A stretch of DNA of 63,088 nucleotides, counting the filler, from Bilabrum cf. latius (taxonomy: Eukaryota), in NCBI GenBank assembly GCA_965178125.1. It is 3 parts of 3 records of this genome, joined end to end, with 100 filler letters (N's around TTAATTAATTAA, not from the genome) between each part and the next. Parts side by side here need not be neighbours in the genome. Positions count along the whole stretch, not along the records: positions 22,685 to 44,398 come from CBCXTV010000046.1; positions 44,499 to 63,088 come from CBCXTV010000051.1; 1 more part is not named here. One strand, given 5' to 3'. Numbering within the stretch: the first letter of the stretch is position 1; each line of letters opens with the position of its first letter. The notes below the pieces were generated by a model that worked only from the letters and a program-made list of their open reading frames with translations, made no database searches and had not been told where the DNA came from. The position numbers and the translations under genes were made by a program. This document shows, piece by piece, positions 1 through 63,088 of this stretch.

Positions 1-452
1 TTGCTTTCTGCCGTGCGCAAGCACACTGAGCTGAAGCGCCGCAATGCCAAGCGTGAGGCGATGGGCCGTGCCGGTAGTGTCACCCCGGCGGCCAAGGCGT
101 TCCCCGCCGGTAATCCCGGCGGTGGAGGAGGCACCAAGGGAGCATGTCGTTCGTGGACTTCGAAGGGCTCGTGTCCACGTGGCTACAATTGCCCCTTTGC
201 GCACGACCCCGACAAGCGCGGGTCGGGCAAGGGTTCCGGCAAGGGAAAAGACCGGAAGGGCCGGGACCGGAGTCCCAGCCGGGCACGATCACCCTCTCCT
301 TCGACACCGGAGGAAAAGAAGAAGGTCAAATGCCCGTTCTTCGCGAAGGGCAACTGCCTCAAAGGAAGGATTGTGACATGAAGCATGTGAAGGCGTGCAA
401 TGCGTTTCAGAAAGGGGAATGCGCGAAGGGTGATGCGTGCCCCTACGCACAT
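1..452 (+). pseudogene. copia gag C-terminus with three CCCH-type zinc fingers
   Basis: CRSWTSKGSCPRGYNCPFAH; CPFFAKGNCLKG/KDCDMKH (frameshift near 365); CNAFQKGECAKGDACPYAH. Confidence 0.8.
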
Positions 453-909
453 GTCAAGCTTGACCGGGGCGAGAGCTCGGGGAGACCCAAGCGGGGTGGA
501 TCTCGCGGAAGGAGTCTTCCTCGGCGGCCCAAAGGCAAGGGCTCCGGGGGGGTCGCCGCGATTGCAGTGGCTTGCACTGATTCGCTTCGTTCTCGAGTCC
601 GGTTCGGCGAGAATCCTTTGGTGATGGAATACCCCGTGAAAAACATGAGAATCAACACGGCCGAGAGGCAGGCATACTGGGCATCCAGACAGCCGAGACG
701 AAGCATCCCTCCCCTCGGAGTCTTTGAGGATGAACTTCAGGCTGCAGCCCACGAAAAAGGCTTGAAGTGGGCCAAGGACCTGGGTCTCGGAGCAGGGGGA
801 GACCCCTGCGATGGGACACAAAGCGCCAGTGCGGGGGGAGACCCTTGCATGAGCAGTGCGCGCCGGTCCACGGGGCGGTCCACCCCGGCCAGGTCGGCCG
901 ACAAGCCGC

Positions 910-1260
910 CACGTCGATGGATTATCGACACGGGATCGTGTATCGACATTGTCGACAAGCGGACGTTGGCGTCCGAAGAAAAATCCCGTCTTGAGAAAAT
1001 TGACGAGCCCATTGAGCTCGCCACAGCAAATGGCATCACGCACGCGTCTGAACACTTGCGCACCAAGGCCGGTCGCGGGGACGATCATAAGGCCGTTGTG
1101 TTGCCGAACTCACAGAGCGTTTGGCCGCTCGGCAAAATGTGCATGGAGGAGGGCTTCGGCTTCAGCTGGAGTCCCAACACTTCTCTTTTTCTCGTGTGGC
1201 CCGATGGATCAAAGGCCACTCTGCAGGTCGAGAACGATGTGCCCGTCTTTCTCGTCACCG
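910..1260 (+). pseudogene. retrotransposon aspartic protease
   Basis: RRWIIDTGSCIDIV active site, LATANG flap, LGKMCMEEGFGFSW in ORF 144..1367. Confidence 0.85.
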
Positions 1261-1454
1261 CGCCGGCGCGGGGCGCCGCGCAGAACTCTGATGTGAAGCA
1301 AGAGCAGCCGGAGACGGCTGTGGGCAGCACTCGAGAGCGAGGGGAGACCCCTGCGGGGAGAAAGTGAGCAGTCGGTGCGGGGGAGACCTCTGGCAGAGGG
1401 CGCGAGTCCTCCCCCGCCGCCAAGGGCTGTCGACCCTGCTAGGGATCCGAATAG

Positions 1455-2235
1455 CTTGCAGCATATGCTCAGTCACTTCCCGAAGCTCTCGAACTGTCCT
1501 GTCTGTTCTCAGGCGAAAGCTCAGAAGGCTCAGCACCGTCGACGAAGTGGGTCGCCGTCAGCCGATTCGTCCAAACAGGAGCCTGGAGCGGCCACGGACA
1601 AATTCGGCGGGCTTGTGACGGCTGATCATGTTGTTATCGCCGACGCGGAAGAGATGTCCCGTCATGGTGATGCCGTCGCTCTGGTTGTGCAGGACATGCC
1701 ACTCGTTGGCTGGCCTGTTTTCTTGGCGCTCAGAAGTCGGCCCAAGAGACATTACAGGGCCCTTCAATCCTTTGCCGGATCGCGAGATAAGGCTGAGATC
1801 TTCTATATGGATGGCTCAGGGGAATTGGCCATGACGTGGCCAGCCCGCACCGACCCCAGACCAACGGGGTGGCTGAGCGCGCGGTTCGGAGGGTTTTGGA
1901 AGGTACTCGGGCGATCTTGCTTCAGTCTGGCCTTCCGCATCACTTTTGGGTTGAGGCCGCGTGTTGTTTTTGCTTCCTTCGGAATGTTCAGGATGTGATT
2001 CGTGACGAGAAGACTCCTTTCATGTTGCGCCATGGCTTTGACTTTGTCGGTGAACGTGTCCCTTTCGGAGCGAAGATTGAATACATTCCGACGTCAAAGC
2101 GCGAAGCCGACCAGGTTCAGAAGTTTGGCTCTCGAACCAGGTCCGGCATCTTTGTCGGGTATCACGTGGCGAGTGGCGGGCGTTGGACGGGGGACTACCT
2201 TGTGTTGGATCTCCAAACGCTCGCCGCAGTGTTGA
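1455..2235 (+). pseudogene. copia integrase (HHCC + DDE core + GIFVGY), frameshifted
   Basis: HMLSHFPKLSNCPVC; VTADH; YMDGSGEL; PHRPQTNGVAERAVRRV..SGLPHHFWVEA; PFGAK..KFGSRTRSGIFVGY. Confidence 0.9.
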
Positions 2236-3299
2236 GCTGCGATACGCGACAGTCCACCGCGTGAAGGACATCGTCGTCGTGAATCGTCGGGGGCCCTTTG
2301 AGTTCCCGATCAAAGACGGCAGCGTGAAACTTGTCGCCCGTGATATGAGCGACGAACGTGGCACGGCGTTGGGCGAAGCGCCGCGCGACACAGCACTCGA
2401 TCCCACTGCGGAGGATCTTCCACGTGAGCCCCAGGAGGAAAGGGCTGTGGGAGACCGCAGCGGTCCGTTTGACGATCCTGCGAGGGCCGGGGGAGACCCC
2501 AGCAGTGCGAGGGGAGACCCCCGTTGCACACCCTCCGGGGTCGGGGGCGAGGGTCCGGTCTATGGCCCCGTCTTACAGGACGAATGGCTTGATCGTCCTA
2601 CCGTCTTGATCCGCGTGCACCATGTCCCGCGTCGGAGATGTTTTCGCCCGCGGAAAGCGAGGACCCTCCGCCAGTACCCATGACTCACATCGATGTCGCG
2701 CGCTCCACCCGGACGAATTTGGACACGCTTGACGAGCGAAAAATTGATGACGTCTGGGACGGCTCAGATCGCGATTCTCGCACCCTGTCTGACATGCGGA
2801 CAGGGGAGACCGTTTTTCAGAAGCTTTTCGTGTCGCCCCCTGGTTATGAGGTTGTTGCCGGGCGGTTGACGCGTAGGCAGCGCACGTCACGGCCGGGGAA
2901 TATCTGCCTGAGGTCTGGGACGCGATGTCACGCAAGGAGCAGGCGAAGGGCCGTGGCCGATTGGGTTGTGATGTCAAAGCTCACCGCAGCAGCCCGCGAA
3001 TGCCGTGGCCTCCAGGTCGGCGTTGATGGAACCGAAGCGACCACGACCCTCGATCTGCCCGGGCCCAAGGTCCCCGTTGCGCCCGTGACCGGATCCGCCT
3101 TAAGCGCACCGGGAGACCGGTGCAGCAGGGCGGGGGAGACCCCTGCGAGGGTCCTCCAGTGGCGTGGGAAGACGCTCCGGTCATGCCTGTTAGTTCGATC
3201 CACGACGACGGCGGTTTTTTCCGCCGAGGAGCATCGCGAGAAGATGCCCCGTATCTCGGGCCAGGCCCTTGTGGCCCGTGGAATCCCTCTCAAGGAGGC

Positions 3300-4816
3300 C
3301 CTGCAGATTCCCGAGGCCAAGAAGGCGCTTGACGCTGAATGGCAGAAACTCTGGGATATGAAATGCTGGGACGCCTCCACGGTCCGGGAGTTCGACGAAG
3401 TGCGTCGGGAGACCGACGCAGTTGGTCGGACAGCGCATTTCGGGCGGGTTTCCCGTTGTGCGTAGAAAAGCATTCGGAATTGCCCCCGGACCAGAGGAAG
3501 TACAAGGGGCGCGTCGTGTTCCAAGGGAATCACGTTCAGGATCAAAACGCGAACTATGCCGTGTTCGACGAGCTGGCCTCGAGTGCCAGCCTGATGTCGG
3601 CCGGTAAAATGCTCGACCTTATAGGATGCCAGGAGGGTTTCTCGGTCGAGCAGAGCGACGCGCAGCAGGCCTACACCCCAATCTGAGCTCGGTGGGACCG
3701 AAACTTGGATCATGCTGCCACGCGACCAGTGGCGGCCAGGGTGGGCCGGCAAATACCGGGTGCCGGTTGTCCGACTGCGCTTGGCGCTGTACGGGCACCC
3801 CCTTAGTGGGGCCGATTGGGAACGGCATTGCACGAGCAAGCTCAAAGAGGTCGGATTTCAGAGCATCCCGACTTGGGAGTCCTGCTTCGTGCACCCCGAG
3901 CTTCGTCTCGTCCTTAGTGTGTACGTGGACGATTTCAAGCTCGCGGGACCGGTCGGAAATCTCGCCGAAGGGTTGGCGTCGTATCTGATCCGTCATCAAA
4001 ATGGACGACCCGACGCCCCTCGGCAAGTACCTCGGGTGTGGTCACGAGTTAGGAGACCGTGATCTCGATGCGTGGACGGACTTGTTTTCTACGTATGGCG
4101 TCCTCTTGAAGGGTGCTCTGCAAAGTGCCGCCGACGACGACCCCCGCCGCGGAGTGCGATGGGGGACCGTCGCTGAGCGTGGGGAGACCCACGCGGGGCG
4201 ATGGGAGACCGTTGCGCGGCCAGCAGGACCGGGGGCGTGGGGTCACGTACGACATGCGTGGCTTCATGGAGCAGTGCGTTGAGCGATACCTTGACTTGAG
4301 CGGCGTGCCGCGCTCTTCGCTCCGTCATGCTCCGACCCCGTCGCTCGACGAGACGTCGTTCACAGACGCGGATTTGGAGGCAAAGGGCGAACTTTCCAGT
4401 ATCGCCGCTCGCGTGCTCATGAAGATTCTCTATGCCGCACGCATGTGCCGATACGAGTTGTTGTATGCCGTGTCGTCCTTGGCGCGTGAGGTCACAAGGT
4501 GGACTCGCGCTTGCGACAAACCGCTGTGGCGGCTGGTGTGCTATATCCATTCGACTAAGGACCTGGTCCTGACGTCCGTCGTCGGAGATGCGTTTGTCCC
4601 AATGTCGCATGCTGATGTTCTGCGACAGTGACTTCGCCGGCGACCGCCGCACTAGCAAGTCTACGTCGGGCCTCTACCTCGCACTGGTCGGGCCGCGCAC
4701 GTTCGCGCCTATCGGGGCCATCTCTAAGGCCCAGTCGGCCGTCTCGCATTCTAGTACAGAATCCGAGATCATCGCGTTGGAATACGCGCTGCGCGTCGAA
4801 GGCTTACCCGCCATGG
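3300..4816 (+). pseudogene. copia reverse transcriptase and RNase H, frameshifted, RNase H truncated at 4816
   Basis: ALDAEWQKL; EKHSEL..YKGRVVFQGN; SDAQQAY; LALYGHPLSG; VYVDDFKLAG; LGKYLG; FCDSDFAGDRRTSKSTSG..SHSSTESEIIA. Confidence 0.93.
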
Positions 4817-4847
4817 TATGAAGGTCGGGGCTAACCTCTTAGGTGAC
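4817..4847 (+). repeat. left bipartite terminal inverted repeat
   Basis: tatgaaggtcggggctaa followed directly by cctcttaggtgac. Confidence 0.8.
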
Positions 4848-5090
4848 TTCTTGGATTTTCGCCATGAAAGAAATGGTCGCAAACCTGTTCTGTGGGCCAT
4901 GGTCAGAGAAATTCCGTGACTTTTAGGTCAGAATAGGCGCATTGGTCATGTCTGGGGGGTTCGGTCAGGTCTTCATCTGCGCCACCCGCGGCCATTTTTA
5001 AGCGCTTTAGGCCTCCTCGGCGGCCTACCCTCCCCGAACGGCCTCCGAGGAGGCCAACTCGCGCACGCTTCCCCCCGCACGGCCAGCGTC

Positions 5091-7034
5091 ATGGCCTCCA
5101 ACAGCGGCAGCCAGATGCCCGCCGACGGCCAGATGCCGAACCCGATGGGCAGCGGCGGCGGCCAGATGCAGATGGGCCAGATGCAGATGGGCGGCGGCCA
5201 GATGCAGATGGGCGGCGGCCAGCTGCCGAACCCGATGGGCGGCGGCCAGATGCAGATGGGCGGCGGCCCGGCGCCATTGCCGATGGGCAGCCAGATGCAG
5301 ATGGGCGGCCAGATGAGCCAGGTTGGTGCTTGGCTTGGGCCAGCAGATTCATCGGCGACGCCGTCCGAGGTGGTGGACAGCTCATATGCCGGCCACCCCG
5401 GTGACCCCGGCCAGAGGCAGCCGCAGACCTATGCGGGTGATGAGGACCTTACAGTCTGTAGGAGGGGTCAGGTCAGATTGTCAGATCTCTTTGACCAGTG
5501 CAGTTGTGTGTGTTCAGCTTTACATCACTTCGCAGGTCAGCTCTTGGCAGGCCAGATGATCCCGAATCACAAGCCTTTGCCATGCTTGAGGAGAATGTTG
5601 ATGGAGCCGGCGAGCCAGATGACAGTCAGTTAGAGGAGACCGATGTTGGCCAGATGCGTGCGGAAGATTGCCAGAGGTCGTTCGCCAGATCCATGGTGTA
5701 CATCAATTGGTTGGCCAACATCCAACATGCTGCCGCCATCTGCTTGCTCGGCCATATCTATTGGTTCTTGAACAGGCTTGAATCCCAGACAGAGACTTGG
5801 GCCAGATATCTTGATCTGGCCACAGACCCAGAAGTGGTGGAGGCCACCGGCCATATTCTGACGCCTCCGGAGGGGCTCTTTGATGTCCCCCCCGCGATCG
5901 TCATGCCAGAGGACGACAGCCAGAGTTTTGCGGAGTACGATAGCCAGAGCTCTTTGGGCCACCAGATGCAGCACCCGGCCAATGTTCAGAAGCAATGGCA
6001 GGGGCTGGCGCAGGGCAGCAGGTCGTGTATGTGCCCGTGCTTGTGGGTCCGGACGGCCAACCATTCCAGCATCCAGGCCAGCAGCCCATCCAGCGGTCCG
6101 GCCAGCAGCCCATGCAGCAGATGCAGCAGCAGCCAACTGCAGCAGACATGCAGCAGCCAGGCCAGCAGCAGATGGGCCAGCAAATGATGCAGCAGCCGAT
6201 GCAGATGCAGCAGCCACAGCAGCAGCAGACAGCACCGCAGCAGCAGCAGCAGCAGGCCATCCAGCAGCCCACGCAGCATCCGCAGCAGCAGCAGGCCCTC
6301 CCGGTCAAAGCCGTGCCGGCGCATTTGCAGCCCAAGGCGCCGCCTCCGCTTTTTCAGCCACAGGGCCAGATGCAGACACAGCAGCAGCCACAAATGCTGG
6401 GCCAGATTCCGCAGCAGCAGCAGCAGCAGCAGCAGCAACAAGTGCATGAGCAGCAGCAGCAGCAGCAGTATGTGCAGGGCCAGATTCCGCAGCACCAGCA
6501 GCAGTCCCAAGTGCAGCAGGAGCAGCAGCAGCATATGCATGGCCAGATGCAGCAGCAGCAGCATCCGATGCAGGCATGGCAGTCGCAGGAGCAGCAGCAG
6601 CCACAGATGCATGGCCAGCAGCCGCCTCAGCAGACAATGCAGCCTGAGGGCCAGCAGCAGTTGCCTCCGCAGTTCGCACAAACGCAGGGCCAGATGCAGC
6701 AGCACAGCTTTCATGGCCAGACGATCACTGCCATGTCGTTTGGAGGCGGTGTTGGCCAGCGTCCGGTCCAGCAGGACTTCCGCTTGGGCCAGCAGCAGCA
6801 GGGCCAGCAGCAGCAGCCAGTGCAGCAGCAGATGCAGGGCCAGCCACAGCCACAGCAGCAGGTACAGGGGCGCGATGTCGCGCCGCACTCGCAGGCCGCC
6901 GGCGTCCTGACCGGCCAGCCACCACAGCAGCAGCAGCAGCAGCAGCAGGAGCAGCAGCAGCAGCAGGATGCACCCCCACAGGACCAGGGGCAGGGCCAGC
7001 AGCAGACAGGCCAGCAGCCGCAGCAGGCGGCCCC

Positions 7035-7067
<33 letters not shown>

Positions 7068-7133
7068 CGCACCCCCACAGGACCAGGGGCAAGGCCAGCA
7101 GCAGACAGGCCAGCAGCCGCAGCAGGCGGCCCC

Positions 7134-7208
<75 letters not shown>

Positions 7209-7719
7209 GCAGCACCTTCCCGGCCAGAACCCCCCGAACGTCCAGATCGGGGCGAACCAGGCCATCGATGTCGAGCAGGCGGCCAGATACATCATGAACG
7301 CGCGGGCCAGAATTCCGCGCGGACGCCAGCAGATTGGCCAGCCGGAGGAGTTGCCGTTCCCCAAGTTCGGCATGGGGAGCGGCGCGGACAGAGTGGCCAG
7401 ACATGGCCAGCAGGGGCTCGCGGAGGTCAGAGACGAGCCGGGCCGGCCAGTGTGGGACCTTGAGTACCCGGTGGGGATCAAGTTTGTGGTCAGAGATTGC
7501 GAGCCAGACTGGGACATCAACATGGCCAGCGCCTTAGCTTCTGCGCTGCTGAGGAGGAGAGGCCAGGGGTGTGGTCAGCATGGAAGAGAAAGGCTGGACA
7601 GATGGGATGCTTCAGCTATCGATGTTGCACAGGTCTGGTCAGTCATGTCTGCATGTTTCATCAAGAAGCTTATCCTGCCATGTATCCAGTCGTCTGCCAA
7701 GGGGATATATGATTCATAG
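5091..7719 (+). CDS. Gln/Met/Gly-rich low-complexity (polyQ) protein, split over three frames (5091..5633, 5498..6187, 5995..7719) by introns or indels; unknown function
   Basis: MASNSGSQMP..GGGQMQM repeats from ATG 5091, globular-looking middle (SMVYINWLANIQH..), long Q tracts, non-repetitive C-terminus. Confidence 0.6.
7135..7206 (+). repeat. pure (CAG)~24 tract within the polyQ gene
   Basis: uninterrupted cag run. Confidence 0.95.
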
Positions 7720-7744
7720 TTGATTCCATGTTGTTATGTTTTGC

Positions 7745-7946
7745 GTATGGTGTTGATATGCTGTTGATATGGTGTTGATATGTTGTTGATATGTTGTTGA
7801 TATTTCGTTGATATGGTGTTGATATGTTGTTGATATGGTGTTGATATGGTGTTGATACCTTGTTGATATGGTGTTGATATGGTGTTGATATGGTGTTGAT
7901 ATGGTGTTGATATGGTGTTGATATGGTGTTGATATGGTGTTTATAT
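7745..7946 (-). repeat. 11-bp tandem array (GGTGTTGATAT on +, ATATCAACACC on -)
   Basis: directly visible; translates as HHINTISTPYQ periodicity. Confidence 0.95.
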
Positions 7947-8872
7947 GCTCTTGATTTTCAAAACGTGTTTTAGGCCAGACGTCTTGGCCATATGGGTGCC
8001 TCCAACGTTCAATCTCATCCCCCTTGGGCAAGGAACTTGGGAACATGGGCACGATTCCACGACGTGTCTAATCATGCCTTTGTGGAGCACTTGATTGGGT
8101 GAGGTCAGAAGAACAGCAAGGTCATGGAAGAGAAGGGCATGTTGGCCAGAGGCTCGAGGTCAGAACGCACAGTCAATTATGTTCTCGGACAATTGTTCGA
8201 TGCTTGAGCTAAGGTCAGACAATGGATGGAATTCGGGCTCGCAGGCCAGATGCGGGTTCATGCTCGGCCAGTCTCGGGCCATATCGGCGAGTATTTTATC
8301 CTTCGCCAGCTCGGACGGCCAGCAGACTCCGGGGCCATAATGTATATCTTTTGTTTCCAAGACGTCGACGTGGCCAGATACGCCTTCGAGGTCGCTGAGA
8401 CCTGGTGGGCGCGGTCAGATATCGATGTCCGCGGCTGGCGGATGTGTGGGGTCAGATGGTACGTGCCTCGCCGCAGGTGAGGCACTGGCCAGCTGCCCCA
8501 CCATCCGGCCAGATACATCATGCGCATGCCAGCAGGCAACACACTTGAGGAAGGTCAGAGATTTACTTTTGCGCACATCGTCGGTCAGAGACTTATGGTC
8601 GGTGATCAGGCAGGTCTCTGTTGGTCATTCCATCGAGGTCATTGTTGGTTTCATAGGGGTGTGCGTTGCACTTGTGACATTGTCTCCCTTTTTATTACCA
8701 TTTGGGCCAAAGACAGTTTCAGTGCATAGGCATGGTTGATTTGATATTGGGATCTTGTTGATACTCTGTTGATACTTGGGATGGGAGACAGCCTGGCCTT
8801 GACACTGCAAGTCGATGGCCATCATCACAGATGCCATAGCAATCTTGGCTCAGGGCACCCCAAGCCACCAGC

Positions 8873-11800
8873 ATGGGTGATATATGTATTTTCCCCACCC
8901 ATGTGGGAAAACGCACACGCCCAGTGGACGACTTATCTCGAGTTGGACAATCGGTGTTGGCGATTGTAGTTGGAGGTGTTGGTGCGAGATGGTCAGCTGA
9001 GATGAATGGACACTCAGAAAAGGCCAAAGACCTGAGGTCTTCGCTGCCTGACGCGGCCAGGGGGGACGGCCAGATGCTTTCCGATGGTGGTCATTATGCC
9101 TTGGGCATCGCAGTCTTCGAAGGTTGGCGCTTTGTGCAGGACATGGCCAGCAGTGTGCAGACGTTCCAGATGATGGAGGCCAACCGTTGTCTGCATCCTA
9201 AGCGTGTTGGCCAACAGTTCTTGGAGCATCGCATCCTGGCATGCGCCTCCTTGGGCCAGGGCTTGGACTCGGTCAGAAAGTTGCCTCAAGGTTTTGCGGA
9301 TCTTCCACCGGCCAGACTGGGCCGCGAGTTGCTAGAGATCATGCGGGTGGAGGATTCCCCGATGGTGCAGTTCACCTTGGGCAAGGCTTCCAGCTCTCCG
9401 ATGCGTGTTTCTGATCTGCTGGCTATGTGGGGTTGTGAGTTCACCTTCGATGTGAGGAATGTGATTGGGGTCATCTTCATGCCAGAGTTGGCTTTTGCGA
9501 TGGTCAGAGGCCAATGGTGGGGCGATGTGTCAGTGCGCTGTCAGAGGGAGGACAAGGTGGCGAATATGTTCCCGGTTCTGCCCCCTGTTAGGCAGATGCG
9601 CCGCTTTATGGCCAGCGGGGCTGGTCAGATTGGTTGTCCCCCAGTTGAGAGGGAGGAGAAGGCTTTCCAGAAGAGGGGGTTCATCAGGCTCATCCCCGGC
9701 AAGGACCTATTGGCCAACATTCGTTGCGGACAGCATCTCGCGAACCAGTCGATGGCTAGGGAGTCGTTGGTCAACTCTCTGAAGTTCTTCCATCCGAGGG
9801 GCTGGAAGGAGAAGATCGCCAACTTCGAGGGCCAGTTGGATAGAATCCCAAAGGCCAACACCATACGTTTGGGTCGCATCAAGCTTGACATCGCATGCAT
9901 GTTGGCCAGAAGGAAGATCCACAAGGCCAACGGCCCGGCCATTCGATTCCTCTCATGCGACGCAAGTCCGCAATTGGGGATTGAGATCTTCGCGTCCGTC
10001 GAGCGGGTCATCTCGGTCAGCGACATGGAGCTCAAGTTTTCTACTGGCCAGTTACCCAATGTGGAGGATCGGAGGATGCCGCTTGCAGTCTTGGGGTCAG
10101 GGCGCATGGGCGTCGCTGAGAAGGCCCAAGCTTTGATCCACCAGACGTGGTTGGAATACGGGCCAGGGATCGAAGATGTTAGGGCTGCATGTGGAGAGGT
10201 CAGACAGATCTTGACAGATATGGGCACGGAACTTGCCATCGTCGACTTGTCGGACATCATCAACGAGACCCTCGGCCAGACAGTTCGAGAGGCGGGCGCC
10301 TGTGAGCGAGGCTGGCTGTTCCCGAAGGCCATCGCAGTTCCGGGTCCTCAACACATCTTGGACAGCGTCTTGCGGGCCAGCGTCGAGAGACTTGACTGGT
10401 GGCCAGAGTGGCAGAGCCAGGCCAAGATAGTGTGTCAGCACTTGAGTCCACTTGGACATCGACAGCATCTCCAGGAACTCTTGCGGAAGCGGTTTCGCGG
10501 TCAGACAGGTCAGATCAATGTCCTCACCAAGCTCCTCAGCACAAGTTGCACGAAGTTTGCAGCCTGGCGGTGGAAGACCTTGGCTTCGGTCACATCTGAC
10601 CTGGCGAGATTACGCCCTGCGGTGGTCGCGGCCATCGGCGAGGATGTGAAGGTGGAGGATATGGCCAGCAGGGATACCGGACGGGCAGCCTCATTCTTGG
10701 CCATTTGTCGCGATGAGGAGTTCTGGGTTCGCAACGATGCGCTGGGCCAGCTCGTTTCCCCAATGGCCAGCTTTTCGGGCTGGGTCAGAGGCTGTGATTG
10801 CCATGAGCAGGAGCTCTTGCAGGGCAAGGAGGTCGAGTGTCCTTGGAAGGGCTGCCGGGCCACCGGCCTGGCTGCGCGCTTTGCAGCATGCCTCAGCCAG
10901 TTGCAGGAGTTGCGGGCCAGCGCGTTGAACACTTGTGTGTCTCCGGCCTTGACGACCATGTTGTCCATGCTGAAGGTCAAGTTGCGCTGGGTCAACGAGC
11001 CGCCATTCTTGATTTGGCAAGCGACACGGCCAGAGGTTGCAGCGGAATTTCTTCGCCAACGTGATGGTCAAGTGGACGCGGACCAGCAACCTCACCGGGT
11101 CACCGAGTTGTTCGCAGGAACCCATGAGGGAAGCTTCCGAAGCGACATGGAGGCCTTCGCGGGGACGGGCCAGTTGAGCGAGGGTCTGGCCAGAGAGATT
11201 TTCGCCTACCAGCTGTGCAAGGTGGACGACACATGGGCAGAAACTGTCCACCGGGACATCACTTCCAAGGCGGCCAGAGCAACGGGTGCGAAGCTTCCTT
11301 ATGCTGCGGCCAGCTTGCGGCTCAAGCAGAACATGGATTTCGTCGAGGCCATGGCCAGCGACAGTCATGTCTGCATGTGTCTCGAGAGGTTCCGGGCCAT
11401 TGCACATCCCCAGCCCAAGTTGGCCAGCAAACTAGTTCAGCCCAAGAGCATGAAGGCGCAGGCTTGTATTGAGAAGGTTTACAGGTTGGGCCAGGACTCC
11501 CGCAAGGATTGGGGGAAGGAGCTCGGCAGCGCCCTATTGAATGTCATCGGCACCTTGTCGCCGGCCAGATTGTCCCTTGTTGGGCGTTTGAAGGCCGAGT
11601 TCCTGGCCAGTGTCTTGCAGGACAACGGAGTCTACAGTGTGCCTGGCAGTGGACAGGTGCCAGAGCTTCTCGACGAGGGCCAGCAGTCGACCGGCCAGAG
11701 CTTCTTCTTCGAGGTCATCGACAAGCAGGTCAGACGCAAGAAACAGTTGCGTTTCTCCCTTGCTTTCCAGAAGGAGCAAGGGATGGGACTGCCCATGAGC

Positions 11801-13015
11801 GTGCAACGGCTGAGCCCTGCTTACAAGCCAGACACCCAGAACTTCGATGGCCAGAGCAAGGTCGAGGTCTATCAGGATGGCTGCCCCGAAGTCCTTGACA
11901 TGTTGGAGCAAGCCGCCGCTTGGCCAGACTATAGATCTGGATTGAAGAGGTGGACAGCCAGCCCTGTCGGGGGGACGAGCTTGCTCGCCCTGACAGGCCC
12001 GACTTTGGCCAGCATCCAGGATTGGGACTTCAAGGCCAAAGCAACACCGACCCTGGCGATTCTCGAGTTCCTCGGGCAGCAGGGTTGGCAGAAGGGACCG
12101 CCGCCGCCTTTGCACACAGCGGTCAGCGAACGGGCGTTCGACGTGTCCGACCCCATCCGCAGCAAGCCATATTTGCGGTGCTTGGCCATCTTGCCAGACT
12201 TGCTGGCCAGAGAAGAATTCGAGGGCTTGCCTCCTGGCCAGCGTGTACAGTACTATGAGTGTGTCCTGGACTCGAAAAGTCCGGAGCTGATTCCCTTGGG
12301 GAAGAGCCCGGTAGAGTACAGGCAGCTCATGGATCAGGCCAGTGAGGACCGCCCAGCATTGGAGGATGGCCAGAACCACGAGGTCAACGATGCGCCAGGT
12401 GATATGTGCGTGTTTGGGGCTCGGCATGCCTTGCGCCCGAGCCAGCGGCCAGCCACTCAGCGCTCGAGGGGCACAAAGCGTCCGCTGGAGGCCAGAATGT
12501 CTTGGGAGGTTCTCGCTGGAGTCGGCCAGGTGCATCTTCCGAAGCAGGAGCCAGCTGAAAGTGCGGGGCCAAGTGTTGCGGCAGGCTCCAGTGCAGATCG
12601 GCCTCGGCCTCTCGTTGATGCGCCCAACGCTCCTGTTGATGCGCCGGATGTTCCTGTTGCGGCCAGCGTTTCCCAGCCGGCCAACTTTGCCAGAAGCTTG
12701 GTCGAAGGTGTGGACGTCTATGAGGAGAGTCATGGCGTCTTGGGCCAGGCCAATTCGTACCGTAGATTAGTTGTCAAATGCCCACACCACCCATGTGGCA
12801 ATAGGAAAAAGTGCCTCAAAACGAGGACATTTGGCAACAGAAATGCCAAGGCCAGCGGGTTGGGCGATCTTGAGCCATACGCATTCTTGGCCAAATGGCT
12901 CAGCGACCATGGCCAATTTGCAACCGCAGAGGAGCACAAGCGCTATGCTCCGACAACTGCGGAGGTCAAAGCCTATGCTGCCTCAAAGGGCTGGCGCCCC
13001 CCAGGCCACACATAA
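8873..13015 (+). CDS. 1380-aa putative DDE transposase, hAT/P/Kolobok-like architecture; true start uncertain
   Basis: Long open frame with LSCDASPQ (D, ~9960), LTDMGTE (D, ~10218), PGPQHILD (CxxH-equivalent), AWRWKTL (RW motif), WAETVHR (E, ~11240). Also GCDCH..CPWKGC and a C-terminal CPHH..C..EPYAFLAKW..H metal-binding-like motif. Confidence 0.7.
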   Translation: MGDICIFPTHVGKRTRPVDDLSRVGQSVLAIVVGGVGARWSAEMNGHSEKAKDLRSSLPDAARGDGQMLSDGGHYALGIAVFEGWRFVQDMASSVQTFQMMEANRCLHPKRVGQQFLEHRILACASLGQGLDSVRKLPQGFADLPPARLGRELLEIMRVEDSPMVQFTLGKASSSPMRVSDLLAMWGCEFTFDVRNVIGVIFMPELAFAMVRGQWWGDVSVRCQREDKVANMFPVLPPVRQMRRFMASGAGQIGCPPVEREEKAFQKRGFIRLIPGKDLLANIRCGQHLANQSMARESLVNSLKFFHPRGWKEKIANFEGQLDRIPKANTIRLGRIKLDIACMLARRKIHKANGPAIRFLSCDASPQLGIEIFASVERVISVSDMELKFSTGQLPNVEDRRMPLAVLGSGRMGVAEKAQALIHQTWLEYGPGIEDVRAACGEVRQILTDMGTELAIVDLSDIINETLGQTVREAGACERGWLFPKAIAVPGPQHILDSVLRASVERLDWWPEWQSQAKIVCQHLSPLGHRQHLQELLRKRFRGQTGQINVLTKLLSTSCTKFAAWRWKTLASVTSDLARLRPAVVAAIGEDVKVEDMASRDTGRAASFLAICRDEEFWVRNDALGQLVSPMASFSGWVRGCDCHEQELLQGKEVECPWKGCRATGLAARFAACLSQLQELRASALNTCVSPALTTMLSMLKVKLRWVNEPPFLIWQATRPEVAAEFLRQRDGQVDADQQPHRVTELFAGTHEGSFRSDMEAFAGTGQLSEGLAREIFAYQLCKVDDTWAETVHRDITSKAARATGAKLPYAAASLRLKQNMDFVEAMASDSHVCMCLERFRAIAHPQPKLASKLVQPKSMKAQACIEKVYRLGQDSRKDWGKELGSALLNVIGTLSPARLSLVGRLKAEFLASVLQDNGVYSVPGSGQVPELLDEGQQSTGQSFFFEVIDKQVRRKKQLRFSLAFQKEQGMGLPMSVQRLSPAYKPDTQNFDGQSKVEVYQDGCPEVLDMLEQAAAWPDYRSGLKRWTASPVGGTSLLALTGPTLASIQDWDFKAKATPTLAILEFLGQQGWQKGPPPPLHTAVSERAFDVSDPIRSKPYLRCLAILPDLLAREEFEGLPPGQRVQYYECVLDSKSPELIPLGKSPVEYRQLMDQASEDRPALEDGQNHEVNDAPGDMCVFGARHALRPSQRPATQRSRGTKRPLEARMSWEVLAGVGQVHLPKQEPAESAGPSVAAGSSADRPRPLVDAPNAPVDAPDVPVAASVSQPANFARSLVEGVDVYEESHGVLGQANSYRRLVVKCPHHPCGNRKKCLKTRTFGNRNAKASGLGDLEPYAFLAKWLSDHGQFATAEEHKRYAPTTAEVKAYAASKGWRPPGHT

Positions 13016-14540
13016 TTTGCATGCATCCATCTTTGCAATCTGCATCTGAATCATGTTGGGTCATTTCGATGTCTGGTTGTCATCACTCACCAAGAGTCGC
13101 AGGCGTCTGCTGTGGAGGTAGGTCCATCTCAATGGTGTTTCCAGTTAAAGATGCACAGGCATAGCCCGGTGGAAGAGGGTAGTGCATATTTCCTAGGGCA
13201 GCATGTTAACTCAGGTCAGACTTTGGCACATAGGACATGATTGGCGGAGCTTCTGGGTGGAATCAATGCACATTTGGGCCATTTCAGTGTGTTTAAAAAA
13301 GGGTGTTCCTGCACTCCTGGAACCCGAAGAGGGCTCAAACCAGCTCCAGGCCCCCTTTTCGCAGACCGTGTGCATTTTTGCATCATTGTTGGTTTTCTGC
13401 CCAGTCCCATGGGGCCATGCAAGAGAACCGCATAACCAGGTGGGGTCCACAGTTGGTCTGGTCTTCTTCTGGGCCAGAGCATCAAGGCCAAACTTGCTAC
13501 ATCCAGGAAGGTTGGGATACACAGCAAGTACCAGAGGCCAGAATGTTTTTATGCCAAGCCCATTGACATGCGCAGTCACACAGTATCAAGCCAGCATGTC
13601 ATCATCGGCATTGACATGCGCAGTCACACAGTATCAGGCCAGCATGTCATCATCGGCAAATGCGCACCGCATTCTCATTTTTATGTGGTCAGATGGCTAG
13701 ATGCGGACTTTAGCGCTCGTTGGTCAGTTGGCCAGACAATGGCCAAATGCCTCGACGCGAGCAGTTTGCTCGCGCAGCGATGTCCCGAGGTTATGCCCGG
13801 AGCGCGCCCATCGCAAGCAAAAAGCTTTGTGGCCAGCTCCGCGCAGGTCATATTGCTGTCTCGCACCAGGCCAGAACGCCAGGGCAGAAACGCCTGGGCA
13901 GAAATCAGCTGTGGGTCAGAAACACCAGGCCAGAAACGCCAGGGCAGCGGGAGCGCATCAGAGTTCGGTCACGGTCTGCTTGAGATGGCCACCTGGATTG
14001 TATGGCGCGCTGAGGCCAGATGGACTTCGTCTTCAAGGCGGAGAACATGGCCAACTCGGGAACTCGCGCAGTGGCCAGATATCCCTCAGATGGCTATATT
14101 CCAGGTGTTTGAAGCAGACCGACTTGCCAAAACACTGACAGATAAGGCTCAGCCTCGACTTGACCTGCCCATGACATGTGTGCCATATGTAGAGCTTCTC
14201 CTAGCGGGAAATCTGGCAAGTCATGATCACCTTTTTTTCTTTATCTGGCTCGCTTGTTGCAGTTGATCCACACGCATGTGGGGAATCTATGAAATTTTGG
14301 TGGCGCCATGCTCCTCATTTCTCGACGTCAATTATGGTGTTGGCCCTCTTGACTGATTTGAGCAAAAGGCAACAACACAACTGGCCACAAGCATTGCAAT
14401 GTGTCAGCATCGTTTTGCGGTCAGGGTTAATTATGTTGCTTGCCAGAATTCAGAGGGGTCAGACTTAACATCAATATCACAGTTTCCCCACCAGATGACA
14501 TGAAAACCAAAATTTCATTAAAACAGGAACAGCGTGTCAC

Positions 14541-14675
14541 CACCATATCAACACCATAGCAACACCATATCAACACCATATCATTACCATATCAACACTA
14601 CATGACCAGCATAACAAAAACATATCAACACCATATCAACACCATATCAACAGGATATCAACACTATATCAACAC
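14541..14675 (+). repeat. 11-bp ATATCAACACC array
   Basis: degenerate tandem copies visible. Confidence 0.9.
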
Positions 14676-14861
14676 CGTTTCAACATGGTACAAACAACAT
14701 GAAGAGACAACTGACATACCTCTGACATAAGACTCCAGAAATACAAATCTCACATTCAATTACACCAACATTATGTGCAGCCCTTGCGCGCCCTGTCCCG
14801 CCAGGTCGCGAATGACTTGGACTAGGCTGCGACGTCTGCAGCCAACATCGTGGGCGCTTTG

Positions 14862-14905
14862 TGTTGATATGTTGTTGATATGTTGTTGATATGTTGTTGA
14901 TATGT
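14862..14905 (-). repeat. short inverted 11-bp array (TGTTGATATGT)
   Basis: about four copies visible. Confidence 0.85.
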
Positions 14906-15731
14906 TCATGCATGGTCTTGCAATTTCGCACAGAAGAAATGGGCCCTGATGTTCTGTTTTGTTTGGCATTGAAAACTGACAAATGTGTTGACAGACATCA
15001 TCGTCCCTCCCAGCAAGGTGTCAACCAGCAGCGTAGGGTATTATCGGCCCCCTCCCCATGTCAACAGTGTGCTTTCCACACCGCATCGCCCCCATGTCAC
15101 CACAATCCCCCGAAAGATGAGACTTCCAGAGACTTGCTATGTTGACATGGCCAGAACAACCCACAAGGCGAGCATGCCAAACATGAAGTTTCTGCACCAG
15201 ATCTGATCCCCCTGGCCATCCTGGTCTCGATCATGGTCAGCAATGTGACTACAGTGACACAAGTCTCTATGCCAGCAGCATCGGAATTTGTCATGTTAGT
15301 TGCCTCGAGAGGGTTCACTGTCAAAACAGCCAGAGTCAGAAATGTCAATGACACTTGTCTGGGATTTCATTGCTACACATCAGGAGAAATTCCAGCCGCC
15401 TGGTGAACTGAAATGACAAATCTGCGGGATCTGGTCGACCTCAAGCTCACATGGCAGTCTGGACTGATTTTAGCAAATGGCAAGAACACATCCCAGTCCA
15501 GACATGTTTCGATTTGTCAGCATCGTTACCCTGCCCAGGCCAGATTCAGAGATGTCTGACTAATATCCACAGTTGCCCTTCCAAGAGACATGGCAACTAT
15601 TGTCTCAGAGAATGTTCGATTGCATGTCAAGGAAAGAATTAGAGGGGTCAGACTTGACATCAATACCACAGTTTTCCCACCAGAAGAGAGGACAACAAAA
15701 AATAAGGAAACCAATAACAAGCGTGTCAACC

Positions 15732-15900
15732 CCATATCGACACCATATCAACACCATATTAACACCATATCAACATCATATCAACACCATATCAACACCA
15801 TATCAACACCATATCAACGCCATATCAACACCATACCAAAAACACATATCAACACCATATCAACAACATATCAACAACATATCAGCACCATATCGACATC
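15732..15900 (+). repeat. 11-bp ATATCAACACC array
   Basis: tandem copies visible. Confidence 0.9.
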
Positions 15901-16832
15901 ATGCAAAAAAACATATTTACCATTACCCTCCACACCCCCGAAAGAACACCACACCTCAGTCGCACGATCTCCATCCCAAGTCCACACCATGTGCAGCACA
16001 GTGTGCAGCCCCCGCGCGCCTTGCTGCGCCAGGTCGAGGATTGCTTGGACCAGGCAGGGAGGGGCAGGGGCGTGTCTCGCCGGCATCTTTATGTGGCCGA
16101 AGGTCAAAATTCGCCCAAAATTGGCCAAGCAGCGCCCGGCCAATTCGCAATGTTCCTACTCCTTTTCGACTTCACCCTTTCCTTGTTTTTGGTCAGCATT
16201 TCAGGCTCAGAAATATGCCTATCAATGTGCCAAGTTTGTGTTCTGGAGCGGGCTAAGTGTGACCCACAGACATGTCAGCCCAAACGTCCTGGAGACCTCT
16301 GTTCACCATCCACTCATTGGTCAAGATTACATGATGCCCAACCCACCTTCGCAGCCATTGTTTCAACAAGCCAGACTGTGGTATGAAAATGAGACTGTGG
16401 CTGCGTTAACAAGGGCCAAACACTAAATGGCAGGCCAGGCGATTGGCAGGGCATATGGGATTTGAGGTGTCTCCGCCAGATCGGATCCCCATTGACATCT
16501 TGGTCTAGCTCATTGTTGGAAGAGGTCAGCGCTGTTTGCTCAGGCGGGGTTCCATGTCAAACTTGCCAGAATTCGTCCAGGTCATCTGTCGTCGGCACTG
16601 TCAAGACACTGGTCCGCCATCCCACTTGGACTCTCTGGAGTTGTTGTGGCCTCTGTTTAAACATCCAAGCCATATGTGCACCATTCCAATACCCTCCCCC
16701 CCCCTCCCAAGAGCCTTCTTGGGCAAATCTTGTCCCCCCCTGAACCTATTGGTGTGATCCATTCATGTAAAAAATCAGGACTTTATGCCAGACAGACTAA
16801 AACATGTCAGCCAGGTTTGGTGGGCCAAGGTC

Positions 16833-16920
16833 ATATCAACACCATGTCAACACCATATCAACACCATATCAACACCATATCAACACCATATCAACACCAT
16901 ATCAACACCATATCAACATC
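16833..16920 (+). repeat. 11-bp ATATCAACACC array (a short further patch at ~17078-17117)
   Basis: tandem copies visible. Confidence 0.9.
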
Positions 16921-17298
16921 AAACCAAAAACACCTCGACATCGCTGACAGGACAACAACCTCAGTCGCATTTTCCCAATGCAGAGTCAACACCATGTGCA
17001 GCACCTGGGCGCCCCGCTGCGTCAGGTTGAGAACTGCTTCGACCTGGAAGAGACCGATGCGGCCGGCTTCTTATGTGTCAACAACATATCAACACTCATA
17101 TCAACAACATATCAACACGAAAAAGGCATTGTCGCATTGGTTTGTTGCCTTCGCAGATCGCATGTGGGCCAGAAAAATGGATTTCCCTGTTTTCAAATTT
17201 GATTAGGAGCATCATGGGAAAAGCACCGTTGGACTTTCCAGCCAGATCCTCCCAATCTAGACCAATCCGGCCATCAATTTGGACCTTAGGCTTGTGAT

Positions 17299-19901
17299 GT
17301 GCGCAACTTCCCAATCTCAAGCGCGGATGCCTCAGCGCTGCACCTTCCCAGGGGTGCCTCTTGCTTGTTTGGCCATCTCCAGGCCAACTCTCCCTTCCTG
17401 GCCAGTTCCTGGCCAGACCACGTCTCGTTCGATCACCTCAAGGCCAAAAAGATGGCAAACGTCGGCTCTGATCTGAAAGCCATCGCCAGCGCGGCCAGCT
17501 CTGCGAATCAAGTGGCAGCGGGGTCAGCAGCGGCCAGCGGCCAGAGCCACAGGACGGCCATTTGCGCCTTCGGGCATGGCGGTCCAATGGCCATATGCGA
17601 CATGATCAAGCAGTCGGAGCGGGGCGCGTACATGTGCAAGCCCTGCTTCAATGCCAAGATCGCCATCGAACGGATTGCCAACAAGGATCGCGGCCAGAAG
17701 GAAGCCCTCGCCAAATTGAAGAAGGAGGATGCAGAGGGTTGGAGGGCGAAGGTCAGATCGTTGCGGATTGCAACAACGCCAGATGAGCCAGGTGTGCCAA
17801 ATGCCGAGGAACGTCGGCGTGCAATGGCCATCTTCCTCCAGCAAGTGGAGCAGTCCATGAGCATGAAGGAGACTTCAAAGGTCAGTTGGTTGCGCCGCCA
17901 GCCCTTCATCTGGCACTACCAGACGGTGGAGCGCATGTCAGACCAGGAAGCGGCCAAATTGTGGGAGGAACAGTTGAACGATCGGACCGTGCCAAAGCGA
18001 GGCGAAGGGGTCAACTTGACGATCGCCGTCAAAGTTGCTGAGGAGACGGTCCTGAGCCAGAAGCGCACCTTCCGCCAGATCGTCGAGAGCCAGAGGGCGT
18101 TGTTCGGCGGCCAGGACATCGCAGAGTCCATGAGCAGCTTGGCCAGCTCCAACCAGATGTTGGATCCACAGTCCCTCTCCGACCGCTTCGGGCGTGCCGG
18201 TCTTGACATGCACAATGCCAGCATGACCAAGGGTCAGATCAACCACGGCGACGTTGGCTTCGGCCAGGCCGTCCCGCAAGTGGAGGATGTGGGTGCGCCG
18301 CCAGAGTGCTTGGCCATCGCAGGGCCAGAAGAGGAGGTGGTCAAAGACGAGTCGCAGGCAGCCGGCCAGAAGCGCAGCTTGGCTGCTCGCATCAGCGAGC
18401 CCGAGCCTCCGACAGCCAAAGCGAAGGCCAAAGCAGCGCGCCGTGGGCCAGCGGCAGGTGTCACAGGCCCTCTCCTCGAGAAGCGGATGGCGGGTGACAG
18501 CGCGGCCAAAGCGATCAAGCGCGAGTACGGCCAAGGCGCGAACCACACGGCCAAAAAATCCGCCAGGTGTACGCCAAATCCTCCGAGGACTTGGAACAGG
18601 AGGTGTTGAAGGTCTGCGACAAGTACGACAAGTGCTTGGCCAGATCCCAGGAGATTGGCTCCAAGGTCAGCTCGTGGACGATCCAGGAGGCGGAGGCCAG
18701 ATTGCAGGAGCAGGCCAAGTTGGCCAGTGAGCTCCAAGGGGCCAGCACGATTTTGAAGGCCAAGCTGACGGATTACAAGGAGCAGATGTCGATGGCCAAG
18801 TCCGCCGCCGCCAAGGCCAGAGCGAAGGCAGCGGCCAAATACAGGAACGATGTCAAGGACTATGCGTGCTATGTGCCAGACAATCTCCTGAAGTTCATGT
18901 ATGGCCAGGATGCGATCGGCAAGGGGGGCCAGGAGCAGGTGCCAGCCAACTTTCCTGTGGCGGTCAATGGTGAGCACACCCTCTCTGAGGCACGGCCAGT
19001 CTTTTTTTCCAAGGACAGCGTGCCTTTGGGCGAGCGGGTCAGGTCCATTCCCCAGTGTATGGGGACGGACAACTTGGCCAAATTCGAGGGGGATGTCCTG
19101 CACGCCATGGGCACTGGCCAGTGCTGTTGGGGCACGCATTGGGTGCCAGCCAAAGGACATCCAGTGGATTCTCTGGAGAATCATGCTTGGATCCCGGAGA
19201 ATCTCAAGGCCATCGGTCAGGTGCCGGAGGCGTTGCGCGACTTCGGCGCGCCCTCCATTTTGGTCAGCACCGACAACACGGCCAGATACGACCCGTCGGA
19301 GATTCCGATGGCGGGTTTTGGCCAGTTTTTCGTCTGCCTCAAAGGTAGTGCCATCGTGTGTGCCTGGCCAGTGTCGGCAACGGCCAGCCGTGGGTCAGAT
19401 TTCATGGGCCAGTACACCTTTTTGATGGATCAGATAACGGCCAGCCAGTTTGAGACATGGGCCAAAGAGCACATGTGCTGGTGCCAGTTGTCTCCCCAGG
19501 CCAGCATTTGGTTGCCCTATGGTTGGGTCAGCTTGATCATCCCAAAGGCCAGCTCCGCAGAGCCAGCTGTGTTTTTCCTGCAGCCATACATCAATCTGCA
19601 GTTGGCCAGCGCTTGCCCTACCTGGGACACGGTCATGTCTGGTTGGCTCAGCTTTTTGGCCAAAGCCGAGGAGCAGCTGGCCAAAACGAAAAATTTGTAC
19701 AGCAAGACAGGACCGGGCCTGAAGGAGTGGCTCCTTGTGGCCAGCCAGGCTGCGACGGCAGCCCCGGCCAGAATTGAGCCTTCGCACCAGCCGAAGGTGC
19801 TGGCCGATGGCGACGAGGAGACACAGGTCTCCCAGGTTGAGGCCAGCCCGGTTGAGGCCAGGATGGCTGCCCCAGGCCAGAACTCCCAGTCGAGTTCGTA
19901 G
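17299..19901 (+). CDS. ~820-870-aa cargo protein: N-terminal CxxC and coiled coil, C-terminal cupin/JmjC-like fold; one frameshift at A6 18553-18558
   Basis: ORFs 17299..18609 and 18567..19901 join as AKKIRQVYAKSS if one A is added. Motifs CKPC, GFGQFFVCLKGSAIVCAWP, CQLSPQASIWLPYGWVSLI. Confidence 0.65.
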
Positions 19902-20039
19902 GTCAATAGAGATTGTGTGGCCAGATGTGCAGGTTCTCGGTCAGATAGGTCAGCTTCCACCCCGCATGTGTCGCACAGAAGCGATCCGCCTCTTTCTCGC
20001 GCATAAGAGGCCGCATGCGCAGCACAGCGCTTTTCAGTG

Positions 20040-21290
20040 TGTCAATGGCCAGAGGTCAGACATGTCAGTCAGCGGTCAGAGTTCAGACAGGGCAGTCATT
20101 GCTACAAATCTGCATTGCAGGTCAGAAGCATTGCAGTTTGTCAGCCTCGTTTTTCGATGACGGTTACTTGTCTGATTTCCCAGAATTAGGAGGGGGCAGA
20201 ATAATATCAAGCCCACAGTTGCCATCCCCAAAGACATATCGCAGGCAAGACACATTGCATGTCAGAAGCATTGGAATTTGTGCGGGGGGGGTTGGTTAAC
20301 TGTATGTCTTGCCAGGATTGAGGCGGGTCAGACTAATATCACTACCGGACTTGCCCCACCGAAAGACATGGCAACAAAGTTCTCACAGGATTTTCGCAAG
20401 CGTGACAACACCATATCAACACCATATCAACACCATATCAACGCCATATCAACACCATATCAGCACCATATCAACATCATATCAACGACATATCAACACC
20501 ATATCAACGCCATATCAACACCATATCAACACCATATCAACATCATATCAACGCCATATCAACACCATGTGCACCTCATTTCAACACCATGTATATCAAC
20601 GCCACTGTATATCAATTCTATATCAACACCATATTTATGCAAGTTCCTTGATTTTAATTGCTTCTTGATTGCAATGTGTCAGACAAGTTTCGCAATGTGG
20701 CCATCAGTGTGATTGCCCTCACACATGTCTGAAGGCCACAAGCATCGCAATGTGTGAGATGAGTTTCGTCGAGAGGGTTCATTGTGTCAATGGCAAGAGT
20801 TCAGACAGCCCACAGCCGGAGATCAGACAGGGCAGTTATTGCTACACATCTGCATTGCAGGTCCGAAGCATTGCAGTTTGTCAGCTGTGTTTTACGATGA
20901 ACTTTAATTGTCGGATTTGCCAGAATTAAGAGGGGGCAGACTAATATCAATCCCACAGTTACCATCCCCAAAGACACGTCGCAGGCCAGACACACAGCAT
21001 GTCAGAAGCATTGGAATTTGCCCAGGGGGGTATTAGGTGGTTAACTTTATGTCTTGCCAGGATTGAGAGGAGTCAGACTAATATCAATACCTCAGTTGCC
21101 CCACCTCAACACATTGCAACTAATTTCTCACTTAATTTCAGACACCATAACAACAGCATATCAACAGCATATCAACACCATCATATCAACACCATATCAA
21201 CACCATATCAACATTGATATCAACAACCTTGTACATCGATCCCATATCAACACCATATCCCATGCGAGTTCCTTGGTTTCAATTGCTGTT
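20040..21290 (+). repeat. diverged ~745-bp tandem duplication, each copy ending in an 11-bp array (20407-20632, 21150-21260)
   Basis: cagacagggcagt(c/t)attgctaca..tctgcattgcaggtc at ~20084 and ~20824, with matching downstream blocks. Confidence 0.85.
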
Positions 21291-21561
21291 TAATTCGACA
21301 TGACATATTCCTCTTGTTATCCCCCCCACATAGGTAGGGGAGCCCTCGGAGGAAATTGACCCAGCGCCGGTGACCAATGGTGTGTTGGCAAGCCATTCAT
21401 TTCCGAACTCAAAGTGAAACCGTCCGATTTTTCCTGCAACTTGTTTCGTGGAGGTGGTTTGTCACCAGAAGCAGTGCAATGTGTGCATGTGTCTTTCATT
21501 CATGATATTTTGGGGGGCCGCTGGGCAAAAAATGGCCATAGTGCAAAACACAAATTCGGAT

Positions 21562-21603
21562 GTAACATAAGAGGCCTTTTGGGCCTTAGCCACGATCTTC
21601 ATA
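21562..21603 (-). repeat. right bipartite terminal inverted repeat
   Basis: gtaacataagagg (21562-21574), 11-nt spacer, ttagccacgatcttcata (21586-21603). Confidence 0.8.
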
Positions 21604-21887
21604 AAAGGGAGGCTGCAGCGCCTGTCCCAGCCGGGCCTGGCAACGCCCCGGGGCCGCCACCTCCCGCGGTCGCTTGTTGGACCAGCGATGACTGCCCAAG
21701 CGGCACGCCGCCTGCACCTGCGGCCGCGCCTGTCAGCGGCACGCGCCTGTCAGCGGCCTTGGAGCCTTCGGTTGCACCGTGATTCGGCGGCCGGCGCGTA
21801 GCGGGGTTCGTCGTTTTGTTCTGAGCCCGCGTGCCCGCGCGCTCGCCGCCCCCCGGTGCCCGCCCGCGTTTCCTTGCGGCTCGGGGA

Positions 21888-22277
21888 AGAAAAAACGAAA
21901 AAAAGAAAAAAATAAAAAAACAGAAAAAAAGAGAGAGAAAACACAGGAAAAAAAAGAAAAAAAGGGGGGGGAAAGAAAAGAAAAACAAAAAAGAAAAGAA
22001 GAAGACAAGAAGAAAAAAAAGAAAAAATAGAAAAAAAAAAGGGGAAACAAAGAAGAAAACAAAGAAGAAAAAAAAGAAGAAATAAAAGAAGAAAAAAGAA
22101 AGAAGAAACAAGAAGAAAAAAGAAGAAAAAAGAAGAAAAACAGAAAAAAAAAAGATAAAAAAAGAAAAAAGAAAAAAAGAAAAAAAGAAAGAAAGAAAAA
22201 CAGAAAGAAAGAAAAAAAGAAAAAAAGAAAAAAAGAAAAAAAGTGAGAGAAAAAAAAAGAAAGAAATGAAAAAAAAA
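21888..22277. repeat. A-rich polypurine low-complexity tract, possibly a base-calling artefact
   Basis: almost only A and G with no period. Confidence 0.8.
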
Positions 22278-22584
22278 GCCTGCACCGCGTTTGCTACATC
22301 GCACTCGCGCCGCAGGGGGGGCTAGCCCCGCCGAATGGCGTGTGCGCGCCTCCCGGGGCGGTTCAGACGCCGCGGCCACAGTCCATGCCATTTGGTCCGC
22401 CTTGGCGCTGCCAGCCCAGCCCAGTTCTCGGACATGAATCATAGGGAGGTATTGGGGGTGGGTCATATTGGGGTGCACTCCGTGTAAGTTGCGGCTCGTG
22501 CTATTTGCCAAATTTTGCCGATTCTTGCAGCTTTTTGCAAACTTTTGCAGATGTTTGCAAATTTTGGTAATTTTTTCGGGTTAT

Positions 22585-22684
22585 NNNNNNNNNNNNNNNN
22601 NNNNNNNNNNNNNNNNNNNNNNNNNNNNTTAATTAATTAANNNNNNNNNNNNNNNNNNNNNNNNNNNNNNNNNNNNNNNNNNNN
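22585..22684. other. artificial contig linker N44-TTAATTAATTAA-N44
   Basis: six-frame stop linker flanked by Ns. Confidence 0.99.
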
Positions 22685-23871
22685 CGCGTTTGTTCGCGGA
22701 GCCACGTCGTATCAGCGGCGGAAATGGTGTGCGAACTCACCAAGAGAATTTGCGGCAATGCTTTCTGTATCTCCACTTTGTCTGCAAGGAAAGCGAGAAG
22801 AGAGAAAGCTGTGCGCTTGCTCTTGAGGGAGGCACCTGTCGCGGTACGCGGCCGCGCCTCGCTTCCAGGTGTGTTCGGGCACTCAGTAAACCTGGCTTCG
22901 GCGGTGTCCAGAGGCGGCACGAACTCTCGTCGAAATTGAGGAAGACGGTCGTTTTGTTGTGCGGCACGGTGTGCTCCAAAAAAAATCGCCCACTTCCACA
23001 TGGCCGTTGCCTCGTGTTTGCCGGGAATGCGGTGGTCTGTGGGACGATTTGGCGGGCCCGATTTTGCGGCCGGAATCCGGCCACCCCCCATGTGGTGGAA
23101 TGAATGCGTGGGCCCAAAATCGTGGCCATTTTCTGGCCGCAAAACTGGGCCCGCAAAAGTGGCCCGGGGGGGATTTTTTGGGAGCCGCCGGTGGGGCAAA
23201 TTTCGGGTTCTGCCCTGCCGGAAACCTTGCGCGCCGCCTCCTGCGTCGTCGTGCCCGTCCCGGTGGGCATAGCGTGCCCCGGCGTAGCGCCCATCGACGC
23301 ATAAAGCGACGCATCCACTTTTTCCTGAGCGGGGGGAGCGCTGCATGCAACGGGACGTCGTGAGCGGCAGTGGCCACACTTTCGCATGCCGAAGCGTGCG
23401 TACGTTGTGTGTACACGGCCCGAGTACTCGGCGCCAGACCGCGTCCCCGGTTATGTTCATCGATCCATTGCACCAGATCTTTTTCGCGCAGATATTTTTC
23501 GGCGTCGCTTTTTCGTCGAGTCCACCATGCCGTCGTGGCCTCGTCGTTCATGTTTGTTGTGGTACTTCTCTCTCGCACCACGTTCATGAATTTCGTCGCG
23601 TTGACGGGCACGCCCAATTTCCGGCTGAGCACTGCTTCGAGGAAGGTGTGTGCTGCCCTCCCGCTGTCTGGGACACGCATGTAAATCACGATCGCGGTGT
23701 CCCGATATCGAGGTGTGCAGTTCTGGCCGGTCACCTCAACACCGCTCGCCGTGCCTGCGACACGCTCGGCATCGCGTCGCTCCTCCGCCCGATTTCTCTT
23801 CGCATATTGCGTAAAGCATCCGTAAGGTCATTGCGGCGCGCACGTGCGTCGGTGATTGCGGACCTTTTCAT
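22685..23871 (-). pseudogene. 5' half of pogo-like DD35D transposase (copy of 33011..34995), cut by contig end; intron 23011..23225
   Basis: near-identical to 33810-34995 with small indels. Confidence 0.85.
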
Positions 23872-24384
23872 CGTTCGGGCCTCAGCTTTTCAGAGGCGCC
23901 TCGCGAAAAGGGCTGCAGACAAGATGCCGCTGTCGGGGGGCTCTCATGCCGGGTTATAGTTCCCTGTAGCGAACTGTGCACTGGCGGATGTGCCTGCAGT
24001 GCGTGGTTCTCGTGCTGCGGGGCACGCCTACCACCAATTCCTAATATGCGTCGTCGTGATCAAGTTTCGTTCCATGCTCGGCGGGGTTTTGGTACAGCCT
24101 TTTTTGACGGATCTCATATGTCGAGCCATGCTTTCCTCTTGCCCTTTTTCCAAAGTGCTTCAGATCATTTCCCAAATAAGCGTATTGCCTAAGTAAATCG
24201 CGGCACCATAGAATTGGGATACCCCTTTCCGCGCGATTGCAGAATCAGCCACTGGCATCATCCGCCTGTACCTGGAGCCTTTCCTGCTTCGACTTCTTCG
24301 TGGAATGTGCCTGGCGTCGCCATCATACAACCAACAAACCACGTGAATAAGCAACGACTCCGTTTTTTCCAAAGAGCTTGCGTC

Positions 24385-24750
24385 CGCTGGCTCCCCCGCC
24401 CACCCGCTCGTCCGCCAGTCCACCCGCCCACCCGCCCGACAGGCCTGCCGGCCCTCCCGCCCGCCCGCCCGTTCTCCCGTTCGCCCTTCGTCCTCCCGCA
24501 CATCAGCTCGCCCGCCCTCCCGCCCCCCCGCTCGTCCACCCCGCCCGCCCGTCCTCCCGCCCGCCCGCGTGCTAGCCCGCCCATCAGCTCGTCCGCCCGC
24601 CCGCCCGTCTGCGCGCCCGTCCGCCCGCCCGCGCACCGGCAGGCCCGCCCGCCCGTCCGCCCGTCCGCCCGCCCGCTTGCCCGCCCGCTCCTTTACCCGC
24701 TCGCCCGCCCGCTCGTCCGCCCGCCCGTTCGGCTCCCCGCCCACCCGCCC
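24385..24750. repeat. degenerate (GCCC)n tract; others at 26350-26920, 29230-29400 and copies 35505-35875, 37470-38040, 40305-40475
   Basis: directly visible. Confidence 0.95.
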
Positions 24751-25059
24751 AGTCGCATGCCAATTCCCAATGTCAAAACGCCATCAAGATAAAATTGTCC
24801 AACTCAAACATGCGAACGCAGCACCGGCAGCTCACGTGGACGCACGGCGATGTGTCTCTAGATCCAAGCGTGGGCATCAGCTCGTGCTAGTGAAGCGTCC
24901 ACGTTTTCTCCATTTCCTGCATCTCATCATCATAACATTGACCAAATTACACATGTCAAGGATACACCGGCAGCTCACGTGGGCGCACGGCGATGTGGAT
25001 TTTCCATGCACGCGATCACAGTCCATCGCATTCAATCGCAGCAGAGGACGAGTGTCTTT

Positions 25060-26172
25060 TTAGACAACCACGTCCGCTGCTTGCCTACTCGCCTGCAAAA
25101 GGTTTTCCCATGTCGCGTCTGGGTGCACCTCCAGCTCATGCTGGAACGCCGGTTCCGCGTACACAGACACACCCGCGTTCGCGGGATGCGAGTACAGCGA
25201 CGCAACGTGCACAGTGTGCACCCAGACATGCGTGGGAAAACTGCTATCGGGGTAGGAGATCCACTGATGGCGGTCCCCCCGCGCCTGCTCGGCGCAACAC
25301 GGTTTTCCGCTTTTGCGGATCTTCGTGCGGACTGCGGACTTCCAAAAATGGACCGTACAACCACCCCGAGTCGTCGAGAGCGCTGTAGAATGTGTACGAC
25401 GACAGAAGATGCGCACGTTGAGGCGCGAAACTATAAATTCCCTGCAACTCCCGCCCGGCATCAAAATTCCGAGCCCACCCGGTCGCGAGACCGCAAAAAA
25501 AACAATGCGGTGAAGTACTTCCAGCGCTGTACCATGGAAGCTCGTTCGAAACCGGGTCTCGTCGAAATCTGTGTCGATCCTCTCTGCTGCGGGCAAATCG
25601 AATCTCACATAGAAACCGACGGGAGAAAAAGAACCCTCCGGGTGGTCTATGGCACCGCGAACAATGCCATTCAACAACCGCGGCCGGGTCGCGATCCATT
25701 CCCACAAGGTACGGACCGCTGTAAACGGTCGGGCGTCGCGTCGCCCCATCGATCCGCCTGCGGCGATCCAATGAGTGAAGCTTCGCTCTCGACCAGCATC
25801 CAGAGCGATGACTGGATTAGTTCCGCGCCACCGCCGGATGTGCGGGGCCGGCGCGTTTTCCACGCCGTCCCACAGAAAACGGCCCATACCGCGTCGCCAA
25901 GCCAGGGGCCCGGCTAGCATTGGGGCCGCGGGCGGCCACGGCGGAACGTCGCCGGGCATGCCCTTAAAATGCCGTACGTATGACGGCAATTCGTCGACCA
26001 TGAGATAGGCGCCTGGGGTCGTGCCGCTCTCAGTCGCCACCCGGCTTGCCGTTGCGGCAGGCTCTTCCGGCGCGTTCGCCATTTCCTGTTCGGAGACCAG
26101 CTCTGCCGGAATGTCCGCCGACGCGACCGCCTGCGTGACCGACGCTTGGTCGACGCTGCTTGTCGCCATCAC
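25060..26172 (-). CDS. putative ADP-ribosyltransferase (PARP-like fold) protein, frameshifted at a T8 run (+ strand A8, 25495-25502) and at a G run near 25278
   Basis: Joined frames read FHGTALEVLHRIVF-CGLATGW..QGIYSFAPQRAHLLSSY..GPFLEVR..QW, matching the HGT..I..GL / GIY..A..Y pattern. Confidence 0.55.
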   Translation of the reverse strand: MMATSSVDQASVTQAVASADIPAELVSEQEMANAPEEPAATASRVATESGTTPGAYLMVDELPSYVRHFKGMPGDVPPWPPAAPMLAGPLAWRRGMGRFLWDGVENAPAPHIRRWRGTNPVIALDAGRERSFTHWIAAGGSMGRRDARPFTAVRTLWEWIATRPRLLNGIVRGAIDHPEGSFSPVGFYVRFDLPAAERIDTDFDETRFRTSFHGTALEVLHRIVFFAVSRPGGLGILMPGGSCREFIVSRLNVRIFCRRTHSTALSTTRGGCTVHFWKSAVRTKIRKSGKPCCAEQARGDRHQWISYPDSSFPTHVWVHTVHVASLYSHPANAGVSVYAEPAFQHELEVHPDATWENLLQASRQAADVVV

Positions 26173-27563
26173 CTTTTATGTCCAAGGTCCAAGCAATGGC
26201 ATCTATATCTGGGCGGTGCTGCAATAGGTATGAATCGAAAAAGAAGAAATGCCCGGTCCTTCCCGCTTTTCGTTCACATTTCTCGACAAAACGCCGGCAG
26301 CTCACGAGGGCGCACGGCGGACCAAAAGACACCTGAATGGATACGCTTCGCCCGTGGCGACCTGCCCGCCCGCCCGCCCGCTCGCCCGCCCGCCCGTCTG
26401 CCCGCCCGCTCGCCCGCACGTCGGCTCGCCCGCTCGCCCGTCCGCCCGCCCACCCGCACGCGCCCGCCCGCCCTCTCACCCAATTGCCCGCCCGCCCGCC
26501 CGCCCGCTCGTCCGCGCGTCCGCCCGGCGGCCCGCCCACCCGCCCGCCCGCGCGCCCGCTCGCCAGCCCGCCCGCCGGCCCTCGCGCCCGCTCGCCCCGT
26601 TTGCCCGCCCGCCTCTCCGCCCTCCCGTGGCCCGCCCGCTCGCGAACCCGGTCGCCCGCCCGCCCGCCCGCCCACGCCCGTCCACCCGCGCATGCCCGCC
26701 CCCGCCCACCCGGCCGCCCGTCCGCCGGCCCATCCGGCAGCCAGCCGGCCCGTCCGCCCGCGAGCCTGCCTGCCCGCTTCTGCGCGCGGTCGCCTGCGCC
26801 CGCACACCCGCGCGCGCCTGCGTGCGTGCGCGTGCCGACCCGCGCGCTTGCCGGCCCGACAGCTCCACCGAGCAGCCGCTCGGCTGTCCGACCGCTTTCC
26901 CGACCGCCCGCCTTGGGCGCACGGCGACAGATGAAAAAGAAAAGAGTGGTCACTCCATTCCTCCAGCAGGAACGTACCAATGCAGGAAGACATCTTTGAT
27001 GACATTCTCCATCGCGATTTCCGTTTTTTCTCACGTGTGCCGAGGATGCAGACACACTTGTTCGTCAAAGTCGCTGATGACATCAGCATCTCATCGGCCA
27101 CGCGCCGTGACGAAAAACACAGCCAATCAAGCGTCGTGCATGGAACTCATGCAAATCGGATTCAACTGCTTCCCACACATGAAACTAGCCACATTGGTAC
27201 ATCGTTCAAAATAAAATGATGGCATTTTGACACAGACAATGTTCTCGCCGCCGGTCAGTTCTTTTTCTATGAGGGTCACCAAGACACAATTCTGACCCCC
27301 CCCCCCCCCCCCCCCCCCAATTACACATATGAAATTGCATTCTGCGCACACGTGTTGTCTGACATGCAATGCATACGCAAGATCAGACTCCGGCTATGGA
27401 TCTTTCCATCCGAACCGCAATGACAACGGATGCTCAAAGTTTCACGCGTTACACAAAAACGCACTATACATTGCAAACAGTAAGCTATACAAAACAAAGT
27501 TCGCGTTGCGAGGCACTATCTGTTTCCTGCCTGTCGTCACGAACTCAAAGGCGTCATGGCGCT

Positions 27564-28061
27564 TTACGGCCATTTCACACCGACCTCGCGGGCACGACGT
27601 CGGAGTTCGACGCCCTGGGTCGGCGTGCATCCGAGCCAGCGAATGCGCCTATTAAATTCTTGCCACTCGGCATGGCCGACGGGCACAAGATCAGGGTGCT
27701 TATGGACAACACTCCATGGCAACCCTTTCTCCGTCCCGAATGCGGGGTATTCACTCGGCAACCGCGGCGGTACGCCGGCTCTGCGAAATTCAGCGTCTGT
27801 CAACCACTGATATTTCACGCCCTCGTCATTCAGGTCGTAGATCGACTGCACCCATCTCCTGTAACGCGCTTCACACGTGCGAATATACGAGCGCACCCAT
27901 GCGGACGGGTCGCCCACCGACTCGCCACCAGCGCTTGAGGACGTCGGCATATCCGGCACCTCTCCCGCTTCATCCGCCGGAGAAATTGGCGAAGCATTTC
28001 CATACCTCGCCATACCCACCGATGCAGAGGAAACTCGGGATGGGGCGACGACAAGACGCAA
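27564..28061 (-). CDS. hypothetical protein (~150-165 aa)
   Basis: protein-like composition, intact in both copies (38677..39174), co-oriented with the other unit genes. Confidence 0.45.
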   Translation of the reverse strand: MRLVVAPSRVSSASVGMARYGNASPISPADEAGEVPDMPTSSSAGGESVGDPSAWVRSYIRTCEARYRRWVQSIYDLNDEGVKYQWLTDAEFRRAGVPPRLPSEYPAFGTEKGLPWSVVHKHPDLVPVGHAEWQEFNRRIRWLGCTPTQGVELRRRAREVGVKWP

Positions 28062-28399
28062 TCAAACGACATCTGAATGCGAGCACCAACATTTCGGGTT
28101 CGAATGAATGATCTCTTGCAAGAGGTGAAGGCCAGAAAGCACTACCATTATGTGCTCAAGCTCCTGCACGCAGACATGGGACAGTGGAATAGCAAAACGC
28201 CACATTTTCATGAAAGCCGAATATTCACGACCGGCAGCTTACCATGGGCGCACGGAAAAGAAAACAAAATGTGAAAAATACGCTTTTCCCGCCGTCGCTT
28301 CCGCAACAAGATGATACACATGTCGCACGTCTACACAAATGCCCACACTCTTCTGGACACACCATGACTCTACACAAATGCCCACACTCTTCTGGACAC

Positions 28400-30440
28400 A
28401 CCATGACATCAAAACCGCATGCCCGCACGGCGGGCGCCAGGCAACAATTTGGCACGCTGTCCTGTGACGGACTTGCACCACAGAGAACCGAGACGGATAA
28501 CGCAAACTGCCTAACACGCCCTTCGTTTACCATGACAAGGCAGAGACCCACAGGGAGGACCGCAAAACGCGTCCACGTTGCGGACGCGAAATCAGGCCCA
28601 GAATACGGCCTCCATTTTGCGGCCGGAAAATGGCACCAAAACCCGGGGCAAAAATGAGGGACCCAACTGTTGGGTCCCCCTTTTTTCCTCTATTTTTTGC
28701 GGCCGTTTTCCGGCCGCCGAAATAGGCCCGCGGCGCGGGCCGCCGAGCAGCACACCTCTGGGGGGGCCACTGTACACAGTTCCCCAGCCACACGCAACTC
28801 TCCTGGACAATGGCACACGCCGCCGGCAGACAAACTGTACTAACCGGGTCGGAAATACACCGACCCACCGAACGCACAAGCATGTTCTTGATGTAGGCTG
28901 CACCACAGCTTTGCGGAGCAAAAAGAGTGTGCTGGATTTGGCCACGTGCGGCACGCAAATTCCCACACATTGTCACGATGTTCGTCGAATCTTTGTCCAC
29001 CTTCCCTCCATTTTCCAGAAGTGTCGCGATGTATGGACCAAGTCCGGTCCAATTTCGGCAATCATAGCTCATTGTCCGGGACCCTGATTGCCGCCAAAAA
29101 TGACACAAATGTGGCGGCGATTAAGACAACTTCTCGGCGATTTTGGTCGATTCTAGGCAATGTTGGCAGTGTTTCCCTTGGCTGTCCATACCATAACGAA
29201 TCGGCAGTCTCTGTCGCGTTCTACTCCTTCACGCCCGCACGCCCGCGGGCCCACCCGCCCGCCCGCTAGCCTGTCCGCCCGTCCGCCCGCCCGCCAGCCC
29301 GCCCGCCTGCCCACCCGTGCGCCCGCGCGCCCGCCCGGCCGCTTACTCGCCCGCCCGTCCTCCCGACCGCCCGCCCGCCAGCCCGCCCGCCCGTCCGCGC
29401 TGCGCGGTACGAACATCTTCCGTCGTGTACCGCTACCGCTCGTTCTTGTTACGCGGGTGAAACATGCACGCAAACCTGCGAACATCAATCTCTTCTCGTG
29501 TGCACACACGATGCCGCACTACACTGGCGACGTGAAATGTGACGACCACATGATGATAACATTCACCATGGTACAAGTTCAAGCGTGACACCGGCAGCTC
29601 ACGTGGGCGCACGGCGATGCGTTTCTGAATGAGAAAATGCAACATGAGGTCGCAGCGATGAGACGTTTCTGGTGGTAGATGGGGAAAAAGAAGACGAACC
29701 ATGCCACACGCAGCATCAAAAAAACCACGCGTCATTTCGATTTTACTTCATTACACACATCCTCGCCGAAGTGCCCTACGACTGAATCACATTGGCTCGC
29801 GCCCCGGCGTCCTTCCACGCAAAATATGCTTTTCGAATCAAATCCTGAGCTCGGGAAATCCCGCCCGCCAGAAAAAAAGGGAAAAATCATGTACGTGTGT
29901 GTGGTCAAAAGGCTGCGGCTCGATGACGCTCTTCTGCACCAACGCCTCCTGCGGCGTTTCAGCTCGACTCGGCAAGTAGCGAGCCGCTCACAACGATGCC
30001 TGTGATGCTAAGGCAGCAGACCGGGCAGTTGCGGGCTTCCGGCGACGCAACTTTGGGAAACGGATTGGCTGCGAGGGTTGCGTGCAAGATTCTCTGCAGA
30101 GAAATCTCGGTTGAGTAGAAGCCACCCAACGCCTACGGTGTTTGGGCGGCAGAGAGGGAAGGCTGGATCTGGACACCCTACACATGTTGGCGAACGCTGC
30201 GGCGGACGCACGGTTGTGATCAACAACCGCTGGCGGCACTGCTTGAGGGCAAGCGTTGCTGTACACGCGCAACTCGGAGCTCCGCGTCCGCATCTTCCAC
30301 GGGGTTGTCTTCAGAACATGAGGAAGGACATGTTCGTTCACGCTCGCACCGCGTTGTGTGAATCTGTGCGATGTCAAGCCCGACCACCAGCTCTGTATAT
30401 CAAGCACATCGGGCGAAAAAAAATCCCGAAGGAAGAACTA
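28400..30440 (+). pseudogene. possible highly decayed pogo-like transposase relic with hairpin insert 28590-28745
   Basis: Weak colinear resemblances to the intact enzymes: LRLDDALLH vs VILDCAPQH; LRARFSAEKSR vs LRETWMQERSR; VINNRWRH vs VLSSGSWQ. Confidence 0.3.
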
Positions 30441-30635
30441 TGAAAAATAGAACGACGCGGGGACACAAACCAATGCAATTCAATTCCAAAACATCCATGT
30501 CGGAAGATCACCATAAACAAGACACTCCCTTCCACAATATCTCCAGGACACGTACCTGGGAGGCAGAGCAATCGTGTTTCGATTTTCCTGCCAAGAGACA
30601 CGCTTTCAAAACACAACTTCAATCACAAGACAAAA

Positions 30636-31090
30636 TTACAGCGCGGTACGCGGGACCCACAACGCATCACCGGCATAATAATACCGGCTGTTGTCCTGGA
30701 TCCACTTTCTCTCCGACACTGACAAACGATTTAAACCCGAGTTCCAATCGTTGCACAAAACAACAATCTTCGCGCGGTGAACCCACTGGCGATGGCTGTA
30801 CATATTCGTCGCCGTGTGGGACAAGGACACCCACTCCGCGGGCGCCTGAAAAAGGCGCTTGTTCTGGATGACTAAGGATGCCGAAGCCTCATCCATCACA
30901 ATCACCTCATCATGCAGCGGTCGAAATGACCGAAGATCGGGCTGCGTTGCTTGTTGGCAATCACAGAAAAAGACAAGCCCGGTATCGGCCAAAGAGCATG
31001 CGTACTGCGTCTTTCCGACGCAGGAAAGGCCGTCCAAAATTAAAAAGCGATAGCGGAGAATCCGCGCGCAGTAGAGGACGAATTTGGGCT
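30636..31090 (-). CDS. SF3 helicase domain resembling the geminivirus/CRESS Rep C-terminus
   Basis: LRYRFLILDGLSCVGKTQYACSL (Walker A), VIVMDE (Walker B), KIVVLCN (motif C), WIQDNS; compare the geminiviral GDSRTGKT..IDD..IFLCN..W..N layout. Confidence 0.85.
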
Positions 31091-31091
31091 G

Positions 31092-31484
31092 TGAGAGCGC
31101 GCTCTGAGAGAGCGCTCTGAGAGATCGTTCTGACAGCGCTCTGAGAGAGCGCTCTGAGAGAGCGCTCTGACAGAGCGCTCTGAGAGAGCGCTCTGAGAGA
31201 GCGATCTGGGAGAGCGCTCTGAGAGAACGCTCTGAAAAAGCGCTCTGAGAGAGCGCTTTGAGAGAGCGCTTTGAGAGAGCGCTCTGAGAGAGCGCTCTGA
31301 GAGAGCGCTCTGAGAGAGCGCTCTGAGAGAACGCTCTGAAAGAGCGCTCTGAGAGAGCGCTTTGAGAGAGCGCTCTGAGAGAGCGCTCTGAGAGAGCGCT
31401 CTGAGAGAGCGCTCTGAGAGAGCGCTTTGAGAAAGCGTTTTGAGAGAGCGCTCTGAGAGAGCGCTCTGAGAGAGCGCTCTGAGA
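31092..31484. repeat. 13-bp quasi-palindromic minisatellite (GCTCTGAGAGAGC)~30
   Basis: directly visible; copy at 42187-42582. Confidence 0.95.
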
Positions 31485-31881
31485 ACGTCACGTCTCCCAA
31501 CATATAAGAAGAGATTCCGACTCAAGAGCCCACCATGTCTATACATGCCCGTCAGGCAGGATCTCGTCCACTGTCCGGCACATGACATACTTGCCCATCG
31601 CAGCTTGCCTTCGTATGGCAATGTCTCCATTTCATCATCTTGTCCTTCCGCCAGGGACTTCCAGATAGCCAAAACGATCCGACCAAAAACCGCCCAACAG
31701 CACGGAAACACCCACATCCAAAGAACGGGGACCCCTCAAAGATGGTATCGACGCCACCTGTTTCCCGCGGTTCTTTTTCCGATTCGCGCTTCTCGCACAC
31801 GTTTTTTTGGAGGCATTCCTTCTCGATTTTGCCTGGTTTGGGCCCCCTCTTTTGGGGAGTTCCTTTTTTCCCTAAAAAAAA

Positions 31882-31953
31882 GGGGGGAGCGGAAGCGCTG
31901 GGAAAGGCTTTTAAATATTAAAAGCGCTTTCCAGCGCTTCCGCGCTACCCCCC
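31882..31953. promoter_or_regulatory. long stem-loop with AT-rich apex, candidate rolling-circle origin
   Basis: GCGGAAGCGCTGG/CCAGCGCTTCCGC outer stem and GCTTTTAA/TTAAAAGC inner stem; minus-strand apex TAATATTTA (31912-31920). Hairpin is observed, function is inferred. Confidence 0.6.
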
Positions 31954-32702
31954 CCCCTTTTTTAAGTCATTTTACACTAGTTTTTGAGCATTTAGGGGGG
32001 TAGCGCTAGGGCGTTTTCCACGCTACCCCCTGTTTTGGCCTCGATTTTGGCAAATTCTCCACCAAATTTAGCCCATTTTCCCCATTTTTCTAGGGTGTTT
32101 GTGATTTTTCTCGATTTTTGGGGGATTTTTCGTGGAAAATTCCACACTTTTCACCGAATCTGGGCCGATTTTCCTGGGTTTTTTGGGGATTTTCGCGATT
32201 TGTCTCCATTCCCGCCCCACCCTCCCCCCTCTCTTCTTATGCATTTTCGCGATTTTTTCGCCAAATCTGGTCCGAGGTCAGTGGTCATGGCCGGTTCTGT
32301 GCGATGTTCAGGGATTCTCATCGATTAAGGCTATTTGTTAGGGACTTCGGGCGGTTCTGGACGACTTCTTCCGATTCTGGTTGATCTTGGCTGTCTTTCT
32401 CTCCGCTCTCCGTGGTCAAAGGACGCTTCGCTCTTCGTCGATTTGCCTGCTCATGTCGCTGAGGTGCGTCTGCTGGTCTCCTTTTGCCAGCCGGTGGTCT
32501 CCATGCAGTAGCGCGTCTCTTTCGCCGCAGCTTTTTTCGCCTCAGAGTCATCCATGTCACAATGAGCAATGAAACCAAAGTCACGAGGAATGGCATGCTC
32601 TTCATTCACACGTGAAACAACAACACTTCGATGAACCATGTCGCAGTATGATGCTCGTGTGGCGCGCCTTCACGCCTCCTTCGCCGATGAGTTCTTTTTC
32701 GG

Positions 32703-33104
32703 CTATTTCGGGGAGGCGGATGACGACGCTGCGTCGCCGGCCTTTTCGCTGTCGGCGTCCGGGCGACTTGCCTCGCGCATGAGCATGACCTCAGCGAGGT
32801 CGTCGTTGCTCAAACGACGTGCGTTTGCTTTCAAACGGCGACGTCGCTTTTCGTGGTTGCGGAGGTCTTTTGTCACCCGCTTTCGCTCGGCTGTCATTGC
32901 CGCCTGTTTCGCCCGCAGCTCGTCGATTTTCGTCGAGAGCGGCTTCGGCGGCGCGCCTCCGGGAACGGCCGTTGCCGCAGCGACTGCGTCGTCCAGCTGC
33001 CTTTCTTCTGCTACGGCCTTCGCGTCGCCGGCCAGAGCCGGCGCGCTCTCGGCAGCGACGATGCCGCGCTCGTTGTCGCTTCCGGCCTCGCTGCGCTCCG
33101 ACAT
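32703..33104 (-). CDS. 133-aa protein with acidic N-terminus and basic coiled coil; start overlaps the transposase 3' end
   Basis: IDELRAKQAAMTAERKRVTKDLRNHEKRRRRLKANARRLSNDDLAEVMLMR; homolog at 45772..46242. Confidence 0.75.
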   Translation of the reverse strand: MSERSEAGSDNERGIVAAESAPALAGDAKAVAEERQLDDAVAAATAVPGGAPPKPLSTKIDELRAKQAAMTAERKRVTKDLRNHEKRRRRLKANARRLSNDDLAEVMLMREASRPDADSEKAGDAASSSASPK

Positions 33105-34995
33105 GCTGGCGCTTCCGAGCGAAAGGCGCTCACGTCGCCCGCGGCCCCGTCTGGGGCGGCGATTTCTGGCGCTGCGGCTTCGGGACGCGCTAGAGCTGCA
33201 AAAGCTGCAGGTCGGGGATTTTCGCGTTCCGCGCGAACGGGCAGATGGAACCACCACCCGAGCGGTAACCGTGCACGTGCTGTTGTACAAAGTTGGAGCT
33301 CTTCGAGCGATGGGAGCTCGTGTCCTACAGTCGGGGGTGCTTCCAGGCCGGTGCGACCCTTGCATCGGGTGCCGAGGTGCTCCTGACCTTGCCCGAAGCC
33401 ACAAGAGAGAAACGCGAATTTCCAGCACCGCGCCTGCAAAACTTCCTGCGTAGCTTTGGCCCACATGCGCACGACATCTCTGTTCGGAATTGGCCCCACT
33501 GGCTGTTTCAGGTACAGCTCTTCGAGACCACTTCTCGCAGCGCGCTTCAAATTTTGAAAGACGTGCACATCCAGCGGTTGCAGGAAGGACGTCGTGCATG
33601 GTGGCACGAACACAATTCTGATATCGCTCTCCGCGGCTGCCCGTGCGACGCTCTCTGTCCAGTGCGTCGGGCAGGCATCGAGTGCGAGAATGAATTTGTG
33701 CGACGCCTTCCATGGCTGCAACGCGCGGCCTACGAGGCGCAAAATGCGACCGAGCTCTGGGCCTTTCAACCACGCGGTTTTCCGCCGCTCTACAGTAACG
33801 CCTGAATTCCGCGTTTGTTCGCGGAGCCACGTCGTATCAGCGGCGGAAATGGTGTGCGAACTCACCAAGAGAATTTGCGGCAATGCTTTCTGTATCTCCA
33901 CTTTGTCTGCAAGGAAAGCGAGAAGAGAGAAAGCTGTGCGCTTGCTCTTGAGGGAGGCCACCTGTCGCGGTACGCGGCCGCGCCTCACTTCCAGGTGTGT
34001 TCGGGCACTCAGTAAACCTGGCTTCGGCGGTGTCCAGAGGCGGCACGAACTCTCGTCGAAATTGAGGAAGACGGTCGTTTTGTTGTGCGGCACGGTGTGC
34101 TCCAAAAAAATCGCCCACTTCCACATGGCCGTTGCCTCGTGTTTGCCGGGAATGCGGTGGTCTGTGGGACGATTTGGCGGGCCCGATTTTGCGGCCGGAA
34201 TCCGGCCACCCCCCATGTGGTGGAATGAATGCGTGGGCCCAAAATCGTGGCCATTTTCTGGCCGCAAAACTGGGCCCGCAAAAGTGGCCCGGGGGGGGAT
34301 TTTTTGGGAGCCGCCGGTGGGGCAAATTTCGGGTTCTGCCCTGCCGGAACCTTGCGCGCCGCCTCCTGCGTCGTCGTGCCCGTCCCGGTGGGCAGCGTGC
34401 CCCGGCGTAGCGCCCATCGACGCATAAAGCGACGCATCCACTTTTTCCTGAGCGGGGGGAGCGCTGCATGCAACGGGACGTCGTGAGCGGCAGTGGCCAC
34501 ACTTTCGCATGCCGAAGCGTGCGTACGTTGTGTGTACACGGCCCGAGTACTCGGCGCCAGACCGCGTCCCCGGTTCTGTTCATCGATCCATTGCACCAGA
34601 TCTTTTTCGCGCAGATATTTTTCGGCGTCGCTTTTTCGTCGAGTCCACCATGCCGTCGTGGCCTCGTCGTTCATGTTTGTTGTGGTACTTCTCTCTCGCA
34701 CCACGTTCATGAATTTCGTCGCGTTGACGGGCACGCCCAATTTCCGGCTGAGCACTGCTTCGAGGAAGGTTTGTGCTGCCCTCCCGCTGTCTGGGACACG
34801 CATGTAAATCACGATCGCGGTGTCCCGATATCGAGGTGTGCAGTTCTGGCCGGTCACCTCAACACCGCTCGCCGTGCCTGCGACACGCTCGGCATCGCGT
34901 CGCTCCTCCGCCCGGATTTCTCTTCGCATATTGCGTAAAGCATCCGTAAGGTCATTGCGGCGCGCACGTGCGTCGGTGATTGCGGACCTTTTCAT
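33011..34995 (-). CDS. pogo-like (DDE_1) DD35D transposase, ~589 aa, exons 34995-34351 and 34135-33011
   Basis: FLNFDESS, LALDACPTH, LQPLDVHVF with 35 residues between D2 and D3. Removing 34136..34350 gives an open frame colinear with the intronless homolog 61062..62699. Confidence 0.9.
34136..34350 (-). other. 215-nt phase-0 intron (AAG|GT...AG|G) containing an inverted repeat
   Basis: splicing restores ..EAARK|ATAMWKW..; internal arms gcgggcccgattttgcggccggaa and ttctggccgcaaaactgggcccgc. Confidence 0.8.
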
Positions 34996-36182
34996 CGTTC
35001 GGGCCTCAGCTTTTCAGAGGCGCCTCGCGAAAAGGGCTGCAGACAAGATGCCGCTGTCGGGGGGCTCTCATGCCGGGTTATAGTTCCCTGTAGCGAACTG
35101 TGCACTGGCGGATGTGCCTGCAGTGCGTGGTTCTCGTGCTGCGGGGCACGCCTACCACAATTCCTAATATGCGTCGTCGTGATCAAGTTTCGTTCCATGC
35201 TCGGCGGGGTTTTGGTACAGCCTTTTTTTGACGGATCTCATATGTCGAGCCATGCTTTCCTCTTGCCCTTTTTCCAAAGTGCTTCAGATCATTTCCCAAA
35301 TAAGCGTATTGCCTAAGTAATCGCGGCACCATAGAATTGGGATACCCTTTCCGCGCGATTGCAGAATCAGCCACTGGCATCATCCGCCCTGTACCTGGAG
35401 CCTTTCCTGCTTCGACTTCTTCGTGGAATGTGCCTGGTGTCGCCATCATACAACCAACAAACCACGTGAATAAGCAACGACTCCGTTTTTTCCAAAGAGC
35501 TTGCGTCCGCTGGCTCCCCCGCCCACCCGCTCGTCCGCCAGTCCACCCGCCCACCCGCCCGACAGGCCTGCCGGCCCTCCCGCCCGCCCGCCCGTTCTCC
35601 CGTTCGCCCTTCGTCCTCCCGCACATCAGCTCGCCCGCCCTCCCGCCCCCCCGCTCGTCCACCCGCCCGCCCGTCCTCCCGCCCGCCCGCGTGCTAGCCC
35701 GCCCATCAGCTCGTCCGCCCGCCCGCCCGTCTGCGCGCCCGTCCGCCCGCCCGCGCACCGGCAGGCCCGCCCGCCCGTCCGCCCGTCCGCCCGCCCGCTT
35801 GCCCGCCCGCTCCTTTACCCGCTCGCCCGCCCGCTCGTCCGCCCGCCCGTTCGGCTCCCCGCCCACCCGCCCAGTCGCATGCCAATTCCCAATGTCAAAA
35901 ACGCCATCAAGATAAAATTGTCCAACTCAAACATGCGAACGCAGCACCGGCAGCTCACGTGGACGCACGGCGATGTGTCTCTAGATCCAAGCGTGGGCAT
36001 CAGCTCGTGCTAGTGAAGCGTCCACGTTTTCTCCATTTCCTGCATTTCATCATCATAACATTGACCAAATTACACATGTCAAGGATACACCGGCAGCTCA
36101 CGTGGGCGCACGGCGATGTGGATTTTCCATGCACGCGATCACAGTCCATCGCATTCAATCGCAGCAGAGGACGAGTGTCTTT

Positions 36183-37294
36183 TTAGACAACCACGTCCGC
36201 TGCTTGCCTACTCGCCTGCAAAAGGTTTTCCCATGTCGCGTCTGGGTGCACCTCCAGCTCATGCTGGAACGCCGGTTCCGCGTACACAGACACACCCGCG
36301 TTCGCGGGATGCGAGTACAGCGACGCAACGTGCACAGTGTGCACCCAGACATGCGTGGGAAAACTGCTATCGGGGTAGGAGATCCACTGATGGCGGTCCC
36401 CCGCGCCTGCTCGGCGCAACACGGTTTTCCGCTTTTGCGGATCTTCGTGCGGACTGCGGACTTCCAAAAATGGACCGTACAACCACCCCGAGTCGTCGAG
36501 AGCGCTGTAGAATATGTACGACGACAGAAGATGCGCACGTTGAGGCGCGAAACTATAAATTCCCTGCAACTCCCGCCCGGCATCAAAATTCCGAGCCCAC
36601 CCGGTCGCGAGACCGCAAAAAAAACAATGCGGTGAAGTACTTCCAGCGCTGTACCATGGAAGCTCGTTCGAAACCGGGTCTCGTCGAAATCTGTGTCGAT
36701 CCTCTCTGCTGCGGGCAAATCGAATCTCACATAGAAACCGACGGGAGAAAAAGAACCCTCCGGGTGGTCTATGGCACCGCGAACAATGCCATTCAACAAC
36801 CGCGGCCGGGTCGCGATCCATTCCCACAAGGTACGGACCGCTGTAAACGGTCGGGCGTCGCGTCGCCCCATCGATCCGCCTGCGGCGATCCAATGAGTGA
36901 AGCTTCGCTCTCGACCAGCATCCAGAGCGATGACTGGATTAGTTCCGCGCCACCGCCGGATGTGCGGGGCCGGCGCGTTTTCCACGCCGTCCCACAGAAA
37001 ACGGCCCATACCGCGTCGCCAAGCCAGGGGCCCGGCTAGCATTGGGGCCGCGGGCGGCCACGGCGGAACGTCGCCGGGCATGCCCTTAAAATGCCGTACG
37101 TATGACGGCAATTCGTCGACCATGAGATAGGCGCCTGGGGTCGTGCCGCTCTCAGTCGCCACCCGGCTTGCCGTTGCGGCAGGCTCTTCCGGCGCGTTCG
37201 CCATTTCCTGTTCGGAGACCAGCTCTGCCGGAATGTCCGCCGACGCGACCGCCTGCGTGACCGACGCTTGGTCGACGCTGCTTGTCGCCATCAC
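36183..37294 (-). CDS. ADP-ribosyltransferase-like protein, copy 2; single frameshift at the T8 run (~36617-36624)
   Basis: N-part of ORF 36155..37294 joined to ORF 36183..36893. Confidence 0.55.
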
Positions 37295-40200
37295 CTTTTA
37301 TGTCCAAGGTCCAAGCAATGGCATCTATATCTGGGCGGTGCTGCAATAGGTATGAATCGAAAAAGAAGAAATGCCCGGTCCTTCCCGCTTTTCGTTCACA
37401 TTTCTCGACAAAACGCCGGCAGCTCACGAGGGCGCACGGCGGACCAAAAGACACCTGAATGGATACGCTTCGCCCGTGGCGACCTGCCCGCCCGCCCGCC
37501 CGCTCGCCCGCCCGCCCGTCTGCCCGCCCGCTCGCCCGCACGTCGGCTCGCCCGCTCGCCCGTCCGCCCGCCCACCCGCACGCGCCCGCCCGCCCTCTCA
37601 CCCAATTGCCCGCCCGCCCGCCCGCCCGCTCGTCCGCGCGTCCGCCCGGCGGCCCGCCCACCCGCCCGCCCGCGCGCCCGCTCGCCAGCCCGCCCGCCGG
37701 CCCTCGCGCCCGCTCGCCCGTTTGCCCGCCCGCCTCTCCGCCCTCCCGTGGCCCGCCCGCTCGCGAACCCGGTCGCCCGCCCGCCCGCCCGCCCACGCCC
37801 GTCCACCCGCGCATGCCCGCCCCCGCCCACCCGGCCGCCCGTCCGCCGGCCCATCCGGCAGCCAGCCGGCCCGTCCGCCCGCGAGCCTGCCTGCCCGCTT
37901 CTGCGCGCGGTCGCCTGCGCCCGCACACCCGCGCGCGCCTGCGTGCGTGCGCGTGCCGACCCGCGCGCTTGCCGGCCCGACAGCTCCACCGAGCAGCCGC
38001 TCGGCTGTCCGACCGCTTTCCCGACCGCCCGCCTTGGGCGCACGGCGACAGATGAAAAAGAAAAGAGTGGTCACTCCATTCCTCCAGCAGGAACGTACCA
38101 ATGCAGGAAGACATCTTTGATGACATTCTCCATCGCGATTTCCGTTTTTTCTCACGTGTGCCGAGGATGCAGACACACTTGTTCGTCAAAGTCGCTGATG
38201 ACATCAGCATCTCATCGGCCACGCGCCGTGACGAAAAACACAGCCAATCAAGCGTCGTGCATGGAACTCATGCAAATCGGATTCAACTGCTTCCCACACA
38301 TGAAACTAGCCACATTGGTACATCGTTCAAAATAAAATGATGGCATTTTGACACAGACAATGTTCTCGCCGCCGGTCAGTTCTTTTTCTATGAGGGTCAC
38401 CAAGACACAATTCTGACCCCCCCCCCCCCCCAATTACACATATGAAATTGCATTCTGCGCACACGTGTTGTCTGACATGCAATGCATACGCAAGATCAGA
38501 CTCCGGCTATGGATCTTTCCATCCGAACCGCAATGACAACGGATGCTCAAAGTTTCACGCGTTACACAAAAACGCACTATACATTGCAAACAGTAAGCTA
38601 TACAAAACAAAGTTCGCGTTGCGAGGCACTATCTGTTTCCTGCCTGTCGTCACGAACTCAAAGGCGTCATGGCGCTTTACGGCCATTTCACACCGACCTC
38701 GCGGGCACGACGTCGGAGTTCGACGCCCTGGGTCGGCGTGCATCCGAGCCAGCGAATGCGCCTATTAAATTCTTGCCACTCGGCATGGCCGACGGGCACA
38801 AGATCAGGGTGCTTATGGACAACACTCCATGGCAACCCTTTCTCCGTCCCGAATGCGGGGTATTCACTCGGCAACCGCGGCGGTACGCCGGCTCTGCGAA
38901 ATTCAGCGTCTGTCAACCACTGATATTTCACGCCCTCGTCATTCAGGTCGTAGATCGACTGCACCCATCTCCTGTAACGCGCTTCACACGTGCGAATATA
39001 CGAGCGCACCCATGCGGACGGGTCGCCCACCGACTCGCCACCAGCGCTTGAGGACGTCGGCATATCCGGCACCTCTCCCGCTTCATCCGCCGGAGAAATT
39101 GGCGAAGCATTTCCATACCTCGCCATACCCACCGATGCAGAGGAAACTCGGGATGGGGCGACGACAAGACGCAATCAAACGACATCTGAATGCGAGCACC
39201 AACATTTCGGGTTCGAATGAATGATCTCTTGCAAGAGGTGAAGGCCAGAAAGCACTACCATTATGTGCTCAAGCTCCTGCACGCAGACATGGGACAGTGG
39301 AATAGCAAAACGCCACATTTTCATGAAAGCCGAATATTCACGACCGGCAGCTTACCATGGGCGCACGGAAAAGAAAACAAAATGTGAAAAATACGCTTTT
39401 CCCGCCGTCGCTTCCGCAACAAGATGATACACATGTCGCACGTCTACACAAATGCCCACACTCTTCTGGACACACCATGACATCAAAACCGCATGCCCGC
39501 ACGGCGGGCGCCAGGCAACAATTTGGCACGCTGTCCTGTGACGGACTTGCACCACAGAGAACCGAGACGGATAACGCAAACTGCCTAACACGCCCTTCGT
39601 TTACCATGACAAGGCAGAGACCCACAGGGAGGACCGCAAAACGCGTCCACGTTGCGGACGCGAAATCAGGCCCAGAATACGGCCTCCATTTTGCGGCCGG
39701 AAAATGGCACCAAAACCCGGGGCAAAAATGAGGGACCCAACTGTTGGGTCCCCCTTTTTTCCTCTATTTTTTGCGGCCGTTTTCCGGCCGCCGAAATAGG
39801 CCCGCGGCGCGGGCCGCCGAGCAGCACACCTCTGGGGGGGCCACTGTACACAGTTCCCCAGCCACACGCAACTCTCCTGGACAATGGCACACGCCGCCGG
39901 CAGACAAACTGTACTAACCGGGTCGGAAATACACCGACCCACCGAACGCACAAGCATGTTCTTGATGTAGGCTGCACCACAGCTTTGCGGAGCAAAAAGA
40001 GTGTGCTGGATTTGGCCACGTGCGGCACGCAAATTCCCACACATTGTCACGATGTTCGTCGAATCTTTGTCCACCTTCCCTCCATTTTCCAGAAGTGTCG
40101 CGATGTATGGACCAAGTCCGGTCCAATTTCGGCAATCATAGCTCATTGTCCGGGACCCTGATTGCCGCCAAAAATGACACAAATGTGGCGGCGATTAAGA

Positions 40201-41712
40201 CAACTTCTCGGCGATTTTGGTCGATTCTAGGCAATGTTGGCAGTGTTTCCCTTGGCTGTCCATACCATAACGAATCGGCAGTCTCTGTCGCGTTCTACTC
40301 CTTCACGCCCGCACGCCCGCGGGCCCACCCGCCCGCCCGCTAGCCTGTCCGCCCGTCCGCCCGCCCGCCAGCCCGCCCGCCTGCCCACCCGTGCGCCCGC
40401 GCGCCCGCCCGGCCGCTTACTCGCCCGCCCGTCCTCCCGACCGCCCGCCCGCCAGCCCGCCCGCCCGTCCGCGCTGCGCGGTACGAACATCTTCCGTCGT
40501 GTACCGCTACCGCTCGTTCTTGTTACGCGGGTGAAACATGCACGCAAACCTGCGAACATCAATCTCTTCTCGTGTGCACACACGATGCCGCACTACACTG
40601 GCGACGTGAAATGTGACGACCACATGATGATAACATTCACCATGGTACAAGTTCAAGCGTGACACCGGCAGCTCACGTGGGCGCACGGCGATGCGTTTCT
40701 GAATGAGAAAATGCAACATGAGGTCGCAGCGATGAGACGTTTCTGGTGGTAGATGGGGAAAAAGAAGACGAACCATGCCACACGCAGCATCAAAAAAACC
40801 ACGCGTCATTTCGATTTTACTTCATTACACACATCCTCGCCGAAGTGCCCTACGACTGAATCACATTGGCTCGCGCCCCGGCGTCCTTCCACGCAAAATA
40901 TGCTTTTCGAATCAAATCCTGAGCTCGGGAAATCCCGCCCGCCAGAAAAAAAAGGGAAAAATCATGTACGTGTGTGTGGTCAAAAGGCTGCGGCTCGATG
41001 ACGCTCTTCTGCACCAACGCCTCCTGCGGCGTTTCAGCTCGACTCGGCAAGTAGCGAGCCGCTCACAACGATGCCTGTGATGCTAAGGCAGCAGAACCGG
41101 GCAGTTGCGGGCTTCCGGCGACGCAACTTTGGGAAACGGATGGCTGCGAGGGTTGCGTGCAAGATTCTCTGCAAAGAAATCTCGGTTGAGTAGAAGCCCA
41201 CCCAACGCCTACGGTGTTTGGGCGGCAGAGAGGGAAGGCTGGATCTGGACACCCTACACATGTTGGCGAACGCTGCGGCGGACGCACGGTTGTGATCAAC
41301 AACCGCTGGCGGGCACTGCTTGAGGGCAAGCGTTGCTGTACACGCGCAACTCGGAGCTCCGCGGTCCGCATCTTCCACGGGGTTGTCTTCAGAACATGAG
41401 GAAGGACATGTTCGTTCACGCTCGCACCAGCGTTGTGTGAATCTGTGCGATGTCAAGCCCGACCCACCAGACTCTGTATATCAAGCACATCGGGCGAAAA
41501 AAATCCCGAAGGAAGAACTATGAAAAATAGAACGACGCGGGGACACAAACCAATGCAATTCAATTCCAAAACATCAAGTCGGAAGATCACCATAAACAAG
41601 ACACTCCCTTCCACAATATCTCCAGGACACGTACCTGGGAGGCAGAGCAATCGTGTTTCGATTTTCCTGCAAGAGACACGCTTTCAAACACAACTTCAAT
41701 CACAAGACAAAA

Positions 41713-42190
41713 TTACACATACACAGACAGCGCGTACGCGGGACCCCACAACGCATCACCGGCATAATAATACCGGCTGTTGTCCTGGATCCACTTTCTC
41801 TCCGACACTGACAAACGATATAAACCCGAGTTCCAATCGTTGCACAAAACAACAATCTTCGCGCGGTGAACCCCACTGGCGATGGCTGTACATATTCGTC
41901 GCCGTGTGGGACAAGGAACACCCACTCCGCGGGCGCCTGAAAAAAGAGCGCTTGTTCTGGATGACTAAGGATGCCGAAGCCTCATCCATCACAATCACCT
42001 CATCATGCAGCGGTCGAAATGACCGAAGATCGGGCTGCGTTGCTTGTTGGCAATCACAGAAAAAGACAAGCCCGGTATCGGCCAAAGAGCATGCGTACTG
42101 CGTCTTTCCGACGCAGGAAAGGCCGTCCAAAATTAAAAAAGCGATAGCGGAGAATCCGCGCGCAATAGAGGACGAATTTGGGCTGTGAGA
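41713..42190 (-). pseudogene. Rep-like SF3 helicase, copy 2, frameshifted
   Basis: LILDGLSCVGKT, VIVMDE and KIVVLCN in shifting frames. Confidence 0.8.
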
Positions 42191-42995
42191 GCGCGCTCTG
42201 AGAGAGCGCTCTGAGAGATCGTTCTGACAGCGCTCTGTAGAGAGCGCTCTGAGAGAGCGCTCTGACAGAGCGCTCTGAGAGAGCGCTCTGAGAGAGCGAT
42301 CTGGGAGAGCGCTCTGAGAGAACGCTCTGAAAAAAGCGCTCTGAGAGAGCGCTTGGAGAGAGCGCTTTGAGAGAGCGCTCTGAGAGAGCGCTCTGAGAGA
42401 GCGCTCTGAGAGAGCGCTCTGAGAGAAACGCTCTGAAAAAAAGCGCTCTGAGAGAGCGCTTTGAGAGAGCGCTCTGAGAGAGCGCTCTGAGAGAGCGCTC
42501 TGAGAGAGCGCTCTGAGAGAGCGCTTGAGAAAGCGTTTTGAGAGAGCGCTCTGAGAGAGCGCTCTGAGAGAGCGCTCTGAGAACGTCACGTCTCCCAACA
42601 TATAAGAAGAGATTCCGACTCAAGAGCCCACCATGTCTATACATGCCCGGTCAGGCAGGATCTCGTCCACTGTCCGCACATGACATACTTGCCCATCGCA
42701 GCTTGCCTTTCGTATGGGCAATGTCTCCATTTCATCATCTTGTCCTTCCGCCAGGGACTTCCAGATAGCCAAAACGATCCCGACCAAAAACCGCCCAACA
42801 GTCTCCCATCACGATGCAAGCGCCCACATCCACAACACGGGGGACCCCTTAATGATTGTATGGCCGGCACTTGTTTTCTGTGGTTGTTCCGATGCCGCGC
42901 TTCTCGCGCAACGTTTTTTTGCAGGCATTTCTTTTCGGTTTTTGCCTGGTTTGGCCTCTGCTGCTTTCTGGAGGTCAATTTTTCCTTAAAAAAGG

Positions 42996-43075
42996 GGGGG
43001 CGAAGCAGAAGCGCTGGGAAAGGCTTTTAATATATTATTAAAGCGCTTTCCAGCGCTTCGGCGCTTCGGCCCCCT
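42996..43075. promoter_or_regulatory. origin-like stem-loop, copy 2 variant
   Basis: gaagcgctgg..ttttaatatattattaaag..ccagcgcttc. Confidence 0.55.
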
Positions 43076-43814
43076 TTTTATCTTCATTTTACACTAGGTT
43101 GGACCATTTAGGGCCGAAGCGCTAGGGAGATTTCCACGCTTCGGCCACATTTCGCCTCGTTTTGGGCATTGTTCCACAGAATTTAGCCCAATTTCCCATT
43201 TTTCTAAGATTTTCGCGATTTCTCTGGATTTGGGGGGGGGGCATTTTTGTGGTAATTTGCACAGTTTTGGACCTCATCTGGGCCGATGTTCCTGTTTTTT
43301 GGGGATTTTCGCGATTTCCGTCCATTCCCGCCCCACATTCCCCCTCTCCTCCTATGCATTTTCGCACGTTTTTCGTCAAATCTGGTCCGATGTCGGCGGG
43401 AAGGGGTGGTTTGGAACGATTTTGGGGGATGCAGATCTACGAAATGCGATGTCTTATGACTTCGGTCGGTTCTGGCCAATTTCTTCGATTCTGGCTGATG
43501 TGGCCCTGTTTTTCTCTCCTCTCCCTGGTTTATGACGTTTCACTCTTCGCCGATGTTGTTTCTCGTGTCGCTCTGGTGCGTCTGCTGGTCTCCTTTTGCC
43601 AGCCGGTGGTCTTCATGCAGTAGCGCGTCTCTTTCGCCGCAATTCTTTCGCCTGAGAGTCATCCATGTCATGATGCGCAATGAACCCAAATTCACACGGG
43701 ATGGCATGCTTCCGATTCACCTGTCAAACCACAACACTTCCATGAACTATGTCGTCATATGATGCTTGCGTGGCGCGCCTTCACGCCTCCTTCGCCGATG
43801 AGTTCTTTTTCGCG

Positions 43815-44398
43815 CTATTTCGGGGAGGCGGATGACGACGCTGCGTCGCCGGCCTTTTCGCTCTCGGCGTCCGGGCGACTTGCCTCGCGCATGAGCATGA
43901 CCTCGGCGAGGTCGTCGTTGCTCAGACGACGTGCGTGTTTGCTTTCAAACGGCGGACGTCGCTTTTTCGTGGTTGCGGAGGTCTTTTGTCACCCGCTTTC
44001 GCTCGGCTGTCATTGCCGCCTGTTTCTCGCCCGCAGCTCGTCGATTTTCGTCGAGAGCGGCTTCGGCGGGCGCGCCTCCGGGAGCGGCCGTTGTCGCAGC
44101 GACTGCGTCGTCAAGCTGCCTTTCTTCTGCTACGGCCTTCGCGTCGCCGGCCAGAGCCGGCGCGCTCTCGGGCAGCGACGATGGCGCGCTCGTCGTCGCT
44201 TGCGGCCTCGCTGCGCTTCGGACATGTCGGCGCTTCCGAGCGAAAGGCGCTTGCGTCGCCCGCGGCCCCGTCTGGGCGGCGAGGTTCTGGCGCTGCGGTC
44301 TCGGGACGCGCTAGAGCTGCAAAAGCTGCCGGTAGGGCATTTTCGCGTTCCGCGCGCACGGGCAAATGATGGAACCACCACCCGAGCGGCAAACCGTG
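43815..44398 (-). pseudogene. coiled-coil gene copy 2 (43815..44225) and transposase 3' end, with indels
   Basis: homologous to 32703-33270. Confidence 0.8.
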
Positions 44399-44498
44399 NN
44401 NNNNNNNNNNNNNNNNNNNNNNNNNNNNNNNNNNNNNNNNNNTTAATTAATTAANNNNNNNNNNNNNNNNNNNNNNNNNNNNNNNNNNNNNNNNNNNN
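44399..44498. other. artificial contig linker N44-TTAATTAATTAA-N44
   Basis: six-frame stop linker flanked by Ns. Confidence 0.99.
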
Positions 44499-45059
44499 AA
44501 ACCCACGCGGGATCCCAGGAGCAGGATGCGACTCCGGACTTCAGCGACTCGGCAACAGACAAACTCATCGTTTCGCCCTTGAACGGAGCCGACATTATTT
44601 GCGCAAATAATCCTTCGACGAATCGCGGAATGCCTCAAGATAGAACACTTGCCTCCGACACGCAATGCCCAGAATCCTTGCTGTTCGAAACACCGAAACT
44701 GCTGACACGGGACACACATGAGCACCGAGGCAGCTGAGTCTGCAGCTCGTGCCGCCCTGGGCGAGGTAGTACCGCTTCCGAGGGAAGGATTCTCGAAGCC
44801 AACGAAGGAAAGCATGGCGTTGCAATTAGCACGATCACAAACGCACTTCGGAGCCTGCCAGAGAGGATGACCGACCGACCGCCTTCTCGAACATCAGAAA
44901 CCGGCGAATACCACATGAGGCACGACGTTCGAGGGCATCCGAACCTGCGACATACGCCAAAAAGGCCTCGCCGACAACCTGAAATGCACGCGAAATCGAC
45001 AACCGAACGCCCAAAATCAGCCATCGGAACCCCCCTCGAGGCAGCGCCTTCGGAGACAT
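44499..45059 (-). pseudogene. possible decayed HUH (Rep) endonuclease fragment
   Basis: LQRHAFLRW (degenerate HUH-like), GAHVCP, QVFYL; same position relative to the stem-loop as the Rep gene in contig 2. Confidence 0.3.
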
Positions 45060-45280
45060 TTTCGGCCAGCGAAAAAAATGCGAAACACGACTGGAGGAGG
45101 CGAGGTAGTGCTCGGTAGTGCTCGTTTCGCGCGGTTTTTACATAAAAAAATGCCGTTTTTCTGGAAAAAAAAGCTCAAAAACCCCCAGTTTTTGACACGT
45201 AGTGCTCCGATTTCCCTGTAAAATGCAGGATTTTTTCACGGTAGTGCTCCCCTTTTTTCCGCTTTCCCCGACGCCAGGGA

Positions 45281-45397
45281 CCGAGGTAGTGCGATTTTCG
45301 GGGGAAGGATTCTTAGTACCTTAGAGGGTACCCCCCAGGATCGCACTACGTGGGTTTGGGGGGTCTCCTTTCCTCTTGTTTTCGCGTGCACTCTTCT
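45281..45397. repeat. ~117-bp direct repeat with stem-loop (other copy 59653-59773)
   Basis: GTAGTGCGAT/ATCGCACTAC perfect 10-bp stem, inner GTACC/GGTAC hairpin; upstream GTAGTGC copies at 45105, 45115, 45199, 45241. Confidence 0.9.
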
Positions 45398-45771
45398 ATG
45401 ACTGCCCTCCGGACCTTCCTCACACGTCTACTCGCTCTGATTCTACGGGGGGGCGGGGGTAATCAAGGATTAATGCCAAATTTGTCTTCCTTTCGTGCCC
45501 CTCCCGTTTTTCAAAGTTGTGCATGTCGAGTCTGCCCCTCCCGTGCTCTTGACGACGGTGCTCGCGGACTGAGTGATTTCTGCCAGCACGTCCCGTGTAT
45601 GCTGTCCGAGTGCGCGACTCCGCTGGGCAGCCGCATCCGCTGCTTTGTGCTGCTCGGGCTATCTGTGTCCGTCAAGACTGCGCTGTACTTGACGCTCTGC
45701 CCTCTTGCGATGGCTTCTGTGACGCGGGGTCTATCTGTAATCCTCGGTTCTCTGAACACGGGAAGCGCTTC

Positions 45772-46242
45772 TCACAAGGTCGACTTCGCCTGGCTCGTTG
45801 AGGAGTTGGCGGAGCTGCGTGCTGCGATCTCTTCTTTTTGCACCAACTGCAAGATCTTCCTGTCTAGCACGATTTGGGCGAGCTCGTCGTCTGTGAGTTT
45901 TTTGGCGTTCTTCATGGTGCGCCTTTTCTGCCGGATGGTTTTGCGGATGGCCTTCGTTTTAGCCCGCTGCTCGAGCTTGAGAGCCTTGCGCTCCTCGGTA
46001 AGGCGTGTGATCGCTGCCGTCCACTTGTCGACGAACAAGGGTGTGTCGCCAGGTTCGTCCGTCTTGGCGGTCTTCTCTAGCGCTTCCATGTGTCCGTCTT
46101 TCGGGCAGGGCTCCTCGAAGAACTGCTGCGCATGATCTGGTTTCTGTGATCCTGCCTCCGTCGCTTCGGGTGGCGCCGCTGCATCCGCATCTTTAGGGGA
46201 GTCGAGCCGCATTGCGTCCTCCGGTTCTGCGTCGCTCGCCAT
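45772..46242 (-). CDS. 156-aa acidic/basic coiled-coil protein, homolog of 32703..33104
   Basis: ITRLTEERKALKLEQRAKTKAIRKTIRQKRRTMKNAKKLTDDELAQIVLDR. Confidence 0.75.
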   Translation of the reverse strand: MASDAEPEDAMRLDSPKDADAAAPPEATEAGSQKPDHAQQFFEEPCPKDGHMEALEKTAKTDEPGDTPLFVDKWTAAITRLTEERKALKLEQRAKTKAIRKTIRQKRRTMKNAKKLTDDELAQIVLDRKILQLVQKEEIAARSSANSSTSQAKSTL

Positions 46243-47116
46243 GGGGTGTGCAGTGAGTTTGCTTCCTGAGCGGGCTGCTTTTCTGTGCGAAGCTTCTGGC
46301 AGTTGCTGTATTCCTGGGCCCAAAAAAAACTCAGCGAGAAGTGCTTTCACATGGAGGTGGTGCGGTAAGAAGTGCGCGGGTCCTTGTAGACTGAAGTGCT
46401 TCCTGCGCAGAATGGGAGAAGTTCCACTGCGGGGTCTCTCAGACGCGTCTGCATGAGGAGGTGGGGGTGCGTCATGGTTGCATGCGAGAAGGTGAGCTTC
46501 GAGGCGGCGCCTGGGAAAGCCTTTCTGGGTCGTCTGGATGCTGCGAAATTTGCGAAAAAGGGGTCCCAATTTTGGGCCCGTTTTCGGTGACAATTTCAAG
46601 CCTCCCGCATCGTGTTTTCCTCTTGTGTACCCCTTTTTGGGCTCAAAACTGGTCCCGGAAAGTGTGACCTCGAAACTGCGTCCTTCGCGGTCCTCCCTTT
46701 GGCTTCTGGGGCCTCAGGTGTTTCCCTTTTTTCTGTGGGCAGCACTCTTTTTTGCGGAAGGGCGTTCCAGATTTTTTTCTGACGATGCCGCTTTAAAAAA
46801 GGACTTCTGATGTGGTGCGTGCTGGGTCCTGTCATCTCCAGACTTCCTCCGAGGATGCACACATGAGCGGGAAGAGGACACACATTGGCAGAAGAACTTC
46901 TGGACTTGTGACTCTGAAGAGCTTTGCGACTTTGGCACTGCGTGCTGCCAGCGTTCATGCACCGAGAGCATGCGGATCTCCACGTGCTATGCGACTTCCG
47001 GAGAGAATGGGACCGATGGAACTATGTGACCCTCCAACTCCGGCGCTCGGCGGCCTTCTGCTGTTGCCTGCGGAGCTTTGTCTCCTCGCAACGCGCTGTT
47101 CCGCGGCATTTCGTCG

Positions 47117-49849
47117 TCAGGGCTCTTGCTTTACGCCGGGTGCCGGGGTCAGGCGCGCTCTCTTCGAAGGCTGTGCCTCAGTCCTGTTGGTGGAGGGCGA
47201 CCTGGAATAGGATGAGGGCGATCTGGAGCAGGATCTCGTGTCCTTGAGGCTTGCGCTCCTCGCGAGCTTCAACGAATTCCCGTGGAAGGTCCGCGGAAGG
47301 CTCACGTACTCCTCCTCGTCCACGTCATACGGCTCACTGCCCTGCTGCTGCCGCCACTGGTTGATCACAAGCTTGATGAACGTTTTGCCCCAGCTCCATT
47401 CGGAATGACTCTGTGCCTGCTCGGTGAGCCACTTGTTGTATGCGATGTTCACCGTTTTGATGCCCTGCACCGCGGTGTAGAGATGCCCCGCGTTGAAGCG
47501 GTAACCTCGGTCGTCGGCATCCTGAAGGTTGTACCGGAGCCGGGCGTCCGCATGGCCGATGTCGTCCGAGGGGATGTGCTCGAAGACCTTTTGGCACTGG
47601 CGGCTCACGAACGGGTCGACGATGCACTGCGTGCTTTCGGCGTACTCGATCATGTGCCACATGGCTTCCTCGGCAAACCATTTGGAATAGCTCAAGAGGT
47701 TATAGGTCTTGTCCTTGGCCCTTGAGTAGTTGTTCGCAATGTCCTGCAGTGCGGGCGAGTCCAGCACGGCGCGCCTCGTCTGGCACAGCGGGCCGTTCTT
47801 GAGGAGCTGCTTCCTGTTGCTCTTGTGCGGAGCGTACAGAGTTCGGATGACGTCTGGGATCACGGTGTCCGTGGCAGTCCTGCCCTTAAACATGAAGTGG
47901 TTCCAGGCCACGGTCCAGCTCATGATGGGATAGTGCACTTGCATCGGAGGTATGAGCGTGAGGAGGCCCACGGTTTTCGCCAAGGATGCTCCCCAAGTAA
48001 TCCAATCATCACTCGGGTTCTTCTCGTCGTGCCTCCTTTTGGGGATCATTTTCGGGAGGAGGAACGTTGGCGTTATGATGCGCTCCCTGAACTGCTTCGT
48101 GAGGTGCTTCATCATGCCCACCCAGACCTGTCCCAGCGGTTTGGTTGTCATGCGGATCACGACGAGGCGCGAGCTGCTGTCCCCCTTTAGGATGTCTTCC
48201 AACTCGTTCTGCAGCGCCTGCTTTGCCTCAAGGATGTAGTACTGGATGCTGTTGTCCTTCCCGCCGTTCATCCACTCCTGCTGCTCCTCTTGGCATCTCC
48301 CCTCGAGGCTATGCGCCGCCAAGTCCCTGTCGTCGCAGAGGACAAGCGCGTGGGTTGAGGGTGGCCACTCCAGCCATGAGGGCAGCTCGGCCCCCGGCAT
48401 CTCCGTGTGGAGTTTATCGATCCACTTCTGCTTGACTTGGATCCATCGAGCGGTCTGCCATTTCAAGGGAGGCAGTGTGTTCATCTTGGGCCTCTTCATG
48501 GCTACCATGTCGAGCATTCTGTCGAGGGTGGGGATGCACATCATCGGCTGCACCACGTGGATGCGGATGTCTCCGTACCTCAGGAAGTACGAATACGACC
48601 CGCCGCGTTTGTCCTGGAGGAGGTGGACGAACGTGTTGGTTTCGCCGGCGTGCTCGTGAACACCGCACAAGTCTTCGTAGGAGATGGGCACGCGCTCTGT
48701 TTTTTCCCAGACGAGGACAACCCCCCAACTCAGGGCCGCGCACACGGACATCACGACGGACAATGTGTTTAATCGCTCGCCAAGAGTCCAGTCGTCACTC
48801 GGGTCGATCATTATGTACGGTTTCATACTGTGCCCTGCATCCGCACTTCGTCGTCCCGAGCCCCCCCACTCCGTGTCCATGCTCTCGGGAGTCGATGCGA
48901 GGACCGGGCTGGCTGCCAGCACAGATGTCATGCGGAGGCAATCTTCCCACTTCCATACCGGCCCTTGGAACGTGTCGAAGATGCGGCGCCAGACGCAGCG
49001 TTCGAAGCTTCGGTTCGGGATCCGCATCTTCAGGAGCGCCTTCCTCCCCTCCGGGCTGATGAGATACCACTTTAGGCCCATGCCGACGTGGAAGGGGACC
49101 ACAAATGTGTTGTCTACCCAGTGCGCCGGATAGGTCCGCACGTCCAAGAGGCGCTCGCAGTTGTGGATGGAGGTGGAGTTTCCGCGCTGGAGGCTGACCA
49201 TTCTCGGTGCTTCTGACCCCGCTAACATGGCCATCTGCGTCACCTTGGGGTTTTTCGCGATGGCGTGAAGAACTACGAGTAGCCGATCCACGCATGCTTC
49301 GCGAGGTTCGATATCATCCTCGACAACCATGAGCCATTCCGTCGGCGTGTGGTTCTCAGCCCACAGCCATGCGTTTCGATGGGATTGGATCGCCCCAAGA
49401 GTGGCCGGATTGTATTTGATCCAGTCCGTTATCTTGCCGGAGAAGATATCCAAGAGGGCCTGGTCTTTGACGATGTCGCGTCCATCTGGGTCCCTGTCGG
49501 TCTGCGGAAACACTGGATTGGGGAGCCGAAGGACCGCTCCCATGTGCTCGTGGAGTTCTCGCGCCCCTTTTTTTTGTCGCCACTCCTCGAAGCGGGACTC
49601 TTCCCTGCAGATCAGCAGGCATGTCATCTTCCCGAGGTCCTGGCGATGGTGTCCGAATTGCGCCTGGAAGCCCGACATCTCCAGAGACGGGAAATGGCAT
49701 GCGCTGTGTGTCCAGCGGCGATCTTGCACTTCTGCTCCCGAAACTCGCGAATGCAGGATCCGGGAACATGAGCCTTGAAGGCGGCGGATTTTTGGATGGG
49801 GACACCCGCGTCCTCTCTTCGCGAGCTTCGTCCTGATCCGATGCCCCAA
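47117..49849 (-). CDS. ~850-910-aa intronless glycosyltransferase: GT25-like domain plus fucosyltransferase-like (GT-B) domain; start uncertain
   Basis: LGAIQSHRNAW..LMVVEDDI..WYLISPEGRKALL (GT25 pattern); TLGERLNTLSVVMSVCAALSWGVVLVW..YEDL (GLGNRL..lvvW-type motif). Confidence 0.7.
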   Translation of the reverse strand: MGHRIRTKLAKRGRGCPHPKIRRLQGSCSRILHSRVSGAEVQDRRWTHSACHFPSLEMSGFQAQFGHHRQDLGKMTCLLICREESRFEEWRQKKGARELHEHMGAVLRLPNPVFPQTDRDPDGRDIVKDQALLDIFSGKITDWIKYNPATLGAIQSHRNAWLWAENHTPTEWLMVVEDDIEPREACVDRLLVVLHAIAKNPKVTQMAMLAGSEAPRMVSLQRGNSTSIHNCERLLDVRTYPAHWVDNTFVVPFHVGMGLKWYLISPEGRKALLKMRIPNRSFERCVWRRIFDTFQGPVWKWEDCLRMTSVLAASPVLASTPESMDTEWGGSGRRSADAGHSMKPYIMIDPSDDWTLGERLNTLSVVMSVCAALSWGVVLVWEKTERVPISYEDLCGVHEHAGETNTFVHLLQDKRGGSYSYFLRYGDIRIHVVQPMMCIPTLDRMLDMVAMKRPKMNTLPPLKWQTARWIQVKQKWIDKLHTEMPGAELPSWLEWPPSTHALVLCDDRDLAAHSLEGRCQEEQQEWMNGGKDNSIQYYILEAKQALQNELEDILKGDSSSRLVVIRMTTKPLGQVWVGMMKHLTKQFRERIITPTFLLPKMIPKRRHDEKNPSDDWITWGASLAKTVGLLTLIPPMQVHYPIMSWTVAWNHFMFKGRTATDTVIPDVIRTLYAPHKSNRKQLLKNGPLCQTRRAVLDSPALQDIANNYSRAKDKTYNLLSYSKWFAEEAMWHMIEYAESTQCIVDPFVSRQCQKVFEHIPSDDIGHADARLRYNLQDADDRGYRFNAGHLYTAVQGIKTVNIAYNKWLTEQAQSHSEWSWGKTFIKLVINQWRQQQGSEPYDVDEEEYVSLPRTFHGNSLKLARSASLKDTRSCSRSPSSYSRSPSTNRTEAQPSKRARLTPAPGVKQEP

Positions 49850-51049
49850 TTGAGCGCTCGACAGCAGGAACGATGAGGAACCTCAGTTCTGGTTTCGCAT
49901 GTTTGCATGGCCTCTCGAAGCATGTCGTGTGCAGACCCTCCAAGCGCCTCGATGTCTGAGCATCGCTTTCTCTCCGCACGCTTCGTGCAAGGAATGCAAC
50001 TCGTGCGTACCATCGTGGAGTCCTGAGTCGTTGGCCGCGGACGCACTACGGGTCACAGAGACTCGGAAAGGGGAGCATGCCCGAATGCACATCGCGGACG
50101 GAATTTGTCCCACGCTATTGAAGGTGGTCACCGGACTCAGACTGCTGCGGTGCATGCTTCGCGCATTGAATGGAGGCGCGTAAAATCTTGCAGAATGCAC
50201 AGAGGGGGTCATCCGAGCGGGATCTTTGTGTAGCATCTAGAGCGGCAGATCGTGCGCAGGGGAGAATCCACACGCGGACTCCGAGGAGTGAGTAAGGCCG
50301 GCCCTGGAAGTCGTGCCGCGAAAGCGAATGAGCGCAACATGGCGACTGACGGACGTCGCACGCTACGTACTTGTGGTCGCCCTCGTCCGGTCGCCCATCC
50401 CGGCGAATGGTGGCGCTGCAAGATCTGCGATGCCCGTCCGTGCCCGTCCCTCCTGGACGGCTCTGCCGAGGATCAGGGACGCTCTGGTTGTTTTTCCCTG
50501 AGCACCTGCGTTTCGAAAGCGGTCTTCCGCGTTTGCTACTTCCCCTTCGAACTCCCTGCATTTTTGGCCGGAAAAGGCAACGAAGACAGGCGTGTGCTCC
50601 ATAGACTGCTCGGACGAGAAGGTGTGTGCAAGAGCCTTTCCCAATCGTCACGGGGGGTGAACTGCTGGGTCCGGAATGGATTTGACTCCTGGACTTTTGC
50701 GTGTGAAGCGTGAGGTGGGCGTGCTTCGTGGGAGGTTTCCGCATGCGGGGGGACGGGAACTTTCCTGGGTCGCTGGGCCTGGGACCGGGTAGCGGGAACT
50801 CGGGGACTTTCCCCGGGAAATGGATTCACAGAGCGTACGGTGATTTCCCGGGTCGCCCTTCTCGACCCCGAAGTGGAATTTGGCTTTCGGACCCGAATAC
50901 AAGCTTAGAAGGAACTTTTTGTCTTCCGCGCCTGCGAAGGTGTGCCACGCGGGCGGTTCTCGTTCACGCTCTTGCGCTGCAAGCAGTGAACGCGAGGCCG
51001 TCTGCGGTTTACGGCTACGTGTCATAGCGCGTCGTAGGATGTCGCGTTC

Positions 51050-52400
51050 CAAAAGAAGTCTAGCGGCTGGAGGGCGGTGAATGAAGTGCACACGTAGTGA
51101 TCGTGACGAACCGGGCGTCGACACTTGTCCTGGGCGACGCCCGAAACATCTACGCTGCGCTATTACTGCCAGTCGTGTACGCTTGGTGTCGGAGGGAAGA
51201 CCCCTACGATGTATACGGTTGCCGACGAACATAGTGATGTGATAAGCGCATTCGGAAGGGGGCGCACGAACGTGCGAGCAATAGCACGCCATTCCGCGTA
51301 TCATGGTAGCCTGATATTACATGTGCCGCACAGAATTCTCAATCATTCGCGAGAAGTGTGTGCGGGGAGTACGCTGGGGTGGACAGAAAAGAGATGTCGT
51401 CCGCAGGATGTGTGCTCCCAAGGATTTGCTCGGAAGAATGCGGACGATCGTTTGGAATGCTGCTTTGCACGCAGACTCTATTTCATAGATATGCCTCCAT
51501 TCGCTGTGACCCTCGTGCGACCGGCTTCGGACGAGTTCCGCAATCTTCGCAATCATGTGCATCCCATCTCGAGGTCTGCGGCAGCTTCTCCCGCAGAGGA
51601 GCCGCCGTGGGAGCCGCTTAGCATCCCCTCGTCGCAGGGACTTCACGGTACGGTGTTGTTTATGTCTGTCGGGGTTTTTGTGATGCTCAGGTGCGCGGCC
51701 TCTTGCTCTCTTCGTGACCGATTTCGTTGTCGCAGTGCTGTGGGTCTCCGTAACGGGAGTGTGAGGCAGTCCCGACACCTCGACGAGGTGTCATGCGTCA
51801 TAAGGATCTGCGCGTCTTTGGTCACGGCAAGAGTGGGCGAGAGTCAAACGGGCAGAAATGATCGTAGCAGCAGCGCTCACGGGCCCGCGGCTCCGCGGTT
51901 CACTCCCGCTTGGGAGGGCTGACCAGCGTGTAGTGGGTGGGTCTTCCGGAAAGCGCCTAGAGATACTCATCGCATAGCCTTCCCTGGAACGAGTCCAGCA
52001 TAGCCTTTTTTTTTTTCGGCGGTCGTGGGGAGATACAATTCTCCCGCTGCGGAAGGCTGCACACTCCCGCATCGTGAAGTCAATCACGCAACACCGTGCC
52101 GACTCATGTACCGAGACCGATGCATCTTACCGTCAGCGGCGCTGGTGGAAGCCGCGCTGCGAACAAGCTCCTCTGCACCAGTTACCCCGCCTTTCCAATT
52201 CTCGCGCACCTGAACGTGACTCCTGTGGATACGCAGTTTCTTCACCCAGGGCGGGTGCTTCGCAACGTCGTGCGTGCCCCCTCTTGCCGTCGCGGGTGCT
52301 GAGACGCCTTCATGGTCATAAGGCGCCCTGAGCAGACTGCAGCGCGACTTCCAGTGACATTCCCGGCAAGAACACACTGCAGCTCACATGCAGCGAGCGG
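51050..52400 (-). pseudogene. possible decayed pogo-like transposase relic
   Basis: weak colinear fragments: WVKKLR..GVTGAEEL; FRSGRIVS; ELVRSRSHEGH vs QERSRHEAGH; IVRILPSKS vs KRVLSSGS. Confidence 0.3.
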
Positions 52401-52667
52401 AAGGACCCAATCCCGCGCGTGGGGAGGCGCTATCGTGTTGTGTTGTGTGTCGTGTTTGTGGTTTATGTCGAGCTTTCGGCACTGCGCGGAATCGGGAATT
52501 TCGGGGGTCCCTGGGCCCGGAATCGGGGACCGGAAACTGAGGCAATTTTCGCCGCCAGATGGAGTGACGGAGAGTACCGTCGTTTTCCGGGTCACCTTTT
52601 TCGGTCTCGAAATGGGAATCGGATTTGGGACAGGAATTGAAGCGGAGAAGGGCCACTCTAGGGCCTC

Positions 52668-53179
52668 CCGGGAGCCCTCTTGGGGCCCCCAAACAGCAAA
52701 ACAAACCCCGGGGCCCGAACTGTGTCGCCGCAACTTAAATTCCTTGTGTGGATCGGCCATTTTTGGCCAAATCCTGGGGGGGTCCCCTTCCGGGCCCCCC
52801 CAAAACGCTCAAAAAAAACACCACAACGTGGCGTTTTGCGTCTTTTTAGGGCGGTTTAGGGGCTCTAAAATCCACTACAACGTGGCGTTTTGCGTCTCTT
52901 TGGGGCGATTTAGGGGCTCTAAAATCCACCACAACGTGGCGTTTTGCGTCTTTTTTGGGCGATTTAGGGGCTCTAAAATCCACCACAACGTGGCGTTTTG
53001 CGTCGTTTGGGGGCTGCCTGGGGCCCATTCTTTCCACCACAACCTCGCGTTTTGCCCTTTTTGGGGCCGGGAGCCCTCTCGGGGCCCCCAAACCGCAAAA
53101 ACAAACCGGGGCCCGAACTGTGTCGCCGCAACTTAAATTCCTTGTGCGGATCGGCCATTTTTGGCCAAATCCTGGGGGG
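52668..53179. repeat. ~54-bp tandem array (ccacaacgtggcgttttgcgtc..) bracketed by ~112-bp direct repeats (52668-52780, 53067-53179)
   Basis: directly visible; translates as KIHHNVAFCVFFGRFRGS periodicity. Confidence 0.9.
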
Positions 53180-53259
53180 CCGGCGCAAGTGAAATCCTCC
53201 TGAGGTACCACTTCAAGCCCATGCCGACGTGGAGGGGGACCACAAATGCGTTGTCTGCT

Positions 53260-53456
53260 CAGTGCGCTGGGTAGGTCCGCAGGTCAAGGAGGCGTTCGCA
53301 GTTATAGACGTAGGTGGAGTTTGCGAGCTGCCGGCCGACATGCTCATGTGGTGACCTCCGGTCACCACATGTGCATGTCGGCCGGCAGCTCGCAAACTCC
53401 ACCTACGTCTATAACTGCGAACGCCTCCTTGACCTGCGGACCTACCCAGCGCACTG
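53260..53456. repeat. near-perfect 197-bp palindrome (97-bp arms, 3-nt loop)
   Basis: cagtgcgctgggtagg..ggtgacc-tcc-ggtcacc..cctacccagcgcactg, one mismatch seen. Confidence 0.95.
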
Positions 53457-54189
53457 CACGACGGACCCACTCGGGAAGCTCCCGCGCAGGAGCCACTGCC
53501 GCCCGCGTTTGAAGAATATGCGGAGAAATACGAAGCCAAGGACACGAGCATCTCGGGCACCTTTCCCGACTCGCAGCCGGTTTCAGAGACGACCACAAAT
53601 CGGCACGAGAAGTGCGCCCGATTTCGTCCCCCGAAAAAAGACACAAATAGGACCCCGCGGAGATCCGCATCTGCTCCTCACGCGCGGAACGTGTTTCGGT
53701 ACGCAAAAAGCGGTCACATGGGAGGCCCGGAAAGCGTCCGGAAAACGGTTCAGAAATAAGTACCGTCGTTTTCCGGGTCACCTTTTTCGGTCTCGAAATG
53801 GGAATCGGATTTGGGACAGGAATTGAAGCGGAGAACGGACCCCACTGGTGTTACCTCGTGCCTCCATACGATGCTAGGATCTCCACGTTTCTCAGTTTTA
53901 GGCAGCACTCGAAGGGGAAGCTTCCGACGGCGCGCCTATGACATGCTGCCACCCATCACCGTGGTCATCTGGAGGACTCCGCACCATTCGGAAAACGGCT
54001 CGCCCGCCGTGAGTGAACCAGCGATCGCCGTGTGCATCAGTAGGACCCCCGCACCATTCGGAAAACGGCTCGCCCGCCGTAAGTGAAATGGCGTCCCGAA
54101 GGACCCGTGCTCCTTTTGAAAAACGGCTCGCCCGCCGTGTGTTCCCGAGATCCTCCAGCCACGCCACCAGTCAATGTTCTCGCTCGCCG

Positions 54190-55137
54190 TTACGTCATGG
54201 AGCCCCACGAAGTCGTGCAGATGATCAGGGCGATACCGTGAGCATCCTCCTTCTCCGTCTTCTTGCCGCCGTCGTACAGCCTGGCCGCGACACGATCTTG
54301 ATGCCAAAACTCGAGTGTGGCGCGGATCCGGAAACAGTAGCCGTCCGGGAAGTTGCCCTGCATCAACTGGTCCTCCACCGCACACTGCGTGCACGATGGC
54401 ATCGCGGAGATGAATTTCTCCGCATTCCGGAGAAGCTCCATGGCCCGGTTGATATCGTCCAAGGCCTCGTCACGCGAAGGACTCTGACGCACGGCGTTGC
54501 TGCACGAGGCGGCGTCCCCTGCAGAAGGCTCGTCGCGCGCGGGAGCACGAGCGTCGTTGTCGCCGTCAGCGGTATTCGCGCAAGCTTTTGGCACCCAACG
54601 CTTCGCTTCACCCGCAGAGGAACGGACATCATGGAGACTCCAGCCACGCGCAACCAGGCACTTCGCGCACCAGTCCTCAGGGAAGAAGTAGCGCAGGTTC
54701 TCCCTCTTCCGGCGGATCTGGGGAAATCGGTACGCCGGAAACTCGTTTTTGCAATTCTTGCACCTCACCCACCACGGCGTCGCGTTGTCGAACTTGTCGC
54801 AACACACCCGGCAAACTGGTTGGATCCAGTCCTTCCACTTCTTGAAGTACTCTGACCGGGGCTTACGGCACTGGCACGCGTTGCAAGTCCATGTCGCCTC
54901 CTCCGCCGGCTCCGGCGCGACCTGCCACGGCACGTACGGCTCCCCCCATGACGACTTCGCAGGCGTCTTCCATGAACCCCAGGTTCCGACATCCTTCCCG
55001 TCTGCCACGCCGCCACCCGCCTTCCAAGCGGCTGCGTCTGACCATACGTCGCGAGCATCCTCCTCCTCCGTCTTCTTGCCGCCGTCGTCTTCGGCGTCCT
55101 CCTTCGGCGCTGCCTTGCCGCTCTCCTCTCCGAGCAT
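54190..55137 (-). CDS. chimeric Cys-rich zinc-ribbon ORF
   Basis: CNAC..CRVC, CKNC..CAKC, CTQC; C-terminal part shared with 60043..61107. Confidence 0.45.
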   Translation of the reverse strand: MLGEESGKAAPKEDAEDDGGKKTEEEDARDVWSDAAAWKAGGGVADGKDVGTWGSWKTPAKSSWGEPYVPWQVAPEPAEEATWTCNACQCRKPRSEYFKKWKDWIQPVCRVCCDKFDNATPWWVRCKNCKNEFPAYRFPQIRRKRENLRYFFPEDWCAKCLVARGWSLHDVRSSAGEAKRWVPKACANTADGDNDARAPARDEPSAGDAASCSNAVRQSPSRDEALDDINRAMELLRNAEKFISAMPSCTQCAVEDQLMQGNFPDGYCFRIRATLEFWHQDRVAARLYDGGKKTEKEDAHGIALIICTTSWGSMT

Positions 55138-55889
55138 CCCCGTGGACGCCGCCTCCGCGCCGCCGCTCTCGATGTGGGGGCCGCCTGAACATCGACGCTT
55201 GCCGCCGCGCCGGCGTGCTCCGCCGGGGCGTCGACCTCGCGCGCCAACATGCCGCCCTCGTTTCCCATATTACCGGCGCCTTGACGCCCACGAAGATTGC
55301 GGCCGTCTCCCAAGGAAACAGCAATGCTCTCGGACGGTTTCTCCTCAGACATCATCGGCAAAGAGACTCGGAGAATGCCGTTCCCGCCTGCTTGACCCGA
55401 CTGCAGGCCTGGCACTTGAGGTTGGTGATCACGGCCGACTGCTCCCCACCCAAATACCAGATCGTACGCGAGCGCAGCCTATGAGGAATCCACTGGCCCG
55501 ACTTCCGGGGCACGACCATCGCCAAGAGCTTCGACTGCGGCGCGTCGATCTGCACCCTCGACCCGCAATCGCTGAGCGTAATGGCGTCGTCGAAGATCCA
55601 CGTGCCGCCCCAAGCATGCCGCCTGCGCTGCTGCCGGGAGCTCGGGTTCGGTACCTAAAAGCCGTACACGACATTCGGCCTGCTGCCGGCCCAAATGAAA
55701 TCCTCCGCCACGCGACAACGATGCGACCTCTCGGAGTCCGTCATGCATACGTGGAAGTGCACCAGGTTTCCGGCGTGCTTGCGGTGCAGGGAGAGCTCCA
55801 TTTTCGTCCCGCTGCCGCGCAAGGTCTGGGAAGAGCGTCCGCATGGCCGACATCATCCGGAGCAGGGCGTCCGCATGCTCGACATCATC

Positions 55890-56105
55890 CGGGGGATGTG
55901 CTCGAAGACCTTTTGGAACTCGCGGCTCACGAACGGATTGACGAGGCTCTGCGTGCTTTCCGGGGGATGTGCTCGAAGACCTTTTGGAACTCGCGGCTCA
56001 CGAACGGATTGACGATGCTCTGCGTGCTTTCCGGGGGGATGTGCTCGAAGACCTTTTGGAACTCGCGGCTCACGAACGGATTGACGACGCTCTGCGTGCT
56101 TTCCG
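55890..56105. repeat. three tandem ~72-74-bp copies of a glycosyltransferase-gene fragment
   Basis: ggggatgtgctcgaagaccttttggaactcgcggctcacgaacgg resembles 47571-47640. Confidence 0.9.
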
Positions 56106-59100
56106 CGTACTTGATCATGTACCTCATGGCTGGGCCGCCCGCAACATCGACGCTTGCCGCCGCGCCGGCGTGCTCCGCCGGGGCGTCGACCTCGGAAAGT
56201 GTTTCGGTACGCAAAAAGCGGTCACATGGGAGGCCCGGAAAGCATGGCATCACCCTTGCCGTCCACATCACTGCGTCGTGGGATGCTGCTCAAGATAACT
56301 CGGCGTCTGTTTAGTCGAGGGCTGTCTTGACTAGGAATGTGGCGGTGAAATCCAGGAGTTCCGTCTGCATCGTCAGGCTCTTGCCTTTCTGTACCATATC
56401 AAGAGGAGAGGGAAGACATGCAAAACCGACCCGCCACTAATTCTATCCTACGGCCAAGCCACCTGCGGCGTCCGCGCGACTGGGCGTGCACGAAAACCGG
56501 CGCACTGCATTGCTTAAAGTGCCACGCTCCCAAGCGAAGTAGTATTGGTGCGCTTGCAGCGGCACTTATCGGTGCGCCGGAGGTCACCACACGAGCATGT
56601 CGGCCGGCAGCTCGCAAACTCCACCTACGTGCTGGGAGTGGCACATTCTACTGCTTGAAGTGCCACACTGCCGAGCGAAGGAAGCACCTCTTGGTACGCC
56701 CCTCTTGGTACGCTTGCAGCGGCGCTTATCGGTGCGCCGTGGGGAACGGCTCGCGTGGGATTCGGAGGCGTACCCGGCCCACGACGGGAAGAGTTCCCCA
56801 GTTACGTCTGGAGTGATTGGGGGACAAGGTGGGCATCAAGTCGGCGCCTCCTAAGCGTATCACAGAGGATGACGAACCGCCCGCCCCGCTTCGATCCCGA
56901 CCTCGAGGTGCACTCGAAATCAAGGCGGAACGCTGGAAATCCGCCCCCGAAACCCTCCATGTTTGTTGACAAGGACCCAGGCTGCGCTCCGACAAGCTGA
57001 CAAACTTCGTCAGCTTCCGAAGGGTCTTCATTAAATATTCAACGCTTCGGGGTCAATGAGGTAATGCACTACCAAAGAGCAGCTGGGCCGTGTGTCGTCC
57101 GAGATGACAAAGATCGTGGGCATCATCGATCCAGAGGGCGTCAAAGGCACGGACGGCGCGGGCGACATTGACCCCGACGAGCTGGAGGTCCTGGACCGCG
57201 TCTGGACGCCCCATCCGGAAGTATTCCTAAGCGCTCCCGACGGACGAGACCTTCTCTGTCTGAAATCAGGCACCCAACCCTTCCGCACAAGGTGAAGAGA
57301 GAACGCCGACGGACAATATCCTCTCTTTTGCACATCGGGCATCCAACCCCTCCGCACAGGTGAGCAAGCAACGAGTTCCCTTCTCGCGACGTCCGGATCC
57401 ATTTTGAAGCGTTGGAATTTTCGCGCGCTGAGCAGACCCCAAATTTACGATGAAGAAGCCCAAATCCTGCGTCCATGAAGGCCTTGCGAGGCCGCCTGCT
57501 ATTGGCAGTCGACGCTCCGGGATCCACTGCGCAATGCAGTTTTGCAGAGCGATGCAGTATGCGCGGGAAGACGGCAAAATGGATCCGTATCTTTGGGAAA
57601 AGGTCTGTGCATCGCACAGCTGCCGCACGGAGAGCTGCTTCCGTTCCACGGCTGGTGAGGGCCCGATGCTGCCCTACTCATGCCCCACGGCCACACACTA
57701 AGAGGAACGGATTGTGTCAAGATCCCGCCGCAGCATGGGTACGCGGATCTGCCTCCATAGGGACGGACGGGAGGAGCTGCCGGCGGAGGGCGGGCGGGGG
57801 TCCGGCCAAGCCAAGCGGCCAGGTACTTCACGCTCTGCCCTATGGCGCTGGGTTCTGTGAGGCGGGGCCTATCTGTGATCCTCGGCTCTGTGAAGGTGCG
57901 AAGCGCTATTCACGATTCGACTTCGCCTTACTCCTGGATGAGGCGGCGGAGCTGCGTGCTGGGATCTCTTCCTGTGGCGTCCGAGCGCGATGGCGAGTGC
58001 ACGCTTGGCCGTCATAGAGAAAGGCACGGCGAAGTACCACATCTTCGCCACCCACCACATTTCGCCAAGCACCACCTCGTTGGCAGGCTCCCTCCCGGAG
58101 TAATGGCGGGCTTCGGGAACGCGAAACGCACAAGTTCTCCGGTTTTCCGCGTAAACCCTCCCCGGCAGGCGACACCACTGAAAAAACCCTCCAAGGTCTG
58201 GGCGCGTGTCGCCATGGTGGCGGTGACATGGGCATGGACCTTCCTAATGTGTCATAACCGCGAGCCCCAGGCATCCCACCTCTGTCCCACATGTTTTGCG
58301 GTTTTTGGCGTAAACTTTGTCGGCAGGCGCTCTCATGCACGGCGTTGGCGACGGAGAATGCCGTTCCCACAGAGTGCGCTGCTGACTGCCGAAGCCGAAA
58401 GAGGATCCGCGGAGAAGGAATCTCGCACATGCTCCCAGGAAGAGCAACTCCTCCGGCTTCACGCCCACACATGCTGGACTGGCTCTATCCCCGCCCATTC
58501 CGAATGCAAGAGCGCACTCCCGCCCTTTCCGAGATCGAGAGTGGTGATGGCACGTTACGTTACGGTGGAGCTCAGAGTCATTTGTGTGTTCAACAGAGAC
58601 GCGGCGCTTCGCAAGAGGCTCCTCACGTGCCGGACCACGAGCGTCCTTGGCGCCGTCAGCGTGCCTGCTCTCGGCGTCCCGACACTTATCGGTGCGCCGT
58701 GGGGAACGGCTCGCGTGGGATTCGGAGGCGTACCCGGCCCTTTGAAGCGTTGGAACAATGCGTGCTGCGGGAAACTTTTTAGCACCCAACACTTCGTATC
58801 ACCCGTCACCGAACGGCCGTCATACAGACTCCAGCCAATGACGACCAGGCATGTCGCGAGACCACTATAAAAACCTTCCAAGCTCCGCGGGCGTGTCACA
58901 ATGCTGGCGGTGTCATGGGCATGGACCTCCCCAATCCGGCAGGACCGTGAGCTCCTGGCATCCCACCTCTGTCTTAGAAGTTTTCCGGTTTTTGGCGCAA
59001 ACCTTCTGGAGCAGACGACAGCAGCGAAAGACCCACCCAAGCTCCGCGGGAAGTGTGATACCTCTACGGTTCCGGCATCTACTTGGCCGTGCACATATGC

Positions 59101-59652
59101 AAGGCGATGCACTACACCTGCGCGTCCGGCTGCACCCGCTTGAACGACAGGTTCCTCTCCGTGCAAGTGGTTCCGCGACAACAAGGTCGTGGAAGTGACA
59201 GACTAGGAGAGTACGCCGGGTTCAGATTCACGCCCATCAGGGACAGGTCCGGGTCCCGCGCTCGCGCTACCGCGTGAGGAGGCTATGCGCACGTATGAGG
59301 AGGGGAGAACTTCGTATAATAGTCTCTCGCAGACTCGAACTTTTGGCTCTCACCGAAGGACGGAATGTTAGCCCTCCGCTACTTACGGTGTCTTTAGCTT
59401 CCGCCCTACACGTTCCCCGCCCGTGGTCAAGAGGGAGTTTGTCGAGACACGCACCCGCCCGAGAGCTCCGGTCCTCTAAGCGCTCACGATCTCCCGCCCA
59501 GCGCGGTGCGAGCCCGCTTCACCGGGACTTGTCGCGTGCCTACGGAGGTGTCTTTTCCGAACCTGCCACTGAAGACGTTAGGGAGCGACGGGGAACGGAT
59601 GCACAACGGTATGCCACCCATGTCCTCGAGGAATCCACCAAGACGTTGTGGC

Positions 59653-59773
59653 CCGAGGTAGTGCGATTTTCGGGAGAAGGATTCTTAGTACCTTATAGGG
59701 TACCCCCCAGGATCGCACTACGTGGGTTTGGGGGGTTGGTCTCCTTTCCTCTTGTTTTCGTGTGCACTCTTCT
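59653..59773. repeat. second copy of the stem-loop direct repeat
   Basis: near-identical to 45281-45397. Confidence 0.9.
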
Positions 59774-60042
59774 GCGACCGCCCCCCCCGGGGAACGGATG
59801 CACAACGGTATGCCACCCATGTCCTCGAGAGATCCACCAAGATCCGCACATACCTCTGCGGTGAACAGCACGTTACATGAGACCCTGACCGACCCGAGAG
59901 TCTCTGCCCTCAGTCTCCACGACTTCCCGCAGGATCCGCCCCGCTCCCACCGACGGCTCCTGCCGTACGTACGACGCACCATTTTCAAAAGAGCATTGGC
60001 ACCCGCTCCTCACCTAAGCGACGATACTGTCGCTGCGGTCCC

Positions 60043-61107
60043 TCACGGCACGCTCTCCGGTCCGCCCGGTGCGAACTCAGAGTCGTCGTCTGTCGAAACG
60101 TGGTCGCTGTGGAAGATGTTGCTCTGGCCGTCTGAGGACACGGCATCCTGCCAGTATCGACGCAACTGCTCCGCCACGTCCATGGCCGCATGGGAGCTCA
60201 GCGGGATCTGCTCGAAGAGAGCGTTACTGTCGTGCACTGCAAACAGCCTGGCCGCGACGCGATCTTGATGGCAAATTTCGAGTGTGGCGCGGATCCGGAA
60301 ACAGTAGCCGTCCGGAAAGTTGCCCTGCATCAACTGGTCCTCCACCGCACACTGCGTGCACCAAATAGACCGCTCGGTACGTCGTATGTAGCCGGGCCAC
60401 AGGGAATGCAGCAACGAGTACTGAGCCCGACGCAAGCTCTTCGGGTTGAAGCTGTCCGCCTGCTTGACCCGACTGCAGGCCTGGCACTTGAGGTTGGTGA
60501 TCACGGCCGACTGCTCCCCAGCCAAATACCAGATCGTACGCGAGCGCAGCCTACGAGGAATCCACTGGCCCGACTTCCGGGGCACGACCATCGCCAAGAG
60601 CTTCGACTGCGGCGCGTCGATCTGCACCCTCGACCCGCAATCGCTGAGCGTAATGGCGTCGTCGAACACCCACGTGCCGCCCCAAGCATGACGCCTGCGC
60701 TGCTGCCGGGAGCTCGGGTTCGGTACCTCGCGAGGCCTGTCGGAAGGGGGGTCCGTCGGCTGCGGTGGTGTCGGATACCAGGAGAGAGCGGTCCACGGAT
60801 TGATGCACGTGGACGTTGCCGCCTCGCGCGTCGCCGGAGTGGCTGAGCTGTCTGGTCGACGAAACGGTGGCGCCCACGCCGTGCAGGCCGCCACCTGCGC
60901 GGGCACATCGGGCAAGAATGCGCCTGCAGGTTCACGTGGCCGAGGTCGGGGAAGCTTCGTCGGGGTCAGGGATCCCATCGAGGAAGCCGCGTTCGCCGCT
61001 GGGATGGTCGTGCTCGAGGTTGACGAAGTCGCGTTCGCCCCTGACATGGTCGTGGTCGAGGTCACGGCATGGCCGCCGAGGGGTGAGCGCGATCGCGGGG
61101 GGTCCAT
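60043..61107 (-). CDS. 354-aa protein with a CxxC..F..CxxC zinc ribbon (Stc1-like pattern); start overlaps the transposase stop
   Basis: KCQACSRVKQADSFNPKSLR..WCTQC; ATG at 61107. Confidence 0.55.
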   Translation of the reverse strand: MDPPRSRSPLGGHAVTSTTTMSGANATSSTSSTTIPAANAASSMGSLTPTKLPRPRPREPAGAFLPDVPAQVAACTAWAPPFRRPDSSATPATREAATSTCINPWTALSWYPTPPQPTDPPSDRPREVPNPSSRQQRRRHAWGGTWVFDDAITLSDCGSRVQIDAPQSKLLAMVVPRKSGQWIPRRLRSRTIWYLAGEQSAVITNLKCQACSRVKQADSFNPKSLRRAQYSLLHSLWPGYIRRTERSIWCTQCAVEDQLMQGNFPDGYCFRIRATLEICHQDRVAARLFAVHDSNALFEQIPLSSHAAMDVAEQLRRYWQDAVSSDGQSNIFHSDHVSTDDDSEFAPGGPESVP

Positions 61108-62699
61108 CCGTTTAGTCTGCGGCCACGAGGCACGCGGCGAGCGTTACCACCGTGGACGCCTCCGTCGACCCCGTGTCCGGACGCGACTGGGGCCCTGTTG
61201 ATGAGCGCATCGTGCGGGAGAGGCTGCTGCGGACTGCTGATGAAGCGGAGCTGGTCGACAGACGGAGCATCGCTGGAGATGTCCTCCATGTCACACTCAA
61301 ACAAGCGCCGTAGGGTCGAATGCAAGCGGCGCCTGCCGCTGGTAATGCCTGTCATATCGAAAGCGCCTTGCCACGAGCCAGACGAGAGCACTCTCTTCGT
61401 GCACTCAGCGACAACCCTGAGATGGCAAGAGACATCGACATGACCCGCTTCATGACGCGAGCGCTCCTGCATCCACGTCTCCCGAAGGTCGCGCTTAAGA
61501 AGCTGAAAGACGAGAACGTCCAACGGCTGAAGCAAGAAGGTGAGTCGACCAGGAATAAACACGAGATCCATGCCAAGGCCGTGTGCGAAGTTCACAATCT
61601 CAGTGGAAATGTGTTGGGGCGCGCAGTCAAGTATCACTATTGGATAGATCTCATGCTGAATGTCCATCCAAGAAGCGAAAAGCCGACGCAGAATGTCGAA
61701 CATGAGGGACTGCGTCACCCACGAGCTCTCTCGGGCCCAGACTTCCATTCCGTCCACCATTTGGTTCGACGCCCCACGCATCAAGCGCTTGCTCAGCCGC
61801 GTGTGCTTCCCGATGAGTATACGCGGGAGTCGTCGCTGGATTTCCGGGCAGTCGCTAATGAAACCCAGAAAGGTGTACGATCCTCGATTGCTATTCGAGG
61901 CGAGGCGCTCCGTGCGCGAACCAAGCGAAGCGGGCTCCGTTCCTGACCTCGGTGCGATGTACCCGCGCATTCCCGGAAAGGCAAAGGGCACGCTGGACTC
62001 ATCGAAGTTCACAAAGACGAGGCGGCGGTTGCGGGGCACTCGCGCTTCTGCGAATTCAATCCACTGATAGAAGACACGACACGCGAGTCTGACGTAATCG
62101 AGTGTTACCGGGGGCTGCTTCTTCAATCGGCCATGCCGAAGCCGCCAACGACGACGGAAGCGCAGGAGCCACTGCCGTCGAGCCGAATCCTTCCCCGCGC
62201 GAACGCCCATCCTCGCAAGCATGGCGAAAACCATGTTCCCAGTTGGAGCACACCCACGCTGCTCGTTCACATGGTCGATCCAAGCAACGACAGAAGCCTC
62301 GGCGAGAAAGGTCTCCGCGCGTGCCACGGACTCTCGATGACATGAGCGAAGAGGATTTCGCTGCCACGCCTCAGCTGGGCGCCTCATGGTGAGCGCGACC
62401 TCCTCATCGACCTGCCTTTGAAACTCCTCCTGCGAAGCCGTCCGCGTGGAAACCTGTCGACTCTGCAACTGACGAGAGACATAGGTTCGAAGAGCTGCCT
62501 CGCCACCTCCGGGGTGATGACGAATAACCTCAGCGACCTGTGCCTCCATGGCGCGCAACCACGGATGGCGCAGCCCATTGCGCGCCCGTTGTCTCGCGTC
62601 TCTGAGACACTTCAGCTCCTTACTGATCCGTGCGAGCTGATCCGGCACCGAAGCAGAGGACATCATGACGCGTGAGGAACCGGGCAGAAGATCGCTCAC
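61062..62699 (-). CDS. intact intronless pogo-like DD35D transposase, ~535-545 aa
   Basis: WLLRFRRRW (CENP-B-type HTH end), FVNFDESS, VILDCAPQH, LQPLDVLVF; 35 residues between D2 and D3. Confidence 0.92.
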   Translation of the reverse strand: MSDLLPGSSRVMMSSASVPDQLARISKELKCLRDARQRARNGLRHPWLRAMEAQVAEVIRHHPGGGEAALRTYVSRQLQSRQVSTRTASQEEFQRQVDEEVALTMRRPAEAWQRNPLRSCHRESVARAETFLAEASVVAWIDHVNEQRGCAPTGNMVFAMLARMGVRAGKDSARRQWLLRFRRRWRLRHGRLKKQPPVTLDYVRLACRVFYQWIEFAEARVPRNRRLVFVNFDESSVPFAFPGMRGYIAPRSGTEPASLGSRTERLASNSNRGSYTFLGFISDCPEIQRRLPRILIGKHTRLSKRLMRGASNQMVDGMEVWARESSWVTQSLMFDILRRLFASWMDIQHEIYPIVILDCAPQHISTEIVNFAHGLGMDLVFIPGRLTFLLQPLDVLVFQLLKRDLRETWMQERSRHEAGHVDVSCHLRVVAECTKRVLSSGSWQGAFDMTGITSGRRRLHSTLRRLFECDMEDISSDAPSVDQLRFISSPQQPLPHDALINRAPVASGHGVDGGVHGGNARRVPRGRRLNGWTPRDRAHPSAAMP

Positions 62700-63088
62700 A
62701 GCCGAAACGACGCGGACGGACCCGCTGCCAAGCTTCGCACTGCCTGTGGCCTCTGAAGATACCCGGGAGGGATAGGACGCAGGCGGGGAGCGAGAGCAAG
62801 CGAATGCCTTCCTGTCGCTGGAGGAGTGCTCAAAGCTGAAGACGCGCGGGAAGCACCCGCTCTGCTGCGGTCACACTGGCGCAAGCGAGACAAAACCAGG
62901 GAGAGGGATAGACACGTGCACAGCATTGAATACACCTCGCAGCATTGCGAGCGCGGTTTCTCGCCTGCGCTGAGCTGCCACTCTGCTCTCGTGCGGACGA
63001 CATTGGCAACGGCAGCGCGTAGCTGCCAACTGGCCGTGCACGGGTACTGTATCGGCCACGGCAGCGCTGAGCTGCCAATTTCGGGTCG

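Follow-up and report, generated by a model that had tools for sequence, protein, structure and literature searches.

When genes for a pogo-like DD35D transposase and for a CRESS-type Rep lie close together in a eukaryotic assembly, do they belong to one mobile element or are they neighbors by accident? The question is raised by a stretch of 63,088 nucleotides from Bilabrum cf. latius (GCA_965178125.1), here called the window, in which three contigs (1-22584, 22685-44398 and 44499-63088) are separated by spacers of N. An earlier note on contigs 2 and 3 had proposed a composite element that amplifies as rolling-circle concatemers. The association of transposase and Rep is real and apparently undescribed, the copies in the window are defective and any mechanism is hypothetical. 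With a probability of about one half, a family of selfish elements built of two modules is represented in contigs 2 and 3 by defective and rearranged copies, lying in the nuclear DNA of a host inferred to be a GC-rich, repeat-rich eukaryote.

Self-alignment of contig 2 bears out the head-to-tail repeat described earlier: an 11.1-kb unit is present approximately 1.95 times (period 11,074-11,125 nt), and 22685-33273 aligns with 33810-44398 at 96.5% identity over 10,673 columns. Unit 1 (22685-33809) and unit 2 (33810-44398) are both read on the minus strand, where the order in each is DD35D transposase, overlapping basic coiled-coil ORF, two hairpins, 13-nt satellite and Rep fragment. The contig start cuts off the end of one transposase copy, of which the 5′ part remains (22685-23827, minus strand), and the contig end lies within the coiled-coil region of unit 2. 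Compared in bins of 1 kb, the units are 99.5-100% identical in each of the nine that make up 22685-31684, 80% identical in 31685-32684, the bin with the hairpins, and 95% identical in 32685-33684. The diverged final 1.6 kb of the contig could reflect an assembly switch to another copy. The 79 gap runs between otherwise identical units, mostly of one base, suggest assembly errors, and so some of the ‘frameshifts’ may be unreal. Every part of the element is high-copy in the sequencing runs. From run X1 alone 26,219 pieces of contigs align, with 90-100% identity, to a 20-kb span of contig 2, and the region is built of high-copy repeats and satellites.

DD35D transposases are present in both contigs, as had been claimed. 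That of contig 2 (33011-34995, minus strand) has an N-terminal helix-turn-helix part (34995-34393) and a catalytic core (34123-33011) in different frames, divided by about 270 nt that include a palindrome (34173-34283); its match to Pfam DDE_1 scores 37.6 bits (cutoff 22), and in its D-D-D triad 35 residues separate the second aspartate from the third. The contig 3 ORF (61062-62870, minus strand, first Met at 62666) is intact, scores 44.4 bits, has the triad and has 6 database homologues. The reported absence of pogo terminal inverted repeats (TIRs) holds for contig 2, where a search able to detect repeats of about 37 nt at 80% found none on either side of the transposase, and none occurs anywhere in the 11.1-kb unit; at contig 3 the 5′ flank of the gene extends beyond the contig end.

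The basic coiled-coil ORF of unit 1 (32703-33104, minus strand, about 134 aa, conserved core 32930-32772) has homologues and overlaps the final 90 nt or so of the transposase ORF. Its counterpart in unit 2 (43818-44310, minus strand) is in two frames that match the coiled-coil profile with E of 1.8e-19 and 2.9e-16. Homologues are found in contig 3 (45772-46242, minus strand, about 156 aa, pairwise E 2e-6), and in two metagenome loci considered below (L016 and L029). In one Rep-family protein, P0078, the motif forms the N-terminus and is fused to Rep itself (E 1.7e-5); P0078 is the sole carrier among the 150 Rep-family proteins listed.

Between the coiled-coil ORF and the Rep fragment of unit 1 are two adjoining hairpins (31876-32030; z -6.9 when folded as DNA), the larger at 31876-31963 with an AT-only loop and the second at approximately 31990-32030, with GAAGCGC/TAGCGC words recurring around them. 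Unit 2 has a matching pair (42985-43140, z -6.0), and the stem-loop with iterons of the earlier description is thereby recovered. In the smaller stem three two-sided changes keep pairing between the units (GGGGGTAGCG/CGCTACCCCC in one, GGCCGAAGCG/CGCTTCGGCC in the other), and the stretch around it has just 80% identity from one unit to the other. The loop sequence of the large hairpin is not the same in the two units, and NANTATTA-like words are discernible by eye on its plus strand in both. Further along, the palindromic 13-nt satellite GCTCTGAGAGAGC, repeated 30.7 times in unit 1 (31088-31484) and present again in unit 2 (42182-42582), occupies the place expected for the N-terminal 418 codons of Rep.

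Of the ‘Rep-like SF3 helicase’ formerly assigned to contig 2, the SF3-type ATPase stands as a C-terminal fragment, and a search of the contig for the HUH nuclease part found none. The unit 1 fragment (30645-31055, minus strand) represents only the final 137 or so residues, has 75.9% identity to amino acids 419-555 of the 557-aa family member P0007, and retains Walker A (GLSCVGKT), Walker B (VIVMDEA) and motif C (VVLCN); that of unit 2 (41740-42139, minus strand) is split between two frames. In tblastn all seven of the full-length family proteins used as queries match contig 2 at 31055-30645 only, a whole Rep is present in no contig of the window, and both units have the identical truncation behind the identical satellite. 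One run X5 contig continues past 31056 without entering the satellite and, in frame by eye, reads WLAEFNRLA, matching WLAEFDVLRA of P0007. The ‘ART-like’ assignment of another ORF (25060-26175, minus strand, frameshifted with respect to its homologue P0160) gains no support: it has no Pfam match and no PDB sequence match, none of its three homologues has a Pfam family, its structure model has a pLDDT of 34.8, and just an FHGT-type motif is left.

Contig 3 has no nucleotide similarity to contig 2, and tblastx between them at E<=1e-4 recovers the transposase only (33% over 106 aa, plus a 45-aa piece); the coiled-coil match is short and visible only by pairwise protein comparison. The order is rearranged, with the coiled-coil homologue directly downstream of a 921-aa glycosyltransferase-like ORF, not of the transposase, which is itself followed by another small ORF. 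This last is the zinc-ribbon-like gene noted before, which does have two CxxC pairs and does overlap the 3′ end of the transposase (60043-61143, minus strand); it has in common with ORF 54190-55269 a 40-aa block at 93%. The two stem-loop regions noted 14.4 kb apart correspond to a 137-nt repeat with 91% identity (45278-45410 and 59650-59786). The second copy, on the minus strand, has the stem GTAGTGCGAT/ATCGCACTAC with a loop of about 40 nt (z -2.25). The first, also on the minus strand, together with a cluster of GTAGTGC/GCACTAC words spans 45105-45410 (z -2.0), and five direct copies of GTAGTGC, plus one inverted, fall in 182 nt (45105-45286) when 4.4 per strand are expected over the whole window. 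As for the proposed HUH-like relic, a short stretch (…VHFHV…AGSRP; 55658-55852, minus strand) does match profile positions 232-276 of the Rep family, and the match is weak (E 0.007 among 1,322 frames). The contig is a mosaic, and what it has of Rep is a relic.

The family to which these remnants belong is large (928 clusters at E<=1e-3) and uncharacterized, with proteins of 500-700 aa. All 38 aligned sequences have H262, H264, E246 and the Walker residues, and Y310, the motif III tyrosine, and K315 are retained in at least 90%. The structure model (pLDDT 81.3) has AAV2 Rep68 as its top Foldseek match (E 2.8e-7, 484 columns), with Vientovirus Rep, SV40 large T, papillomavirus E1 and PCV2 Rep among the other best matches, and those of its Atlas neighbors that bear a family name are Cressdnaviricota Rep clusters. 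None of ten members reaches a Pfam Rep or viral helicase family, and a PDB search with the 38-sequence profile matched no Rep. The earlier label of CRESS-type Rep is borne out for the family, which, as judged by modeled fold and motifs, is CRESS- or parvovirus-like. Rep evolves under purifying selection: of 11 locus pairs, the six that have 14 or more differences all give dN/dS of 0.14-0.50, and five have too few differences to judge. Full-length open Rep ORFs occur at many metagenome loci, and within sequencing runs the family is high-copy and diverged.

Like the Reps of Cressdnaviricota and of related plasmids, the family has, by its motifs, an HUH nuclease with a single tyrosine and, after it, an SF3 ATPase; its ATPase aligns with that of PCV2 Rep (VIA-align Z 10.4, rmsd 2.8, 123 of 142 residues), Vientovirus Rep matches along model residues 178-549, and near the gene there is a hairpin whose loop is AT-rich, with repeated words close by. 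In contrast to those Reps its members are extended at length on the N-terminal side and reach about double the size, have no Pfam Rep match (0/10), no capsid gene and no circular signs (0/37 loci), and are high-copy, integrated and linked to a DDE transposase. AAV Rep mediates integration. Rep68 and parvovirus NS1 are similar in size and domain order, and Rep68 matches over the whole length, but identity to it is only 10-12% with a low whole-chain TM-score (0.2), the ATPase here is at the extreme C-terminus, and neither terminal hairpin telomeres nor a capsid gene are seen.

Among eukaryotic elements, Helitrons also combine a Rep nuclease, a helicase and a functional hairpin, but their Rep has two tyrosines and is fused to a helicase of the SF1B (Pif1) type (PMC10288648), whereas here there are one conserved tyrosine and an SF3-type ATPase. 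Replitrons, genomic transposons of eukaryotes in which the link between Rep and CRESS-DNA Reps is weak, have one catalytic tyrosine, with hairpins or short repeats expected at their ends (Craig 2023, PMC10288648). According to that paper, in which the word pogo is absent, their transposases are without fused helicase, and a HUQ signature is discussed; the present family combines HxH with an SF3 ATPase and adjoins a DD35D transposase. With pogo/Tigger elements of the Tc1/mariner superfamily the transposases share DDE_1, the 35-residue spacing, an N-terminal helix-turn-helix-like region and, at L029, long TIRs; the contig 2 unit differs in having no TIRs, a second ORF overlapping the transposase end, and Rep downstream. 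Teratorn (PMC5601938) is an earlier case in which a DDE cut-and-paste transposon and a virus-type replicon make up a single mobile unit, and there fusion of piggyBac with a herpesvirus was shown and not, as here, inferred; the transposase superfamily is another, and the partner is a 180-kb dsDNA herpesvirus of an animal host. No description of the combination of transposase, coiled-coil gene and Rep was found in the literature searched, in keeping with the earlier opinion that no described class has it.

Evidence for linkage outside the window comes from 37 metagenome loci bearing a Rep relative. A same-strand DDE_1-type gene is upstream of Rep in L016, L029 and L035, the top three by extent of upstream sequence (4.7, 8.4 and 2.6 kb, respectively), and downstream of Rep in none of the 37. 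In L016 a coiled-coil ORF lies between transposase and Rep, overlapping the transposase end as in contig 2; in L029 a weaker match (E 0.0017) is similarly placed; and the two Reps have about 30% identity in the aligned segment. In L035 a single ORF joins the N-terminal part of the transposase to the Rep ATPase (E 5.3e-6), as would result from internal deletion of a linked pair. The recurrence of this order in three loci, with the fusion of coiled coil and Rep in one protein, supports a real linkage. Three further loci (L001, L027 and L034) have neither transposase nor coiled-coil ORF in the 1.3-2.1 kb upstream of Rep, which is shorter than the 2.3-3.4-kb gap in L016 and L029 and so uninformative about linkage, not contrary to it. 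The pair is seen at five loci only, contigs 2 and 3 included, and L016 and L029 may derive from one data set. Of two outcomes that the earlier note held would count against it, gene order not conserved elsewhere is thus not what was found; the other, a transposase whose own TIRs leave Rep outside, was found once, in L029, and not in contig 2.

That case favors the view that two independent elements lie side by side, a self-contained pogo-like TIR transposon inserting preferentially and in one orientation near a separate Rep element (coiled coil, hairpins and Rep), for instance at its palindromes, with the fusions and overlaps being later decay. In L029 inverted repeats of 252 nt with 96% identity (301-552 and 5481-5732) bound a 5.4-kb unit with the transposase alone inside, excluding the coiled-coil-like ORF and Rep. 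Furthermore, the coiled-coil motif goes with Rep rather than the transposase in P0078, another ORF precedes it in contig 3 where the modules are shuffled, and the Rep family is very large. However, both contig 2 and L016 have about 90-170 nt of overlap between the transposase and coiled-coil ORFs and lack an inverted repeat there, leaving no room for a transposon end; order and strand are alike in all five loci, at transposase identities of 18-29%, and over that divergence the DD35D triad is whole in the two contigs, L016 and L029; and the 11.1-kb unit is without TIRs. Independence is a somewhat unlikely account.

An improbable one is that endogenous CRESS- or parvovirus-like fossils merely happen to lie where pogo transposons are abundant, and that the tandem repeat is an ordinary segmental duplication or in part an assembly artifact. 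Rep fragments and relics are the usual look of such fossils, the region consists of high-copy repeats and satellites, and indel-type errors are frequent, but the purifying selection in every informative pair, the open full-length Rep ORFs, the copy number and divergence within runs, and the recurrence of the gene order in unrelated loci speak against it. Very improbable is the integrated concatemer from an active virus-like replicon's own rolling-circle replication, since, for all the head-to-tail layout, the hairpin with repeated words near Rep, the AT-only loop with its NANTATTA-like words and a Rep family that looks functional elsewhere, both units share one truncation behind one satellite, they differ most precisely around the hairpins, large loop included, after 9 kb of near identity, which is unlike the product of one rolling-circle run, and none of 37 related loci looks circular or has a capsid gene. 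For the contig 2 array the best reading is that a copy already truncated was recently duplicated in tandem as a segment, or that the array was homogenized.

The preferred reading, a two-module selfish-element family, would have a pogo-like DD35D transposase gene as one module and, as the other, a basic coiled-coil gene, a spacer with hairpins and repeated words, and a 500-700-aa Rep with a one-tyrosine HUH nuclease and C-terminal SF3 ATPase, arranged on one strand as transposase, coiled coil, hairpins, Rep. Among the Rep loci no terminal direct repeats suggesting a circle (0/37) and no capsid-like or other conserved neighbor were found, nor were element ends, target-site duplications or circles. 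The copies in the window are themselves unable to run any cycle in which Rep nicks, contig 2 having lost the Rep nuclease and contig 3 keeping a Rep relic. For intact members a division of labor can be proposed tentatively, in which the transposase would excise and insert the unit, Rep would nick at a hairpin and copy the freed or single-stranded form, and the coiled-coil protein would be a DNA-binding or assembly partner of Rep; copying by Rep may in this way turn a cut-and-paste element into a replicative one.

A DD35D transposase gene, a gene for a small basic coiled-coil protein (CC) and a gene of the Rep family, whose members combine an HUH nuclease with an SF3 ATPase, occur together; the association is real and old, and with a probability of about three in four it is more than chance adjacency. 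Rep relatives were found at 37 metagenome loci, many of them near-identical pairs, by a contig scan with a six-sequence alignment (A3); scanning metagenomes with the 557-aa Rep P0007 alone, or viral contigs with the homologue P0013, gave no loci, and the 38-sequence Rep alignment has no conserved stretch usable as a locus-scan query. The sequence upstream of the Rep match amounts to 8.4 kb in L029, 4.7 kb in L016, 2.6 kb in L035, 2.1 kb in L027, 2.0 kb in L034 and 1.3 kb in L001, with less than 0.7 kb in the rest, and all three of the loci with the longest upstream stretches have a pogo-like gene upstream of Rep and on the same strand. An earlier note on this DNA had staked its proposal of a composite element (pogo-type transposase, Rep and hairpin) on conservation of the gene order elsewhere, and at L016, L029 and L035 the order does recur. 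L016 has a full-length Rep ORF at 4658-6562; its Rep and that of L029 share about 30% identity where they align. No transposase was found downstream of Rep at any of the 37 loci, where L016 offers 5.6 kb and L029 8.5 kb of downstream sequence, and no capsid-like gene or conserved protein-level neighbour besides the transposase was found among them. At L035 a single 290-aa ORF (2612-3481) runs from the N-terminal part of the transposase, up to its first catalytic Asp, into the Rep ATPase (E 5.3e-6), as internal deletion of a linked transposase/Rep pair would produce; ahead of it lie 2.4 kb of palindromic satellite, an arrangement close to that of contig 2.

That contigs 2 and 3 carry DD35D pogo-like transposase genes, as previously proposed, is borne out by DDE_1 scores of 37.6 and 44.4 bits, both above the Pfam cutoff of 22, and by a D/D/D triad with 35 residues between the second and third Asp. 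The triad is shared with L016, L029 and the database homologues P0002-P0005, the first D being missing from homologue P0006 in the transposase alignment, and it is kept throughout contig 2, contig 3, L016 and L029 at pairwise identities of 18-29%. HTH_Tnp_Tc5, used as the test for a CENP-B/Tc5-type N-terminal DNA-binding domain, scores 17 bits, under its cutoff of 22.2. The contig 3 ORF is intact (61062-62870, minus strand); the L029 gene occupies 3836-5050 (DDE_1 39.1 bits) and that of L016 1152-2369, with its N-terminal part at 3-686, upstream of Rep. On the minus strand of contig 2 the gene lies in two frames, the N-terminal DNA-binding part at 34995-34393 and the catalytic core at 34123-33011, and the gap of about 270 nt between them holds a palindrome. 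A palindromic motif of the TTTTCTGGCCGC…GGGCCCGC type sits at the junction of DNA-binding part and catalytic core in the window (34173-34283), in L016 (1045-1084) and in L035 (2497-2705); its equal placing in three diverged loci argues for a conserved feature over a random insertion, and the stretch that bears it may be a conserved intron or a structured insert within the transposase gene.

The CC ORF of the first contig 2 unit (33104-32703, minus strand) begins about 90 nt ahead of the transposase stop, and L016 shows exactly this arrangement, a CC ORF with the same motif (2141-2572) overlapping the end of its transposase gene. Between the transposase and Rep of L029 lies a CC-like stretch with a weaker match (…KQRLMRKANKLSAQDLMRLAVLKR…, E 0.0017), and contig 3 has a homologue at 46242-45772 on the minus strand (pairwise E 2e-6). 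In one of the 150 family proteins listed, P0078, the CC motif is fused at the N-terminus of the Rep-family protein itself (aa 17-69, or aa 20-65 in an independent search), with E 1.7e-5 against a profile built without P0078, and this fusion suggests that CC may be spliced onto Rep; blastp with CC against the protein database, as a test of whether CC is a piece of the Rep proteins, gave no hit. As the transposase gene overlaps CC and CC can fuse to Rep, a chain of physical links runs from transposase through CC to Rep.

The main rival to a composite that moves as one unit is that a self-contained pogo element habitually lies beside a separate element of CC, hairpin and Rep. L029 speaks for it: its transposase is bounded by inverted repeats at 301-552 and 5481-5732 (252 nt, 96% identity, the ends being approximate) that leave the CC-like ORF and Rep outside, and there is a further 28-nt inverted pair around the transposase. 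Contig 2 is the opposite, since no terminal inverted repeats were found around its transposase within the 11.1-kb unit, at a sensitivity of about 37 nt at 80%, and the unit has no inverted pair beyond three local palindromes. The terminal repeats typical of pogo-like elements are thus absent from the contig 2 unit and present in L029. The earlier note had seen none around either transposase, and had taken transposases with their own terminal repeats, mostly away from Rep, as what would count against its proposal; the observation stands for contig 2, the 5′ flank in contig 3 runs off the contig, and the L029 relative does have such repeats. No outer ends of an element were found in the window contigs or the 37 loci.

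Homologues of the 154-aa P-loop ORF are numerous, with 928 representatives of clusters at 50% identity at E<=1e-3 and 527 at E<=1e-10, and in almost every long protein (about 400-760 aa) among the 150 matches listed it aligns at the C-terminal end. A search for Rep homologues with the alignment A1, limited by its word index, gave three close proteins. Across 38 long members LLTWNGxWG is conserved, one Glu and the H-x-H of VRVHxHxF are invariant (H262 and H264), and the Tyr and Lys of YYxQxPK (Y310 and K315) recur in at least 90% of the sequences; there follow a Walker A GPSxxGKT, a Walker B DEA and an invariant Asn in SN. Judged by these motifs, the predicted product is a one-tyrosine HUH nuclease followed by an SF3 ATPase. 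With dN/dS at 0.14-0.50 in all six related-locus pairs that have at least 14 differences (five other pairs have too few), Rep is, on these ratios, evidently under purifying selection. None of ten family members and none of the window ORFs reaches the curated Rep families Gemini_AL1, Viral_Rep, RNA_helicase or Parvo_NS1; a PDB profile search with the Rep alignment yielded no Rep and two ABC ATPases only (E 2.4), and a PDB sequence search with the window fragment nothing useful. Structure is more telling. Foldseek with an AlphaFold model of P0007 (pLDDT 81.3) gives AAV2 Rep68 (E 2.8e-7, 484 columns), Vientovirus Rep, SV40 large T antigen, papillomavirus E1 and PCV2 Rep as best matches; with VIA-align the PCV2 Rep ATPase reaches Z 10.4 (rmsd 2.8, 123 of 142 residues), a score tied with those of ClpB/Lon AAA+ domains (Z 10.6-10.8), and Vientovirus Rep covers model residues 178-549. 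The protein Atlas places six unnamed clusters nearest; those that follow carry Gemini_AL1, Viral_Rep or RNA_helicase and are mostly from Cressdnaviricota.

The copies of Rep in the window itself are defective. By tblastn with seven full-length members contig 2 holds the equivalents of aa 419-555 only, as a fragment at 31055-30645 in the first unit, 75.9% identical to P0007, and as two pieces in different frames in the second. The SF3-type ATPase motifs are there (Walker A GLSCVGKT, Walker B VIVMDEA and motif C VVLCN); no nuclease part turned up in contig 2 when all six frames were searched with the profile. The Rep-like SF3 helicase reported earlier therefore stands as to ATPase motifs and fold, but its nuclease part is missing by both searches. 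A 13-nt palindromic satellite (30.7 copies) between the hairpins and the P-loop ORF occupies the place expected for the first 418 or so Rep codons. One contig of sequencing run X5 covers 30679-31056 and continues for 71 further letters, not into satellite; in frame, by eye, the extension gives WLAEFNRLA against WLAEFDVLRA in P0007, and so other copies go on as genuine Rep genes. In contig 3 a single short, weak match to the HUH region lies at 55658-55852 (MELS…VHFHV…AGSRP; E 0.007 among 1,322 frames).

Beyond the CC ORF in each contig 2 unit are two adjacent hairpins, with DNA folding z of -6.9 in the first unit and -6.0 in the second and none of 200 shuffles folding as well. The stem of the smaller is GGGGGTAGCG/CGCTACCCCC in the first unit and GGCCGAAGCG/CGCTTCGGCC in the second, inside a stretch of 80% identity, three positions being altered on both sides with pairing retained; the larger has 17-nt core arms identical in both units and an AT-only loop that differs. 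CRESS-DNA virus origins have a stem-loop with a conserved nonanucleotide at which Rep nicks; contig 2 has candidate hairpins, and the loop of the larger one varies between units. Upstream of Rep in the other loci a comparable hairpin pair occurs in L016 only (z -3.9), which is too little for a family-wide claim. In contig 3 a 137-nt repeat, R, is present at 59786-59650 and 45410-45278 on the minus strand (91% identical), with stem-loops whose folding beats that of shuffles by a modest margin (z -2.0 and -2.25); GTAGTGC occurs near the copy at 45410-45278 as five direct copies and one inverted within about 250 nt.

The head-to-tail repeat of about 11.1 kb described earlier in contig 2 is confirmed by self-alignment, 22685-33273 matching 33810-44398 at 96.5% identity over 10,673 columns with a period of 11,074-11,125 nt. 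About 1.95 units are present, and both contig ends lie inside the tandem repeat. Aligned base by base, the units are 99.5-100% identical in each of nine 1-kb bins over 22685-31684, 80.2% in 31685-32684 and 95.1% in 32685-33684. In the near-identical 9 kb (22685-31684 against 33810-42800) substitutions number just 13, whereas there are 79 gap runs, most of them a single base long. This suggests assembly errors of indel type, so that some ORF frameshifts in contig 2 may be artefacts. The proposal that the pair is a rolling-circle concatemer fares poorly, since both units have the same Rep truncation and satellite and identity is least near the hairpins, where a rolling-circle origin would lie; most simply, the pair arose when a copy that had already been truncated was recently duplicated, or when an array of it was homogenised. 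Nor did any of the 37 loci have terminal direct repeats of at least 15 nt, as sought for circles. Each unit also has three copies of a 91-nt repeat with the core ACACCGGCAGCTCACGTGG(A/G)CGCACGGCGATG (24769-24859, 24912-25002 and 29536-29626, with matching places in the second unit) and a 99-nt imperfect palindrome, 77% self-complementary (28619-28717 and 39693-39791).

Four sequencing runs were examined for relatives of 20 kb of contig 2. Run X1 placed 26,219 Logan contig pieces on it, 3,135 at >=99% identity, 8,319 at 95-99% and 14,765 at 90-95%, and run X2 17,212, from which every part of the 11.1-kb unit belongs to a high-copy, diverged repeat family; many joints of the run contigs fall within GC-rich microsatellites and were excluded from interpretation, and depth, being a sum over contigs, was left out of any ranking of the parts. 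Marine-sediment runs contain small shares of matching sequence, and no RNA run is among those listed. The window comprises three contigs (1-22584, 22685-44398 and 44499-63088) with N spacers between them. GC ranges from 46 to 66% in 2-kb windows, satellites and long orphan ORFs abound, and the window looks like a repeat-rich eukaryotic nuclear genome. Neither an Rfam scan nor a dinoflagellate spliced-leader motif gave a match in it. Contig 1 has arrays of an 11-nt satellite, CAACACCATAT, at 7675-7999, 14454-14745, 15643-15912, 16786-16957 and 20322-20590, the first inverted with respect to the other four.

Contigs 2 and 3 share no nucleotide similarity in a self-comparison of the window, and tblastx at E<=1e-4 matches the transposase only. 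On the minus strand of contig 3, from high to low coordinates, are the DD35D ORF, an overlapping ORF with two CxxC pairs, R, the HUH relic, a paralogue of the CxxC ORF, a 197-nt palindrome, a 921-aa ORF, the CC homologue and R again; the parts named in the earlier note are present, but in an order unlike that of contig 2. The palindrome (53260-53456) is 97% self-complementary, and portions are found again at 56577-56630 and 49119-49198. The 921-aa ORF (47117-49882, minus strand) is intact, lies directly upstream of the CC gene and has no Pfam family; an Atlas lead to GT25/GT11-type glycosyltransferases, mostly of giant viruses, scores 0.89, under the 0.9 line. In contig 2 the ‘ART-like’ ORF (25060-26175, minus strand) has three homologues, none with a Pfam family, and is frameshifted in the motif stretch relative to one of them, the intact 382-aa P0160, with FHGT…GIY…E-type motifs that resemble those of PARP-like enzymes. 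A PDB sequence search with this ORF found nothing useful, and its AlphaFold model is of low confidence (pLDDT 34.8).

How the associated genes would work together is a more speculative matter. The reading we favour, though it is less likely than not, is a composite in which the transposase would move the unit and Rep, starting from the hairpin region, would multiply a copy that is freed or single-stranded. We consider it unlikely that they represent an undescribed class of eukaryotic composite element, a DD35D transposase permanently coupled to a CRESS/parvovirus-like HUH-SF3 Rep with a hairpin origin and a coiled-coil partner, which would be excised, multiplied by Rep and reinserted, the 928 clusters then marking a widespread, active group in aquatic protists. 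Cut-and-paste transposons do not copy themselves, and we know of no description of a eukaryotic Rep-based replicon with a DDE integrase. The literature search, covering articles without their supplements, found no description of a CRESS-like Rep or Rep-SF3 with a pogo or DDE transposase, in agreement with the earlier note, which knew of no class with this combination. Among eukaryotic transposons described as having a CRESS-like Rep, Replitrons come closest; the paper on them (PMC10288648) does not mention pogo, and their Rep is without a fused helicase whereas the family here has a C-terminal SF3 ATPase. In Helitrons, according to that paper, a two-tyrosine Rep is fused to an SF1B helicase, as against one conserved Tyr and an SF3/AAA+ fold here. 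Teratorn, a DDE transposon fused to a viral replicon (PMC5601938), offers a precedent.

A Rep family that is large, under purifying selection and missed by Pfam and PDB sequence searches amounts to a sizeable annotation blind spot in protist genomes and aquatic metagenomes. If true, a stable pairing of transposase and Rep would be a new route for a DNA transposon to become replicative. Such a pairing would also join Teratorn as the second case in which transposon and virus-type replicon have merged, and it would inform the exchange of modules among ssDNA viruses, plasmids and transposons.
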